Positions 1 to 33,374 of a stretch of 33,374 bases of DNA are shown here, one piece after another. Source of the DNA: Spirochaetaceae bacterium (GTDB lineage Bacteria; Spirochaetota; Spirochaetia; B11-G9). The notes under the pieces are model-generated. The model was not told the origin of the DNA and did not search any database. It worked only from the letters and a program-made list of their open reading frames with translations. The stretch spans positions 1 to 33,374 of the forward strand of contig JAUVLL010000001.1 of NCBI GenBank assembly GCA_030600745.1, read 5' to 3'. The translations under genes were made by a program, and so were the position numbers. Positions within the stretch are counted from its first letter, which is position 1, and each line of letters begins with the position of its first letter.

Positions 1-187
1 GTGTCCCGGATACTTGGAGAAATAGTAAAATAAAGCTGTACTGATATTGGCTTATAATCCCGAAGATTCAAATTCCAGGATAAATTCCTCTGCATCCATT
101 ATCTTAATTTTATCTTTTTTGAAATTGATCAGAAAGATCTATTAGCCCCAATAGAGATCCCGGAATATAGTTCATTCCGTTAGGAAA

Positions 188-199
188 ATAGGGACGGAG
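188..199 (+). repeat. Copy 1 of the 13-mer family AATAG(A)GGGACGGAG, upstream of the Y1 transposase gene
   Basis: 'aaaATAGGGACGGAGgttc' read directly. The same core recurs at 1106-1117 and, with one inserted base, at 1233-1246. It resembles the GC-rich REP-like core TAGGGGCGG seen at 16368. Confidence 0.5.
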
Positions 200-338
200 G
201 TTCTAAGACAAAAGACAAGAAGACAAAAGAAAAACAGGAAACCGAGGGAAAGAGCTACATTTTAAGAAAATATCCAAAATTTATAAAAAAAAGCTCAAAT
301 TCAAAAGTGCCAGGCTAAATTCACCCGTACTACTATGT

Positions 339-854
339 ATGAGAAAAACAAGAGAACTGTATGCCGGTGCAAAATACCATGTTACCGCAAAAATTAATCG
401 TGGAGAATTTGCCCTAAAATCCCCTGAAGTAAAAGAATTGTTTCTTCACACTGTACGAAGAGCCAAAAAAAAGTATTCTTTTGAGCTTAGAAGCTTTACC
501 CTCATGGACAACCATATCCACTTCCTTATCAAACCTGGTAAAAACGAGAGTTTATCCAGAATAATGCAATGGATATTAGGTGTGTTTGCAAGAGCTTTTA
601 ACAAATATTTTCATTTAAAGGGTCATGTCTGGTATGATCGTTTCAAAAGTGTTGTTATTAAAAGCTTTGAGCAATTAATAGCCACATTCAGGTATATTTT
701 CAACAATCCTGTTAAAGCAGGGATGGTTGAAAATCCTGAAGAATACGTATATGGATCATTATGGTTTATCCGCCACAAACGATTTGATCTTGTTGAACCT
801 CCAAGACAGTATTTAGCAACTGCATTACCGGAGTTCTTTACAAAAACTGAGTAG
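339..854 (+). CDS. HUH/Y1 tyrosine transposase, IS200/IS605 TnpA-like or REP-associated tyrosine transposase (RAYT)-like
   Basis: 171-aa ORF. It has the HUH motif in 'MDNHIHFLIKP' and the conserved Tyr region 'FRYIFNNPVKAGMV', both typical of the COG1943/PF01797-type Y1 transposases. The size fits this family. Confidence 0.8.
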   Translation: MRKTRELYAGAKYHVTAKINRGEFALKSPEVKELFLHTVRRAKKKYSFELRSFTLMDNHIHFLIKPGKNESLSRIMQWILGVFARAFNKYFHLKGHVWYDRFKSVVIKSFEQLIATFRYIFNNPVKAGMVENPEEYVYGSLWFIRHKRFDLVEPPRQYLATALPEFFTKTE

Positions 855-1071
855 TATTCAGCTCAAAGAAGCATACTGAAGTTTAAACTATCTTCCCTTA
901 ATAAGATAACGGGTTAAATATGTCAGTCTCAGAAGCTATTCGCCTTGATATCTTACCTGGAACTTACCTCCGCTGCATATTGATATGGTATTTCCAGGAA
1001 ATTACCATGCCTTCATGATAACAGAAATAAAATCACGAGAATTAACAAGTATTTTTTAGATCAAGGTCTGA

Positions 1072-1206
1072 ATTACCGGATTTGGTGGGAATTTAGGGGG
1101 TATCAATAGGGACGGAGCTACAATATTAGCCTATGGCCAGCTTGGGAGTGGAACCAACACTGACAGTACAATACCTAAAATTGTAGATCCTTTTACTTTA
1201 TGGTGA
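1072..1206 (+). pseudogene. 3' remnant of an RCC1-repeat (alpha-tubulin-suppressor-like) gene
   Basis: A short open frame without a start codon translates as '...INRDGATILAYGQLGSGTNTDSTIPKIVDPFTLW*'. 'YGQLG.G...D...P..V' is the hallmark of RCC1 repeats. Only about one repeat is left. Confidence 0.35.
1106..1117 (+). repeat. Copy 2 of the ATAGGGACGGAG motif, downstream of the Y1 transposase gene
   Basis: 'atcaATAGGGACGGAGctac' is an exact 12-nt match to 188-199. It lies inside the RCC1-like remnant frame. Confidence 0.5.
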
Positions 1207-1232
1207 GAAGTATAGTTTGCAGCAGTCGGTAA

Positions 1233-1246
1233 ATAGAGGGACGGAT
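1233..1246 (+). repeat. Copy 3 (variant) of the motif: ATAGAGGGACGGAT
   Basis: 'gtaaATAGAGGGACGGATgta' read directly. It is a one-base-insertion variant of the 188/1106 motif. Confidence 0.4.
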
Positions 1247-1261
1247 GTATAACCTCCTGCT

Positions 1262-1456
1262 TTATGCGACAACCAGCGGTTTAATACTCTCGATTTTATC
1301 TCCAGCAGCCTGGGTCGCGTCCCATAAATCTACTGCTCGCTGTGCATTGAGCCAAAAATCTGCAGAATTGCCGAACAGCGCTCACGAATCAGTTCGTTAA
1401 CTGTATGTCGTGAAACACACAACGCATCAGAAAGACTGGTAACCGTGAGTTCATAA
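1262..1456 (-). pseudogene. HigA-family (Xre-type HTH) antitoxin remnant, N-terminally truncated with an internal frameshifting deletion
   Basis: One minus-strand frame gives '..ELTVTSLSDALCVSRHTVNELIRER', an HTH like HigA 'GLSQ..LA..LGVSR.T.N.I..GKR'. A second frame gives 'ALFGNSADFWLNAQRAVDLWDATQAAGDKIESIKPLVVA*', the typical HigA C-terminal 'FG.S.EFWLNLQ..YDL' motif. The roughly 10 aa between the two pieces are missing, and the frames differ. Confidence 0.45.
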
Positions 1457-1522
1457 TCAGGCCGGCTTATAACCAGGGGCAGAGAGTTCTCTCGGGCTTA
1501 TTTTAAGAATCTCAAATTTATC

Positions 1523-1551
1523 TTGCATTATAACAAAAGTGGGTTTACAAT
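1523..1551 (+). promoter_or_regulatory. Sigma70-like promoter of the LacI-family gene (TTGCAT-17 nt-TACAAT)
   Basis: TTGCAT at 1523-1528, a 17-nt spacer, then TACAAT at 1546-1551. The -10 element overlaps the left edge of the 46-bp palindrome. Confidence 0.45.
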
Positions 1552-1593
1552 ACCTTATGGTAACGATACCGGTATCGTTACCATAAGGTATTG
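1548..1593. promoter_or_regulatory. Perfect 46-bp palindrome containing two abutting 12-bp LacI-type operator units (core 1559-1582); putative autoregulatory operator
   Basis: CAATACCTTATGGTAACGATACC|GGTATCGTTACCATAAGGTATTG is a perfect inverted repeat centred at 1570/1571. The units GGTAACGATACC (1559-1570) and GGTATCGTTACC (1571-1582) each have the central CG typical of LacI/GalR operators. Confidence 0.7.
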
Positions 1594-1625
1594 ATGTAAG
1601 ATTATTAAGGAGTCTGCACGGTTTT

Positions 1626-2630
1626 ATGACTGTAACAATAAAGGATATTGCCAGACATTCAGGTGTTTCAGTTTCTACAGTATCCAGGGTTCTAAATAAG
1701 AAGCCTGATGTAAACACAGAGACTGAAGCCAGGGTAAAGAGTGCAATAAAAGAGCTTGGTTACAGTCCCAGCAGTGTTGCCAGGGGGCTTGTGTTAAAAA
1801 AATCCAATGCCATTGGGTTTGTAGTACCGGATATAACAAATCCTAATTTTCCTGAACTTGCAAGGGGAGTTGTCGAGAAAGCCAGGCAGCATGGCTACTC
1901 TGTCATCTTCTTTGATACGAATCATGATAACAAAGTTGAAAAGGAAGCATTAAAACTTCTTAGAAGTAAGCAGGTGGATGGAATTATTGTTTCTTTTTCA
2001 GAGGCTAACCAGGATGAATTTAAAAAATTAAAAGAGGACCAGTTTCCTGCTGTACAGATCTATCGGAAAAGCCCCAAATCAGTGATATCCACAATTGCCA
2101 TAGACAATATTGATTCTGCATACAGAGCAGTAAAGTACTTAATAAGTCTGGGGCATCGTAGAATTGGTCATATTACTACTGGAATATCAACCCTGTCCGG
2201 AGCAGAACGTTTGGAAGGTTATAAAAAAGCTATTGAAGAATCAGGTATTGAGTACAGGGATGAGTGGATTTTTTCAGGCTCTCATTGTGCGGATACAGGG
2301 TATGAAGGAATGAAGATATTATTAAATCAGGAAAATCGTATAACTGCTCTGTTTGCTTCTCATGATCTGATGGCTGTAGGAGCCTATGAGGCTGTTTTTG
2401 AGAAAGGGCTTTCTATACCCGGTGATATTTCAATAATAGGGCATGATAATATAGAAATATCCAGGCTCGTTCATCCAAAGTTAACTACAATCGATACATT
2501 TAAGAATAAACTGGGTCAGGCCGGGGTTGAACTGCTTCTAGAGGAGATTGGAGAAAGCACAAAAGTAAACCGGGAGATAGTTTTTAAGACAGAATTGATT
2601 GTAAGAGATTCAACCGGTAAAATTGGCTGA
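1626..2630 (+). CDS. LacI/GalR-family transcriptional repressor
   Basis: 334 aa. The N-terminal HTH 'TIKDIARHSGVSVSTVSRVLN' is followed by a periplasmic-binding-protein-like sugar-binding core. An AAGGAG SD lies upstream. Confidence 0.92.
   Translation: MTVTIKDIARHSGVSVSTVSRVLNKKPDVNTETEARVKSAIKELGYSPSSVARGLVLKKSNAIGFVVPDITNPNFPELARGVVEKARQHGYSVIFFDTNHDNKVEKEALKLLRSKQVDGIIVSFSEANQDEFKKLKEDQFPAVQIYRKSPKSVISTIAIDNIDSAYRAVKYLISLGHRRIGHITTGISTLSGAERLEGYKKAIEESGIEYRDEWIFSGSHCADTGYEGMKILLNQENRITALFASHDLMAVGAYEAVFEKGLSIPGDISIIGHDNIEISRLVHPKLTTIDTFKNKLGQAGVELLLEEIGESTKVNREIVFKTELIVRDSTGKIG
2595..2623 (+). promoter_or_regulatory. Candidate sigma70-like promoter for the downstream operon (TTGATT-17 nt-TAAAAT), inside the 3' end of the LacI gene
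   Basis: TTGATT at 2595-2600, a 17-nt spacer, then TAAAAT at 2618-2623. The double operator follows about 40 nt downstream. Confidence 0.35.
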
Positions 2631-2663
2631 AGTAATGAATGTAAATTTATTTTTAAATAAACC

Positions 2664-2687
2664 GGTAACGATACCGGTAACGTTACC
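2664..2687. promoter_or_regulatory. Second double operator: GGTAACGATACC followed by the perfect palindrome GGTAACGTTACC
   Basis: The 12-mer at 2664-2675 is identical to the unit at 1559-1570. It is followed directly by the perfect palindrome GGTAACGTTACC (2676-2687), which ends at the ATG at 2688. Confidence 0.65.
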
Positions 2688-3698
2688 ATGGATGGTAAAC
2701 TGGAAGGGAAAATGATTACCAGAATGAAAATTGATGAGAAAACATTTAAGGACAGGGCTGTTGCAACTATGATTGCCCTTGCTGTAGGAGATGCAGCAGG
2801 AGATCTTGGGAGAGATGATGCTGTAAGACAGAAGTATGGAATTGTTAGCAAGTTACTTCCTGAGGGAAAGAGTACCGATGATACCGAATTTACAGCACTC
2901 TCAGCCAGAGCCTTGCTGGACTGCAAAGATGAGTTTACTGCACAGTTTGTTGCAGACACCTGGCGCAGACTTGTTCTTTCCGATGGCGGAGCAAAAGAGA
3001 GGGGGGGGACCCCGTTATACGGAGCCTTATGGAACCTTTCCCAGGGAATAGAACCTCCTTTATCAGGAAAAGATAATACCCTTAATATAGATGATGGTGC
3101 AGCTATGAGGGCTGCTCCCTTTGGTATAGCTGCTGTCGGTAATCCTGAAGAAGCTGCCCGGCTTGCAGGAATTGATGCATCTGTCAGTCACGATCATGAT
3201 GGTATCTGGGCCGCTCAGGCTATTGCAGCCTCAATATCAGTAGCAGTAACCGGCGCTGGAGTCGACGAAGTTGTTGAAGCAGGACGAAAGTTTATCCCCG
3301 ACGACAGCTGGTTGGGGAGAAGAATGGTTCAGGCTATGGATCTGGTTGATTCCATGGATGATCATTATGAACTCTATGACAGGCTCCATACTGATCTGTG
3401 GGCTCCAAGGCATTCGGTCTCTCCGGAAGCAATTCCTCAGATCTATGCTCTTTACCGTATGTCTAAAGGTAACTTTAGAAAAGGTTTTATCCTTGCGGCT
3501 AATTTTGGAAGGGATGCAGACACAGTAACAGCTCTGGTTTTGGCATTATGTGCAGCAGGGGAGGGGCTTTCTGTTATTCCTGATGAATGGGTAGAACAGG
3601 TGCGGCATCCCGCAGGTGTGTGTCTCTCTTTTGCAAAGGATGAGGATATGTACGATTTAGGTGTTCAACTTGCAGCATATGCATTGAACAGGAGTTAA
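2688..3698 (+). CDS. ADP-ribosylglycohydrolase (ARH/DraG-fold) family hydrolase
   Basis: 'AVGDAAGD', 'KSTDDTEF' and the C-terminal 'GRDADTVTA' match the metal-ligand motifs of the ARH fold (PF03747-type). The ATG at 2688 has no SD and abuts the operator. The ATG at 2712, preceded by GGAAGGG, is a plausible alternative start. Confidence 0.85.
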   Translation: MDGKLEGKMITRMKIDEKTFKDRAVATMIALAVGDAAGDLGRDDAVRQKYGIVSKLLPEGKSTDDTEFTALSARALLDCKDEFTAQFVADTWRRLVLSDGGAKERGGTPLYGALWNLSQGIEPPLSGKDNTLNIDDGAAMRAAPFGIAAVGNPEEAARLAGIDASVSHDHDGIWAAQAIAASISVAVTGAGVDEVVEAGRKFIPDDSWLGRRMVQAMDLVDSMDDHYELYDRLHTDLWAPRHSVSPEAIPQIYALYRMSKGNFRKGFILAANFGRDADTVTALVLALCAAGEGLSVIPDEWVEQVRHPAGVCLSFAKDEDMYDLGVQLAAYALNRS

Positions 3699-3734
3699 TA
3701 ATTAAAGGAAATATACAAAAATAAGGGGTGGAAA

Positions 3735-4634
3735 GTGAAAGGAAATATTCAAAAAAGAATAGTAAAAGATAAGCAGATGTATCTATTACTCTTTCCTGTT
3801 ATACTATTCTTTATAATATGGCACTACATACCTATGTGGGGAGCAAGAATTGCATTTCAGGATGTAATGTATATAGGGGCCAATAAATGGGCAGGACTCA
3901 GGCACTTTAAAATGCTTTTTTCTTCCCCTGTATTTTTAAAAGTATTTATGAATACAATTATAATCAGTTCTATGAAAATGTTTCTTATCTTTCCTCTTCC
4001 TATCATTCTGGCCTTTATGCTTAATGAAGTAACCAGCCACGGATTTCGAAAAAGTGTTCAGAGTGTTATTTATCTTCCCCATTTTCTTTCCTGGGTTGTT
4101 ATTGCAGGACTGTTTATATCACTCCTCGCTTCGCCGGATGGCGCAGTGAATAAAGTGCGCATCTTTTTTCATATTAAACCAATAGCATATATGACTTCCA
4201 CTTCGCATATTCGCTGGGTTTTTGTTTTTTCTGAAATCTGGAGGAGTATAGGCTGGGATTCGATACTCTACATAGCTGCAATAAACAGTATTGCGCCGGC
4301 CTTGTACGAAGCGGCAACAATAGACGGTGCTACACCTTTTCAGCAGGCAATGAATATTACATTCCCGGCAATTGTTCCGACAATCGTTACTGTTTTTATT
4401 CTCAATCTCGGATTCTTTATGAATGCCGGTTTTGATCAGGTTTTTAATATGATGAACGATGCAGTTATAAATCATGTTGATATTATAGATACCTATGTAT
4501 ATCGGGTTGGTTTAAAGCAGGGGAATTATTCCCTGGGAACTGCAGCTGGACTTTTTAAGGGTATTATCGGGCTGTTTCTTATTCTGTCAACCGATAAACT
4601 AAGCCGTAAAATTTCCGGTGAGGGGGTTTGGTAA
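3735..4634 (+). CDS. CUT1-family carbohydrate ABC transporter permease (LplB/YtcP-like)
   Basis: 299-aa polytopic membrane protein. The N-terminus 'YLLLFPVILFFIIWHYIPMWGARIAFQD' is typical of LplB-type permeases, and the EAA-like loop 'YEAATIDGATPFQQ' is present. GTG start with an AAGGGGTGG SD. Confidence 0.9.
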   Translation: MKGNIQKRIVKDKQMYLLLFPVILFFIIWHYIPMWGARIAFQDVMYIGANKWAGLRHFKMLFSSPVFLKVFMNTIIISSMKMFLIFPLPIILAFMLNEVTSHGFRKSVQSVIYLPHFLSWVVIAGLFISLLASPDGAVNKVRIFFHIKPIAYMTSTSHIRWVFVFSEIWRSIGWDSILYIAAINSIAPALYEAATIDGATPFQQAMNITFPAIVPTIVTVFILNLGFFMNAGFDQVFNMMNDAVINHVDIIDTYVYRVGLKQGNYSLGTAAGLFKGIIGLFLILSTDKLSRKISGEGVW

Positions 4635-5518
4635 TGAGTGTAAAAAAACATGGAATCGGACATTTTCTTATAATCTTGTTATTATCTATGGGTGCAATTA
4701 TATTAGTTTATCCATTATACAATCAGCTGATTATTTCTCTTACAGGAACAGATTATATATCAAGAGCCAGTGGGACAACTATAATCCCCTATGGGTTCAC
4801 TTTGAGTACATACAAAACTGTTCTTGCCATTCCTAAAGTAGCAAGGGGCGTTTTTAACTCTATTTTCATCACTGCTGTTGGTCTGGTTATAAATATTGTT
4901 TTTACCAGTATGGGGGCTTATGTTCTTACAAAACGGGACCTGGTGGGTAGAAACTTTTTTATAACCTTGATTGTAATTACGATGATTTTTGAAGGCGGAC
5001 TCATTCCAGATTATTTTCTTATGCGTAAGCTGCATCTTCTTAATTCCTATTGGTCGGTTATTCTTTATAAAGCGATTAATCCTTACTATCTTATTATCCT
5101 TATGCGCTTTTTTGATCAGGTGCCATCTTCTCTTATTGAGGCGGCAAGAATTGACGGTCTTAACGAAACAAAGATCCTTTTTAAAATTGTTATCCCGGTA
5201 AGCGTTGCGGGTATTGCAACCGTAAGTTTGTTTTATGGTGTTTTTCACTGGAATGAGTACTTCAGGGCGATGATCTATCTGACTGATGAATTAAAATTCC
5301 CTCTTCAGGTTGTATTGAGGGAGCTTTTAATCTCTGCAGAAAAAGCATCATTTATCGGCAGCATGAATTATCTCAAAGTAACTGCTGCGGCCCAGCTTGA
5401 TATAAAAGCTATTAAAGCAGCTTTAATAATTATTTCCATTGTACCAATTCTTGCATTCTACCCGTTTGTACTTAAATATTTTGTTAAGGGAAGACTGGAG
5501 GGATCGGTTAAAGAATAA
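4634..5518 (+). CDS. CUT1-family carbohydrate ABC transporter permease (LplC-like)
   Basis: Multi-TM protein with the EAA loop 'IEAARIDGLNETKILFKIVIP'. The ATG at 4634 overlaps the upstream TAA (TAATG) and is preceded by a GAGGGGG SD. The track start at 4628 is a TTG. Confidence 0.9.
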   Translation: MSVKKHGIGHFLIILLLSMGAIILVYPLYNQLIISLTGTDYISRASGTTIIPYGFTLSTYKTVLAIPKVARGVFNSIFITAVGLVINIVFTSMGAYVLTKRDLVGRNFFITLIVITMIFEGGLIPDYFLMRKLHLLNSYWSVILYKAINPYYLIILMRFFDQVPSSLIEAARIDGLNETKILFKIVIPVSVAGIATVSLFYGVFHWNEYFRAMIYLTDELKFPLQVVLRELLISAEKASFIGSMNYLKVTAAAQLDIKAIKAALIIISIVPILAFYPFVLKYFVKGRLEGSVKE

Positions 5519-5521
5519 AAA

Positions 5522-5549
5522 ATTGCAGAAAATCTTTTAAATCTGCAAT
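5522..5549 (+). other. Intercistronic stem-loop (8-bp stem ATTGCAGA/TCTGCAAT, 12-nt loop) upstream of the binding-protein gene
   Basis: The inverted repeat was read directly. It has no U-tract, so it is more likely an mRNA-processing or stability element than a terminator. Confidence 0.3.
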
Positions 5550-5576
5550 AGAAACAATGTTTCACAGGAGGATTTT

Positions 5577-6989
5577 ATGAAACGTTTTTTAATTACACTA
5601 CTTATGATGACAATACTTGTATCATTAGTCTTTGTCGGATGTAAGAAGAAAGAAGAGGCCCCCGCTTTATCAACTGAAGTCCCTACTATTCGTATTGTGG
5701 GAAAAGATTTTTCACCTACCGACGATATTAATCTTCAGTTCCTTGAAAAAGTAGCTGCTGGATTTGAAGTGTACTCAGGCCAGAAAGTAAATCTGGAATT
5801 GGTTCAGGTTCCTGATGGCGGATACCAGGAAAAACTGAATCTTATGCTTATGGGTGGTGATATACCAGACATGATATATTTTCAGGGTGGAGATGAAGCT
5901 GTTTCAAAACAGGGTCTTTTAGTTGATTTAAAATCATATGTTGATAATTCAAAAGTAATGCAGAATGTACTTCAGGATTTTAACAAACAGAGAATTGCAA
6001 ATTATCCATACCTTCTCTGGATTGCTCCTCCCCGTGCACGTATAGCTCTTGTCAGAGAAGACTGGTTTGCTGAAGCAGGAGGCAAGGTTCCTGTTACTGT
6101 TGATGACTACTATAATTTTTTTAAGACTATCAAGAACAATCATCCGGATGCATTTGTTATGACCGATACCGGAAATACTACCCGAATGGATTTTACCTTT
6201 GATCATGCTTTTGGTGAGACTGCTACATGGGTTAAACAGGGTGGATCCTATGTTTATAAAAAAGTATCTGATGCAGAAAAAGCAAAATTGGCTTTTTATC
6301 AGAAACTCTATGCAGAAGGTCTTTTTGACAAAGATTATGTAACAACCAAATGGGATACCATGGAAGATAAGCTCTACAATAACAAGGTTGCAATGGCTTT
6401 TGGTACTTCCGGAGTTGTTTGTGATATATACGATACTAAACTGCAGACTAATCAGAATGTTGGTCTTGTGGCTCTTCCTCCTGCAAAGGGTGTTGGTCAG
6501 GGATATTCTGTTTCAACAGCAAAAGAAACAAGAGGCTGGGCAATCAGTGCAACAAGTATGAATCCTGATCTTGTTTTTCAACTGTTGGAATTTATGGCAA
6601 CTGATGAAGGGCAGCTTCTTGATCGTTATGGTGTTGAAGGTGTTCATTATACTGTGGATAATGGTAAATATACAGCTACTGATAAAAAATCAGAATGGTG
6701 GCCCCGAATTAATGAGGTTATGACATATGATGGTCCTATGCCTCTTCTTGGTGTTTTAGGTTTAAAGAGTTGGGACTTCCTCGGTGAATATGTAGTCGGT
6801 GATCCTGACTTTCCTATTCCTGCTGATATGGCTCCAACATGGGATGCTCTGACAAATCTGTATAAAGAATACAATTTTAAGATTATTGCCGGTGAATACT
6901 CTATTGATAAGTTTGATGAATTTGTTAAAGAATGGTATGATCTTGGTGGTGATAAGATTACAGAATATGCACAGGGACAGCTTAAATAA
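5577..6989 (+). CDS. Extracellular solute-binding lipoprotein of the CUT1 transporter (LplA-like)
   Basis: 470 aa. It has a signal peptide with the lipobox 'LVFVGC' and the size and composition typical of LplA-type sugar-binding lipoproteins. An AGGAGG SD is present. Confidence 0.9.
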   Translation: MKRFLITLLMMTILVSLVFVGCKKKEEAPALSTEVPTIRIVGKDFSPTDDINLQFLEKVAAGFEVYSGQKVNLELVQVPDGGYQEKLNLMLMGGDIPDMIYFQGGDEAVSKQGLLVDLKSYVDNSKVMQNVLQDFNKQRIANYPYLLWIAPPRARIALVREDWFAEAGGKVPVTVDDYYNFFKTIKNNHPDAFVMTDTGNTTRMDFTFDHAFGETATWVKQGGSYVYKKVSDAEKAKLAFYQKLYAEGLFDKDYVTTKWDTMEDKLYNNKVAMAFGTSGVVCDIYDTKLQTNQNVGLVALPPAKGVGQGYSVSTAKETRGWAISATSMNPDLVFQLLEFMATDEGQLLDRYGVEGVHYTVDNGKYTATDKKSEWWPRINEVMTYDGPMPLLGVLGLKSWDFLGEYVVGDPDFPIPADMAPTWDALTNLYKEYNFKIIAGEYSIDKFDEFVKEWYDLGGDKITEYAQGQLK

Positions 6990-7000
6990 AACAAATTATT

Positions 7001-7046
7001 GTAGGCCGTTTGTAAGGGCGCAATTAATCGCGCCCCTACAACGGCC
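7001..7046. repeat. GC-rich REP-like imperfect palindrome (GTAGGCCG...CGCCCCTACAACGGCC)
   Basis: GGCCGTTTGTAAGGGCGC / GCGCCCCTACAACGGCC arms surround the loop AATTAATC, with one indel and one mismatch. The minus strand carries the core GTAGGGGCG. This GC-rich island sits in AT-rich intergenic DNA between the SBP and ARH2 genes and has no U-tract. Confidence 0.6.
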
Positions 7047-7079
7047 ATCAAACATTCGCATCCGCGGATAAGGGAAAAA

Positions 7080-9182
7080 ATGAACAAACAGAAATATCTG
7101 GAACAGGTATACTCAGGGCTTCTGGGGATGTGCGCAGGTGTAAGACTTGGCGCCCCTGTGGAACCTACAATATGGACATACGAAAGAATCAAGGCCACCT
7201 ATGGGGATATCCGGGGGTATGTTAAAAACTACAGCAACTTTGCGGCAGATGATGACGTAAACGGGCCTGTATTTTTTATTAGATCTCTTTTGGATTTTAA
7301 ACCTCCTTTAACAGCAGAAAAAGTGGGAAAAACATGGCTTAACTATACCAGAGAGGGGATAGGTTTTTACTGGTGGGGTGGTTATGGCAGGAGTACTGAA
7401 CATACAGCTTATATAAACCTTAAAAATGGTATTCCTGCACCGGATTCCGGCAGTATAAAAGTTAACGGAAAAGCTATTGCAGAGCAGATAGGGGGTCAGA
7501 TTTTTATTGATTCATGGGGATTGGTTTTTCCTGATAATTACAAAAAAGCTGCTGAATATGCAAAGATGGCAGCAAGTGTCGGGCATGACGGTAATGGTAT
7601 CTACGGCGCTGTTTTTGTTGCAGCTTTAATTTCATTGGCATTTACCAGTTCTGATCTTCCATTAATGATAGATAGGGCTTTGGAACTTATTCCATCTGAC
7701 AGTGAATATACACGGGTTGTTAAATCAGTCCGTGATTTTTATTTATCAAATTCAAATACTGGACCGGATGACTGGAGAGCATGCAGGGATTTTCTTACAA
7801 GTGACTTTGGCTATGATAAGTATCCCGGTGTTTGCCACATAATACCCAACTCCGGTGTAATTGCCCTGGCTCTTTACTATGGTAGGGGGGATTTTGCAAG
7901 AACTATTGAGATAGCAACAATGAGCGGATGGGATACGGATTGTAATGCCGGGAACGTGGGTACCATACTTGGTGTTATGGCTGGTCCGGAAGGAATTCCG
8001 GAGCGTTACAGTAGACCAATAAATGACTTCCATGCTGCCAGCAGTATCTCCGGAGCATTAAACATTCTGGATCTGCCTACAGTGTCAAAGGAACTTGCTG
8101 TACTTGGGCTTAAGCAGTTAGAAGATGACATTCCTGACGAATGGGAAAAAGGTACCTTTTCTGATGATATTTACTTTGACTTTACTATTCCCGAAACCAC
8201 CCATGGACTCCGAACTTCCAGTGAGTATCTGACACCTCTGAAAGAAGGGGCTTGCCCCGGGGACGGAGGAAGGGGAAAAGTAACCTTTATACTTGACCGA
8301 ATAAAAGAGAAGGATGAATCAAAAATTTTCTACAAACCCTATTATAAAAGGGAAGACTTCGATGATGAACGATATTCTCCCACATTTACTCCACTCGTTT
8401 ATCCTGGTCAGATAATGCACATTGAAGCAATGGTAGAACGGTTCAGTGGTCGGGATATATGTATTGCACCATACGTTAGAGACTCATCAACAAAAAAAAT
8501 ACTTTTAGGTAAAGAATTTTCTCCTGAATCAGGAAAAGAAGTTATTGTGGATTGGATAATCCCGGATGTACCATTTGCTGTGGATGAAGCAGGTTTACTA
8601 ATAAGAGGAATTGACAGTGAAAAATTTTTAGGAGAACTTTGTATTTATAACTATTCCATATCCGGTAAAAAGAAGTTTCATATAGATTTTGCTGACGAAG
8701 TAAAGGAATTCGGCGGCCTTAGTCGATGTTCACTTACAGGTGGCTCCTGGAGCATAGAAGAGGGACAGCTAAATGTGATTACCAACGAAACCTTCGGACT
8801 CTATACGGGGCCATATTACTGCAGTGATTATACTGTGGAAACTGTTTTAACCCCGGAGTACGGGACAAGTCATCTTGTAATTTTTAGATCAATAGGTGCT
8901 GAAAGAGGTTATTATTTTGGTCTCAATGGAAATAATAAAGTTGCGTTAATAAAGAGGGACCATGAAAATATTGTTGTTGCAGAAACTGATTTTCCATGGA
9001 GTATTGGGAAGGATTATACTCTTAAAGTGGAAGCAGCAGGCAGGATATTCCGCTGCTTTATAGATGGGAAAGAACTTATTAATTTTGAAGATAAAAATCC
9101 GTTTCCGGCAGGAATGGCCGGTCTTGGCAAACTGGAACCTGGCAGGACCCTTTATAGCAGCATTACATTTTCGGAGAATTAA
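7080..9182 (+). CDS. ARH-fold hydrolase fused to a beta-rich middle region and a C-terminal ConA-like/LamG (DUF1080-type) domain
   Basis: The N-terminal ~330 aa show the ARH signature: 'GLLGMCAGVRLGAPVE', 'AADDDVNG', 'MSGWDTDCNAGNVGTILG'. The C-terminal ~160 aa (from about nt 8700) follow the lectin-like jelly-roll pattern ('GGSWSIEEGQL', 'YTVETVL', 'GYYFGL', 'YTLKVEAAGRIFRCFIDGKELINFED', 'GMAGLG'). No signal peptide is evident. Confidence 0.85.
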   Translation: MNKQKYLEQVYSGLLGMCAGVRLGAPVEPTIWTYERIKATYGDIRGYVKNYSNFAADDDVNGPVFFIRSLLDFKPPLTAEKVGKTWLNYTREGIGFYWWGGYGRSTEHTAYINLKNGIPAPDSGSIKVNGKAIAEQIGGQIFIDSWGLVFPDNYKKAAEYAKMAASVGHDGNGIYGAVFVAALISLAFTSSDLPLMIDRALELIPSDSEYTRVVKSVRDFYLSNSNTGPDDWRACRDFLTSDFGYDKYPGVCHIIPNSGVIALALYYGRGDFARTIEIATMSGWDTDCNAGNVGTILGVMAGPEGIPERYSRPINDFHAASSISGALNILDLPTVSKELAVLGLKQLEDDIPDEWEKGTFSDDIYFDFTIPETTHGLRTSSEYLTPLKEGACPGDGGRGKVTFILDRIKEKDESKIFYKPYYKREDFDDERYSPTFTPLVYPGQIMHIEAMVERFSGRDICIAPYVRDSSTKKILLGKEFSPESGKEVIVDWIIPDVPFAVDEAGLLIRGIDSEKFLGELCIYNYSISGKKKFHIDFADEVKEFGGLSRCSLTGGSWSIEEGQLNVITNETFGLYTGPYYCSDYTVETVLTPEYGTSHLVIFRSIGAERGYYFGLNGNNKVALIKRDHENIVVAETDFPWSIGKDYTLKVEAAGRIFRCFIDGKELINFEDKNPFPAGMAGLGKLEPGRTLYSSITFSEN

Positions 9183-10715
9183 ATGTCAAAACTATTTGAA
9201 TATCAAGGGAAAAAACTTCTTGAGGCGGGCGGTTTTAAAATCCCCAGGAGTATGATAATAAAATCTATAAGTGATGCAGAAGAAGTATTTGAAGAAATCG
9301 GATCAGGTGTACTTAAAGCCCAGGTTTTTACAACAGGAAGAGCTGCATTAGGACTTGTTAAATTCCCGGAGACTTTAAAAGATTTACATACTTATATCGG
9401 TGAAATGCTTAGTCAGAGTATTAAAGGTTATAAAATAGAAACCCTTCTTTTTGAGGAAAAACTGGATATTAAACAGGAATATTTTGCAGGAATTATCCTA
9501 TCGACCGGGAAATCTTCTCCTACACTTGTTTTCAGCTCAAAGGGAGGTTCGGGGATAGAAGAGATTGTCTCCAAATATCCTGAATCGGTTTTTTTTCTGG
9601 ATATTAATCCGGATAAAATCCCTCTGCCCTTTGAACTGATTCCTCTTTTAAAAGATACAGGTATTTCCGGTAGGATATTAAATCTTTTATCTTCCAGTCT
9701 TATATCTCTAATTAAGACAGCTATTAAAAATGAGGCAAAAAGTCTGGAGATCAATCCTCTTGTTCTTACTAAAGAGGGAAAGATTATTGCTGCTGACTGT
9801 CATATGACAGTTGATGACTATGCTGTTTTCAGGCATCCCGAATTTGGTATTGAGATAGCACGGGAGCTTGGTCATCCTCCGACTGAACTTGAAAAAATTG
9901 CCTGGGCCGTTGAAAAGGATGATTACAGGGGTACTTTCTATTTTATACAGATGGAGCAGAATTTTAAGAAAGGGGATGGTGTTCTCGGATTTCATGGAGC
10001 AGGAGGGGGCGGCTCGATGATGAGTATGGATGCACTTCAGACTTATGGGTACAAAGTAGCTAATTTTTGCGATACATCAGGAAATCCTCCCGCTTCAAAG
10101 ATATACCGGGCTGCAAAAATTATTCTTTCTCAAAAAAATATTGACGGATACTTTGGATCAGGTTCCGGTGTTGCCAGTCAGGAGCAGTTTCATAGCGCCA
10201 GAGGTATTGTAAAGGCATTGAGAGAAGTAGATCCGGACTTTTCTGTTGTTTTTAGACTGGGTGGAAACAGTGAAGATAAAGCAATAAGGATTTTGGAGGA
10301 TTATACTAAAGACTTAAATTGCAGTGTAAAGTGTTTTGGAAAAGATACTTCTGTAACCGAATGTGCAGGTGAGATGGATCGGATGATGAAAGAGGGAAGA
10401 GAAGAGAGGGGAGAAGATATAACTAATCCTGAACCCCATAAATTTGATTATAGTTTTTATACTGTTACAGGTGGAACTGTAAGTTTCGATTATTCTTTAT
10501 GTAAAACTTGTTTATCGAAGGTGTGTATTAAAGAATGTCAGGGTGGGATACTTAAGGAAGTAAACGGAGTCCCTGTTCTGAATATTACAAAGACCGAAGC
10601 GACATCAGGCAAGTGTACTGAATGTCTTGCCTGTGAGGTAGAGTGTCTGGCTATAGGAAATGGTGGAGGAAAGATTTTTCTTCCCATTGAGGGTCTGGAA
10701 GGAGGTGTTTCATAA
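9183..10715 (+). CDS. SucC/CcsA/AclB-like ATP-grasp subunit of an ADP-forming acyl-CoA (citryl-CoA-type) synthetase, with a C-terminal 2x[4Fe-4S]-ferredoxin-like Cys domain
   Basis: The N-terminus 'MSKLFEYQGKKLLEAGGFKIP' parallels the SucC N-terminus, and 'LEINPLV' is present. The C-terminus carries CKTCLSKVCIKEC and CTECLACEVEC. The start is directly contiguous with the upstream stop (TAAATG). Confidence 0.8.
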   Translation: MSKLFEYQGKKLLEAGGFKIPRSMIIKSISDAEEVFEEIGSGVLKAQVFTTGRAALGLVKFPETLKDLHTYIGEMLSQSIKGYKIETLLFEEKLDIKQEYFAGIILSTGKSSPTLVFSSKGGSGIEEIVSKYPESVFFLDINPDKIPLPFELIPLLKDTGISGRILNLLSSSLISLIKTAIKNEAKSLEINPLVLTKEGKIIAADCHMTVDDYAVFRHPEFGIEIARELGHPPTELEKIAWAVEKDDYRGTFYFIQMEQNFKKGDGVLGFHGAGGGGSMMSMDALQTYGYKVANFCDTSGNPPASKIYRAAKIILSQKNIDGYFGSGSGVASQEQFHSARGIVKALREVDPDFSVVFRLGGNSEDKAIRILEDYTKDLNCSVKCFGKDTSVTECAGEMDRMMKEGREERGEDITNPEPHKFDYSFYTVTGGTVSFDYSLCKTCLSKVCIKECQGGILKEVNGVPVLNITKTEATSGKCTECLACEVECLAIGNGGGKIFLPIEGLEGGVS

Positions 10716-11638
10716 TGAGCATACTCCCTGGCAAATCCGGGAAAGTTATTATACAGGGAATAACAGGAAGAGAGGGCCGGGCCAGAACAAAACTAATGGT
10801 CGATATTGGGACTAATGTTGTTGCCGGTGTTACTCCTGGACAGGGTGGAAGCAGGGGGGTCTGGGGAGTACCTGTTTATGACACTGTTAACGAAGCTGTA
10901 GAAATCCATGGAAACATTGATATAACCGTTGTTTTTGTTCCTGCGCCTCTGGTAAAAAATGCAGTTATTGAATCATTTGCTTCGGGTGTAAAACTTGCTG
11001 TAATTGTTCCGGACAGAGTTCCTGTTTATGATGTAATGGCAATTGCAAGGGCAGCCGGGGAATATGGAGCAAGGTTTACAGGTCCCAATACTCTTGGAGT
11101 TTTATCACCGGGGATAGGTGTCCTCGGTATGATCGGAGGGAATGCTGATAGTGTCAGGAAATGGTTTAAGCCCGGGCCCGTTGGAATTACCTCGAGAAGC
11201 GGAGGTCTTACAACCTCAACGGCCTACTATCTTAGTCAGGCTGGTATTGGTCAAAGTACAATAGTTCATGTTGGCGGAGATTCTATAATCGGTCTTCCCC
11301 ATCCGGAAGTAGTTAAGCTTTTTCAGGACGACCCTGAAACAAAACTAATAGTACTGCTTGGCGAAATTGGCGGTTCTCAGGAGGAGGATGTTGCAGAACT
11401 TATGTCAACTGGCAAAGTTACAAAACCGGTGGTAGCCTATGTGGGCGGAAGGGGAGCAAAAGAGGGTACCCAATTTTCCCATGCAGGTGCTATAATAGAG
11501 GGCAGCCGGGGCACGTATCAGGGTAAAGTAGATAGTCTAAGAGATGCGGGAGCAATAGTTGTTGATGATATTAGTTCTATCCCGGCCGAGGTAAAGAAAA
11601 TTTTAGATAAACTGGGGATTCCTTATGTCAGAGATTAG
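10715..11638 (+). CDS. SucD/CcsB-like CoA-binding alpha subunit of the succinyl-/citryl-CoA synthetase family
   Basis: 'KVIIQGITGREG', 'GVTPGQGG', 'VPVYDTVNEAV', 'GPNTLGV', 'SRSGGLT' and the phosphohistidine loop 'FSHAGAII' are all present. The start overlaps the upstream stop (TAATG) after a GGAAGGAGG SD. Confidence 0.88.
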   Translation: MSILPGKSGKVIIQGITGREGRARTKLMVDIGTNVVAGVTPGQGGSRGVWGVPVYDTVNEAVEIHGNIDITVVFVPAPLVKNAVIESFASGVKLAVIVPDRVPVYDVMAIARAAGEYGARFTGPNTLGVLSPGIGVLGMIGGNADSVRKWFKPGPVGITSRSGGLTTSTAYYLSQAGIGQSTIVHVGGDSIIGLPHPEVVKLFQDDPETKLIVLLGEIGGSQEEDVAELMSTGKVTKPVVAYVGGRGAKEGTQFSHAGAIIEGSRGTYQGKVDSLRDAGAIVVDDISSIPAEVKKILDKLGIPYVRD

Positions 11639-12455
11639 CTTAGATAAAAGGTCGGAAAATAATGGTGCAGTAACATGGGAAACAAAAATAACAGAAATTA
11701 AGAAAGATGAAATACGAATACAGGGATATCGCCTGGATGAGCTTATGGGAAAGCGCAGTTTTGGAGATATGGTATTTTTAATGTTGAAGGGAGAACTTCC
11801 CAGAGACAATGAAGGCAGAATGATGGATATTATGCTGGTTTCCTGTATAGATCATGGAGTAACTCCTCCATCAACCCTGGCTGCTCTGACTTCTGCATCT
11901 ACAGGGGCTCCTTATAATGGTGCTCTTGCAGCAGGTATTTTATCTATCAATGAGCATCATGGCGGAGCAATAGAGAACTCCATGCGAATGCTTATGGAAT
12001 TAAAAGAAATTTTAGATAGTTCCCAGGATTCAGGAAGAGACTTTACTGCTGCAGTAGGTAAACTTTTGGATATATATAAAAATGAGAATCGTAAACTCCC
12101 GGGATTTGGTCATAGAATTCATAAAAATGACCCCAGGACAGGTAAATTACTGGATTTTGCAGATGAATTTGGTCTTTCAGACAGCTGGGTCCGTTTACTG
12201 ACAGGACTTAAGGATGGTATTCAGAAATCTATAGGTAAGGATCTGCCAATAAATGTGGATGGTGCTATTGCGGCACTGCTGCTTGAGTTGGAAATTGCAC
12301 CGGAGCTGGCTAATTCCTTTTTTATAATGGCCAGGGTTCCCGGTCTTGTGGCTCATATTCATGAAGAAAAAACTATTCAGAAACCTATGAGATGTATAGA
12401 TCCGGTTAATCATATCTATACTGGTATTTCTGCCAGGGATATTCCGGAAAAATAG
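11625..12455 (+). CDS. Short citrate-synthase-fold protein, citryl-CoA lyase-like (resembles the ATP-citrate lyase C-terminal domain)
   Basis: 'INEHHGGA', 'GFGHRIHKNDPR' and 'PINVDG' correspond to the His/His/Asp catalytic positions of the citrate synthase family. At 276 aa it matches the short Ccl-type form rather than a full-length citrate synthase. It overlaps the SucD-like gene by 14 nt. Confidence 0.8.
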   Translation: MSEISLDKRSENNGAVTWETKITEIKKDEIRIQGYRLDELMGKRSFGDMVFLMLKGELPRDNEGRMMDIMLVSCIDHGVTPPSTLAALTSASTGAPYNGALAAGILSINEHHGGAIENSMRMLMELKEILDSSQDSGRDFTAAVGKLLDIYKNENRKLPGFGHRIHKNDPRTGKLLDFADEFGLSDSWVRLLTGLKDGIQKSIGKDLPINVDGAIAALLLELEIAPELANSFFIMARVPGLVAHIHEEKTIQKPMRCIDPVNHIYTGISARDIPEK

Positions 12456-12643
12456 CGGCAGGAGAAACACTTTTAGTTTGATAACATCGCAAATAGCTTT
12501 AATAAGCTGGATATTTTTATTAATAAATTTATATCATATATTTGCTTTCTTCCGTCTGTTCTTTTATTATTGTAAGTATAGGAGGTTGGCAATCCAATTA
12601 TTGAAGTGATGATTAAGAGCTATAATAGGCAGGAGTGTGTGTT

Positions 12644-12982
12644 ATGACAGATATCAGTTTTATGAATCATGAGGAAAGAGTGTTTTTAGCAGGATGTCTG
12701 GAGACTGTTGTTGTTGCTGATAGTAACATTGAAGAAAATGAGCTTGAAAATCTTGATAAAACAGTAGAAGAACTAAATTTTAAGGATTTTGATGATTGCC
12801 TTTCTGAATTTGACAGTACCATTAAAGATAGTGAGAGTTTTTTCGAAAAAGCAGAAATTATTACAAGGCCTGAAGTAAGAGATGCTGTTCTCAAGATTAT
12901 TTACGAATTTCTCAGGTCTAACGGTATCCCTGAAAAATCGGAAGAAGGCCTTTTTGAAAGACTCAGTAAATTATGGGCGTAG
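12644..12982 (+). CDS. Small acidic hypothetical protein, possibly TerB-like
   Basis: ATG at 12644 after an AGGCAGGAG SD (the track start at 12635 is a GTG). 'VVADSNIEENELENL' resembles the TerB-family 'ADG.i...E...L' motif. The functional call is weak. Confidence 0.5.
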   Translation: MTDISFMNHEERVFLAGCLETVVVADSNIEENELENLDKTVEELNFKDFDDCLSEFDSTIKDSESFFEKAEIITRPEVRDAVLKIIYEFLRSNGIPEKSEEGLFERLSKLWA

Positions 12983-13005
12983 AAGCACAATTCATCGTGC
13001 CTTAT

Positions 13006-13803
13006 TTACCTCAGTTTAAAATATTTTCGAATAAGTTTTCGGGTTTTTGTACTTCCTGCTACAAAGTTCTCAGGTGCTTTTGTTCTATCCATCAGGAATT
13101 TGTAGTTAACTTTCTCTCCTCCGTAGTACTCCAGGTCCAGTCCCGCTTTTCGGATAACAGCATGGGCTGCTGCAACATCCCAAATATAGCATGGGGTTAT
13201 AACTGCACCCTTTACGTCGCTGTGAAGGAGAGGAGCCATAATATTAACGACGGCACTGCCTGCACCCCGTAGTTTTTGTTTATAAGTGCTGTATTCAAAA
13301 ATCTGATGGACACCGGAACCCAGCATTAGCTGACCTGGAGAATCAAAATCAAAATTAGAAATATCCAGTTCTTTTCCGTTAACTTTTAAAGGTCCTCCGG
13401 GCATTAATGTTAAAAGACTTCCGTTACTTTCTACTATACCCCATCGCGGAGCATTGATTATAGCTCCCACAGGTTCAAAATCGGAGTTCAGTATTCCAAC
13501 AGCCAGACACCATCCGGGCATTCCCTGGCTGAATGAATCAGTTCCGTCTATCGGGTCAATAGTAAAGATCCACTTCCTGTTTGCTTTTATGTTGTCAGGT
13601 AAGGGGTTTTCTTCAGTAATGATATTTGAATCAGGGAAGTGTTCATTAATTTTATCAGTTAAAAGTTTATCAAGTGCAGTATCCACCTTTGTAAGTATAG
13701 AACCATCAGACTTGATTCTCCTGGATACAGTATGTTGTTCTGCTGCGGCATATTTACCTGCTGCTATTATATCCCTAACAAGATTATTAAAAGCTATTTC
13801 CAT
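13006..13803 (-). CDS. Inositol monophosphatase / CysQ-family phosphatase
   Basis: 'IDPIDGTDSF' (the DPIDGT motif) and 'WDVAAAHAVIRKAG' are the classic IMPase-family motifs. 265 aa. Confidence 0.9.
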   Translation of the reverse strand: MEIAFNNLVRDIIAAGKYAAAEQHTVSRRIKSDGSILTKVDTALDKLLTDKINEHFPDSNIITEENPLPDNIKANRKWIFTIDPIDGTDSFSQGMPGWCLAVGILNSDFEPVGAIINAPRWGIVESNGSLLTLMPGGPLKVNGKELDISNFDFDSPGQLMLGSGVHQIFEYSTYKQKLRGAGSAVVNIMAPLLHSDVKGAVITPCYIWDVAAAHAVIRKAGLDLEYYGGEKVNYKFLMDRTKAPENFVAGSTKTRKLIRKYFKLR

Positions 13804-13804
13804 T

Positions 13805-13999
13805 CTATATTCCTTTTACCTCGGCAAAATTAATAAGTACTTCAGGTTTAATAAAACCAAGTTCCATAGCGATAATTCCAAAAAGGGAGTCATTACCATC
13901 CGTTTGAACTTTTAGAACTGACTCAACATTCTCTTTTGTCATTATCCCTGCTCTTACAAGCCATTCACCTATTTTTTCATCACTATTTAATTTTTCCAT
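13805..13999 (-). CDS. Stand-alone MshEN / T2SSE_N-like mini-protein (putative c-di-GMP-binding module)
   Basis: 64 aa. 'KIGEWLVRAGIMTKENVESVLKVQ' fits the 24-residue MshEN motif RLGxxLLxxGLIxxxxLxxxLxxQ at every fixed position except R to K. A degenerate second motif, 'LFGIIAMELGFIKPEVL', follows. Its stop lies 1 nt from the IMPase ATG. Confidence 0.6.
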   Translation of the reverse strand: MEKLNSDEKIGEWLVRAGIMTKENVESVLKVQTDGNDSLFGIIAMELGFIKPEVLINFAEVKGI

Positions 14000-14072
14000 C
14001 TCTTATCCAGTTTAATGATATTGAACTTTAGTATAGTATATTTTCAAATACTACTCAATCTGGGAATATACT

Positions 14073-15320
14073 TTGAAAATAAAAAATATTAATTCTATAA
14101 AACTATTTGTATTAATTGTTATAGGTATCTTAACAATCATTGGACAAGGGCAAGCCCTGCCCCTACAACCGTCTCAAACTGTTCCAACCCTTAATGCCCG
14201 ATCTGCTATTCTTATTGACAGTCTGACAGGTGCTGTACTTTTTGAGAAAAATAGTAATCTTTCGATTCCTCCTGCATCCATGACAAAGCTCATGAGCCTC
14301 TATTTGGTTTACAAAGAGATAGCAGAAGGAAGAGTGTCAAAAGATGAGATAATTACAATAAGCAGGGAAGCAGATTTCAGGTCTTTCCCCCCAGGATCCT
14401 CCTTAATGTTTTTGGAGGAAGGACAGGAAGTATCTATATCAGATCTAATGCTTGGCCTGGCTGTCCCTTCAGGAAACGATGCGGCCATTGCAGCAGCACA
14501 GCGAATTGCAGGATCAGTGGAGCAATTTGTAGAGATGATGAACAGGGAAGTATTGAAGATGGGGTTTAAATCTGTTCATTTTGAAGATGCATCCGGACTC
14601 AGCGATAAAAATATGGTAACTGCAGCAGACTTTGTACAGTTCTGCTCAATTTATATAAACAGCTTTCCGGAGGCTCTGAATGAACTTCATTCGGTAAACT
14701 CTTTTACCTATCCAAAAAAGGGAAACTGGAAAACAAATGGAAATTCCGTTTATGGTCCAATAACCCAGTATAACAGAAATAATCTTCTGACAGCTTATGC
14801 TCCTATCGATGGATTAAAAACAGGATATATCGATGAATCAGGTTACAATGTAGCACTGACTGCCCAAAAAGATGATCGAAGACTGATTGCTGTTCTTCTT
14901 GGAGGTCCCGGAGAAACCAGTGCAGAAGGATCAATGCTCCGGGCGATAGACGGAGTAAATCTTCTGTCTTATGGGTTTTATAGTTTTACCAATATAAAAA
15001 GTGATATACCTGAATTTGCTCTTCCCAGGGTATGGAAGGGGACAAAAACTTATATTGAATTAAAGTTTCCGGAAATTCCAGTCCTTACACTTCCTGTGGA
15101 AAAAGCAGCAGTACTCAAAATCAGAGTGGAGCTTCCGGGAAATATTATTGCACCTATAAAAAAAGGGGATATTCTGGGAGAAATTATCCAGTTTGCAGAC
15201 GATGAAATTATTGATCAATATTCAATTACAGTAGCAGAAGATATTGAAACCAGCGGTTTTTTCAAACGATTCTTTGACAGTATAAGATTGTTTTTCCTGA
15301 AGATCACCGGTGATTTTTGA
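14073..15320 (+). CDS. Serine-type D-Ala-D-Ala carboxypeptidase (PBP5/6-like, peptidase S11)
   Basis: The SxxK 'SMTK', SxN 'SGND' and KTG 'KTGY' motifs occur in the correct order and spacing. A signal peptide is present. TTG start. Confidence 0.9.
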   Translation: MKIKNINSIKLFVLIVIGILTIIGQGQALPLQPSQTVPTLNARSAILIDSLTGAVLFEKNSNLSIPPASMTKLMSLYLVYKEIAEGRVSKDEIITISREADFRSFPPGSSLMFLEEGQEVSISDLMLGLAVPSGNDAAIAAAQRIAGSVEQFVEMMNREVLKMGFKSVHFEDASGLSDKNMVTAADFVQFCSIYINSFPEALNELHSVNSFTYPKKGNWKTNGNSVYGPITQYNRNNLLTAYAPIDGLKTGYIDESGYNVALTAQKDDRRLIAVLLGGPGETSAEGSMLRAIDGVNLLSYGFYSFTNIKSDIPEFALPRVWKGTKTYIELKFPEIPVLTLPVEKAAVLKIRVELPGNIIAPIKKGDILGEIIQFADDEIIDQYSITVAEDIETSGFFKRFFDSIRLFFLKITGDF

Positions 15321-15321
15321 C

Positions 15322-15780
15322 CTACATAATTTGTTCAACCATAAAAGCATTAAAACCTTTTAAATCAAAAATTTCAAAATAGTATGCACTTCCATCTTTA
15401 AGAAGAATTTGGGTAACATTTCTAAATAATATTTTACGTATGCCGGATATTTCAAATAATTGTTTGGGATCACTGTTATATTTTATAACCCTCATCGCCT
15501 GGGACAGGTTTATATTATTTATTCGTTCAATTTCCGAAACAGTAATCTGGAATTTAAGTTTTACATATTCAGTTTTTTTCCGAAAAATCAGTGAAAGAGA
15601 GCTGCTTTCTCTTTCAAAATCTTCAAATATCAGTCTGTTTCCAACAAAAAAGAAAAGGCCGCCAAGGTTTTTAGTCTTACCACCGGATTCCCCGATAAAT
15701 TGAGCATAAGTCCTGAACTCAAGCTTACCACCATTTTCCAGTTCCATTTTTGCAAGGAGTTTATTGTTTTCTTCATCCAT
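15322..15780 (-). CDS. Hypothetical protein (152 aa, possibly a PH/GRAM-like fold)
   Basis: A clean ORF that fills the gap between neighbouring genes. I recognise no diagnostic motif. Confidence 0.6.
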   Translation of the reverse strand: MDEENNKLLAKMELENGGKLEFRTYAQFIGESGGKTKNLGGLFFFVGNRLIFEDFERESSSLSLIFRKKTEYVKLKFQITVSEIERINNINLSQAMRVIKYNSDPKQLFEISGIRKILFRNVTQILLKDGSAYYFEIFDLKGFNAFMVEQIM

Positions 15781-15789
15781 TGTTATACC

Positions 15790-16206
15790 TTATAAATAAT
15801 CAACTTGATGGGTTATATCAGCAGCCTTCTTTAAAACTTCACTGACACCGCAGTATCTGTCCTGGGAAAGCATAATTGCTTTATCAACTTTCTTTCTGTT
15901 AAGATCGTCAGAGTTTTTAAATTCATAAATTATATGAAAACCTGAATAGTGTTTTGGATGCTCTTCAGTTTGTTCCGCTTCGACTCTAACATTAAACCAT
16001 GAAACTTCCTGACCCATTTTATTCAGAATAGAGATTACATCCATACCTGTGCATCCTCCAAGAGACAGTAACATAAATGGTTTTGGTCTTGGTCCCAGAT
16101 CTTTACCACCAACTTCCGGTGTTGCATCAATAACAATTTTATGTCCGTCCATAACGGTTTCGAAGGCCATATCACCTTTCCAGCGGCATCCAACTTCTAC
16201 TTTCAT
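15790..16206 (-). CDS. OsmC/Ohr-family (YhfA-like) peroxiredoxin-fold protein
   Basis: 'GGKDLGPRPKPFMLLSLGGCTGMDV' and the C-terminal 'RYCGVS' are typical of the OsmC family. The ATG at 16206 has a strong SD (TAGGAGGAG). The track's upstream extension to 16329 runs through REP-like repeats and is rejected. Confidence 0.85.
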   Translation of the reverse strand: MKVEVGCRWKGDMAFETVMDGHKIVIDATPEVGGKDLGPRPKPFMLLSLGGCTGMDVISILNKMGQEVSWFNVRVEAEQTEEHPKHYSGFHIIYEFKNSDDLNRKKVDKAIMLSQDRYCGVSEVLKKAADITHQVDYL

Positions 16207-16308
16207 ACCAACTCCTCCTATTTCGCTATAATATACCTGTATCTCCGTAAAGACGCAATGCTTTACGTCTCTCATCTCTCCTCCCCCTTTCCCCTCTCCT
16301 GGGCGTTC

Positions 16309-16340
16309 CCCTGCGTAGGGCGAATACAAGCTACGCAGGG
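16309..16340. repeat. REP-like hairpin 1 (10-bp stem CCCTGCGTAG/CTACGCAGGG, 12-nt loop)
   Basis: A perfect inverted repeat, read directly. It is GC-rich and contains GTAGGGCG. Confidence 0.65.
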
Positions 16341-16360
16341 TCAGGCTTTCCAGGGGTTCC

Positions 16361-16399
16361 GTCCACGTAGGGGCGGGGTTCCCCCACCCCTACGTGGAC
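16361..16399. repeat. REP-like hairpin 2 (13-bp stem GTCCACGTAGGGG/CCCCTACGTGGAC)
   Basis: A perfect 13-bp inverted repeat. The loop CGGGGTTCCCCCA is itself self-complementary. It carries the core GTAGGGGCG at 16367-16375. Confidence 0.7.
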
Positions 16400-16465
16400 C
16401 ACCTGCGGTGCCCCTCCAATCCTTAACGTGTGGAACAGTAATGCGATCCGTGATACGATACATTC

Positions 16466-17410
16466 ATGAACTACATTCTGAAAGATTTCGGAAAACTTTT
16501 AAAACAGAATAATCTTAAAATGCGGCGGTACTTTGCACCGTTAGATACAAATTGTTACAGAGTTTACGATAAAAATATTCCGTTACTGCAAATTACTGTG
16601 GATATATATGGTTCCTATATTTATATACTGGATTATCGGGAAGATTCTTATAATGGGGAACCTTCGGCAGAAGAAATTATAGATACAGTTTTTAGGATGC
16701 TCTATGTTTTAAAAGAGAAGATATTCTATAAAAACCGAAAAACCCGCCAGGGAATATCTCAACATAAAAATCTGGATGATTCCGGAAACCTGGTAGAGGT
16801 AATGGAAAACGGACTGCAGTTTTTTGTTAATCTTCATGACTATATTGATACTGGATTATTCCTGGATCATCGGAAAACACGTAAAATGGTCAGAGACAGC
16901 GCCATGAGTAAAAGAGTCTTAAATCTCTTTGCGTATACCGGTTCTTTTTCAGTCTATGCAGCAGCAGGCGGAGCCGAAACTATCGATACAGTAGATTTAT
17001 CAGCTAACTATAATCGTTGGGGGATGAGAAACCTTTCTATAAATGGATTTTCAAGCCGGAACTACAAGTTTCATTCCTCTGATACAGCAGATTATCTGGT
17101 TAATGCCCGAAAAGAGGGGAAAGAATACGATATTATTATTGTTGACCCTCCTACCTTTTCGAACAGTAGAAAAATGGAAGGAACATTTGATATTCAGAGA
17201 GATTATTTTTCCTTATTAAAAGCATGTCTGGGTCTTCTGTATAAAGATGGATATATAATATTTTCTACAAATTATACTAAATTTCATTTTGACCCAGGCC
17301 GATTCCAAAACATCCATTCAAAAGAAATCACAAACACAACAGTAGACGAAGATTTTTCCCGAAAACGAAAACCCCACAGATGCTGGATAATAGAAAATAA
17401 ACGATTTTAG
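16466..17410 (+). CDS. Class I SAM-dependent rRNA methyltransferase, RlmK-domain-like (23S rRNA m7G2069-type)
   Basis: 'CYRVYDKNIP...ITVDIYG' parallels the start of the E. coli RlmL/K C-terminal domain. The SAM motif 'LNLFAYTGSFSVYAAAGGA' and the catalytic 'DPPTFSNS' are present. Confidence 0.85.
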   Translation: MNYILKDFGKLLKQNNLKMRRYFAPLDTNCYRVYDKNIPLLQITVDIYGSYIYILDYREDSYNGEPSAEEIIDTVFRMLYVLKEKIFYKNRKTRQGISQHKNLDDSGNLVEVMENGLQFFVNLHDYIDTGLFLDHRKTRKMVRDSAMSKRVLNLFAYTGSFSVYAAAGGAETIDTVDLSANYNRWGMRNLSINGFSSRNYKFHSSDTADYLVNARKEGKEYDIIIVDPPTFSNSRKMEGTFDIQRDYFSLLKACLGLLYKDGYIIFSTNYTKFHFDPGRFQNIHSKEITNTTVDEDFSRKRKPHRCWIIENKRF

Positions 17411-17486
17411 CCAAAAAATATGTTTGCATTATAAACAATATACGGGCAGGGTTCTCCTGTCCAAAAACCAAATATGCCTGCTTTAA

Positions 17487-19187
17487 TCACATTTTTTTTG
17501 CAGCTGCCTTTTGAAGCTTTGCCCATGTATCCCTCATGGAAACAGTTCTGTTAAAAACAGGTGCACCGGGGTTTGAGTATACACTGTCTGCGCAGAAGTA
17601 TCCTTTTCTTAGAAACTGAAAAGATTCACCGGGTACTGCTTTTAAAAGAGAGGGTTCCAGTTTACACCCTTTTAAAACTTCCAGAGAATCCTGTGCAATA
17701 TCATCCAGAAAGTTACCGGTGGCCTCTTCCGGATTTTCACTTGTAAACAGGTGAGAATATAATCTTACGTCGGCCTCAAAAGCATGAGCTGCGGATACCC
17801 AGTGGCTGGTTCCTCTTACCTTTCTGCCGTCTTCAGTCCAGCCGCCTCTGGATTCCGGATCGTATGTACAGTGGACCTCAATAATTTCTTCTGTGTCAGG
17901 ATCTTTTATTACATCAGTGCAGGTTACGTAGTAGGCGTGCTTCAGCCTTATCTCTTTACCTGGAGAAAGGCGGAAATATTTTTTAGGGGGATTTTCCATA
18001 AAATCATCTTTTTCAATATATATTTTTCTGGAAAAAGGAATCTCTCTTTTTCCCATACTTTCATCTTCCGGATTATTATCTGCCTCCAGCATCTCTGTTT
18101 TACCCTCCGGATAGTTTGTAATGATCACTTTCAAAGGATCAAGGACAGCCATTACTCTCTTTGCTTTTACATTGAGATCTTCTCTAAGGCAGTGTTCAAG
18201 GAGTGCGAAATCCACTGTACTGTTCGATTTTGCAACCCCTATTCTGGATGCAAAATCCCTGAGTGATTCGGGTGTGTAACCTCTTCTTCTTATACCGGAA
18301 ATTGTAGGCATTCTGGGATCATCCCATCCTGATACATATCCCTTTTCAACCAGGGTGAGTAATTTTCTTTTACTCATAATTGTATAGTTAAGATTCAGTC
18401 TGGCAAATTCAATCTGCCGGGGCTTTGAAGGTACTCCTGATTCATCTACAGACCAGTTGTAGAGAGGTCTGTGATCTTCAAATTCAAGAGTACATACAGA
18501 ATGAGTAATCTCTTCAAAAGCATCTGATAATGGATGTGTAAAGTCATACATAGGATAGATACACCAATTATCCCCTGTCCTGTGATGACTCATCCTCTTT
18601 ATTCTGTATAATGCAGGGTCTCTCATGTTTAAATTAGGGGAGGACATATCTATTTTTGCTCTTAAAAGATACTTACCGTCTTCAAATTCACCGTTCTTCA
18701 TCTTTTCAAAGAGATCAAGATTTTCCTCTACCGATCTGTCTCTATCAGGACTGTTCTTCCCTGGAGAAGTAAGAGTTCCCCGGTATTCCCTTATTTCTTC
18801 AGGGCCAAGACTATCCACATAAGCTTTACCCTCTTTAATCAGCTTTACAGCAATTTCATATAATTTATCAAAGTAATCGGATGCATAGTATTCATGCTTT
18901 TTCCAGTCAAAACCAAGCCATTTTATGTCTTCTTTAATAGATCTTATATATTCCATTTCCTCTTTTGCAGGATTGGTATCATCGAAGCGAAGATGACATG
19001 TTCCATTATACTTTTCAGCCAGGCCAAAGTTAAGACAAATAGATTTTGCATGTCCAATATGTAGATACCCATTAGGTTCAGGCGGGAATCGTGTTACTAT
19101 CCGACCATTGTTTATGTTATTCTTTATATCTTCATCTATTATCTTCTCAATAAAATTTCCAGCGCTTGCTATGTTGTTCTCTTCCAT
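17487..19187 (-). CDS. glnS: Glutamine--tRNA ligase
   Basis: '[23 protein letters not shown]' (HIGH motif) and 'IMSKRK' (KMSKS-type) are present. At 566 aa the protein has GlnRS architecture throughout. Confidence 0.95.
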
Positions 19188-19267
19188 AAATTTTCCCTGT
19201 ATTAAAAATGTTTAGTCGTTATACTAGTATATTTTTATTATTCAATCCAGTCTTCCATAGTTCGGGG

Positions 19268-20383
19268 TTAAGGTTCAACTCGCTTAACAGAGATTGATGA
19301 TCCATTTTCGAATTTAACAATAACAGCAGGTTTTATCGGATTCCGGTTTTTGTCATATTTAATTTTGCCTGTAACTCCGATAAACGCTGTTGTACTTGCC
19401 AGAGCATCCCTTATCCGATCCCTGTCAGTAGAATGCGCTCTTTCGATGGCATCGGCAAGTAAATAAACCATATCATATGCAAGTGCCATTCCTGCATTGA
19501 TTTCTTCATCACTATAAAGTGTTTTAATTTTATTAAGAAAAGCAATACTTCTTTTATCACTTTGAGAAGCATGCCAATGTGTCAGATAGTAGGTATTGTT
19601 CAGTGATTCAGGTGCATAATTATACATAAGGTGGCTCCAGCCGTCTCCTCCCAAAAATACTGAATCAAGGCCCAGTGCACGTGCCCTTTTGATAATTAGA
19701 GCAGAGTCCCGGGTATATCCGGGTAGAAATACTGCATCAAAATTGTATTGCATTAACTTATTAATCAAATCTCCATAGTTGGTCATATTTTCGACATAAT
19801 CCAGCTCTGCAACAATCTTCCCATTTAGTGAGTTAAAGGAATAGTAAAATTGTTTTGCAAGTTCAATACTAAATATCTGGTCTGTATTTGTTAAAATAGC
19901 AACATGTCTTGCTTTTAAATAATTATATGCAAAATTTGCAAGAACTTCTCCCTGGAATGTATCAATAAAACATGTGCGGAAAATAAAATCACCTACTTCA
20001 GTTACTTTAGGGTTTGTTGCAGTAGGAGTCAGCATAGGTATTCCTGCTTCCTGTAATACCAGTGCCATTCCCAATGCATGAGAACTCCATGAACTTCCAA
20101 GAACAGCAACAACTTTTTCATTAACTGCCCTTATTGCTGCTTGTCTTGATCCGAGAGCTGTACTTTTATTATCCAGTTCTATTAGTTCTATCCTTTTCCC
20201 TAAAATACCGCCATTATTATTAATTTCATCAACAGCGAACCTGACTGTAATTAAATGTTCATCAGAAATTGAAGAAGCTTCACCGGTTTGCGAAAAAATT
20301 GCAGCAATTCTAATTGATTCTGAAGCTGTGGATAAATCAACAATTACAAATACAAAGATAGCTAAATAAAACAATTTCTTCAT
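19268..20383 (-). CDS. Periplasmic substrate-binding protein, LivJ/Peripla_BP_6-like (branched-chain amino acid type)
   Basis: 'IRIAAIFSQTGEAS...AVDEINNNGGILGKRIELIELDN...VVAVLGSSWSS' matches the LivJ-family pattern. The start is placed at 'MKKLFYLAIFVFV' (ATG 20383), which gives a signal peptide. The track's extension to 20503 overlaps the upstream gene. Confidence 0.85.
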   Translation of the reverse strand: MKKLFYLAIFVFVIVDLSTASESIRIAAIFSQTGEASSISDEHLITVRFAVDEINNNGGILGKRIELIELDNKSTALGSRQAAIRAVNEKVVAVLGSSWSSHALGMALVLQEAGIPMLTPTATNPKVTEVGDFIFRTCFIDTFQGEVLANFAYNYLKARHVAILTNTDQIFSIELAKQFYYSFNSLNGKIVAELDYVENMTNYGDLINKLMQYNFDAVFLPGYTRDSALIIKRARALGLDSVFLGGDGWSHLMYNYAPESLNNTYYLTHWHASQSDKRSIAFLNKIKTLYSDEEINAGMALAYDMVYLLADAIERAHSTDRDRIRDALASTTAFIGVTGKIKYDKNRNPIKPAVIVKFENGSSISVKRVEP

Positions 20384-20399
20384 ACTAATATAATCCTGA

Positions 20400-20624
20400 T
20401 CAGCTTTTGCTGATAATTTCATATGCCCGGTCTTTCTGGTGAGGAAACAAATCACTCGGCATACTTTCTCTCCCCAAAGCCATAAAAACCATGTATTGTG
20501 CACAGTTAAGGTTATTTTTTTTGCAATATTTTTCTTTCATTATAGCTATCTGCTCTTCATCACCTTTCAGTTGGTCGTTATAGAAGGGACAAATGTCAAT
20601 TAATTCACATTCCTGCATATACAC
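20400..20624 (-). CDS. Small 4-Cys hypothetical protein (74 aa)
   Basis: The Cys pattern is C6-x5-C12 ... C34-x6-C41 ('ECELIDICPFYND', 'YCKKNNLNC'). It ends 16 nt upstream of the binding-protein ATG on the same strand. Confidence 0.55.
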   Translation of the reverse strand: MYMQECELIDICPFYNDQLKGDEEQIAIMKEKYCKKNNLNCAQYMVFMALGRESMPSDLFPHQKDRAYEIISKS

Positions 20625-20748
20625 CTCAATGATTTAAAAATAAATTAAGTTGCCGGATAAATCAATAAAAATTAGATTTTTTTTTATATATTCTCTCTAT
20701 TTGCTAATCATAACAATATATACTACCATATGGTAAGAGGTGTTATTA

Positions 20749-22260
20749 ATGAAACTGCGTAGAAAACTTAACTTAATTAGTTTTGTCGCATTTATTCTTC
20801 TGGTTATTCTCACTGTTTTATTTCAACTCCCTGTTCAGCAGAAACAGGAGGAACTCTTTATTAATAGTGTTATACACCTTCTTGATGTACTGGTAAATTC
20901 CGAAGAAATCCAACTGGCCAACGAAATTTTCGATAATCGTACCAGAGCTATCAGTTTAAGACTTGAAAGAATGTTACATATGCAGGGAGTTGAGAATGTA
21001 ATTCTTTACAATAAACTGGGAGCAATGATCAATTTTGCTTTAAGTAGTGATAAGGAGGGGGCAGAGATAAAAACAGGCAGTGATTATACTAATGCCGATA
21101 TTTTTACAAAAGAGCTTATCTATCATGATGAAGCCTCTCTTCATTATGAGCATGTTATTAAATTTGGTGATGATATTCTTGGATTTATTGAAATATTCTA
21201 TTCACTTGAAGAGATTAAGAATCAAAGTAGAAAATCCATTTTTGTCTTTGTCGGTTCAGTCTCGGTCGGTCTTATTGTTGTATTACTATTTCTTAATTTA
21301 ATTCTATCAAGGACAGTTGTTTATCCCCTGATTCGACTTATTGATGCTATTAAAATCTATAACATGGAGAGCTCAGAGGATCATAAGAACAAGATCGAGG
21401 TAAGAAGTAAAGACGAGATAGGTGAGTTGACGATGAGTTATAATCATTTATCGGAAAAAATACATAATTACAGCAAAGAGCTTCAGAAAAAGAACTTACA
21501 ACTGGTACGATCACAGAAAATGGAGATGATTGGTACTCTTGCAGGTGGTCTGGCTCATGATTTTAATAATATTCTTGGTGGAATAATTGGTTCAGTATCA
21601 TTACTCAAGCTTTATCAGGCTGATGGTGATTTGTCAGATGAAAAATTATTGAATAATCTGACAATAATTGAAAAATCATCAAAAAGAGCTACCGGGGTGG
21701 TCAGTAAACTAATGAATTTTTCAAGGGAAGAAGTTAATACAAAATTAGTAGTTGATCTGAATGCTATTGTGAATGATGTTATTGAGATCTGCAGGACAAC
21801 AATTGATAAAAGTCTTCATCTTCATCCCGGTCTAATGGCAGGTGATTTGCTTGTCGAAGCTGATCCGGGAGAGATCGAACAGGTTATTCTTAATCTATGT
21901 ATAAATGCTGCTCATTCCATGACAATAATGCGGAGTACTGATGATATAAGAGAGGGGACTCTTGGTATTAAAACTGAGAAAAAACAGGTGGGAGACAATA
22001 ATTACTGTTCTGTAATTATATCAGATACGGGTGTTGGTATAAAACAGGAAAATCTTGTACGTATATTTGATCCATTTTTTTCTACTAAAATTGAGGATGG
22101 TGGAACAGGCTTTGGTCTGGCTATGGCATCATCAATTATTAATCGGCATAAAGGATTTATTGATGTAGACTCCACTTATGGAGATGGAACTACCTTTATT
22201 GTGAATCTACCTGCATATACCGGAAGTAAGGGGGGGGTGTTAATCAGAATTACTGTTTAA
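20749..22260 (+). CDS. Membrane sensor histidine kinase (2 TM, periplasmic loop, HAMP, HisKA, HATPase_c)
   Basis: H-box 'LAGGLAHDFNNILGGI', N-box 'LNLCINAAHSM', G1 'SDTGVGI', G2 'GGTGFGLA', and the HAMP element 'VYPLIRLIDAIK...DEIGELTMSYNHL'. The ATG at 20749 lies 8 nt after AAGAGG. The track start at 20740 is a GTG. Confidence 0.9.
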   Translation: MKLRRKLNLISFVAFILLVILTVLFQLPVQQKQEELFINSVIHLLDVLVNSEEIQLANEIFDNRTRAISLRLERMLHMQGVENVILYNKLGAMINFALSSDKEGAEIKTGSDYTNADIFTKELIYHDEASLHYEHVIKFGDDILGFIEIFYSLEEIKNQSRKSIFVFVGSVSVGLIVVLLFLNLILSRTVVYPLIRLIDAIKIYNMESSEDHKNKIEVRSKDEIGELTMSYNHLSEKIHNYSKELQKKNLQLVRSQKMEMIGTLAGGLAHDFNNILGGIIGSVSLLKLYQADGDLSDEKLLNNLTIIEKSSKRATGVVSKLMNFSREEVNTKLVVDLNAIVNDVIEICRTTIDKSLHLHPGLMAGDLLVEADPGEIEQVILNLCINAAHSMTIMRSTDDIREGTLGIKTEKKQVGDNNYCSVIISDTGVGIKQENLVRIFDPFFSTKIEDGGTGFGLAMASSIINRHKGFIDVDSTYGDGTTFIVNLPAYTGSKGGVLIRITV

Positions 22261-23034
22261 AATATCATCGATTAACCCGATCTTAAATCTGTCAGCTATC
22301 TCTTTGCATTCTTTAATTGAAGCATGTACATCTTCCGGCCTGTGGGCGTCTGAGTTGCAGATTGCTTTTATATTATAATTACCTGCCAGCTCCCAGAAAT
22401 TTAACCAGGGATAAACGGGGCGCTCCCCTTCCGGTGTTGATAGTTCTTTTTTCCGTAGACCGTATCCATTTATTTCCAATGGAATATTAAGCTCTTCCGC
22501 AGCAGTGAGAATGTCAGTGGAACAGGCAATAGCATTATTATCCCATTTCATATATCCGGCCCCAAATCCATCCGGGTGGGCAATAAAACTGAATAGTCCC
22601 GTTCGCATTGTTGCAATCATTATCTTTGCATATTGGGTCAGATGTTTTGGTGTCCTGATATCACTTAGATACCCCCAGTCACCCGGTACCTTTATATAAT
22701 GAATAGCACCAATCAGATAGTCGAATCCTCTTTCTCCCAGCAGCTCATCTCTGTAGAATGCTTCATAAATGGGATCCCATTCACATTCAAGCCCTTTTAA
22801 GAGAATAATGTCATCCGATTCAGCCTCCCTGAATTCTGCTTCATAGGCGTCCAGTTCCGATATGTCCATTCTTACATGAGGCCATCTGTTGTCTGGTAGG
22901 GGGGTGTGGTCCGATATCCCCAGTAGGGGCGACCGGCTGGTCGCCCCTACCTGGGATATCGCAGCATCTACATAATCTTTTACAGTCCCTGTTGCATGTT
23001 TGCAACGCCATGTGTGGGTGTGAAAATTGTTCAT
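22240..23034 (-). CDS. PHP-family phosphoesterase, histidinol-phosphatase (HisJ/HisK)-like
   Basis: 'FHTHTWRCKHA', 'ISDHTPLP', 'GAIHYI' and 'AHPD' are PHP metal-ligand motifs. The start is ATG 23034 or GTG 23040. The 3' end overlaps the kinase gene by 21 nt in convergent orientation. Confidence 0.85.
   Translation of the reverse strand: MNNFHTHTWRCKHATGTVKDYVDAAISQVGATSRSPLLGISDHTPLPDNRWPHVRMDISELDAYEAEFREAESDDIILLKGLECEWDPIYEAFYRDELLGERGFDYLIGAIHYIKVPGDWGYLSDIRTPKHLTQYAKIMIATMRTGLFSFIAHPDGFGAGYMKWDNNAIACSTDILTAAEELNIPLEINGYGLRKKELSTPEGERPVYPWLNFWELAGNYNIKAICNSDAHRPEDVHASIKECKEIADRFKIGLIDDILNSNSD
22913..22960. repeat. 48-bp REP-like imperfect palindrome located in frame inside the PHP-phosphatase CDS
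   Basis: GATATCCCCAGTAGGGGCGACC ggct GGTCGCCCCTACCTGGGATATC has 22-nt arms with 2 mismatches. It carries the core GTAGGGGCG on both strands and encodes 'ISQVGATSRSPLLGIS'. Confidence 0.75.
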
Positions 23035-23259
23035 ATGCACAAGAGGGTATATTATTTCTGCTTCTGTTTCAAGGAATATCAGCAGAGAGGCTTTTGCGAT
23101 GTCTCTGAATTCGGCTTGTTTTTGTGCTGGTCGTAAACAAGTTTACTGCTCGCATATGCATCCTAAGCTTTTTCGCCAGGTATTGGCCTTATATTAGATA
23201 TGAAGTATTTTTTAAGTAGAAAAAGTGATACAGCGCAAAAAGCTCAATGTATGTTTCTG

Positions 23260-23289
23260 TTGACAGAATCGTTATGTGTTGTATATTAA
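23260..23289 (+). promoter_or_regulatory. Sigma70-like promoter (TTGACA, 16-18 nt spacer, TATATT/TATTAA) directly upstream of the TrpR-like gene
   Basis: TTGACA at 23260-23265 and a TATATTAA block at 23282-23289. The ATG at 23296 follows within about 7-10 nt and has no SD. Confidence 0.4.
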
Positions 23290-23295
23290 TAGTAT

Positions 23296-23598
23296 ATGGA
23301 AGACCGGAAAATAAATGAAGATGCCATGCATGAACTCTCAGGAACTCTTGCAGCATGCAGCGATCCTGTGCTCATTGAAGATTTTCTAAAGAGTCTTCTT
23401 ACAAGTTCAGAATCTATGGGTGTTGCAAACAGATGGGCTCTCGTAAGACTTCTGGATGCGGGTATGAGTCAGCGGAATATAGCAAAGGATCTCGGTTTGA
23501 GTCTGTGTAATATAACCAGAGGATCAAAAGAACTAAAAAAAGAGAATTCACCATTTGCAGCCATGATTGAGGAATTTAAGAAATTAAGTGATAAATAG
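23296..23598 (+). CDS. TrpR-related YerC/YecD-family DNA-binding protein
   Basis: 100 aa. 'ANRWALVRLLDAGMSQRNIAKDLGLSLCNITRGSKELK' matches the TrpR/YerC helix-turn-helix region. Confidence 0.8.
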   Translation: MEDRKINEDAMHELSGTLAACSDPVLIEDFLKSLLTSSESMGVANRWALVRLLDAGMSQRNIAKDLGLSLCNITRGSKELKKENSPFAAMIEEFKKLSDK

Positions 23599-23831
23599 TT
23601 AAGATAATCGGCAGCTTATTATATGTAATAATCATAGTTTATAATACCGATAGTCGAACTATGAAGGTCTTAATTCTATACGGTAAAGATAAAATTAGAA
23701 CATGCAAAGTCCAGGATTTTAGAAATGGGCTTTAATATTGATATAAAAGATAATCCTGGAATGACTGCACAAAAATATGCAGAACTTTTTAAACTCAAAC
23801 GGGTATTATTATTAATGGATAAAGATAATAG

Positions 23832-24365
23832 ATGATTTTTAAGTGGAAGCTGTCAGAATTCTTATATTTTTCAGGTGCTTTAGTTCTTCTTGTTATTGGA
23901 ATAGGTTTAAAATCAGTATCTGCACCTGCTGTAGGGTTGTATATACTCTATACAGGGAGGAGGAGGGTTTTTCCGAAAGAGGAATCCCCTCCAATTTTAC
24001 TGAAAAGTAATCTTTTCTGGGATTTGATGTTTATGGCAATATCAGTATTAATGCTGTTTTCTGCGTTAAAAGTAATTTTTAATATATTTTTTCATAATGA
24101 GATAATTATTATAAGTCAATGGCTTATCCCTGGCACTGGTCTTGGGATCCTTTACTTTGAAACACTTTTCCGAATAACTGGTGATAAGAAAAACAGATTG
24201 GCTGTTTTATTGATAATGCTGCTTTTAATTTTATTTACAGCTGCGTTTATTTTAGGCGGGCTTTGGTTTAAAACAGATCTTATATTGGGCTTTTTATCTT
24301 TATCAGTTACTGTTATAATTAGTTTCAGGAAGGCTTATATTGAGCTGACAGATATACTTCGCTAG
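23832..24365 (+). CDS. Hypothetical integral membrane protein (about 5 TM)
   Basis: A 177-aa ORF made of hydrophobic helices. I recognise no motif. Confidence 0.65.
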   Translation: MIFKWKLSEFLYFSGALVLLVIGIGLKSVSAPAVGLYILYTGRRRVFPKEESPPILLKSNLFWDLMFMAISVLMLFSALKVIFNIFFHNEIIIISQWLIPGTGLGILYFETLFRITGDKKNRLAVLLIMLLLILFTAAFILGGLWFKTDLILGFLSLSVTVIISFRKAYIELTDILR

Positions 24366-24409
24366 AGACGTAGCCATGCTATGTCTTTACGGAAACAACA
24401 GGAATAACA

Positions 24410-25162
24410 ATGCAGAATAAAAAGAAACTAACAATTTTTCATATCTATAGAAAAGACGGTTCCTCAATTTTTTTACATCCTTTTTCGGAGCCTGATTTTC
24501 TTTTAAAACTTGATAACGACTATGAAATAGTAGGAAAGTATGGACATGAACCAAGGGTAGAGAGTCTTACCATGTTCAGAAACGATTTGTATAGGCTTAT
24601 TGAATCGGCAGTAAAAAGTTGGATTAACGATATACGTTTTATTCCCCGTTTTGTTTTGTCAGCTGCAGTCTTTCTCATTATCTATTTAATTGCAGCTGTT
24701 GTTATTAGAGATCCAATTCCTGTTATTGATGAACTTGCTTTGGGTTTAGGTGGAAGTATTGCTCTGTTCTTTGTTCTTTCAAAAAAAGATCAGAATTCCG
24801 AAAAATCATCGAAAAAGAGACTGTATCTAAGACTTGTGGTGGATAAGATTGTGTTTGAAGAGGATGAATTTGTAAAAGAGGTGGAAGAAGTTCTTCATTA
24901 CAATGAATCTATTGATCGGAATGGATTAATTAATTCTATATCCATAGTGGATGAAAAGAGTTTTTGCAATAGTAGTCCCGAAGATATAAAGCAGCTTATT
25001 TCTTATCTGGATAACAGGTTTTCAGGGAAAATATATCGGAAAAAAATAGTAAATCTGGAGAATCTTGAAAAAAATAAAATTTTCAGGTGGGCAGAAGATA
25101 ATAAAATAGATCTTTCTCTTTTTGTAACGTATAAGAAATTAAAGAAAAAAATAAACACATAA
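24410..25162 (+). CDS. Hypothetical membrane protein (2 central TM helices, charged C-terminal domain)
   Basis: 250-aa ORF with an AGGAA SD. TM segments occur around 'FVLSAAVFLIIYLIAAVVI' and 'LALGLGGSIALFFVL'. Confidence 0.65.
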   Translation: MQNKKKLTIFHIYRKDGSSIFLHPFSEPDFLLKLDNDYEIVGKYGHEPRVESLTMFRNDLYRLIESAVKSWINDIRFIPRFVLSAAVFLIIYLIAAVVIRDPIPVIDELALGLGGSIALFFVLSKKDQNSEKSSKKRLYLRLVVDKIVFEEDEFVKEVEEVLHYNESIDRNGLINSISIVDEKSFCNSSPEDIKQLISYLDNRFSGKIYRKKIVNLENLEKNKIFRWAEDNKIDLSLFVTYKKLKKKINT

Positions 25163-25166
25163 GTGT

Positions 25167-26402
25167 CTATTCAACTACATTTAAAGCTTCCATAGATTCC
25201 TGAAGCGCTATTGCAGTTTTGGCAACCATCATGTTTTCTACAGCAGGCTGGAATACCGGGTCAAGTTTAAGGGCAGCTTCCCAGTATTCTATAGCTTTTG
25301 AAAGATCACCTTTTGCATATGATTCCAGGCCTGCAATATAGTATTCATCGACCATCCGGGAATCTGCTTTTCTTCTCCTGTCTCCGAGAGGAATAGTTGC
25401 TTCAATACTGAATTTATCAACTGCTGTCAGCTGTGTTGTCATATCAAGGGTGTAATTAATATTGAGATTTACCTTTTCAAGTTCCAGCTGACTGCCTATT
25501 GTGAATTTGGGATTCGAGCCTCTATGTGAGAATCCTGCATGGATAGAGAAAAAATCAGTCATAACTGCATTTATTCCCCCTGCAATATTCCATTTTTCCC
25601 ATTCATCACTGGGAAGAGTAAGGCTGAATGGATAATTATAATCAAATGATATTAAAATCGGCCGTATAGGAGAATATGAAAAACCTGCGGTTGCTATGGC
25701 CGGGAGAGGTTCTCCCAGAGCAGTTGGCCCAAGGTTTTTAACTACTCCGCCTACTGAAAAGTTTCTTTCTCTGGCAGCATAAAACTTGAGAAAATTCATT
25801 CTGGAAAGAAATCCTATATCAGTCATAACTGTAGCAACTGATTGATCAGGAGCAATAGGCTCAGGGATATGCCTGTATGCTGCTTTTACATTTGCCCCGA
25901 GAGACATGCCGTAAAAATAATAGCTGGAGAAGAAATTATATGAGATATTCATGGTTGCAATAGTTTCAGAATAATATCCACCGGATTCCTCTTCGCCCCA
26001 TCTGTTGTATTCAACAAATGGTACATAGAGGAATTTACCACCTACACCAATTCCTAAATCATTGAATCTGGTTGTGTAGACAACACCTTCTATATTTGTA
26101 TCTGCAATCCAGTTATTATGGTTAAGGGTAAGTTCTGTATAGTCCAGAAGAGAACTCCCTGCAGGATTCGCTTCCAGAAATCCCGAATCGGAAGAAACTG
26201 CTGTATATGCTGTTCCCATTCCCTCATATAATCCTCCCATAGGTATCAGAAGTGTAGGAAATATTGTTAAACCAGTGTTTTTATCAGAAAAAAAAGGTAA
26301 ACTGGAAAGATCTGAAAAATCGGCATAAAATTCATCCAGATTGACGGAAAACACCGCCGCCGGAAGGAGAAAAAGGATAATGAGGAGAAATCTTTTTTTC
26401 AT
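25167..26402 (-). CDS. Secreted beta-barrel-like outer-membrane protein with a C-terminal TPR-like motif
   Basis: The signal peptide 'MKKRFLLIILFLLPAAVFS' starts at ATG 26402. Alternating aromatic/Gly-rich beta-strand patterning is typical of OM barrels. The C-terminus 'YAKGDLSKAIEYWEAALKLDP' is TPR-like. Confidence 0.7.
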   Translation of the reverse strand: MKKRFLLIILFLLPAAVFSVNLDEFYADFSDLSSLPFFSDKNTGLTIFPTLLIPMGGLYEGMGTAYTAVSSDSGFLEANPAGSSLLDYTELTLNHNNWIADTNIEGVVYTTRFNDLGIGVGGKFLYVPFVEYNRWGEEESGGYYSETIATMNISYNFFSSYYFYGMSLGANVKAAYRHIPEPIAPDQSVATVMTDIGFLSRMNFLKFYAARERNFSVGGVVKNLGPTALGEPLPAIATAGFSYSPIRPILISFDYNYPFSLTLPSDEWEKWNIAGGINAVMTDFFSIHAGFSHRGSNPKFTIGSQLELEKVNLNINYTLDMTTQLTAVDKFSIEATIPLGDRRRKADSRMVDEYYIAGLESYAKGDLSKAIEYWEAALKLDPVFQPAVENMMVAKTAIALQESMEALNVVE

Positions 26403-26505
26403 CACCTGAAAATATACTACAATCTCCAAAATTTATCCATAAGTTAATGCGTTATCTGTATATATTGATAAGCACAGGTTGAAAAACTGCCGAAAATAGG
26501 TAACA

Positions 26506-29500
26506 TTGGGGTATATTCATTTAGTGTATTTTATTCAGTACAGAAAAATTCTTTATCTGATTCTCATTTTATTTATTCTTATACCGCTGAATTTGTATGC
26601 AGGTGGTCATAGGGAAGACAGGATGCCCGATGTCCTGGCTTTGGTGGAGGAGAGGCAGTATAACGATGCTATTCTGCTTTTAACAGAAATAATGAGAACT
26701 AATCCGGATCAGTTTTCAGAGGCTCAAAAGCTAATACAGAAAATTAGTATTGTAAGGAGTGCGTATAATGATTTATATGCACAACTTATTAAAGTGCTTG
26801 ATCCTCCAGCCGGAGAAGATATTGATAAGGATAAAGCCTATGGTATTATTAAAGAGATGGAAGGTCTTGACAGTAATCCGAATAAAGCAGCGCTTGCAGC
26901 ATTTGCACAGGCCAGAGAATCAATTGTCTTTGCAGTCAATGACAGAGCATATCAGATTCTTATGGATACAGCAGCAGATCAGATCAGTAAAAAAGAATAC
27001 ATTAAGGCAATTGAAACCTACCTCGGAGGGTTTACTCTCCATAGTGACGGTTTTGTAGAAAAAGATTACGGGAATATTGCAGAAGATCAGGTTGAGATCT
27101 ATCAGAATATAATTCTGGTTGCTGCCGGAGATTTCCTGAATTCCTATAATAGAGTTCTTGATGCATCAAAAATATATTCCAATATTATTAAGAGAGGATC
27201 AGTCAAGGAAATAGAAAGCGGATACCCGGCTTATTCATCAATTATGCTGGAGGTAAGTGCTTATTGGAAAACTTTAAAAGGAACTGCAGAAAAACTGGAT
27301 AATCTTGGATTTTCGATTCAGCGGGAAGATGAATCTGACATTCCATATATTTCAACAAACAGGGCATTGACGGTTGGCCGTTCTTCATTGGTGAAGCAGG
27401 AGGGTATAGCCGGTGTACTGAGTTATGTATGGGATAATGCCCAGGAGCCTGTTGCCGGAATAATAATTTCCCAACTTGAAAATGTTTATATTGAGGCTGT
27501 TAATGGTTATGAAGCTTCTTCTTTTGATAATTCACGAATTCTTTTTTCTGATGCCGGAAGGCTTGCTGTTGTTGTGGTAAATGTACTAAAGCTCCGGGGC
27601 GATAAGCTTTATCTAAATAACAACCTTAAAATAAAAGATAATGGTCTGGAGATTGTTCAAGCTGAACTACCGGATATTCTTTATTCTCAGGCAGTTTCAA
27701 AAGCTGTTCCTGTTTATACAGATCTTTTACTAATTGCTGAAGAGTTAAACAGCATCTCGAAAACTGTTGAAGCCTCAGGAAGTGTGGAGGGGATTGATGA
27801 AGCCATTTCAGGCCTGAATATTATACAAACTGATTTAAATAATAATGGAAAAGCTATAACTGAATTTATTGATGAACAGTTGCTTATAACAGATTCTGTT
27901 CTTAATTTAACGAAGACAAAAGACTCTATGGTAAATTTAAAGAATAATCTGGGAATTCTTAATAAGAATATCTTTACTGCTAAGGTAAGATCGGAAGAAA
28001 GAAAGCTCACTCTTGAAATTGAACCTGTGCGTTTTAAAATAGGTAATTCCATTGAGGCTATTCATACATCTGAGGCTTATGTTGATGGTATTGAAGAGAT
28101 TATAAACGGGCTTTCTCATAAGGTTAAAAGACCTGACAGAGCGGAGGAGTTACTTACCCGGACAAAAGATGAGCTTGAAGCAGCTGACATTGCACTTAAC
28201 AGGTTTATAAAGAATGTGAAAGACGCTAAAGATCCTGCCATAAAATCTTCTCCATCAATAATATTTCAGCTTAATTCAGCTGCGGATCTGAAATCTGATA
28301 TCCGTTTAAGAAAGCAGGAAATAGACAGGCTTCTTTCCAAAGCAAAAGTACTTAATGATGAAGCTGACGATGCATACAGTTTTGGTATTCTTCGTCTGGA
28401 TGAAGCTTATGGGAAATTCGACAGAGAGGATTTTGATGGTGCAAGGAAAAAATACTATGAAGCGGAAGCTCTTTTTCTTAAATCTCTGGAGTTTAGGGAA
28501 GATGTAAAAGTTCGGAATTTACTTACCGGAGAGCTTGCTAAACTTGATTCAGATATAACTCTTTCCTTAAACAGGAAGATTATAACAGAAGTAAGGCGGC
28601 TTATTAACAAAGGTAAGGATTACTACAATCTTCAGGAATTTATCAAGGCAGAGCAGTCCCTTCAGCAGGCTCAGGCCCGATATAAAGTAACAAATGAGGA
28701 GAATAATCAGGAAGTGGATAATTGGCTTTCCAAGGTTTCAAGAGCTCTGGAAGCAACCAGTGGAAGAAATATAGCAATTACCGATCCACTCTATTCTGAC
28801 ATCATTGCTATTCTGAATCGTGCCGGAGAAGAGTTTGAGAAGGGGATAACACTTTTAAAATCAAATAGAAAAACTGAAGCTGAAGCTCATTTCAGCGAAG
28901 CAATAAAAAATATTGAACTTGTAAAAGAACCATTTCCACGAAATTTTAAGGCAAGTGTATTGTACCTCAAAATTCTTGAATATACACAGGCAGAAACTTT
29001 TAACAGTTATTTTAAGTCAGTATATGATACTGCAATTTCAAATATCAGCAACAATCCTAAAACTGCAGATGATGATCTTCTTGCTCTGTATGAGATCAAT
29101 CCGGATTATCCGGGAATTAAAACAGCTATATATCGTTCAGGAGTTTCTTCAGGTCGGATTATTCCTCCTCCTGCACAGGTGGATATTAAAAGGGCACAAG
29201 ATCTCTATAGACAGGCAAAAACAATAGTTGATTTAGACAGAAGATCTCAGTTCCCTATAGCTTTGGCATATCTGGAAGAGGCGATTTTGATAAACAGTGA
29301 TTATGATACCGCCGCTATATTGATGGATAAAATCAGGACCAGTACCGGTGGTGTTAGTCAGGTAGCAATGACCACTTCAGATACACAGCAGCTTAGATAT
29401 GCAGAATCTCTATATATTGAAGGCAGATATCTGGAAGCAAATATAATAGTCAATCAACTTTGGGTAAAACCTGATAACAGGAAAAGTTCCAAATTAAATG

Positions 29501-29532
29501 ATTTAAAGGCAAAGGTAGAAGCAAGACTTTGA
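26506..29532 (+). CDS. Large secreted helical-repeat (TPR-like / coiled-coil) hypothetical protein, 1008 aa
   Basis: A long uninterrupted ORF with an N-terminal hydrophobic signal/anchor 'ILYLILILFILIPLNLYAGG'. TPR-like segments recur ('YNDAILLLTEIMRTNPD', 'YLEEAILINSDYDTA'). The TTG start at 26506 is uncertain. Confidence 0.8.
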   Translation: MGYIHLVYFIQYRKILYLILILFILIPLNLYAGGHREDRMPDVLALVEERQYNDAILLLTEIMRTNPDQFSEAQKLIQKISIVRSAYNDLYAQLIKVLDPPAGEDIDKDKAYGIIKEMEGLDSNPNKAALAAFAQARESIVFAVNDRAYQILMDTAADQISKKEYIKAIETYLGGFTLHSDGFVEKDYGNIAEDQVEIYQNIILVAAGDFLNSYNRVLDASKIYSNIIKRGSVKEIESGYPAYSSIMLEVSAYWKTLKGTAEKLDNLGFSIQREDESDIPYISTNRALTVGRSSLVKQEGIAGVLSYVWDNAQEPVAGIIISQLENVYIEAVNGYEASSFDNSRILFSDAGRLAVVVVNVLKLRGDKLYLNNNLKIKDNGLEIVQAELPDILYSQAVSKAVPVYTDLLLIAEELNSISKTVEASGSVEGIDEAISGLNIIQTDLNNNGKAITEFIDEQLLITDSVLNLTKTKDSMVNLKNNLGILNKNIFTAKVRSEERKLTLEIEPVRFKIGNSIEAIHTSEAYVDGIEEIINGLSHKVKRPDRAEELLTRTKDELEAADIALNRFIKNVKDAKDPAIKSSPSIIFQLNSAADLKSDIRLRKQEIDRLLSKAKVLNDEADDAYSFGILRLDEAYGKFDREDFDGARKKYYEAEALFLKSLEFREDVKVRNLLTGELAKLDSDITLSLNRKIITEVRRLINKGKDYYNLQEFIKAEQSLQQAQARYKVTNEENNQEVDNWLSKVSRALEATSGRNIAITDPLYSDIIAILNRAGEEFEKGITLLKSNRKTEAEAHFSEAIKNIELVKEPFPRNFKASVLYLKILEYTQAETFNSYFKSVYDTAISNISNNPKTADDDLLALYEINPDYPGIKTAIYRSGVSSGRIIPPPAQVDIKRAQDLYRQAKTIVDLDRRSQFPIALAYLEEAILINSDYDTAAILMDKIRTSTGGVSQVAMTTSDTQQLRYAESLYIEGRYLEANIIVNQLWVKPDNRKSSKLNDLKAKVEARL

Positions 29533-32500
29533 TTAGAAACAGATCAATAATACAACAATATTCTTTTTTCTTTTTTCTCCTGGTTTTAATTTTTTTACAT
29601 CCATTTATTCTTTCTGCCCGGGAACTTTTCTGGGAGAATCCCGAGGTACTTGTTGGAAATAATGTCTGGTTTCCTCTTACGGCATATAATGCGGAATCGA
29701 GTGTTATTATGTGGCAGGAATTTGATGAAACGGACAGTGGATCCGTAGAAATGAGTATTTCGCTTATGACAGCTATTGATGGTAATAGCTGGATTAAGCA
29801 TCACAAAGTTCTTGGACCATTCCCTTTCACTGGTGACAAGGTATCTATCTCATCAATAGTAGTTGATAATTCCGGTTTAATATATATAGCTCTGTCGAGT
29901 TCTACAGAAGGGATACTTATTTACGTATCCAGTGATAATGGTGAGTCCTTCAAGCTGATTGGCAAACCGGGAGGAGAGGATATAACAACAGTTTCTCCTA
30001 AACTTTTTCTAACCGGAAGCGGCAGTTTTATCCTTTTTGTTACTCAGTCTGTAATAGAAAACAGATCAGCTTTTAATCAGGAACGTACTCTGGGTATTGC
30101 GTATTCAGTCTCTTCCAACGGTAGGTTCTGGTCTGATTATGCTCCACTGGTATCAGGCAGCACCTTTTCCAACGTATATCTTCCTTTTCATGTCTCTTCA
30201 GGGAGTATTGAGCATGTCATTTTTCAGGCATCTCATAAGGAAAGTCGATTTTATCAGCTTTACCATATTTCCAGCAGGGACAGGGGACTGACATGGTCAA
30301 CTCCAGCTTTAATAACAGATATTTCTGAAAATGGAAACAGATTTGCTGATTTTGATAATCAGAGAGTTTTTTTTAAAGAGTTCCACGGAAATCTTTATGT
30401 TTTATGGGAGAGAAAACTAGGTGATGGGTCTGCATTACCATATTATGGGGAGCTTGATATAGATAGAGGTGTACTAAACAGAGTTGAACAGATAAGCGGA
30501 GAGGGGATAAGTACAAACCCTGTTAATAATCCCCAGTTATATATAAATCACGGACTACCTGTTGCACTCTGGTACAACAATATTGGCCAGGTGGTTATTG
30601 CCGGCAGGGAGAATGATGAGTGGACAGGTATTGATATCCCCGGTCAGACAAGTGGAGGGCTTAGTAATTTTTGCAGATTTTTATCTGTTGAAAATGAAAT
30701 GAATATAGTTTGGCAGAGTGATATTGGTGATAGTTCCGGTTTAACAAGATTGGCGCAGGATAAATCAGTATCTGATATAACAGTATTTCCGGTAAATTTT
30801 AAATCATCAGCACTTAATCAGGATAGATACACAGTTAACTGGAACCTGCCGTCAGACTCATCAGGTATAGCGGGCTTTAGTTATTCTCTTGATAGAAATG
30901 AGAAAGGAACATCTCCGGAAACAATAATGATTAAACGGCGGGATGATAGAAGTGTAAGTTTTACTGTCCTAAAAGACGGGGAATGGTTTATTCACCTGCG
31001 AGCTGTTGATTATGCCGGTAACTGGTCCTCTCCTTCAACTTTGAAATTTATTCGGGATACTACACCTCCGGGTAAAGTTGTATTTCAATTACCGGAAACT
31101 GATGAAGCCGGTTACTTGTTATCAAACACTGGATCTTTGGATTGGGAGGCGCCTGCCGGGGAAGCGGCTGCAGGATACAGTCATAGAATACAGTATCTTG
31201 CCAATTTGACTTACACTGGAGATTTTTCGGGATTTAATATCCTCCCTGCTCCCGGCAGTTCCGGTAATCGTGATACTTCATATAGATACTATAATCAGGA
31301 TAATGGTTTATGGTCTTTCACAGTTACCGCATTTGATGCTGCAGGTAATCAGGGAGAACCTGCAACCATTTTTCTTAGTATGAATAGGTATATTCCGGTC
31401 ACTTATATAACAAGGTTATCTGCAGTTCAGGATGACCTTGGAATAATTACCATAAGGATTCAGGGTAGAGGTTTTTCTGTAGGTGGTAAGATCAGCACTA
31501 TAATTTTGGATAGGGATAAAAAAGAGCCATTTGATTATGTCTATGAACCTGATTCAGGATATTTTGGAGTTTTATCTGACCGAATAATAGATGGTCTTAA
31601 AATAAGTGAGATGGATGAAGGCTCCTATTATATAGGGTTGGTTCATCCTTCAAGAGGTTTTTCATTTAGCAGTGAAAAGCTGAAATTTGAATCTACAGGA
31701 ACTGTGAAATTTGGTAATTTCAGCATTCTTGATAATGGAGAGGGCTCTAATCTTGTACTAAAAAAACTTTTAACACTATCTGCAAATAGAATTTTCTTTG
31801 GTGTTGTAATGATTCTATTGTTAATTATGATTATTTTTGCTTTCCTGCGTATTATGGCGCTTGTCAGAGAGAGCAGATATATAAAGATGGAAGTTCAGGC
31901 ACTGGTAAATAACAGAGTATTACCCTCAGAAAAGAGGATAGAAAGGATAAGAAATATGCAAAAACGCGGAATGGGTCTAAGAATTAAATTTGCATTGCTG
32001 GTAACGTCCCTTGTTTTGTTGGTAGTTATAATGGTGTCTTACTCATTAAGTATGTTTATGGTCTCAACCCAGCAGAAAAATTTAACAGATGGTCTTGCTC
32101 AGACTACAGAAGTTCTTATAAACAGTGTAAATACTGCTGCAGGGAAGTATCTTCAGGAGAACAATACTCTGGAGCTTAAACGTTTACCTTCCCAGATTGA
32201 GTCTATGAGTGCTGCCCGATTTTTAACTATTACCGGTCCGGGAGCAGCATCTGAAAACAAGAATACTGTAGAATATCTATGGGTCACAAATGACAGTAAT
32301 ATCAGAGATAAGGTTGATATTTCAAATTTTGAAACTGAAGATGATCTTCTGTCAGGTCTTCCCGGGGGTGCAAGATTCTCTGAAGGTTCTTTAACAATGA
32401 ATGATAATCTATCTGCAGATGTTTCTGAATTGGCAGACAGTATAAACATTCAGGGGATAGAATCTGTTGGAGTTCTTTCAAAGGAACTTACCCGGCTGCA

Positions 32501-33374
32501 GGGTGTTGCTTCAGAGCTCTCAAGAAAGGCGAGAACAGAAGCTGACATAAACGAAATCAGAAAGATGCAGGATGAAATTTCCATGATAAGCGGGGAAATT
32601 GAGATTAAACTTGCGGAGATTGGCAGTTTCTTCGGTTCCATCCCGGTATTTGATCCTGAAAAAATACTTACCGGTCCAACGGAGTATACGTTTTACAGAC
32701 CGATAGTTTATCAGCAGAGGGGTAACAATGAGAAGTTTTACCAGGGTACTGTCAGGCTGCAGATATCTACTGAAGAAATAATAAGGGAGATTGAAACTTC
32801 CAGAAAGGCACTTATAAAACGTACTGTTATTATTGCTCTCATAGCAATGGTTCCTGGAATAATTGGTGCTCTTGTTCTTGCTTCCATAATTATCAGTCCT
32901 ATTAACCATCTTTTAAAGAAGGTGGAAGAGATCAGAGACACTGAGGACCACATTGACCTTAAAGATTTCAGTGTGAGCGTAAAAACTCATGATGAGATTT
33001 CCCGTCTTGCAGAAGCAGTTAATCAGATGAGCAAGGGGTTGTATAAAGCTGCCCAGGCAAGTGTAGAATTGAGAGTTGGTAAAGATGTTCAGAAGCAGTT
33101 CCTGCCTTTGGAAAAAAACGCAAAAGGGGAAAAAACATCAATAGCCAGGAAGGAAACCGATTATATAGAATTCTTTGGATACTACGAAGGAGCCAAGGGA
33201 GTTTCCGGTGATTATTTTGATTTTGTCGAGATTGATAAAGACAGATATGCTGTTATTAAGTGCGATATTTCCGGGAAAGGAGTCTCTGCTTCCTTGATTA
33301 TGGCAGCTGTCGCAACAATTTTTCATTCTTATTTTAATGACTGGAAGCGGGATAATGAAAGAAGGAAAAATATT
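29529..33374 (+). CDS. Giant membrane sensor PP2C phosphatase (BNR/Asp-box propeller, two Ig/FN3-like modules, TM segments, second extracytoplasmic loop, HAMP, SpoIIE domain); 3'-partial and runs off the window
   Basis: This ORF is not in the supplied track because it has no stop in the window. I translated frame 3 by hand from 29529 to 33374 (1282 codons) and saw no stop. The upstream in-frame stop is at 29499-29501. The TTG at 29529 is the only canonical start before the signal/anchor 'YSFFFFLLVLIFLHPFILSA', and it overlaps the upstream TGA (cTTTGAtt). Asp-boxes are 'SSDNGESF' and 'SSRDRGLTW'. HAMP: 'ISPINHLLKKVEEI...HDEISRLAEAVNQMSKGL'. SpoIIE/PP2C: 'GVSGDYFDF...VIKCDISGKGVSASLIMAAV'. Confidence 0.88.
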   Translation, partial: MIRNRSIIQQYSFFFFLLVLIFLHPFILSARELFWENPEVLVGNNVWFPLTAYNAESSVIMWQEFDETDSGSVEMSISLMTAIDGNSWIKHHKVLGPFPFTGDKVSISSIVVDNSGLIYIALSSSTEGILIYVSSDNGESFKLIGKPGGEDITTVSPKLFLTGSGSFILFVTQSVIENRSAFNQERTLGIAYSVSSNGRFWSDYAPLVSGSTFSNVYLPFHVSSGSIEHVIFQASHKESRFYQLYHISSRDRGLTWSTPALITDISENGNRFADFDNQRVFFKEFHGNLYVLWERKLGDGSALPYYGELDIDRGVLNRVEQISGEGISTNPVNNPQLYINHGLPVALWYNNIGQVVIAGRENDEWTGIDIPGQTSGGLSNFCRFLSVENEMNIVWQSDIGDSSGLTRLAQDKSVSDITVFPVNFKSSALNQDRYTVNWNLPSDSSGIAGFSYSLDRNEKGTSPETIMIKRRDDRSVSFTVLKDGEWFIHLRAVDYAGNWSSPSTLKFIRDTTPPGKVVFQLPETDEAGYLLSNTGSLDWEAPAGEAAAGYSHRIQYLANLTYTGDFSGFNILPAPGSSGNRDTSYRYYNQDNGLWSFTVTAFDAAGNQGEPATIFLSMNRYIPVTYITRLSAVQDDLGIITIRIQGRGFSVGGKISTIILDRDKKEPFDYVYEPDSGYFGVLSDRIIDGLKISEMDEGSYYIGLVHPSRGFSFSSEKLKFESTGTVKFGNFSILDNGEGSNLVLKKLLTLSANRIFFGVVMILLLIMIIFAFLRIMALVRESRYIKMEVQALVNNRVLPSEKRIERIRNMQKRGMGLRIKFALLVTSLVLLVVIMVSYSLSMFMVSTQQKNLTDGLAQTTEVLINSVNTAAGKYLQENNTLELKRLPSQIESMSAARFLTITGPGAASENKNTVEYLWVTNDSNIRDKVDISNFETEDDLLSGLPGGARFSEGSLTMNDNLSADVSELADSINIQGIESVGVLSKELTRLQGVASELSRKARTEADINEIRKMQDEISMISGEIEIKLAEIGSFFGSIPVFDPEKILTGPTEYTFYRPIVYQQRGNNEKFYQGTVRLQISTEEIIREIETSRKALIKRTVIIALIAMVPGIIGALVLASIIISPINHLLKKVEEIRDTEDHIDLKDFSVSVKTHDEISRLAEAVNQMSKGLYKAAQASVELRVGKDVQKQFLPLEKNAKGEKTSIARKETDYIEFFGYYEGAKGVSGDYFDFVEIDKDRYAVIKCDISGKGVSASLIMAAVATIFHSYFNDWKRDNERRKNI

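Follow-up and report, generated by a model that had tools for sequence, protein, structure and literature searches.

The genes at positions 1626-12455 raise the question of which compound a bacterium would handle with a LacI-family repressor, ADP-ribosylhydrolase (ARH)-fold hydrolases, a CUT1 importer and an acid-cleaving module encoded side by side. We consider it probable that they form a catabolic operon, repressed by the LacI protein, whose imported substrate is a citrate-family hydroxy-acid (citrate, or a close analogue such as homocitrate or citramalate) in ribofuranosyl-conjugated form. The operon appears to be real and repressor-controlled, and the system is apparently undescribed; no description of it was found in the searchable literature. 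Gene content, operators, protein folds, linkage conservation and module interchange were obtained by computation, and we infer the direction of flux, the identity of the acid and every enzyme activity.

The window (the whole stretch of 33,374 nucleotides analysed) contains nine co-directional genes on the + strand, spanning 1626-12455. The order is repressor, short ARH hydrolase, two permeases, binding protein, ARH-lectin fusion and a three-gene acid-cleaving module:

1626-2630, + strand: LacI-family repressor, 334 aa (Pfam LacI, Peripla_BP_1 and Peripla_BP_3)
2688-3698, + strand: ARH-1, short hydrolase of the ADP-ribosylhydrolase fold, 336 aa if translated from the first ATG (PF03747, E = 2.6e-41)
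3735-4634, + strand: ABC permease 1, UgpA/MalF-like (BPD_transp_1; NCBIfam similarities UgpA, GlcT and MalF)
4628-5518, + strand: ABC permease 2, UgpE/MalG-like (BPD_transp_1; NCBIfam similarities GlcU and UgpE)
5577-6989, + strand: solute-binding lipoprotein, 470 aa, large AlgQ/LplA-like type (SBP_bac_1)
7080-9182, + strand: ARH-lectin fusion, 700 aa (PF03747, E = 4.7e-54; ARH3-like catalytic domain, galectin-like and CBM66-like beta-sandwiches)
9183-10715, + strand: SucC-like ATP-grasp subunit, 510 aa (ATP-grasp_2; Citrate_bind 37.6 bits, cutoff 26.8)
10715-11638, + strand: SucD-like CoA-binding/phosphohistidine subunit, 307 aa (CoA_binding and Ligase_CoA)
11625-12455, + strand: citryl-CoA lyase (CCL), 276 aa, short citrate-synthase fold (Citrate_synt; NF004869 243.5 bits, cutoff 212)

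All nine genes were assigned to Pfam and NCBIfam families, and the profile searches recovered the ARH, ATP-grasp_2/Ligase_CoA/CoA_binding and Citrate_synt domains expected from the initial annotation. The co-directional run with minimal gaps that it described agrees with the open reading frame list, in which the run begins at lacI (1626). Its junctions also match the sequence. Specifically, TAAATG at 9180-9185 contains the stop codon of ARH-lectin directly followed by the SucC-like start, TAATG at 10713-10717 is the SucC-like/SucD-like overlap, and the CCL ATG at 11625 lies 14 nt within the SucD-like gene. No ABC ATPase gene was found in the operon or the whole window, and no ribokinase gene in the window. 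The sole sizeable intergenic gap of the operon, 6990-7079, follows the binding-protein gene and holds one feature:

7004-7046, + strand: strong RNA hairpin with no U-run (-35.9 kcal/mol, z -5.2)

It is the only hairpin of its kind in the window, and GC-rich hairpins occupy the equivalent position in the related loci L007, L011, L012 and L016. We propose that it acts as an mRNA stabiliser or partial attenuator; because it stands between the binding-protein and ARH-lectin genes, the genes of 7080-12455 may be expressed at a reduced level or in part independently of those upstream.

The best NCBIfam similarities of the repressor are PurR, CytR and RbsR, each scoring under its cutoff. Three putative control elements lie next to its gene and to ARH-1:

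1523-1551, + strand: putative sigma-70 promoter of the repressor gene, TTGCAT (1523-1528), 17-nt spacer, TACAAT (1546-1551)
1553-1588, no strand: predicted operator O1, a perfect 36-bp palindrome with tandem 12-mers GGTAACGATACC and GGTATCGTTACC
2661-2690, no strand: predicted operator O2, tandem 12-mers GGTAACGATACC (2664-2675) and GGTAACGTTACC (2676-2687), the latter directly before the first ATG of ARH-1

The candidate promoter was read by eye and lies under the threshold of the consensus scan. ARH-1 may start at 2712 or 2724 rather than at 2688. With at most one mismatch, the motif GGTAACGNTACC gives eight strand-hits from four 12-mers, paired in tandem at 1559-1582 and 2664-2687, and no site elsewhere in the 33 kb. 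The chance expectation is 0.17 sites, and eight hits were reached in 0 of 100 shuffles. The scan thus bears out the earlier statement that operators are confined to the flanks of the repressor gene and the first ARH gene. The motif is also present upstream of lacI in L007, L010 and L012, and between lacI and ARH-1, at the same position, in L007, L010, L011, L012, L019 and L025.

ARH-1 carries the metal-site motifs TDDT (63-66) and DADT (286-289), has DraG and MJ1187 as relatives in the PDB, and is proposed to be a ribosidase. In the ARH-lectin fusion, the motifs DDD (57-59) and DTD (285-287) are invariant. The AlphaFold2 model of the fusion (pLDDT 83, pTM 0.88, with some stretches of the ARH domain modelled at low confidence) has two beta-sandwiches behind an ARH3-like N-domain, so that the "lectin" part named in the initial annotation is real. 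The last sandwich of the model matches CBM66 in Foldseek with TM 0.85 and rmsd of 1.8 Å, and by sequence with E ~1e-4. CBM66 is fructofuranose-specific. No signal peptide was found in the fusion, which is therefore probably cytoplasmic. We know of no demonstration of ARH-fold enzymes acting as catabolic ribofuranosidases on small glycosides.

The binding protein has a signal peptide and the lipobox VFVGC, and its nearest solved relatives are the alginate-binding AlgQ1/AlgQ2 and other family-1 solute-binding proteins (E ~1e-15). In the trio, the SucC-like protein ends in a tail with two Cys4 motifs (Fer4_9, E = 0.044). The SucD-like protein keeps an intact SHAGA motif with His256 and scores under the SCS-alpha equivalog cutoffs. 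CCL residues H77, H112, D169 and R237 are invariant in the alignment.

ARH-lectin relatives occur in the genomes of at least 500 bacterial species. Linkage was counted at 62 loci with at least 6 kb of flank on each side. A CUT1 transporter and a short ARH are present at all 62, an acid-cleaving module at 59 and a ribokinase-like gene at 46; no acid module was found nearby at 3 of the 62. The gene neighbourhood, whose conservation had been suggested as a check, is thus conserved. The module comes in four interchangeable types: SucCD-like plus CCL, ACD-like plus CCL (as in the Sediminispirochaeta operon, with an ACD-type ligase), CitDEF-like citrate lyase, and AtuA plus DUF4387. The last is the commonest (52 of 84 loci) and is found in most Firmicutes; its two proteins match PDB 9erq/9evf, deposited as citramalate lyase CmlA/CmlB, with E = 4e-135 and 2.7e-28, respectively. 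A CitD/E/F-like module replaces the trio in otherwise identical spirochaete operons with the same operator motif, and CitF of these sister operons scores 532 bits against the citrate-lyase alpha equivalog cutoff of 501. The Firmicute kinase scores 320 bits (L002) and 324 bits (L035) against the ribokinase equivalog TIGR02152 (cutoff 299.65), a pass seen in these two top-scoring loci, which points to ribose as the sugar. Ribose is probably also the sugar in the present organism. Linkage, replacement of the module by unrelated enzymes of the same chemistry, and ribokinase are three independent lines, none of them accessible when the initial annotation was made, in support of the earlier idea that a ribosylated or glycosylated polycarboxylic acid is imported, freed of its sugar by the ARH enzymes and, after CoA-dependent activation, cleaved at a C-C bond.

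Chance juxtaposition, in which the trio would be a housekeeping CCS/CCL that replaces citrate synthase or ATP-citrate lyase and merely lies downstream of an ARH/ABC operon, is strongly disfavoured. It draws on the hairpin, which parts the upstream genes from 7080-12455, and on the closest non-operon CCL relatives (53-56% identity), which lie amid genes for aconitase, isocitrate dehydrogenase, fumarase and 2-oxoacid:ferredoxin oxidoreductase. Against it, the ARH-linked CCLs form a 33-member clade of their own, apart from the clade holding four TCA-linked CCLs; the window CCL sits in the ARH-linked subclade, and the sister clade adjoins TCA-cycle genes. Among the sampled contexts, CCLs of at least 59% identity are ARH-linked (3/3) and those of at most 56% are TCA-linked (4/4), so the nearest relatives contradict the possibility, raised with the initial annotation, that such trios are never linked to ARH or transporter genes elsewhere. 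Equal longest-contig sizes suggest nine further CCL and ARH-lectin pairs on the same contig. The arrangement of trio and ARH-lectin repeats in L007, L009 and L088, TAAATG couples the two in the window, and non-homologous cleaving modules stand at the same place in orthologous operons. Because the modules swap, it is also unlikely that the trio is the ordinary ATP-citrate-lyase equivalent, the other outcome weighed at that time.

In the favoured scheme, an anionic glycoside would be imported by the lipoprotein and the two permeases, powered by an ATPase encoded elsewhere. The fusion would bind the (oligo)furanoside through its two beta-sandwiches and, together with ARH-1, would hydrolyse the ribosyl linkages in the cytoplasm. 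Freed D-ribose would pass to a ribokinase, whose gene lies within the cluster of most relatives and is absent from the window. The SucCD-like ligase would convert the released acid with ATP to a CoA thioester, which the lyase would cleave to acetyl-CoA and a 2-oxoacid (for citrate, oxaloacetate). The repressor would bind the tandem 12-bp operators before its own gene and before ARH-1 until released by substrate or product.

The same framework with another acid, namely ribosyl-homocitrate (ribocitrin-like) or ribosyl-citramalate, yielding acetyl-CoA and 2-oxoglutarate or pyruvate, is possible and clearly less likely. The homology of the commonest module to CmlAB favours it, as does the fact that the sole riboside of a citrate-family acid found is a homocitrate tririboside. 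For aerobic Paenibacillus and Bacillus species a TCA cycle is to be expected, which would make a lyase devoted to plain citrate superfluous; they nevertheless encode one. However, all catalytic and oxaloacetate-site residues of the window CCL recur in the TCA-linked sister clade, with only two clade-specific columns (C74/S and T266/D), the sister-operon CitF passes its citrate-lyase cutoff, and the Citrate_bind region is kept in the SucC-like protein.

An imported oligosaccharide or glycoside that lacks an acid aglycone, with ARHs that cut non-ribose furanosides and a module that handles a branched-chain acidic sugar or sugar-derived intermediate, is improbable. The CBM66-like domain, the AlgQ-type binding protein and the window's lack of ribokinase fit such a substrate, as do the FGE-sulfatase-like gene and the 614-aa protein of no assigned family added at some Lachnospiraceae loci. 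However, the minimal operons (window, L011 and L004) have two ARH enzymes and a cleaving module as their only enzymes and lack any oxidoreductase, isomerase or dehydratase that could make a citrate-like acid from a sugar, and the frequent kinase passes the ribokinase cutoff where it scores highest. Scavenging of ADP-ribose or an NAD-derived conjugate (e.g. O-acyl-ADP-ribose-like) is more doubtful still. Both ARHs have canonical binuclear-metal motifs, the catalytic fold of the fusion is closest to ARH3, and ARH3 hydrolyses 1''-O-acyl-ADP-ribose. However, no Nudix, phosphatase or nucleosidase gene was found at any examined locus, and CUT1 transporters with binding proteins of the AlgQ type are known to us as carriers of glycosides, not of dinucleotides.

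Among known compounds, ribocitrin, "a tririboside of (S)-homocitric acid" from Streptomyces whose biosynthetic pathway is not known (PMC12381216; PMC13136089), provides a chemical precedent for a ribosylated citrate-family acid. Counting against the parallel, this Streptomyces product is not known from the anaerobic sediments, digesters and guts where many operon carriers live. Among known enzymes, citramalate lyase CmlAB is reported to split citramalate straight into pyruvate and acetate (preprint, bioRxiv 10.64898/2026.01.16.699985). The indications of which acid is cleaved diverge: CmlAB points to citramalate, TCA-type CCL and CitF to citrate, and ribocitrin to homocitrate. The SucC-like protein, proposed here as a citryl-CoA synthetase large subunit, is nearer in sequence to succinyl-CoA synthetase beta (PDB 3ufx, 4.5e-52) than to the large subunit of Hydrogenobacter CCS (6hxq_B, 6e-38), which counts against that role. 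The window CCL matches Hydrogenobacter citryl-CoA lyase (PDB 6hxp) with E = 2.4e-53, with its catalytic residues intact.

The locus between 1626 and 12455 consists of nine genes, all on the forward strand, and both the ORF list and the profile searches uphold the single direction of transcription given in the initial annotation. The genes, together with a transposase gene on their 5' side, are as follows.

Genes of the operon and the preceding transposase gene (window coordinates, strand, assignment)
339-854, +, IS200/Y1-type transposase gene; REP-associated tyrosine transposase (RAYT) model, 88 bits against a cutoff of 80
1626-2630, +, LacI-family repressor; Pfam LacI, Peripla_BP_1 and Peripla_BP_3
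2688-3698, +, ARH-1, short ADP-ribosylhydrolase (ARH)-fold protein; PF03747, E=2.6e-41
3735-4634 and 4628-5518, +, two permeases; BPD_transp_1 by profile search
5577-6989, +, binding protein with lipoprotein signal; SBP_bac_1 by profile search, lipobox
7080-9182, +, ARH-lectin, 700 aa; PF03747, E=4.7e-54, residues 13-309 only
9183-10715, +, SucC-like ATP-grasp protein, 510 aa; Citrate_bind region present
10715-11638, +, SucD-like subunit; CoA_binding and Ligase_CoA
11625-12455, +, CCL, predicted citryl-CoA lyase, 276 aa, citrate-synthase fold; NCBIfam citryl-CoA lyase NF004869, 243.5 bits against a cutoff of 212

The tight junctions reported for the 3' half also hold: the ARH-lectin stop and the SucC-like start are contiguous (TAAATG, 9180-9185), the SucC-like and SucD-like genes overlap by TAATG (10713-10717), and the SucD-like gene and CCL overlap by 14 nt (11625-11638). 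Two start codons deserve comment. The public gene call for ARH-lectin (P0001, 684 aa) begins 16 codons 3' of the ATG at 7080; because homologues align from residue 1 with 100% coverage, the longer ORF is the better model. The first ATG of ARH-1 has no Shine-Dalgarno sequence, and the in-frame ATGs at 2712 and 2724 lie 3' of GGAAGGG (2702-2708); the true start is probably one of these rather than 2688.

The closest homologues of the window proteins are from Spirochaetia MAGs. The genes around the operon are unrelated to it, those on the 3' side including an inositol monophosphatase, a D-Ala-D-Ala carboxypeptidase and a class I Glu/Gln-type tRNA synthetase. An ORF of more than 1291 codons (29502-33374, +) runs past the 3' end of the window, and its N-terminus has a hydrophobic signal-like segment. 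The ~670 bp after the RAYT gene (855-1520) contain no convincing ORF, a megablast of 1500-12500 against a plasmid collection gave no match, and the Rfam collection, scanned across the whole window, yielded no RNA-family match.

The repressor has both an N-terminal HTH and a periplasmic-binding-protein-like effector domain (Pfam). The motif GGTAACGNTACC (at most one mismatch) occurs as two tandem pairs, at 1559-1582 (O1) and 2664-2687 (O2). Specifically, O1 lies inside a perfect 36-bp palindrome (1553-1588), and O2 ends 1 base before the first ATG of ARH-1. A scan of the whole 33-kb window found no further site, with a chance expectation of 0.17 and an observed count reached by no shuffle, so the claim that operators flank only the repressor gene and ARH-1 stands. 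The motif is kept at matching positions in the related spirochaete operons L007, L010, L011, L012, L019 and L025 (L-numbers denote relatives' loci fetched for comparison), and such conservation, as a phylogenetic footprint, speaks for a genuine LacI operator and for autoregulation. We predict that O1 and O2 are CG-centred palindromic LacI operators. The sequence TTGCAT-17-TACAAT (1523-1551), 5' of O1, is a plausible candidate promoter. Consensus scanning turned up no more promoters and terminators than chance would give, with no canonical terminator at 6989-7080 or 3' of 12455.

The sole sizeable gap in the operon (6990-7079) contains a hairpin at 7004-7046, with a folding energy of -35.9 kcal/mol and a z-score of -5.2, which is not followed by a U-tract. 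GC-rich hairpins also lie directly 3' of the binding-protein gene in relatives (L007:5366-5396, L011:9933-9977, L012:7872-7902 and L016:9951-9979); their position is conserved and their sequences differ, and a short U-rich stretch follows some copies. The hairpin in the window would be an mRNA-stabilising or partly attenuating element that raises the binding protein relative to downstream genes, and the positionally conserved hairpin may govern the stoichiometry between binding protein and downstream enzymes. The REP hairpins of the mal operon are a known precedent for such balancing of expression. The hairpin at 7004-7046 is the sole feature that could uncouple 7080-12455 in part from the operators. 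Its assignment as a REP element of the RAYT-like transposase (339-854) is unsupported, as no second copy is present in the window.

Both ARH proteins score far above the PF03747 cutoff of 26.2 bits (142.6 bits for ARH-1 and 184.4 bits for ARH-lectin), and each has both acidic metal-binding motifs (TDDT and DADT in ARH-1, DDD and DTD in ARH-lectin, the latter two invariant in 22 sequences). The AlphaFold2 model of ARH-lectin has a pLDDT of 83 and a pTM of 0.88, with low confidence at residues 27-53 and 97-141. In this model, compared by Foldseek, the N-terminal domain resembles ARH3 (TM 0.66-0.70), a galectin-like sandwich follows in the middle, and the C-terminal sandwich matches CBM66 of Bacillus levanase (4b1m; TM 0.85, rmsd 1.8 Å, 23% identity); a sequence search finds the same relationship at a phmmer E of about 1e-4. 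CBM66 is a module that binds terminal fructofuranose. ARH-lectin has no signal peptide, which places its probable action in the cytoplasm, on a molecule that has been imported.

The carbohydrate uptake transporter 1 (CUT1) importer is represented by two MalF/MalG-type permeases and a family-1 solute-binding protein with a lipobox, which is most similar to large AlgQ1/AlgQ2-type proteins, binders of acidic oligosaccharides. No MsmX/MalK-type ATPase gene is present in 1523-12455 or among the other window ORFs scanned; CUT1 systems commonly use shared ATPases encoded elsewhere. This context, namely an importer, a ribokinase in relatives, and no nucleotide-processing genes, argues for simple ribosides rather than ADP-ribosylated molecules as substrates of the ARH proteins.

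In the trio at the 3' end, the lyase and the small subunit have the features expected of the citryl-CoA synthetase (CCS)/CCL family, and the signals from the large subunit are mixed. CCL matches Hydrogenobacter thermophilus citryl-CoA lyase (6hxp, E=2.4e-53) and keeps the DH, HGGA, GFGHR...DPR and R-V-P-G motifs. The SucD-like protein has a CoA-binding domain and a phosphohistidine loop, with His256 in a SHAGA motif. The SucC-like protein passes the Citrate_bind cutoff (37.6 bits against 26.8) and falls below the SCS-beta equivalog cutoffs (214 against 375), but its best solved relative is SCS-beta (3ufx, 4.5e-52), ahead of the CCS large subunit (6hxq_B, 6e-38). Its tail (residues 433-488; window 10479-10646) contains CxxCx4CxxxC and CxxCxxCxxxC, motifs typical of a 2x[4Fe-4S] ferredoxin-like domain, with a Fer4_9 match only at E=0.044. 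If present, a redox-sensing or electron-transfer role in a CoA ligase subunit would be unusual.

The gene neighbourhood is conserved well outside the window. Scanning one genome per species gave at least 500 ARH-lectin relatives, and 80 of these loci were fetched, from Spirochaetota, Paenibacillus, Cohnella, Bacillus, Lachnospiraceae, Oscillospiraceae, Halanaerobiales and Negativicutes. ORFs were called in all loci and matched to reference proteins, and linkage was counted in the 62 loci flanked on either side by 6 kb or more of sequence. Two permeases, a binding protein and at least one short ARH are present in every one of these (62/62), an adjoining module predicted to cleave a citrate-type acid in 59/62, and a PfkB kinase in 46/62. 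The linkage proposed for the window is supported by this neighbourhood check. In two relatives, L002 and L035, the kinase scores above the ribokinase equivalog cutoff (320 and 324 bits against 299.65). Loci have two to four ARH paralogues, a number that several ribosyl linkages per molecule would explain.

Individual loci carry additional genes. In one relative, L088, a CN_hydrolase (nitrilase/amidase superfamily) gene (L088:3251-4075, +) lies between the ARH-lectin and SucC-like genes, and the CCL gene there is followed by a ferredoxin-like gene and a YjbR gene. The CN_hydrolase gene may point to a substrate variant with an amide linkage. Some Lachnospiraceae and Paenibacillus loci have an FGE-sulfatase-domain protein (L022:4713-5669, with homologues in L024, L027, L045 and L049) and a conserved 614-aa protein without a Pfam match (L049:18247-20091) inside or beside the ARH/CUT1 cluster.

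The position occupied by the trio in the window is filled by four unrelated modules among the relatives.

Modules found with the ARH/CUT1 core
(a) SucC-like, SucD-like and CCL: window, L007, L009 and L088
(b) ACD-type ligase (CoA_binding_2/Succ_CoA_lig and ATP-grasp_5) and CCL: Sediminispirochaeta bajacaliforniensis
(c) CitE, CitF and a small CitD-like ORF: 16 loci
(d) AtuA and DUF4387: 52 of 84 loci, the commonest partner of the core

Some of the CitE/CitF loci are spirochaete operons with the window's operator and, apart from the module, its gene order. With 532 bits, CitF exceeds its equivalog cutoff of 501. The CitD-like ORF 5' of CitE/CitF (L011:12087-12353, +) falls below the CitD cutoffs (57 bits against 65), and the serine that carries phosphoribosyl-dephospho-CoA is apparently replaced (GTDAKQDAVV) in comparison with the E. 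coli sequence. No citC, citX or citG was seen near CitE/CitF in L011. These sequence features suggest that an L011-type citrate-lyase-like complex may work without the usual prosthetic group. AtuA and DUF4387 have no function in Pfam and match structures deposited as citramalate lyase subunits A (cmlA) and B (cmlB) (PDB 9erq/9evf) with E=4e-135 and 2.7e-28. CmlAB from Raoultella planticola was used in bioRxiv 10.64898/2026.01.16.699985, and an earlier paper had pointed out a DUF1446 (AtuA-family) gene in the glutamate-fermentation cluster of enterobacteria, a pathway in which what becomes of citramalate was then unexplained. The four modules are predicted to share one reaction type, in which a 2-substituted malate (citrate, citramalate or homocitrate) is split to give a C2 unit and a 2-oxoacid. 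Because this is non-orthologous displacement at one operon position, the interchange is strong evidence that acid cleavage belongs to the pathway.

Together, these data define a probable, if not firmly established, general model: a catabolic operon for an imported ribofuranosyl conjugate of a citrate-family acid. Specifically, the CUT1 system would import an anionic ribofuranoside; the two ARH enzymes would hydrolyse its ribosyl bonds, with the lectin-like domains positioning the furanoside; the freed ribose would pass to ribokinase; the acid would be activated with ATP and CoA and then split into acetyl-CoA and oxaloacetate; and LacI would repress the whole operon until the substrate arrives. 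The window itself has no ribokinase gene, and ribose as the sugar in this genome is a prediction from the general model. The initial reading of the genes as import of a ribosylated or glycosylated (poly)carboxylic acid, ARH deglycosylation and acid cleavage gains support from gene context, namely conserved linkage and module interchange.

The relatives of the trio bear on its origin and on whether it belongs to the operon at all. Among the CCL homologues placed, those with at least 59% identity are ARH-linked (window, L007 and L088). Those with 53-56% identity (L005, L006, L089 and L090, some of them assigned to Anaerolineae or Chloroflexota) carry this gene trio too, next to aconitase, isocitrate dehydrogenase, PrpD, fumarase, succinate dehydrogenase-like and 2-oxoacid:ferredoxin oxidoreductase genes. 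An alternative reading takes the window trio for a housekeeping ATP-citrate lyase or a chance neighbour of the ARH genes. This is very improbable: four unrelated cleaving modules swapped at one operon position speak against a chance neighbour. The window trio is embedded in the ARH/ABC operon, and a TCA context occurs only in the sister clade. A neighbour-joining CCL tree groups the ARH-linked sequences within a clade of 33 members, with all four TCA-linked ones outside. Nine further members of the clade have a longest contig equal in length to that of ARH-lectin matches and may share a contig with them. Both clades keep the catalytic residues H77, H112, D169 and R237 without exception, and a search for specificity positions hinting at a substrate other than citryl-CoA found only two clade-specific columns, neither a known catalytic residue. 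Because of these invariant residues and the paucity of clade-specific columns, the trio has the look of citrate enzymes of the TCA type that the ARH operon recruited, their active site little changed.

The little-changed CCL active site favours citrate as the acid in this organism. Across the relatives the signals are mixed: CmlAB suggests citramalate, CCL and CitF suggest citrate, and the known compound ribocitrin suggests homocitrate; within the general model, we regard the case for citrate here as about evenly balanced. Ribocitrin, a Streptomyces tririboside of (S)-homocitric acid, is a chemical precedent for a substrate of this class. Two recent metabolomics studies of Streptomyces report its tentative detection (PMC12381216; PMC13136089), and its original structure is attributed there to Takashio et al. 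1982. A ribocitrin-like natural substrate is possible but rather doubtful. Aceric acid and apiose (branched-chain plant sugars), methanopterin-type ribosides, siderophores and opines were dropped as substrates, as the minimal operons lack enzymes converting them to a citrate-like acid or ribose is absent.

A broader proposal is more tentative than the general model. Ribofuranosylated citrate-family acids (ribocitrin-like) may be widespread, unrecognised environmental metabolites harvested by a dedicated pathway in at least three phyla; ARH-fold proteins, known so far as reversers of ADP-ribosylation, would then be catabolic ribofuranosidases, and four unrelated lyase systems (CCS/CCL, ACD/CCL, CitDEF-like and CmlAB-like) would have been recruited independently. 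If true, a large set of proteins labelled only 'ADP-ribosylglycohydrolase family protein' (Bacillota and Spirochaetota; at least 500 species genomes) would gain a physiological role, the ARH fold would extend from signalling into nutrient catabolism, citryl-CoA synthetase/lyase would be at work beyond autotrophic or central carbon metabolism, and a hidden class of ribosylated tricarboxylate metabolites would exist. Four non-homologous cleaving modules at one position are a clear case of non-orthologous displacement and provide testable substrates for the newly solved CmlAB family.

The component families (LacI, CUT1, ARH and CCS/CCL) are known, and their combination is apparently undescribed. 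A literature search for the ARH/CUT1/citrate-cleavage combination found no description, many subscription-journal articles being outside its reach; searches for ARH with citryl-CoA or citrate lyase, for AtuA with DUF4387, for DUF4387 and for citramalate lyase with AtuA likewise found no description of the system. Judged from sequence, the operon would be a substrate-inducible glycoside-utilisation operon with an enzyme logic without precedent and a substrate class yet to be assigned.

Several known systems resemble parts of the operon. The Bacteroides ribose-scavenging (rus) loci are likewise carbohydrate-utilisation loci for ribose-containing nutrients. These loci, reportedly described by Glowacki et al. 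in 2020, are said to have ribokinases and, in some variants, ARH-family genes, and to be SusC/D-type polysaccharide utilisation loci, not CUT1 ABC systems; we know of no citrate-cleaving module in them. The operon's ARH proteins share the fold and the binuclear-metal motifs of the ARH3/DraG ADP-ribosylhydrolases. Unlike those enzymes, they are encoded alongside an importer and ribokinase in a catabolic operon, one of them carries two fused lectin-like beta-sandwiches, and small ribofuranosides, not ADP-ribosylated proteins, are what they are predicted to act on.

The trio has the architecture of CcsAB and Ccl of Hydrogenobacter thermophilus (6hxq and 6hxp), namely a large subunit of the ATP-grasp type, a small subunit for CoA binding and phosphohistidine formation, and a short citrate-synthase-fold lyase as a protein of its own. 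In contrast to that system, the window trio is translationally coupled to ARH-lectin in a LacI-controlled transporter operon, its large subunit is nearer SCS-beta by sequence and has a C-terminal two-Cys4 tail, and its predicted flux is catabolic, cleaving an acid freed from a glycoside. The TCA-linked trios of Anaerolineae and other Chloroflexi-type MAGs, which are uncharacterised, form the nearest sister clade and share gene order, the long SucC-like form (510-518 aa) and the catalytic residues, but have no ARH or ABC genes; given the same length range, their SucC-like proteins may carry the Cys tail too. Citrate lyase CitDEF, the enzyme of citrate fermentation, takes the trio's position in the sister spirochaete operons L011, L012, L016, L018 and L019, which have the operator motif in common with the window, with the same predicted net reaction, citrate to acetate or acetyl-thioester and oxaloacetate, although its proteins are non-homologous to the trio. 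CmlAB performs a CoA-independent cleavage of 2-substituted malate to acetate and a 2-oxoacid; it is absent from the window, where the ATP- and CoA-dependent CCS/CCL is predicted to take the equivalent step.

Follow-up and report, generated by a model that had tools for sequence, protein, structure and literature searches.

In the account of Quentin et al. (2018, BMC Genomics 19:475), as far as it is used here, the REPs that go with TnpA_REP subclass 2.4 are 'double-foot' elements, i.e., the unit opens with GT[AG]G and closes with the reverse complement, C[TC]AC, and their long stem has a base of three G-C pairs. [quoted passage not shown] Subclass 2.4, which is RAYT group 4 of Bertels et al. 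[quoted passage not shown] The GTAG-23 family of Chloroflexi, compared here by its text description only, likewise carries a GTAG tag on a G+C-rich stem-loop of 20-40 bp, with peptides ending in ...CPY or ...RPY (GCCCCTAC), and GTAG REPs lie preferentially between genes, in-frame copies within genes also being on record (Di Nocera et al., 2013, BMC Genomics 14:522). In the part of that survey used here, GTAG REPs are reported in Proteobacteria, Cyanobacteria, Chloroflexi and the PVC group, and for Spirochaetes only CGTC-type REPs are reported (Di Nocera et al., 2013).

The window, i.e., the whole stretch of DNA analysed (33,374 nt from a Spirochaetaceae bacterium), contains three full copies of a GTAG palindrome and two candidate relics:

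7000-7050, hairpin of copy 1, single-stranded DNA (ssDNA) fold, -17.1 kcal/mol, z -5.6
7012-7039, REP copy 1, GTAAGGGCGCAATTAATCGCGCCCCTAC, 28 nt, 2 arm mismatches
14146-14183, - strand, possible decayed intragenic REP, near-copy GTAGGGGCA at 14158-14166 on the - strand
16309-16340, short hairpin, CCCTGC-GTAGGGCGAATACAAGCTAC-GCAGGG, 10 bp, -11.1 kcal/mol, z -4.2
16355-16405, hairpin of copy 2, ssDNA fold, -19.6 kcal/mol, z -5.3
16367-16393, REP copy 2, GTAGGGGCGGGGTTCCCCCACCCCTAC, 27 nt, 1 mismatch
22240-23034, - strand, host gene of copy 3, PHP-domain/HisJ-family histidinol-phosphatase-family protein
22905-22968, hairpin of copy 3, ssDNA fold, -25.7 kcal/mol, z -6.9
22923-22950, REP copy 3, GTAGGGGCGACCGGCTGGTCGCCCCTAC, 28 nt, arms perfect, stem extending to 22912-22961

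At the three full sites, the unit is a discrete, perfect or near-perfect palindrome of 27-28 nt with the form GTAGGGGCG-N10-CGCCCCTAC. CTAC forms the 3' end of all three copies and GTAG the 5' end of copies 2 and 3, copy 1 having GTAA, a single substitution away. As in the subclass 2.4 REPs, the GTAG foot is followed by GGG(G)C, which makes a stem base of three G-C pairs. What is conserved is thus the foot, GTAG with three or four G-C pairs (GTAGGGGCG), while the 10-nt centre is free yet self-complementary. Stems of 11-13 bp enclose loops of 3-8 nt, the folding energies of the full copies as ssDNA range from -17 to -26 kcal/mol (z -5.3 to -6.9), and GTAG is present in all the strongest G+C-rich hairpins of the window. 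Exact matches to GTAGGGGCG on both strands of the window number four, at 7031-7039 (-), 16367-16375 (+), 22923-22931 (+) and 22942-22950 (-), precisely where the initial annotation had placed them, and each is an arm of a hairpin, as it had also claimed, and of a strong one. Its rough expectation of 0.05-0.1 agrees with a computed value of 0.06; none of 100 dinucleotide shuffles of the window gave four or more matches, and when one mismatch is allowed nine matches are found against 2.04 expected. A chance origin was rejected on these shuffle statistics, attC sites on anatomy (there are no R/L boxes) and CRISPR repeats since no arrays are present. The repeats are therefore real, but the earlier picture of them has to be corrected on two points: the unit is a discrete palindrome with a foot at either end, and the 22923/22942 pair belongs to a coding sequence and is not intergenic.

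Unlike the subclass 2.4 REPs as described in the part of Quentin et al. (2018) used here, the window copies all sit within a further 6-9 bp of flanking complementarity. This resembles the GTAG-23 units of T. roseum that are inserted within small palindromes, although GTAG in that survey, as far as used here, is usually unpaired and tags a single end (Di Nocera et al., 2013). The nesting is atypical of the family, flank complementarity of at least 3 bp being found in only 10 of 124 palindromes elsewhere, and simple cut-and-paste gives no account of the extra stems. The idea that REPs always insert into the middle of an existing palindrome was dropped as a general rule, flank complementarity across phyla being near-random (none in 89 of the 124). 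Fixed ends of the form CAGTAG...CTACTG, as seen in the copies in the PHP and DUF493 genes, were also rejected, the flanks of the 124 cross-phylum copies being variable.

Two other known kinds of palindrome were compared. The REPs and BIMEs of E. coli with their TnpA_REP (RAYT), reportedly characterized in studies by Nunvar (2010), Ton-Hoang (2012) and Messing (2012), share with the window units positions downstream of genes in operons. In E. coli, the palindromes are imperfect and bulged, have a single foot, are arranged in BIMEs and flank the RAYT gene, whereas the window units are perfect double-foot palindromes, mostly singletons, and flank no RAYT. The Rickettsia palindromic elements (RPE) offer a parallel for a palindrome lying in frame in a protein gene as a tolerated surface peptide; RPE-1 units, however, are much longer (about 100-150 bp) and restricted to their lineage, and no transposase is known for them. 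The short RPE-4 and RPE-6 are classed as CGTC, not GTAG, REPs in the part of the survey used here (Di Nocera et al., 2013). Because length, sequence and tag differ, the window units were not filed as RPE.

Copy 1 is intergenic, starting 23 nt past the stop of an ABC-transporter solute-binding-protein (SBP) gene (5577-6989) and ending 41 nt before an ADP-ribosylglycohydrolase (ADPRGH) gene (7080-9182), with an outer 7-bp stem formed by GGCCGTT (7004-7010) and AACGGCC (7040-7046). Copy 2, with an outer 6-bp stem (GTCCAC at 16361-16366, GTGGAC at 16394-16399), lies in the divergent intergenic region between an OsmC-like gene (-) and an RlmK/L-like methyltransferase gene (16466-17410, +); 27-mers near-identical to it are found in Calothrix (locus L104) and Villigracilis (L017). 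It forms a REP pair with the hairpin at 16309-16340, which contains a 20-nt GTAG...CTAC unit (16315-16334) and the near-copy GTAGGGCG at 16315-22, and which is probably a truncated or decayed REP. This near-copy had been placed at 16316, one base off, and it does fold; the other near-copy proposed in the initial annotation, at 14158-14166, forms no significant hairpin (ssDNA fold, z -1.0). The latter falls within a 10-aa insertion (ALPLQPSQTV), relative to an orthologue, that follows the signal peptide in a PBP5-type D-Ala-D-Ala carboxypeptidase gene (14073-15320), and because of this position 14146-14183 may be a decayed intragenic copy, an assignment that is tentative since a significant hairpin is no longer formed.

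Copy 3 lies in frame in an apparently intact PHP gene, whose start was set at the ATG giving MNNFHTHT, as in homologues. It encodes the residues VGATSRSPL, which are missing from close homologues. In the predicted structure (mean pLDDT 93), these residues make up the loop between helix 20-31 and strand 39-42, a surface loop according to the model, where they would be tolerated. Comparison of relatives shows that the REP copy was gained within the coding sequence: the empty site in L004 reads GCA ATA CAT, and the filled sites in L001, L002, L003 and the window read GCA-[28 nt]-TG-CAT. The 28-mer of L001 and L002 differs from window copy 3 by one base. Copy 3, common to four diverged lineages, has been inherited vertically across about 18-20% nucleotide divergence, and it is more conserved than its host gene, 2 of 28 columns being variable against 246 of 755 (P=0.0017). 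This inheritance, together with the 1-2 mismatches in window copies, indicates that some copies are old and have not recently moved.

The slot between the SBP and ADPRGH genes presents a different situation. REP bodies differ among the window, L196/L197 and L199, the SBP proteins of L196/L197 and the window are 95% identical, and the right junction CTAC(AAC)GGCC is kept despite the unrelated bodies. REP copies have thus been replaced at one intergenic slot among close relatives, and the unrelated bodies beside nearly identical SBP proteins point to recent turnover. In all, the spirochaete-related loci (122 kb) contain 18 double-foot units, four of them ascertained through the motif itself, where shuffles give 0.3, and perfect 28-mers occur in several relatives.

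The same unit can be found far beyond spirochaetes. A GTDB scan for GTAGGGGCG-N0-30-CGCCCCTAC returned at least 120 loci with 124 copies; among the matches listed are loci from Chloroflexota, Cyanobacteria, Bacteroidota, Desulfobacterota, Binatia, Clostridia, Spirochaetia and others, copy length is exactly 28 nt in 82 of the 124 and 29 nt in 22, and the inner part, variable in sequence, is a perfect palindrome in 77. With the Roseiflexus RAYT rca_2775, taken from the supplement of Di Nocera et al. (2013), as tblastn query, matches were obtained in two of the 120 palindrome loci listed, and both RayT ORFs contain the palindrome in frame, positioned between HUH and WQRNY. Palindrome-encoded peptides are present at that position in 90 of the best 120 of 2731 homologues; within the same best 120, the peptide reads RGVLQYAPT or VGAxxxxPL depending on which of two open frames is used. 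The in-frame copies between HUH and Y, as described for subclass 2.4 in the part of Quentin et al. (2018) used here, were thus independently re-found. A direct tie to the spirochaete copies comes from the RayT gene P0179/L195, which carries GTAGGGGCGACCGGCCGGTCGCCCCTAC, the exact PHP insert of L001 and L002, with a single base separating it from window copy 3. In-gene REP copies occur in the RayT genes of L114 and L195, and L024 has one REP upstream of its RayT gene and one within it, both identical to a third, dispersed copy. A literature search with GTAGGGGCG, GCCCCTAC and the encoded peptides (LQYAPT, VGATGRSPL) gave no relevant text match, the family being described in figures.

Taken together, these data make it probable that the window palindromes are 'double-foot' REPs going with RAYT/TnpA_REP subclass 2.4, whose mobiliser would be encoded elsewhere in the genome. 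The initial proposal of a REP-like family is thereby borne out by double-foot anatomy, over-representation, presence/absence and replacement among relatives, and RayT adjacency elsewhere. Unlike at subclass 2.4 loci, the cognate gene is not seen in the window.

A candidate for a mobiliser within the window would be the Y1 gene at 339-854, and the initial annotation had suggested that the palindromes are its substrate. The gene shares the window with the repeats, its 171-aa product passes the NCBIfam cut-off for REP-associated tyrosine transposases (88.1 vs 80 bits), and both the HUH (as HIH) and Y...NP motifs are present. However, no GTAG palindrome is found in 1-1640 around the gene, and none in 330 kb around 64 homologues, where the heptamer GTAGGGG is 6-fold rarer than in the window; conversely, a tblastn search with the Y1 protein against 950 kb around the 124 palindromes gave no match. 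The gene family has a motif of its own, GGGACGGAG(G/C), with 62 copies vs 2.4 expected, which brackets the window gene (191, 1109 and 1238). Closest to the protein is the TIR-flanked 'TIRYT' gbm_2474 (32% identity, E 2e-27), pca_3049 also being among the best matches; E. coli RAYT is matched weakly (E 4e-7) and rca_2775 not at all. The residues reading GTAG in E. coli TnpA_REP are given as W94, Q95, E100, H101 and R104 in the part of Quentin et al. (2018) used here. They are conserved in subclass-2.4-type RayTs (W, Q, E/D, H/R, R), while in the window protein only W is kept and Q, E, H and R are replaced by Y, S, V and K. The protein shares GHVWxDRFKS and YIxxNPVKAGMV with TIRYT and TnpA_Y1 subclass 2.1, and differs from these, as far as described in the parts used here, in being short (171 aa) without a long C-terminal extension and in being bracketed by a mere 9-10-nt motif, GGGACGGAG[G/C], in place of a long TIR (Di Nocera et al., 2013; Quentin et al., 2018). 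The gene is probably a TIRYT/subclass-2.1-like paralogue and not the mobiliser of these palindromes. That they are its cognate REPs is very improbable, a reading already largely refuted. The initial annotation had itself named unrelated ends of the Y1 gene as a counter-argument, which in essence holds for the gene and not for the repeats, and its fallback of 'a paralogue' as mobiliser is the reading that survives. The association with RAYT-like genes that it had proposed as a check exists in and beside subclass-2.4-type RayTs and is absent around the 64 homologues of the window Y1 gene.

The palindromes could also be fossils of the same family whose RAYT was lost, now immobile and kept by vertical inheritance, hairpin self-correction or host use. 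The 1-2 mismatches in window copies, the decayed relics at 16315-16334 and about 14146-14183, and the sharing of copy 3 by four diverged lineages agree with this, as does the finding of no subclass-2.4 RayT gene in the window or in about 90 kb of related spirochaete loci. Yet about 120 kb of lineage DNA was examined overall and the RayT search covered about 90 kb of it, with L196-L199 (about 49 kb) outside the search; because only about 90 kb was searched, a missing single-copy RayT carries little weight. The turnover at the SBP slot and the perfect 28-mers of several relatives also oppose immobility, and the fossil explanation is regarded as unlikely. That the hairpins arose locally as host regulatory elements unrelated to transposition, whether as terminators or attenuators, to stabilise mRNA or to bind proteins, hardly deserves credence. 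Copy 1 does sit directly after an SBP gene within an operon, the position where mRNA-stabilising REPs are classically found in E. coli malEFG, and the intragenic copy has changed less than the gene around it. Nevertheless, no copy is followed by a T-run (tails AACGGCCATC, GTGGACCACC and CTGGGATATC) and none of the three was called by an intrinsic terminator scan; neither the terminator nor the promoter scan gave an enrichment or a call at REP sites, an Rfam scan of the whole window gave no match, and one copy lies within coding sequence. An origin in place cannot account for the finding of the same 28-mers in many phyla and within RayT genes, with feet that are identical and a length that is fixed. 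A secondary, exapted role of the hairpins is compatible with their being REPs.

To our knowledge, binding and cleavage of hairpin ssDNA by a RAYT is known for E. coli TnpA_REP only, and by analogy with that enzyme a mobilization cycle can be proposed. Both strands of the palindrome, when single-stranded, would give an identical hairpin preceded by a 5' GTAG. The gene for a Y1 HUH transposase would lie elsewhere in the genome, and this enzyme would recognise foot and hairpin, cut at the foot and rejoin, so that copies could be excised, inserted or exchanged. Copies landing in protein loops or directly after genes would be tolerated and so persist, and might then double as mRNA or DNA hairpins. 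More speculatively, and with low probability, the GTAG/CTAC feet could be fixed junctions at which a RAYT swaps or renews the body of the hairpin where it stands, in a cassette-like manner. Such an exchange would explain the unrelated bodies at the SBP slot with their right junction retained, the near-perfect intragenic copy in a host gene that diverges by about 20%, and the inner 10 nt that are free yet always self-complementary. The in-frame REP in the RayT gene could then be a master copy, carried along whenever the gene passes from one phylum to another.

The known REP/RAYT picture is unchanged by these findings, which extend double-foot GTAG REPs, a kind already known, to a spirochaete lineage. 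They account for the G+C-rich hairpins found in spirochaete genes and for odd inserted peptides there (VGAT.RSPL, RG...APT), and the locus cautions that a nearby Y1 or 'REP-associated' transposase gene need not be the mobiliser. It offers clean natural examples of REP gain within an enzyme surface loop, of REP body replacement at one slot, and of two classes of Y1 paralogues with different DNA partners.

The 9-mer GTAGGGGCG or its complement occurs at all four positions listed in the initial annotation (7031-7039(-), 16367-16375(+), 22923-22931(+) and 22942-22950(-)). In 100 dinucleotide-preserving shuffles 0.06 occurrences are expected, in line with the 0.05-0.1 that had been guessed, and none of the shuffles reaches four; with one mismatch allowed, nine matches are found against 2.04 expected. 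Sequence inspection shows this core to be the foot of discrete palindromes in a window of 38% G+C, and 6-9 extra complementary pairs enclose each of the three full copies:

7012-7039, copy 1, GTAAGGGCGCAATTAATCGCGCCCCTAC, 28 nt, between the stop of a gene for an ABC solute-binding protein (SBP; 5577-6989) and an ADP-ribosylglycohydrolase (ADPRGH) gene (7080-9182)
16367-16393, copy 2, GTAGGGGCGGGGTTCCCCCACCCCTAC, 27 nt, between divergent OsmC-like and RlmK/L-like genes
22923-22950, copy 3, GTAGGGGCGACCGGCTGGTCGCCCCTAC, 28 nt, not intergenic, within a PHP histidinol-phosphatase-family gene (22240-23034(-))
16309-16340, shorter second hairpin, enclosing GTAGGGCGAATACAAGCTAC

The 9-mer had been described as always lying inside an inverted-repeat hairpin, which folding as ssDNA confirms for copies 1, 2 and 3 (-17.1, -19.6 and -25.7 kcal/mol; z -5.6, -5.3 and -6.9). 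Of the near-copies proposed along with them, that in the second hairpin holds up, while that at 14158-14166 has no significant fold (z -1.0). All the strongest hairpins of the window contain GTAG except a LacI-type operator. No T-run was found 3' of copies 1-3, and the window has no Rfam match. A perfect 46-nt palindrome, CAATACCTTATGGTAACGATACC/GGTATCGTTACCATAAGGTATTG (1548-1593), lies directly upstream of the LacI-family gene (1626-2630) and the related GGTAACGATACCGGTAACGTTACC (2664-2687) precedes the next gene; both are probably operators of this regulator, unrelated to the REPs.

The palindrome family extends beyond this genome. A GTDB scan with one genome per species and the pattern GTAGGGGCG-N0-30-CGCCCCTAC gave at least 120 loci, and the matches listed come from Chloroflexota, Cyanobacteria, Bacteroidota/Rhodothermota, Desulfobacterota, Binatia, Omnitrophota, Planctomycetota, Clostridia, Patescibacteria, Spirochaetia and others. 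Among the 124 copies in the loci listed, 82 have a length of exactly 28 nt and 22 one of 29 nt; the inner part differs from copy to copy (CACGGCCGTG, GTTCGCGAAC, TATTGCAATA, others), yet in 77 it is itself a perfect palindrome, and the flanks are mostly non-complementary (89 copies without extension). Matches arising by chance would be spaced at random, with centres that are not palindromic. For each of the window copies a near-identical unit exists elsewhere: L126 for copy 1, L104 and L017 for copy 2, and L099 (Desulfobacterales) for copy 3. In 122 kb of spirochaete-related loci, 18 double-foot units (GT[AG]G...C[TC]AC) are found against 0.3 in shuffles, four of the 18 having been ascertained via the motif itself. 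Anatomy, excess over chance and identity across phyla support the REP-like reading.

The initial annotation proposed the Y1 transposase gene at 339-854, or a paralogue, as the mobiliser. The encoded protein scores 56 bits to Pfam Y1_Tnp and 88.1 bits to NCBIfam REP_Tyr_transpos (cut-off 80). However, several observations set this gene apart from the palindromes, and its role as their mobiliser is not supported. There is no GTAG palindrome in window 1-1640, nor in 64 metagenomic loci of Y1 homologues (330 kb), where GTAGGGG is 6-fold rarer than in the window. Of the GTAG-reading residues the protein retains W alone. Its closest matches are "TIRYT" proteins, which are flanked by TIRs (gbm_2474, 32% identity, E 2e-27), and E. 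coli RAYT is distant from it; the TIRYT proteins, and RAYT-like genes with TIRs on their flanks, are documented by Di Nocera et al. (2013). Own, unrelated ends had been named as what would speak against the proposal, and the gene and its homologues are indeed bracketed by a short non-palindromic GGGACGGAG(G/C) (loci L130-L150, L152, L166, L190-L191). A + copy precedes the start by 60-145 nt, at least 10 of the closer homologues have an inverted copy 240-490 nt past the stop, and additional copies are scattered nearby; exact GGGACGGAG 9-mers number 62 in 318 kb against 2.4 expected. In the window the motif is found at 191, 1109 and 1238 (188-199, 1106-1117, 1235-1246) and at 8260-8269, and there is no ORF of at least 90 aa between 854 and 1626. 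The motif may be undescribed, since Quentin et al. [quoted passage not shown]

The paralogue half of the proposal fares better. When the Roseiflexus RAYT rca_2775, whose annotated N-terminus contains GRPQGVAPT twice, was used as tblastn query against the 120 palindrome loci listed, two matched. Both have the palindrome within the RayT ORF, in the stretch that separates the HUH motif from WQRNY (DRRGVLQYAPTT in L024, VGRGGSRTAPTI in L114). L024 carries an identical DRRGVLQYAPTT 25 nt upstream of this ORF and a third copy 1.8 kb away. Homologues of the L024-type RayT number 2731 at E<=1e-5, and several bear the name "REP element-mobilizing transposase RayT"; 90 of the best 120 have palindrome-encoded peptides in the HUH-to-Y linker, in tandem in some. 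Either of two open frames is used (RGVLQYAPT or VGAxxxxPL), so that the conserved entity is the DNA rather than the peptide. The RayT P0232 (L194) encodes VGATSRSPL, the translation of window copy 3, and P0179 (L195) holds exactly GTAGGGGCGACCGGCCGGTCGCCCCTAC, the insert of the PHP genes in L001 and L002. The palindromes are thus physically associated with one RayT class, and their partner is likely a subclass 2.4 paralogue. Four such homologues (P0138, P0153, P0137, P0193) have long linker arrays, e.g., GRGVLPTD x10 or KGVWDEEGEVDR x10, ending in the full REP-encoded RGVLQYAPT, which suggests repeated partial REP duplication within the gene.

A coding sequence has also gained a copy. The PHP domain begins at residue 6 of the listed ORF, and in protein comparison most PHP homologues (255 aa) read AAIKNNMKILGMSDH at the point where the window, P0001, P0002 and P0003 read VGAT(G/S)RSPL. 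At the DNA level, L004 has GCA ATA CAT where L002 has GCA-GTAGGGGCGACCGGCCGGTCGCCCCTAC-TG-CAT; on this comparison copy 3 is an insertion. In the window and L001, 18 nt downstream of the REP are also missing, so that GGGATATC is now opposite GATATCCC, giving a longer stem. In an AlphaFold model (mean pLDDT 93, pTM 0.91) the added residues lie in a predicted loop connecting helix 20-31 with strand 39-42. When the four filled genes are compared, only 2 of 28 columns vary in the REP versus 246 of 755 in the remainder (binomial P=0.0017). A possible decayed REP of the GTAGAGAC type, AGCAGAGAGGCTTTTGCGATGTCTCTGA (23081-23108), precedes the start of the PHP gene by 47 nt; in the corresponding position L001 carries GTAGAAACGCAAGAACTTGCGTCTCTAC intact. 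Relative to its orthologue in L005, a syntenic contig with TP_0855-like and UPF0164 genes, the PBP5-type carboxypeptidase of the window has a 10-aa insertion, ALPLQPSQTV, after the signal peptide (14146-14183); it contains GCCCCTAC around the 14158 near-copy and probably represents an in-frame REP that has decayed. L005 itself has three further in-frame REPs (11133-11160, 14121-14163, 14280-14308), one in a DUF493 gene (SRGRRSATPT) and two in a thioredoxin-like membrane protein gene (VGAQNVGAKDFLPLR and EGTARRAPTV); both genes are absent from the corresponding place in the window.

Gene content indicates a spirochaete source: the best homologues of the window genes are MAG proteins named Spirochaetales, Spirochaetia or Spirochaetaceae, and the TP_0855-like and UPF0164 genes of the syntenic L005 agree with this. 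An unusual operon-like run at 2688-12455, conserved in L198 and L199, comprises, in this order, ADPRGH, two ABC permeases, SBP, a 700-aa ADPRGH fusion, and citryl-CoA synthetase-like (ATP-grasp/CoA-ligase) and citrate-synthase/citryl-CoA-lyase-like genes. Between the SBP stop and the ADPRGH start, close relatives differ in content, with double-foot REP bodies that are unrelated to each other, one REP being replaced by another:

Window, 6990-7079, copy 1 body
L196/L197 (SBP 95% identical), L196 5219-5300, GTATGGATGGGCATGAAACCCATCCCTAC
L199, 11417-11569, two GTAGAGACG-type units
L198, 11411-11497, weak hairpin only

L196, L199 and the window share the right junction CTAC(AAC)GGCC. The outer stem in the window opens with GTAG (at 7001), an arrangement that looks like one REP inserted in the loop of an earlier REP. 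The REPs upstream of OsmC likewise differ between the window and L005. These differences argue for recent activity or replacement, and turnover is the part of the finding that is explained least.

On the model of E. coli TnpA_REP, the two strands would each form an ssDNA hairpin carrying GTAG at its 5' end, whose foot and stem would be read by a subclass 2.4 RayT encoded elsewhere, which would cut and rejoin it. Secondary roles, such as stabilisation of the SBP mRNA, are possible. For TnpA_REP subclass 2.4 (Bertels' group 4), Quentin et al. (2018) describe "double foot" REPs, with 5' GT[AG]G and 3' C[TC]AC, and as its unique feature in-frame REPs that separate HuH from Y in the tnpA_REP gene. 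The merely modest flanking-16-mer abundance for group 4 (Bertels et al., 2017) is understandable if the copies sit within the gene. GTAG REPs inside genes and REPs nested in small palindromes are also documented by Di Nocera et al. (2013), who report only CGTC REPs for Spirochaetes. Our independent findings match these descriptions and so reproduce published ones; what the window newly provides is an additional host lineage for double-foot GTAG REPs.

Follow-up and report, generated by a model that had tools for sequence, protein, structure and literature searches.

The window, the whole stretch of 33,374 nucleotides that was analysed, contains at positions 9183 to 10715 a 510-aa open reading frame (ORF; taken from the ORF listing) encoding a SucC-like large subunit with a C-terminal ferredoxin-like domain; this gene and all other features described below lie on the forward strand. 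Residues 1-396 (9183..10370) form a SucC/CcsA-like catalytic core of an ATP-grasp domain and an acid/CoA-ligase domain, in which the Pfam scan placed ATP-grasp_2 at residues 3-194 (E 1e-34) and Citrate_bind at residues 272-394. Core residues 4-395 aligned to the T. aquaticus succinyl-CoA synthetase (SCS) beta chain 3ufx_B (E 4.5e-52) and to H. thermophilus CcsA, 6hxq_B (E 6e-38), and the same chains, SCS-beta among them, gave the top matches when the full-length model was searched with Foldseek. In the large-subunit alignment the E189-I-N-P motif was invariant, and its E189 corresponds to Glu197-beta, the catalytic residue in E. coli SCS; the substrate loop was likewise invariant (G-S-G-S-G-V-A-S-Q-E-Q). 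The core is followed by a linker of residues 397-422 (10371..10448), which differs in length and sequence among homologues, some having as many as about 40 inserted residues, and had a pLDDT of 65-73 in the full-length AF2 model as against about 90 on either side. The predicted ferredoxin-fold domain, residues 423-505 (10449..10697), runs from a Y-x-F-x-T-x-T-G strand to an L-P-I-x-G-L tail, both of which are conserved. A protein identical to the large subunit was already on record (P0001), and at least 120 homologues of about 505-530 aa covered 99-100% of it.

The next gene (10715..11638), whose start codon shares a base with the stop codon of the large-subunit gene (TAATG), encodes a SucD-like small (alpha) subunit of 307 aa with CoA_binding and Ligase_CoA domains. 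It scored 280 bits against TIGR01019 (cutoff 353) and contains an S-H-A-G-A stretch, presumably the phosphohistidine motif. Overlapping this gene by 14 nt, a third gene (11625..12455) encodes a citryl-CoA-lyase-like protein of 276 aa with a short citrate-synthase fold (NF004869, 243.5 bits vs a cutoff of 212), which matched the H. thermophilus citryl-CoA lyase (CCL) 6hxp_A with an E of 2.4e-53 and kept the HGGA, GHR and NVDG motifs. On the upstream side, a gene for a 700-aa ADP-ribosylglycohydrolase-family protein (7080..9182; PF03747, E 4.7e-54) ends one base ahead of the ligase start and probably shares the ligase operon. The same gene was found upstream of the ligase in the spirochaete-clade loci L006-L010, directly adjoining it in L006, L009 and L010.

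The large subunit scored well under the cutoffs of the family models for the standard enzyme, with 214.5 bits against TIGR01016 (cutoff 375.55) and 211.4 bits against NF001913 (cutoff 370). The residues reported to bind citrate in 6HXQ, F270, G296, G297, A327, N328, N329, T330 and R363 (bioRxiv 10.1101/2022.10.25.513756), align here to A273, S299, G300, A331, S332, Q333, E334 and L359, so that two of the eight pocket positions are kept; a plain citryl-CoA synthetase (CCS) was rejected on this ground. The suggestion in the preliminary description that the module is not a standard SucC or CcsA is thus upheld by both the family scores and the pocket. A citrate-like hydroxy-polycarboxylate is the probable, though tentative, acid substrate.

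Cysteine motifs and fold of the C-terminal domain

A double cysteine cluster at the C-terminus of the SucC-like subunit had been proposed from the sequence, and it was found between 10500 and 10646, bounded by the start of the C440 codon and the end of the C488 codon, inside the one 510-aa frame. By direct reading, motif I (10500..10538; codons TGT AAA ACT TGT TTA TCG AAG GTG TGT ATT AAA GAA TGT) encodes CKTCLSKVCIKEC, that is C440-x2-C443-x4-C448-x3-C452, with all four cysteines inside this interval. Motif II (10614..10646) encodes CTECLACEVEC, that is C478-x2-C481-x2-C484-x3-C488, and the spacer from C452 to C478 is exactly 25 residues. The ferredoxin spacing that had been claimed holds for motif II, which is canonical, and for the 25-residue gap; it does not hold in its classical form for motif I, where x4 stands in place of the x2 of C-x2-C-x2-C-x3-C and no Pro follows. 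The C-x2-C-x4-C-x3-C pattern is listed as one 2[4Fe-4S] signature subtype, and both motifs together with their spacing fall inside the published dicluster range CX2-7CX2-4CX2-3CX14-42CX1-2CX2-8CX3C (PMC11430716).

Eight of the 13 cysteines of the large subunit are packed into 49 residues, a density reached in 50 of 200,000 random placements of 13 cysteines, and the combined motif occurred a single time in the six-frame translation of the whole window. All eight were invariant in the 24-sequence alignment A1 (52-82% identity) and also in A3, and were kept in 205 of the 208 fused homologues with a complete domain. Such strict conservation in the fused clade shows that the predicted clusters matter, and it fits a redox or sensing role as well as a structural one. 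Azotobacter-type 7Fe ferredoxins share the C-x2-C-x4-C-x3-C spacing, and their second Cys is a non-ligand. Because of this x4 spacer, the cluster content of the tail would be either 2x[4Fe-4S] or [3Fe-4S]+[4Fe-4S].

When the whole protein and the tail were scanned with the Fer4 models of Pfam, the match expected from the preliminary description failed to appear above threshold: Fer4_9 gave 14.3-18.1 bits, and Fer4_6, Fer4_10, Fer4_7 and Fer4 likewise stayed under their Pfam cutoffs. Fer4_9 and Fer4_7 were matched weakly by 19 of 21 family members, and a precomputed Fer4 domain was present in none of 120 homologues. In the NCBIfam scan the large subunit gave a marginal, sub-threshold match to TIGR02179 (PorD_KorD). 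The tail is therefore invisible to routine annotation, as 14-18 bits with Fer4_9 do not reach the cutoff of 27.

Profiles built from the family itself were more informative. Against PDB sequences, the earlier and narrower profile A2 gave an E of 0.025 at best, and the broad, diverse family profile A3 matched FwdF (5.4e-6), then an OGOR delta subunit (5.2e-5) and NrfC (6.7e-5). A3 obtained 69 PDB matches at E<=1, and the 60 of these that were listed were all dicluster Fe-S proteins; in the alignments with FwdF, both cysteine motifs line up. A tail-profile search of 1.84 billion representatives returned 146 proteins, with no generic ferredoxins among them.

In the full-length AF2 model, residues 420-500 had a pLDDT of 89-94 and followed the order strand-strand-helix-helix-strand-strand-helix-helix-strand, which is ferredoxin-like. 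The structure prediction proposed for the tail thus gave a confident fold in the full-length context, and it did not do so for the isolated tail (alignment A2), for which the pLDDT was 53. This difference suggests that the tail packs on the core. Foldseek with the full-length model returned nothing for the tail, the listed matches being SCS, CCS and ATP-citrate lyase (ACL) chains only; with the low-confidence model of the isolated tail the best E was 0.3, which is non-significant, and the top matches, all of them Fe-S ferredoxin-like domains, were given no weight.

The pattern of cysteine loss among relatives also bears on the ligands. Six sequences drop exactly I-1, I-2, I-3 and II-4 together (motif and position of the Cys) and keep I-4 and II-1 to II-3, and most of the other variants that retain multiple cysteines lose one member of I-4, II-1 or II-2. 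As far as sequences can tell, this supports the sets expected for ferredoxin cross-ligation, with a predicted set A of C440, C443, C448 and C488 and a predicted set B of C478, C481, C484 and C452. The A3 matches in the PDB, the set-wise loss of ligands and the modelled secondary structure agree with the earlier assignment of a dicluster ferredoxin-type tail. We conclude that the last ~85 residues are probably a divergent domain of the bacterial ferredoxin type, (beta-alpha-beta)2, and that the tail most likely binds two cubane Fe-S clusters through crossed ligand sets.

It is very unlikely, in our estimate, that the domain holds no Fe-S in vivo, with its cysteines binding Zn or nothing and a relic ferredoxin fold serving as a small structural domain. 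The sub-threshold Fer4 scores would agree with such a relic, and Cys-depleted relatives (see below) indicate that the fold can outlast its ligands. Some archaeal RNA polymerase D subunits have a ferredoxin-like domain without its clusters, and it was RNA polymerase D chains that filled the top, non-significant Foldseek rows for the isolated tail. Against this, eight invariant cysteines, exact ferredoxin spacing and the crossed loss of four ligands are what cubane ligation predicts, and two Zn sites made from sequence-local motifs would predict another pattern of loss.

Fused, split and cysteine-depleted forms

The fusion was surveyed among homologues, as had been proposed, and proved widespread: core and tail lay in one ORF at 84 of 86 loci, the other two being interrupted by contig ends, and the fused form was present in at least 403 species genomes. 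Every one of the 80 genomes examined is a MAG, and together they represent 12 named groups. Hosts of the module, whether it is attached to the ligase or encoded within its operon, include Spirochaetota, Anaerolineae, Zixibacteria, Calditrichia, Ignavibacteria, Acidobacteriota and Marinimicrobia, among others. A sequencing or assembly artefact, joining sucC to a neighbouring ferredoxin gene, had been raised as a way in which the fusion could be false, and other lineages do have the ferredoxin-like part split off as a gene of its own. The uninterrupted frame nevertheless recurs at these independent loci in many assemblies and phyla, and the best 120 homologues were listed at ~510 aa with 99-100% coverage, save one fragment. 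On the single-ORF loci and homologue lengths the artefact was rejected as exceedingly improbable, and the check came out for a real, conserved fusion.

In the split form, the ferredoxin (Fd) module is a standalone gene of 94-126 aa (98-109 aa at the inspected loci), represented by at least 287 clusters. It lies between the sucC-like and sucD-like genes in four of four neighbourhoods (L086-88, L089-90, L094 and L095) and usually overlaps them. Because of this position, the Fd module is an integral third component, fused or split, of ADP-forming CoA ligases of the SucCD type that make up a clade of their own. At most loci examined the ligase was found beside a lyase cleaving a C-C bond of a CoA ester; this lyase is of the CCL type at the present locus and of the HpcH or HMGL type in split systems.

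A sister clade has lost most of the ligands: among 118 relatives of P0252, the domain persists in 117, but no more than 2-4 of the eight cysteines are left in it, most patterns retaining 2-3. These ligand-losing relatives belong to Planctomycetota, Verrucomicrobiota and Myxococcota. The Cys-depleted clade is an unclean comparison and its function may differ from that of the fused clade, since at both loci examined its gene was frameshifted and did not adjoin sucD or ccl.

This distribution bears on a second explanation, in which the domain is a redox or O2 sensor and the oxidation state or oxidative breakdown of the clusters switches the ligase and its pathway, as in other Fe-S-regulated non-redox enzymes. 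Redox or O2 sensing and a link to electron transfer had both been suggested in the preliminary description. The eight cysteines are under strong purifying selection, the fused clade was seen only in MAGs of mostly anaerobic-type groups, loss of ligands in the three phyla above would fit the relaxation of a function linked to anoxia, and the ligase chemistry needs no electrons. We nevertheless consider a sensor fairly unlikely: neither a regulatory partner nor an output domain of sensor type came to light, two clusters exceed what a sensor needs, the lifestyles are read from taxon names only, and the sequence data fit a purely structural cluster equally.

The gene neighbourhoods bear on a third explanation. 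In all 85 fetched loci the core was found with the Fd domain, followed in nearly all by sucD-like and ccl-like genes; at one related locus (L040), SucD and CCL were joined in one ORF, as in AclA. Recurrent neighbours were an HDIG protein and homoaconitase-like and isocitrate-dehydrogenase-family proteins. A plain aconitase/IDH context was rejected, as these neighbours scored as homoaconitase and homoisocitrate-dehydrogenase family, ambiguously. Across the 85 loci, neither a conserved oxidoreductase family nor a redox partner was found among the neighbours, including by unbiased clustering of neighbouring ORFs, in which two larger clusters turned out to be antisense shadow ORFs of high-GC loci. 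At the split locus L089, a four-subunit 2-oxoacid:ferredoxin oxidoreductase (OFOR) is the head-to-head neighbour, the one such case in about 90 neighbourhoods.

Under the third explanation the tail would relay electrons, or would dock the ligase on a ferredoxin-dependent enzyme such as OFOR, coupling acyl-CoA formation to ATP-conserving thioester cleavage. This reading draws on OFOR delta subunits and polyferredoxins as nearest solved relatives, on the marginal PorD_KorD match and on locus L089. We regard it as distinctly unlikely, for the ligase, the lyase and their conserved neighbours have no partner redox centre that would require a ferredoxin, the 85 loci share no oxidoreductase family, the OFOR adjacency is confined to a single neighbourhood, and the domain persists in Cys-depleted and single-cluster variants.

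Proposed role of the domain

We infer that the tail is an Fe-S accessory module for which a structural or stability-gating role is more likely than electron transfer. A mainly structural role is proposed because the chemistry of ligase and lyase is non-redox, with no conserved redox partner nearby, and because in related lineages the domain has outlasted the loss of one ligand set or of almost every ligand. The tail would help to assemble or stabilise the beta/alpha complex, possibly with the lyase; in anaerobes like this spirochaete the clusters would serve as parts of the structure, and their integrity would tie the enzyme to reducing, iron-replete and anoxic conditions. The assembly role is our reading of these patterns. 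For the explanation as a whole, a ferredoxin-type cluster-binding domain that marks the ligase clade and is mainly structural, we lean in favour with modest confidence. Counting against it, the closest solved relatives (OFOR delta subunits and polyferredoxins) are electron-transfer modules.

SucCD-type ligases (succinyl-CoA synthetase, citryl-CoA synthetase and ATP-citrate lyase) are textbook non-redox enzymes. A predicted Fe-S module on or within the ligases of hundreds of uncultured species would be an unannotated layer of central carbon metabolism. The genes concerned carry the labels 'succinyl-CoA synthetase beta' or 'acetate-CoA ligase family' at present and probably encode neither enzyme, and TCA/rTCA reconstructions from MAGs may be in error where they treat them as SCS or CCS. 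The fused, split and Cys-depleted forms, with three lyase partner types, are natural variants for dissecting the function of the module. A bolder proposal, which we hold to be unlikely, is a widespread and so far unrecognised three-component (beta, Fd, alpha) class of ADP-forming CoA ligases, always with a CoA-ester lyase, whose functional clusters gate activity or mediate docking. If true, either would be a new coupling of substrate-level phosphorylation to redox state. With gating, redox or O2 state would control whether citrate- or homocitrate-type acids are made or cleaved with conservation of ATP; with docking, the ligase would sit on 2-oxoacid oxidoreductases in place of the delta subunit. 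In both cases, uncultured anaerobes would have a direct link between the conservation of thioester energy and ferredoxin metabolism.

Comparison with known systems

Among the solved SucC, CcsA and ACL chains that were searched, none aligned past residue 396 of the large subunit or contained an Fe-S domain, in line with the earlier statement that SucC, CcsA and AclB lack one. The literature searched on SucC-ferredoxin fusions, on Fe-S SCS or CCS and on CCS/CCL in these phyla yielded nothing relevant; we found no precedent for the fusion as a structure, an above-threshold Pfam assignment or a publication describing it.

The system of H. thermophilus (CcsA/CcsB and Ccl; 6HXQ, 6HXP) resembles this locus in its SucC-like large subunit, SucD-like small subunit and short lyase with a citrate-synthase fold. 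CcsA differs in being 429 aa long without a Cys-rich tail, and its ANNT, F270 and R363 are replaced here by ASQE, A and L; the large subunit gives 180 bits with the Thermus SCS-beta and 134 bits with CcsA, which makes the former its nearer relative. The hosts differ too, Aquificae in the one case and MAG lineages of heterotroph type for the fused form. With SucC (TIGR01016) the protein shares the ATP-grasp and CoA-ligase fold, the E-I-N-P motif and an alpha partner bearing S-H-A-G-A, whereas its second domain matches Citrate_bind rather than Ligase_CoA and it has an additional ~115 residues of linker and predicted Fe-S domain. ATP-citrate lyase (AclB/AclA; human ACLY) likewise combines a SucC-like module with a Citrate_bind-type domain and is paired with a CCL module, but it resembles this protein much less closely (E 1e-7 to 1e-24) and the genes are separate here.

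The tail itself compares best with OFOR delta subunits (e.g. 8YS5 chain D) and FwdF polyferredoxins, with which it shares paired four-Cys motifs 25 residues apart, profile-level homology, the modelled order of secondary structure and, judging from the loss patterns, probably crossed ligand sets. It departs from them in the x4 spacer of motif I, in lacking C-P there, and in being attached to a non-redox enzyme. It also has flanking features that are specific to this family and set it apart from the 2x[4Fe-4S] ferredoxin-type domains: the Y-x-F-x-T-x-T-G strand at its N-terminus, a G-N-G-G-G loop, and the L-P-I-x-G-L tail.

Cysteine motifs and ferredoxin homology of the large subunit

The 510-aa SucC-like protein translated from the ORF at 9183-10715 (+) carries two cysteine motifs near its C-terminus, motif I (CKTCLSKVCIKEC; 10500-10538, +; C440, C443, C448 and C452) and motif II (CTECLACEVEC; 10614-10646, +; C478, C481, C484 and C488), with a spacing of 25 residues. 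The preliminary description had reported a double cysteine cluster here, and its coordinates, 10500-10646, span exactly the first to the last of the eight codons. Eight of the 13 cysteines of the protein lie within 49 residues; when 13 cysteines were placed at random 200,000 times, just 50 of the placements were as dense. Translation of the window in all six frames contained the combined two-motif pattern once. All eight were invariant across a 24-sequence alignment of 52-82% identity. The same fused-clade alignment contained a ninth invariant cysteine, C394 (10362-10364), where the SucC-like core ends, immediately ahead of the linker; it was missing in both split-type sucC-like proteins examined (n=2). 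The core, the N-terminal ~396 residues, matched ATP-grasp_2 (E 1e-34) and, weakly, Citrate_bind, where a canonical SucC is expected to match Ligase_CoA. Its score against TIGR01016 was 214 bits (cutoff, 375), and none of the PDB chains aligned to the protein extended past residue 396.

The HMM search proposed in the preliminary description placed the tail below the Pfam threshold for Fer4-type models, so that routine HMMs miss the domain: Fer4_9 gave 14-18 bits where 27 are required. Weak Fer4_9 and Fer4_7 matches were obtained in 19 of 21 family members. A narrow family profile retrieved the delta subunit of a 2-oxoacid:ferredoxin oxidoreductase (OGOR delta, 8ys5_D; E 0.025) with both motifs in register. 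A broader profile of 37 fused and standalone sequences picked up 69 PDB sequences with E<=1, and the 60 listed were dicluster Fe-S proteins throughout. The best were the FwdF polyferredoxin (5.4e-6), OGOR delta (5.2e-5) and NrfC (6.7e-5), followed by the Fe-S subunit of aldehyde oxidoreductase (3.7e-4) and HycB4 (5e-4), then Sulfolobus ferredoxin and PsaC. This profile-level homology bears out the ferredoxin domain originally proposed. When the full-length alignment was given to AlphaFold2 (mean pLDDT 87.8), residues 420-500 were predicted at pLDDT 89-94 as strand-strand-helix-helix-strand-strand-helix-helix-strand, behind a linker of pLDDT 65-73. The tail modelled alone reached pLDDT 53, and Foldseek with this low-confidence model gave nothing significant.

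The pattern of cysteine loss in variants was also informative. Six homologues (P0154, P0155, P0161, P0167, P0170 and P0187) showed exactly the same pattern, in which cysteines 1-3 of motif I and cysteine 4 of motif II were gone and the other four kept, and other variants with most of their cysteines mostly lacked a single cysteine, I-4, II-1 or II-2, from the complementary set. Read as sequence patterns, these losses correspond to the two crossed ligand sets of a ferredoxin and give independent support for the domain. The x4 spacer of motif I is that of Azotobacter-type 7Fe ferredoxins. It is also among the listed 2[4Fe-4S] signatures (PMC11430716), so that either cluster type would be compatible with motif I.

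Fused and standalone forms of the domain

A profile search over 1.84 billion representatives yielded just 146 proteins, which sets this domain family apart from generic ferredoxins at the profile level. The best 120 homologues listed for the large subunit bore names from many phyla and were ~505-555 aa long (one of 607 aa) at 99-100% coverage, one fragment excepted; a precomputed Fer4 domain was found in none of these 120. When 185,579 species genomes were scanned with a single peptide pattern, 403 domain-encoding stretches came up. The 80 loci fetched were all from MAGs, with record titles naming Anaerolineae/Chloroflexota (29), Calditrichia (10), Zixibacteria (8), Spirochaetota (5), Acidobacteriota (4), Ignavibacteria (3), KSB1, Marinimicrobia and Oligoflexia (2 each), Coatesbacteria, Cloacimonadota, Sumerlaeota and Pseudomonadota (1 each) and 11 unclassified; the closest, L006, a Spirochaetaceae MAG, was 97% identical over the domain. 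An assembly artefact joining two genes was excluded, since core and cysteine-rich tail formed a single unbroken ORF in 84 of 86 loci (the remaining two ended at contig edges) and 205 of 208 complete fused domains had all eight cysteines.

Small proteins made of the domain alone were present among the 146 representatives, and a further search gave at least 287 standalone-domain clusters of 94-126 aa, some of them named 'ferredoxin', 'PreA subunit' or 'Fe-S-cluster-containing dehydrogenase component' by JGI. In all four neighbourhoods inspected, the small gene (98-109 aa) lay between a 420-425-aa sucC-like and a 298-305-aa sucD-like gene, its start overlapping the sucC-like stop in three. The split sucC-like proteins shared 39-41% identity with the core of the window's protein, above the 32% found by Foldseek for the beta subunit of Thermus succinyl-CoA synthetase (SCS). 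This gene position and the closer core identity identify the module, as judged from sequence, as a third ligase subunit, which the window's clade carries as a fusion to beta. The split systems adjoined an HpcH-type lyase and two methylaspartate ammonia-lyases (L086-88), a divergent four-subunit 2-oxoacid:ferredoxin oxidoreductase (OFOR; L089-90), or an HMGL-type lyase, aconitase-family subunits and PrpF (L094 and L095, the latter with PrpD too). These appear to be uncharacterised pathways that pair a CoA ligase with a lyase for di- or tricarboxylates, and in most loci examined ligases bearing the module accompany a CoA-ester C-C lyase.

Gene neighbourhood and candidate substrate

The large-subunit gene (9183-10715, +) belongs to four tightly packed genes. 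It follows an ADP-ribosylglycohydrolase-family gene (7080-9182) with a 0-nt gap and overlaps the small-subunit gene (10715-11638) by 1 nt, which in turn overlaps the last gene, the lyase (11625-12455), by 14 nt. The order of module-bearing gene, then SucD-like and citryl-CoA lyase (CCL)-like genes, recurred in nearly all of 85 related loci. In one Oligoflexia MAG (L040, 4288-5985) the latter two formed one 565-aa ORF, arranged as in the alpha subunit of ATP-citrate lyase; a genuine gene fusion or the loss of a stop codon could account for this. The region 5′ of the ligase (1626-9182) encodes a LacI-type regulator, a 336-aa ADP-ribosylglycohydrolase-family protein, two ABC permeases, a solute-binding protein and the 700-aa ADP-ribosylglycohydrolase-family protein, whose family match is confined to residues 13-309 and whose gene ends one base ahead of the ligase start. 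Among the loci examined (L006-L010 and L085), the 700-aa gene was upstream of the ligase in all spirochaete-clade loci (L006-L010), directly adjacent in L006, L009 and L010, and a Calditrichia genome had several copies upstream; the gene might be linked to the ligase through supply of substrate or through control by ADP-ribosylation. A 115-aa acidic ORF 3′ of the lyase (12635-12982) was kept (87% identity) only in L007, the closest related locus.

The lyase is closely related to Hydrogenobacter thermophilus citryl-CoA lyase (E 2.4e-53), retains HGGA, GHR and NVDG and scores above the NCBIfam cutoff, and this kinship counts for a citrate-like substrate. Only two of eight citrate-pocket residues of H. 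thermophilus CcsA were kept in the large subunit (9999-10259, aa 273-359), the changes being F270 to A273, G296 to S299, N328 to S332, N329 to Q333, T330 to E334 and R363 to L359. The residues present here instead, E334 included, were mostly unchanged or nearly unchanged across the family (L359 varied in wider relatives), and the loop G-S-G-S-G-V-A-S-Q-E-Q was the family's own and invariant. Since the pocket residues are mostly replaced by family-conserved ones, the acid substrate may differ from citrate. The proposal that the ligase is not a standard succinyl- or citryl-CoA synthetase gains support from this result and from the curated SucC cutoffs.

In lineages including Anaerolineae, Zixibacteria, Ignavibacteria and Acidobacteriota, the trio of ligase subunits and lyase was followed by genes for an HDIG protein of ~176 aa, an isomerase of the homoaconitase family, either fused or in two subunits, and an isocitrate-dehydrogenase-family enzyme with homoisocitrate dehydrogenase as its best match, sometimes with a PrpD-like protein next in line. 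These genes lay downstream of the ccl-like gene in L001, L002, L004, L011, L035, L042 and about 20 further loci, and the fused isomerase of L002 exceeded the TIGR00139 homoaconitase cutoff (755 against 530 bits). They were absent from the spirochaete-clade loci, which have the ADP-ribosylglycohydrolase-family gene ahead of the ligase instead. The downstream genes make a citrate- or homocitrate-type acid plausible, and homocitrate, instead of citrate, may be what the pathway handles. It could run in the ATP-yielding synthetic direction; ATP-citrate lyase is reported to do so in Desulfobacter postgatei.

Role of the module and comparison with known systems

In a sister clade (P0252 and relatives, with names of Planctomycetota, Myxococcales, Chthoniobacterales and Phycisphaerales MAGs), 117 of 118 sequences retained the domain with at most 2-4 of the eight cysteines, mostly 2-3, as where GKC-TEC-LAC-EVEC became GKD-SEL-IAC-EIEC. 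Retention of the domain without most cysteines points to a function of the fold that needs no clusters, and thereby to a structural or assembly role. As a caveat to this comparison, in the two Cys-depleted loci examined, both on long contigs (L092 and L093), the gene was split by a frameshift and adjoined neither sucD nor ccl. In the window's clade the clusters would then be stabilising elements, and could tie the integrity of the enzyme to anoxic, reducing conditions. The strict conservation of all eight cysteines in this clade fits redox sensing by the clusters equally well. Resemblance of the domain to OFOR delta subunits, and the one locus adjoining an OFOR, suggest an electron-transfer or docking role. 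Of the redox-related functions put forward in the preliminary description, electron transfer is the less likely, because ligation and Claisen cleavage are non-redox reactions, no conserved oxidoreductase was found in the Pfam-annotated neighbourhoods or by unbiased clustering of neighbouring ORFs, and the sister clade keeps the fold with few ligands.

No SucC-family protein with an Fe-S domain was found in solved structures, above-threshold Pfam assignments or the literature searched. The closest known systems are the citryl-CoA synthetase and lyase of Aquificae, SCS, ATP-citrate lyase and the ferredoxin-type OFOR delta subunits. The large subunit differs from SucC of SCS in falling below the curated cutoffs, and from citryl-CoA synthetase in failing the CcsA citrate-pocket test. 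Compared with OFOR delta subunits and dicluster ferredoxins, its tail stays below the Pfam Fer4 thresholds, yet is homologous to them at the profile level.

Follow-up and report, generated by a model that had tools for sequence, protein, structure and literature searches.

In-gene REPs and double-foot REPs have been described for subclass 2.4 of the TnpA-Y1 transposases (Quentin, Siguier, Chandler & Fichant 2018; PMC6006769), and GTAG REPs lying inside ORFs, with the frame unbroken, were reported by Di Nocera, De Gregorio & Rocco 2013 (PMC3733652). The tetranucleotide recognised by the E. coli TnpA-REP is GTAG (Messing 2012; Quentin 2018). Nunvar et al. 2013 (PMC3686654) documented that orthologous loci can switch REP class ("orthogroups" and "orthoswitch"). 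Rickettsia palindromic elements (RPE), described by Ogata et al. 2002 and by Claverie & Ogata 2003 (both cited in PMC3733652), are palindromic repeats that enter genes in frame, leave them functional and add a surface peptide segment.

The window analysed here is a stretch of 33,374 nt from a Spirochaetaceae genome (contig JAUVLL010000001.1; genome G000), in which a 48-bp palindrome lies within the coding sequence of a PHP-family phosphatase gene. This palindrome is in all likelihood a mobile 28-bp double-foot REP, which was inserted in frame in a tolerated loop of the PHP protein and would have been mobilised by RAYT enzymes. It would then represent a clean case of a tiny mobile hairpin entering a housekeeping enzyme, which is predicted to have survived the event. 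Intragenic GTAG REPs have already been published (Di Nocera 2013; Quentin 2018), and the knowledge of REP/RAYT systems is unchanged by the PHP case.

The hairpins studied here are similar to the double-foot REPs of Quentin 2018 in that a 5' GT[AG]G and a 3' C[TC]AC end a long GC-rich hairpin, in the presence of multiple REP families per genome with a patchy taxonomic spread and, as for subclass 2.4, in the location of hairpins in frame within the RAYT gene, between the HuH and Tyr motifs. The host is different, as a Spirochaetaceae genus is concerned here whereas that paper emphasises Cyanobacteria and Bacteroidetes. Like the REPs of Di Nocera 2013, the elements are intragenic, keep the frame and are interpreted as insertions that loops or linkers can tolerate; each genome has several families, and some REPs lie within flanking palindromes. 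However, in that study GTAG stays unpaired, as a tail on one side of the hairpin, whereas here it pairs with CTAC; the host genes were enriched in replication and repair functions, in place of the PHP phosphatase, FdhD, ABC-F, RadA and RAYT genes found here; and no Spirochaetes families of this type are listed in that paper (PMC3733652). Nunvar 2013 likewise observed one chromosomal position occupied by different REP classes in related strains, but those REPs bordered syntenic RAYT genes of Pseudomonas and Stenotrophomonas, whereas here the different types share one codon position inside PHP and FdhD.

The palindrome had also been called reminiscent of Rickettsia-type palindromic insertions. 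RPE-1 is about 100-150 bp long and specific to Rickettsia. The resemblance holds for behaviour, as in both cases a palindromic repeat is placed in frame in a functional-looking gene and adds a surface peptide segment. It does not extend to membership of the RPE family, from whose description the present element is set apart by its length of 28 bp (48 bp with the flanks) and its occurrence in Spirochaetaceae.

A dispersed family of 28-bp hairpins

The palindrome of the sequence-only reading was reproduced exactly at 22913..22960, where it reads GATATCCCCAGTAGGGGCGACC, GGCT and GGTCGCCCCTACCTGGGATATC; its 22-nt arms depart from perfect pairing at 2 positions (CA versus AG) and enclose a loop of 4 nt. 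In a repeat search the arms extended to 28 nt at 86% complementarity (22907-22934 and 22939-22966). It consists of a 28-bp core at 22923..22950 (GTAGGGGCGACC-GGCT-GGTCGCCCCTAC) and of locus-specific 10-nt flanks (GATATCCCCA and CTGGGATATC). GTAG-tagged REPs are characterised by a GT[AG]G foot on a GC-rich hairpin whose stem measures 7-20 bp and whose loop is short. The core, assigned to subfamily A of a genome-wide family, has this structure: a GTAG foot with GGGCGACC and a CTAC foot with GGTCGCCC form an 8-bp GC stem around the GGCT centre. Its coding-strand (minus) sequence, GTA GGG GCG ACC AGC CGG TCG CCC CTA C, encodes V G A T S R S P L. The 12-mer GTAGGGGCGACC occurred twice within the window, compared with 0.08 expected occurrences, and the predicted RNA fold of the palindrome stretch was very stable (-45.7 kcal/mol, z = -6.6; equalled by 0 of 200 shuffles). 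In an Rfam scan of 22700-23200, the only matches were look-alikes of microRNA precursors with scores far below the gathering thresholds (21.7 and 19.1 bits, with thresholds of 100 and 140), which carry no weight, as long hairpins in general give such matches. A full-text literature search with the stem sequences returned unrelated primer matches only.

The core belongs to a larger group, a superfamily of GTAG...CTAC palindromes with a length of 28 bp, which was searched for with the degenerate 28-bp pattern GTAGRGRC-N12-GYCYCTAC, with the reversed pattern as control. The pattern had 35 sites in G000, 16-64 in each of six genomes of the same genus and 0-7 in each of 34 other relatives; the control had none in every hairpin-carrying genome and one each in two non-carriers. 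Membership of this dispersed GTAG family supports the REP-like nature first proposed for the palindrome. A pairing-aware scan of G000 detected 61 GTAG..CTAC hairpins, versus 8 in the reversed genome, and identical or near-identical cores were present at C20:5874, C170:4743, C217:267, C149:778, C285:1583 and C64:2135, among others. Among the 59 distinct G000 hairpins, chosen by the paired GTAG..CTAC criterion, 44 were exactly 28 bp long, an almost fixed length that differs from the system of Quentin 2018. Copy-specific palindromic flank extensions of at least 4 bp were observed in 14 of the 59 (0.29 expected). Within the window, further family members were found at 7012..7039 (GTAAGGGCGCAATTAATCGCGCCCCTAC, 28 bp, with a degenerate foot) and at 16361..16399, where GTAGGGGCGGGGTTCCCCCACCCCTAC (16367-16393) is bordered by a 6-bp copy-specific palindromic flank, GTCCAC/GTGGAC. 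A partial or decayed copy at 14145..14166 (GGGCAAGCCCTGCCCCTAC) ends in a CCCCTAC foot.

The alternative that the palindrome is coding sequence which happens to be self-complementary, or an artefact of assembly, has a negligible likelihood. The flank GATATC is itself palindromic, as coincidence would allow, but the core recurs unchanged in intergenic copies dispersed over the genome, and the segment is absent in orthologues outside the REP-bearing lineages (see below). An artefact is contradicted by P0001, an independent JGI metagenome assembly with the same PHP allele, and by further assemblies, built independently from other samples, which contain this allele or its sister alleles.

The outer arms GATATCC/GGGATATC, which had been noted as a duplication of the coding context, are present as described; they are locus-specific flanks and not a part of the repeat family. 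A longer REP variant of 46-48 bp (ATATCC-N-AG plus core) was considered as their source. Across the genus this combination was encountered only twice, both times in G000 (in the PHP copy and in the FdhD copy), and the variant was rejected because the FdhD flank (CAT ATC, His-Ile) is native coding sequence of insert-free orthologues. The search of the genome for other copies within coding sequences was positive: at least four further G000 genes carry in-frame copies (FdhD, ABC-F ATPase, RadA and two RAYT genes). Invasion of a coding region, which had been thought rare, is consequently not rare in this genome, and the phenomenon is a published one. In FdhD, the REPs inside the coding sequence were kept across species, and in related lineages different REP types occupied the same codon position, in PHP as well as in FdhD.

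The insertion in the PHP gene and its protein

The whole palindrome is enclosed by a minus-strand ORF (22240-23040). The PHP-family gene that hosts the REP (HisJ-type histidinol-phosphatase-like; 22240..23034, minus strand) likely starts at the ATG at 23034, which matches the orthologue starts, and would encode 264 aa from MNNFHTHT. Translation of the ORF confirmed that the repeat (...DYVDAAISQVGATSRSPLLGISDH...) lies between the HxH motif, in FHTHT, and SDH with the frame kept, as had been described. The protein matched Pfam PF02811 (1.6e-11) and the histidinol phosphatase 2YXO (8.8e-15), and the gap in the alignment with 2YXO falls exactly at the insert. The scores were lower than the NCBIfam HisJ cut-offs (119.5 versus 202 bits for PRK07328, the best match, and 51.6 versus 90.2 for hisJ_fam). 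The orthologues are labelled "histidinol-phosphatase" in databases, and a second PHP paralogue is present in the genome at C262:644-994.

Orthologues in hairpin-free genera and in most members of the genus read AAVKNNMKILGMSDH where G000 reads AAISQVGATSRSPLLGISDH; those from four other genera of the family and from five other families have AAxxxxxxxLG[MI]SDH, without the segment. The alignment shows the PHP hairpin to be a real insertion relative to its orthologues, as had been claimed, and repeat-free orthologues, which would share the segment if it were ordinary coding sequence, lack it. The size of the gain was overestimated in the sequence-only reading: instead of 8-10 residues, the net gain is 5, as 12 residues (ISQVGATSRSPL) stand in place of the 7 (VKNNMKI) of insert-free orthologues. 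PHP forms of 255 aa predominate within the genus. The less-derived alleles of G002 and P0002 have gained 11 residues, and the G000 allele is 18 nt shorter.

Among the alleles compared, no exact empty site was found. P0005 (AAVKNAIHESTILGISDH) was a candidate, having HES(T/P)I in common with the REP alleles, yet it differs from them by more than a clean insertion of 28+2 nt. An 8-nt direct repeat in G002, GATATCCG, was rejected as a target-site duplication, because native-looking codons (HETPILG) would fall inside the insert.

In the AlphaFold2 model (mean pLDDT 95.1, and 85 over residues 31-40; Foldseek TM 0.76 with 2YXO), helix 18-29 is followed by a loop (30-36) and a strand (37-43). Residues V29-L37, which are encoded by the REP, make up the last part of helix α1, the turn and the beginning of strand β2, on the barrel face opposite the metal site. 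The surface-loop location that had been suggested agrees with this α1-β2 turn. The (βα)7 barrel and the conserved His/Asp/Glu metal ligands of a PHP domain were recovered, with H5, H7, H13, D42, H43, E83, H112, H153, D229 and H231 all present and 56 of 56 family-invariant residues retained.

It was also considered whether the insert had crippled the enzyme, the gene being a decaying pseudogene that keeps its frame by chance. Loss might be tolerated given the second paralogue, and the HisJ scores are below the cut-offs, but there are no stops or frameshifts and no invariant residue has been lost. Moreover, dN/dS among the REP-bearing alleles was 0.08-0.14 (dS about 0.2-1.2), which shows purifying selection, and the model is confident, with the insert away from the metal ligands. 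No sign of the inactivation raised earlier was observed, and a pseudogene is very improbable; from sequence and model, the PHP enzyme looks intact despite the insert.

RAYT genes and the spread of the hairpins

Two RAYT-like copies are present in the genome that carries the REPs, at C217:26-586 and C121:4702-5253. Their best NCBIfam match was REP_Tyr_transpos (NF047646), with 65.7 and 77.2 bits respectively, under the cut-off of 80 because the embedded hairpin splits the match; a Pfam search with the C217 RAYT at E <= 0.001 gave no match. In both genes a hairpin of this kind is in frame between the HuH and Tyr motifs, C217 reading ...MPNHIHGIVEITDGRGDVYY-RRGDRPVAPT-TT...WQRNYYEQIIRN, and imperfect hairpins were observed 270-400 nt upstream of the C121 gene. 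Hairpin-coded peptides directly follow MPNHIHGI in 18 of 20 RAYT copies from 10 genomes. The hairpin-bearing RAYTs of G000 resemble subclass 2.4, as judged by shared features and a long, variable HuH-Y spacing and not by the classifier of the authors.

The window itself contains a Y1/HUH transposase-like gene (339..854, plus strand) that matched the NCBIfam REP-associated tyrosine transposase with 88.1 bits (cut-off 80). It was set aside as a probable non-cognate paralogue, because no GTAG hairpin is present inside it or within 700 nt; its motifs (NHIHFLI, YIFNNPVKAG) are unlike those of the hairpin-bearing RAYT family. Another candidate, C188:1483-1935, is an ordinary IS200-type TnpA, and its flanking hairpins are unrelated.

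Of 41 genomes, 11 have both the RAYT-like family and the hairpin pattern, with four lineages outside the genus represented among them, and the other 30 have neither, a co-occurrence that is partly circular in that the hairpins of G019, and probably those of G026, were found only inside RAYT genes. In two cases (G017:C593 and G005:C194), the same REP variant was observed inside the RAYT gene and 57-69 nt beside it. The commonest listed variant of G006, GTAGGGGCGATTCATGAATCGCCCCTAC (9 of 28 sites, one loop variant included), is that found within its C148 RAYT. By a strict criterion of paired GTAG..CTAC hairpins, a REPtron-like arrangement, with cognate REPs within about 1 kb of the RAYT gene, was observed at 2 of 20 loci, the G017 and G005 ones just named; many of the loci are cut by contig ends.

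This scarcity of flanking cognate REPs might indicate that the REPs spread without RAYT, through template switching at hairpins in replication, ectopic gene conversion or homologous recombination between strains, with the RAYT genes as just a frequent landing site. Such a spread would also fit the recombination tract that moves the PHP allele between lineages (see below), as well as the flank extensions and a serine codon switch, which look templated and structure-driven. On the other hand, the phyletic patterns of hairpin and RAYT are identical, even outside the genus, the GTAG foot is present on both strands in every copy, and the commonest G006 variant is the one inside its own RAYT gene. 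A RAYT-independent spread is unlikely on this evidence. Mobilisation by RAYT is preferred: the family has expanded in this Spirochaetaceae genus, and the HUH/Y1 RAYTs of the genome would act on the REP in single-stranded form, moving or processing it.

Alleles and turnover at the PHP site

Three REP types were found at the PHP codon position, namely A (P0001-3), C (G002) and E (P0042), all with the same right junction, CTAC-NN-CATGAA. Decayed, non-palindromic inserts were present at the site in G005, P0004, P0008 and P0017. The right-hand flank GGGATATC is 18 nt further from the hairpin in G002, P0002 and P0003, and G000 has its upstream ATATCC in common with alleles that retain these 18 nt. 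GGGATATC itself is created by a switch of serine codon, AGC to TCC/TCG. Together with the insert-free forms and the mosaic described below, these alleles offer a series for the study of REP turnover, from three REP types at one codon to 18-nt-deleted and decayed copies.

In the 60-column alignment block with the hairpin, G000 matched P0001 at 41 of 42 compared positions and G002 at 31 of 42, whereas downstream of this block it matched G002 at 57-59 of 60. In AU tests, for which the groups were defined post hoc from the tree already seen, a clade of G000 and P0001 (p = 0.0014) and a single clade of all insert-bearing alleles (p = 2e-5) were rejected, while monophyly of the hairpin-bearing alleles was not (p = 0.07-0.28). 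The alignment shows the PHP allele of G000 to be a mosaic.

The following order of events may be proposed. The REP would have entered the PHP gene at the codons of the α1-β2 turn, in an organism ancestral to one sub-lineage of the genus. The element can be read through in two of its three frames (VGATGRSPL or RRGDRPVAPT), and the gene would have stayed in frame because its length changed overall by a number of nucleotides divisible by three. The G000 allele is probably a later derivative, in which 18 nt 3' of the hairpin were lost relative to G002, P0002 and P0003; GGGATATC would thereby have come to adjoin the hairpin, giving rise to the 48-bp palindrome. The short hairpin tract would have reached the present lineage via homologous recombination. 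In the protein, the peptide VGATSRSPL would take the place of the native residues that end the helix, form the turn and begin the strand, and it is proposed that the enzyme stays functional because this peptide lies on the side of the barrel away from the metal site.

The hairpin may instead have been kept because it benefits the host, as an mRNA structure (slowing translation or protecting the transcript), as a DNA site of the gyrase or IHF type, or as a useful loop. The 28-nt hairpin is nearly perfect as a palindrome and showed only 0-1 differences among G000, P0001, P0002 and P0003 despite a synonymous divergence of the alleles of about 1, its RNA fold is very stable, and the FdhD copies also persist across species. 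However, such conservation could result equally from recent recombination or from replacement by other genomic copies. The hairpin is absent from most members of the genus and from all outgroups, decayed inserts exist at the site, and the REP types are interchangeable there. A host function is quite unlikely for these reasons, and a mobile REP in a tolerated loop remains the preferred explanation.

A more speculative and rather doubtful extension of the latter is that the in-gene site is an active exchange point. Types A, C and E would be swapped like cassettes at one codon position with a fixed right-hand junction, through cleavage and joining by RAYT at the GTAG feet, and the hairpin would then lengthen outward through templated conversion or deletion in its flanks. 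The 18-nt loss, with the AGC to TCG serine switch that creates GGGATATC, would be an instance of such outward growth of the hairpin. If this were true, a mobile hairpin would keep rewriting a protein loop while selection holds the frame, and the copy-specific flank palindromes in a quarter of the copies would also be explained.

For annotation, the peptides VGATGRSPL, RRGDRPVAPT and VETHGRASL in proteins of this genus are to be read as REP-encoded, and RAYT genes split by a REP drop under the family cut-offs.

A double-foot REP within the PHP gene

The palindrome at 22913-22960 of the window reads GATATCCCCAGTAGGGGCGACC-GGCT-GGTCGCCCCTACCTGGGATATC, with 22-nt arms, a 4-nt loop and two mismatches side by side; in a repeat search its pairing extended to 28-nt arms with 86% complementarity. 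It lies wholly inside the minus-strand ORF 22240-23040 and encodes ISQVGATSRSPLLGIS between FHTHT and SDH, as the sequence-only reading had placed and translated it. The palindrome is not a product of chance, because the window contains two occurrences of a 12-mer from its arm where 0.08 would be expected, the stretch folds as RNA at -45.7 kcal/mol (z = -6.6), and the G+C content of the core (22923-22950) is 75%, compared with 38% for the genome. The outer arms included in the 48-bp palindrome are locus-specific flanks outside the repeat. A search for a longer variant including them turned up nothing beyond the copies in the PHP and FdhD genes of the source genome (G000), and in the FdhD copy the flank resembling the PHP outer arm was native coding sequence.

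The window is contig C77 of the G000 assembly (2.97 Mb, 375 contigs, 87% complete), and exact or near-exact copies of GTAGGGGCGA[CA]C-GGCC-G[GT]TCGCCCCTAC were found on many of its contigs. A pairing-aware scan recovered 61 GTAG...CTAC hairpins in G000 versus 8 in the reversed genome; 59 of the 61 were distinct, and 44 of these had a length of exactly 28 bp. Several subfamilies, including A (GTAGGGGCGACCGGCCGGTCGCCCCTAC), B (GTAGGGACAGGTCGCGACCTGTCCCTAC), C (GTAGAGACGCACGGCCGTGCGTCTCTAC), E (GTAGAGACGCAAGATCTTGCGTCTCTAC) and others, had common feet and stems that differed by compensated changes. A partial REP-like copy at 14145-14166, GGGCAAGCCCTGCCCCTAC, ended in the CCCCTAC foot of the family. 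The pattern GTAGRGRC-N12-GYCYCTAC occurred 35 times in G000, 16-64 times in each of six other genomes of the genus and 1-7 times in four relatives outside it, with no site in the other 30; the reversed-pattern control gave 0 in all hairpin-carrying genomes and 1 each in two hairpin-free genomes. As a double-foot GTAG REP with a REP-associated tyrosine transposase (RAYT), the palindrome belongs, as an ordinary member, to a class already described, here in a new host lineage and sited in a tolerated loop.

Additional, perfectly complementary flanks of at least 4 bp were present on 14 of the 59 copies in G000 (0.29 expected), and of at least 6 bp on nine (0.02 expected). Examples are C344:3120-3171, C328:4730-4777, C285:1575-1618, C348:1542-1583 and window 16361-16399. 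The sequence of these flanks varied from copy to copy; they could derive from insertion into pre-existing palindromes, or the hairpin could have grown outward by a templated process. GTAG REPs inside genes, and others within flanking palindromes, have already been catalogued (Di Nocera et al. 2013, PMC3733652).

Insertion and turnover at the PHP site

The alignment with orthologues that had been proposed for delimiting the insert recovered insert-free forms both from other genera of the same family (four) and from other families (five) (...DY.xxAxxxxxxxLG[MIFA][ST][DE]H). Within the genus, the segment was absent from G001, G003 and G006. Of the 22 nearest metagenomic homologues retrieved, 11 also lacked it; these 11 have 255 or 256 aa and read AAVKNNMKILGMSDH. 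Structure-based alignment to the Thermus histidinol phosphatase 2YXO opened gaps exactly at the insert. These comparisons show the REP in the PHP gene to be an insertion; the in-frame repeat insertion first proposed was real and read correctly in essence.

Codon-level comparison of PHP genes gave an allelic series: GCA-[REP A]-TG CAT GAA TCG CCA ATA TTG GGT ATC AGC in the metagenomic allele P0002, REP A bearing a single uncompensated G>A in P0003, GCG-[REP C]-CG CAT GAA ACG CCA ATA TTG GGG ATA TCC in the relative G002, GCG-[REP E]-CC CAT GAA TCG ... in P0042, and CAG-[REP A]-TG GGG ATA TCG in both G000 and P0001. By this comparison, 18 nt that separate the hairpin from GGGATATC in other alleles are missing from the G000 allele. 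Against the 255-aa forms, G000 has a net gain of five residues and G002 one of 11. No exact empty site was recovered among the alleles compared. REP types appear to turn over at this single codon position while the right junction stays constant. REP class switches at orthologous loci have been described (Nunvar et al. 2013, PMC3686654). With just 187 aa and the terminus ...GYMASIINRK, the P0042 homologue (L035, an ENA scaffold, gene 170-733) departs from its relatives; the gene may be truncated or chimeric, or reflect a metagenome assembly join.

A gene tree built with the loop removed recovered G000+G002 (support 100/99) and P0001+P0002 (98/93) as groups, despite the identical deleted allele common to G000 and P0001. 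A G000+P0001 clade was rejected by the AU test (p = 0.0014). By sliding identity, in a short tract round the hairpin G000 was identical to P0001 at 41/42 positions and to G002 at 31/42, and downstream of it to G002 at 57-59/60. From the rejection of this clade, together with the local identity to P0001, it follows that the deleted allele moved by homologous recombination. For groups named after the tree had been seen, one clade of hairpin-bearing alleles was not rejected (p = 0.07-0.28) and one clade of all insert-bearing alleles was rejected (p = 2e-5). Non-palindromic inserts occupied the same turn in G005, P0004, P0008 and P0017; all except that of P0004 ended in LP[LV]LG and are perhaps decayed REPs. 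The turnover of REP types, the recombinant allele and the strong excess of copy-specific palindromic flanks, all as deduced from sequence, are the less ordinary features, worth a note.

The PHP enzyme and its neighbourhood

The ORF contained a PHP domain (Pfam PF02811, E = 1.6e-11), and its best NCBIfam matches were histidinol-phosphatase models, all below cut-off. The sequence-only reading had left a choice between a tolerated surface loop and an inactivated enzyme. Inactivation is very unlikely: G000 kept 56/56 invariant columns of a 36-sequence alignment (including H5, H7, H13, D42, H43, E83, H112, H153, D229 and H231), and dN/dS outside the loop was 0.08-0.14 at dS 0.24-1.6. The tolerated loop is supported by an AlphaFold2 model from that alignment (mean pLDDT 95.1, pTM 0.92), in which residues 31-40 have a pLDDT of 85. 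The enzyme looks intact on sequence and model alike.

Since the model has a helix at 18-29, a loop at 30-36 and a strand at 37-43, the REP-encoded V29-L37 is predicted to form the end of that helix, the turn and the opening residue of the strand. The closest structural match was again 2YXO (TM 0.76). The REP-encoded turn is at the N-terminal end of β2, and in PHP barrels the face at that end is opposite the metal site; the insert turn presumably lies on this opposite face in the G000 protein.

Upstream of the PHP gene and divergent from it, as in several relatives, is a TrpR-family repressor gene (23296-23598, plus strand), with Pfam Trp_repressor matches in the related loci L038 and L040. The synteny is a conserved one, and no his operon includes the PHP gene.

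In-frame copies in other genes and the RAYT

Repeat invasion of coding sequence had been considered rare, but in G000 it is not: a check of other genome copies for in-CDS location also found in-frame REPs in the genes for FdhD (C82:3171, VGANGRSPLL, spanned by Pfam FdhD-NarQ), an ABC-F ATPase (C270:1135, VGSGRDLALQ, within the first ABC domain) and RadA (C272:2841, VETLHATSLH, near the C-terminus), and in two RAYT-like genes. A TAG in one of the three palindrome frames leaves only two open, and in-CDS copies read as VGA... or RRG...APT. In the FdhD gene (C82:2961-3755) and its orthologues (L068-L073), most genus members carried a REP at one and the same codon position: simple in G000 and G004a, internally expanded in G001, and in G006 a fresh REP after a decayed left half; the G004b copy was insert-free. 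By this comparison, the FdhD site behaves like the PHP site across the genus.

A PF01797 search detected Y1 transposase genes in G000. One of these, at window 339-854 (plus strand), scored above the NCBIfam cut-off for REP-associated tyrosine transposase; no GTAG hairpin was found inside it or within 700 nt, and it probably belongs to a different, REP-less subclass (motifs NHIHFLI and YIFNNPVKAG). The RAYT-like family comprised C217:26-586 (minus strand), C121:4702-5253 (plus strand) and a frameshifted copy, C344:9796-10265, with the layout RLKGYDYSxxGxYFITICT...MPNHIHGI-[hairpin peptide]-...WQRNYYEHIIRN. Its top NCBIfam match was REP-associated tyrosine transposase, the genes scoring below the Pfam and NCBIfam cut-offs because of the in-frame REP after the HuH motif.

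The segment directly after this motif was hairpin-encoded in 18 of the 20 RAYT copies examined. The REP in these genes (C217, C121 and loci L041-L064) was read in either open frame, as VGA.../...SPLQ or RRG...APT, and sometimes took the form of tandem half-repeats, as in G026 (HNGRASLQ x4). The family and the hairpin pattern were present in the same 11 of 41 genomes and absent from the same 30, a co-occurrence that is partly circular, as the hairpins of the sparsest genomes are those inside RAYT genes. At two RAYT loci one REP variant was found both inside and beside the gene, and the variant within the G006 gene was the commonest among the sites listed for that genome (9 of 28). We infer from these sequence associations that the RAYT mobilises these REPs; a RAYT with in-gene hairpins matches the system described by Quentin et al. 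(2018, PMC6006769). In the C344 copy the internal REP has collapsed to GTAGGGGTAC, with the two feet joined and a resulting frameshift, as though deletion of the hairpin had left this footprint and killed the gene.
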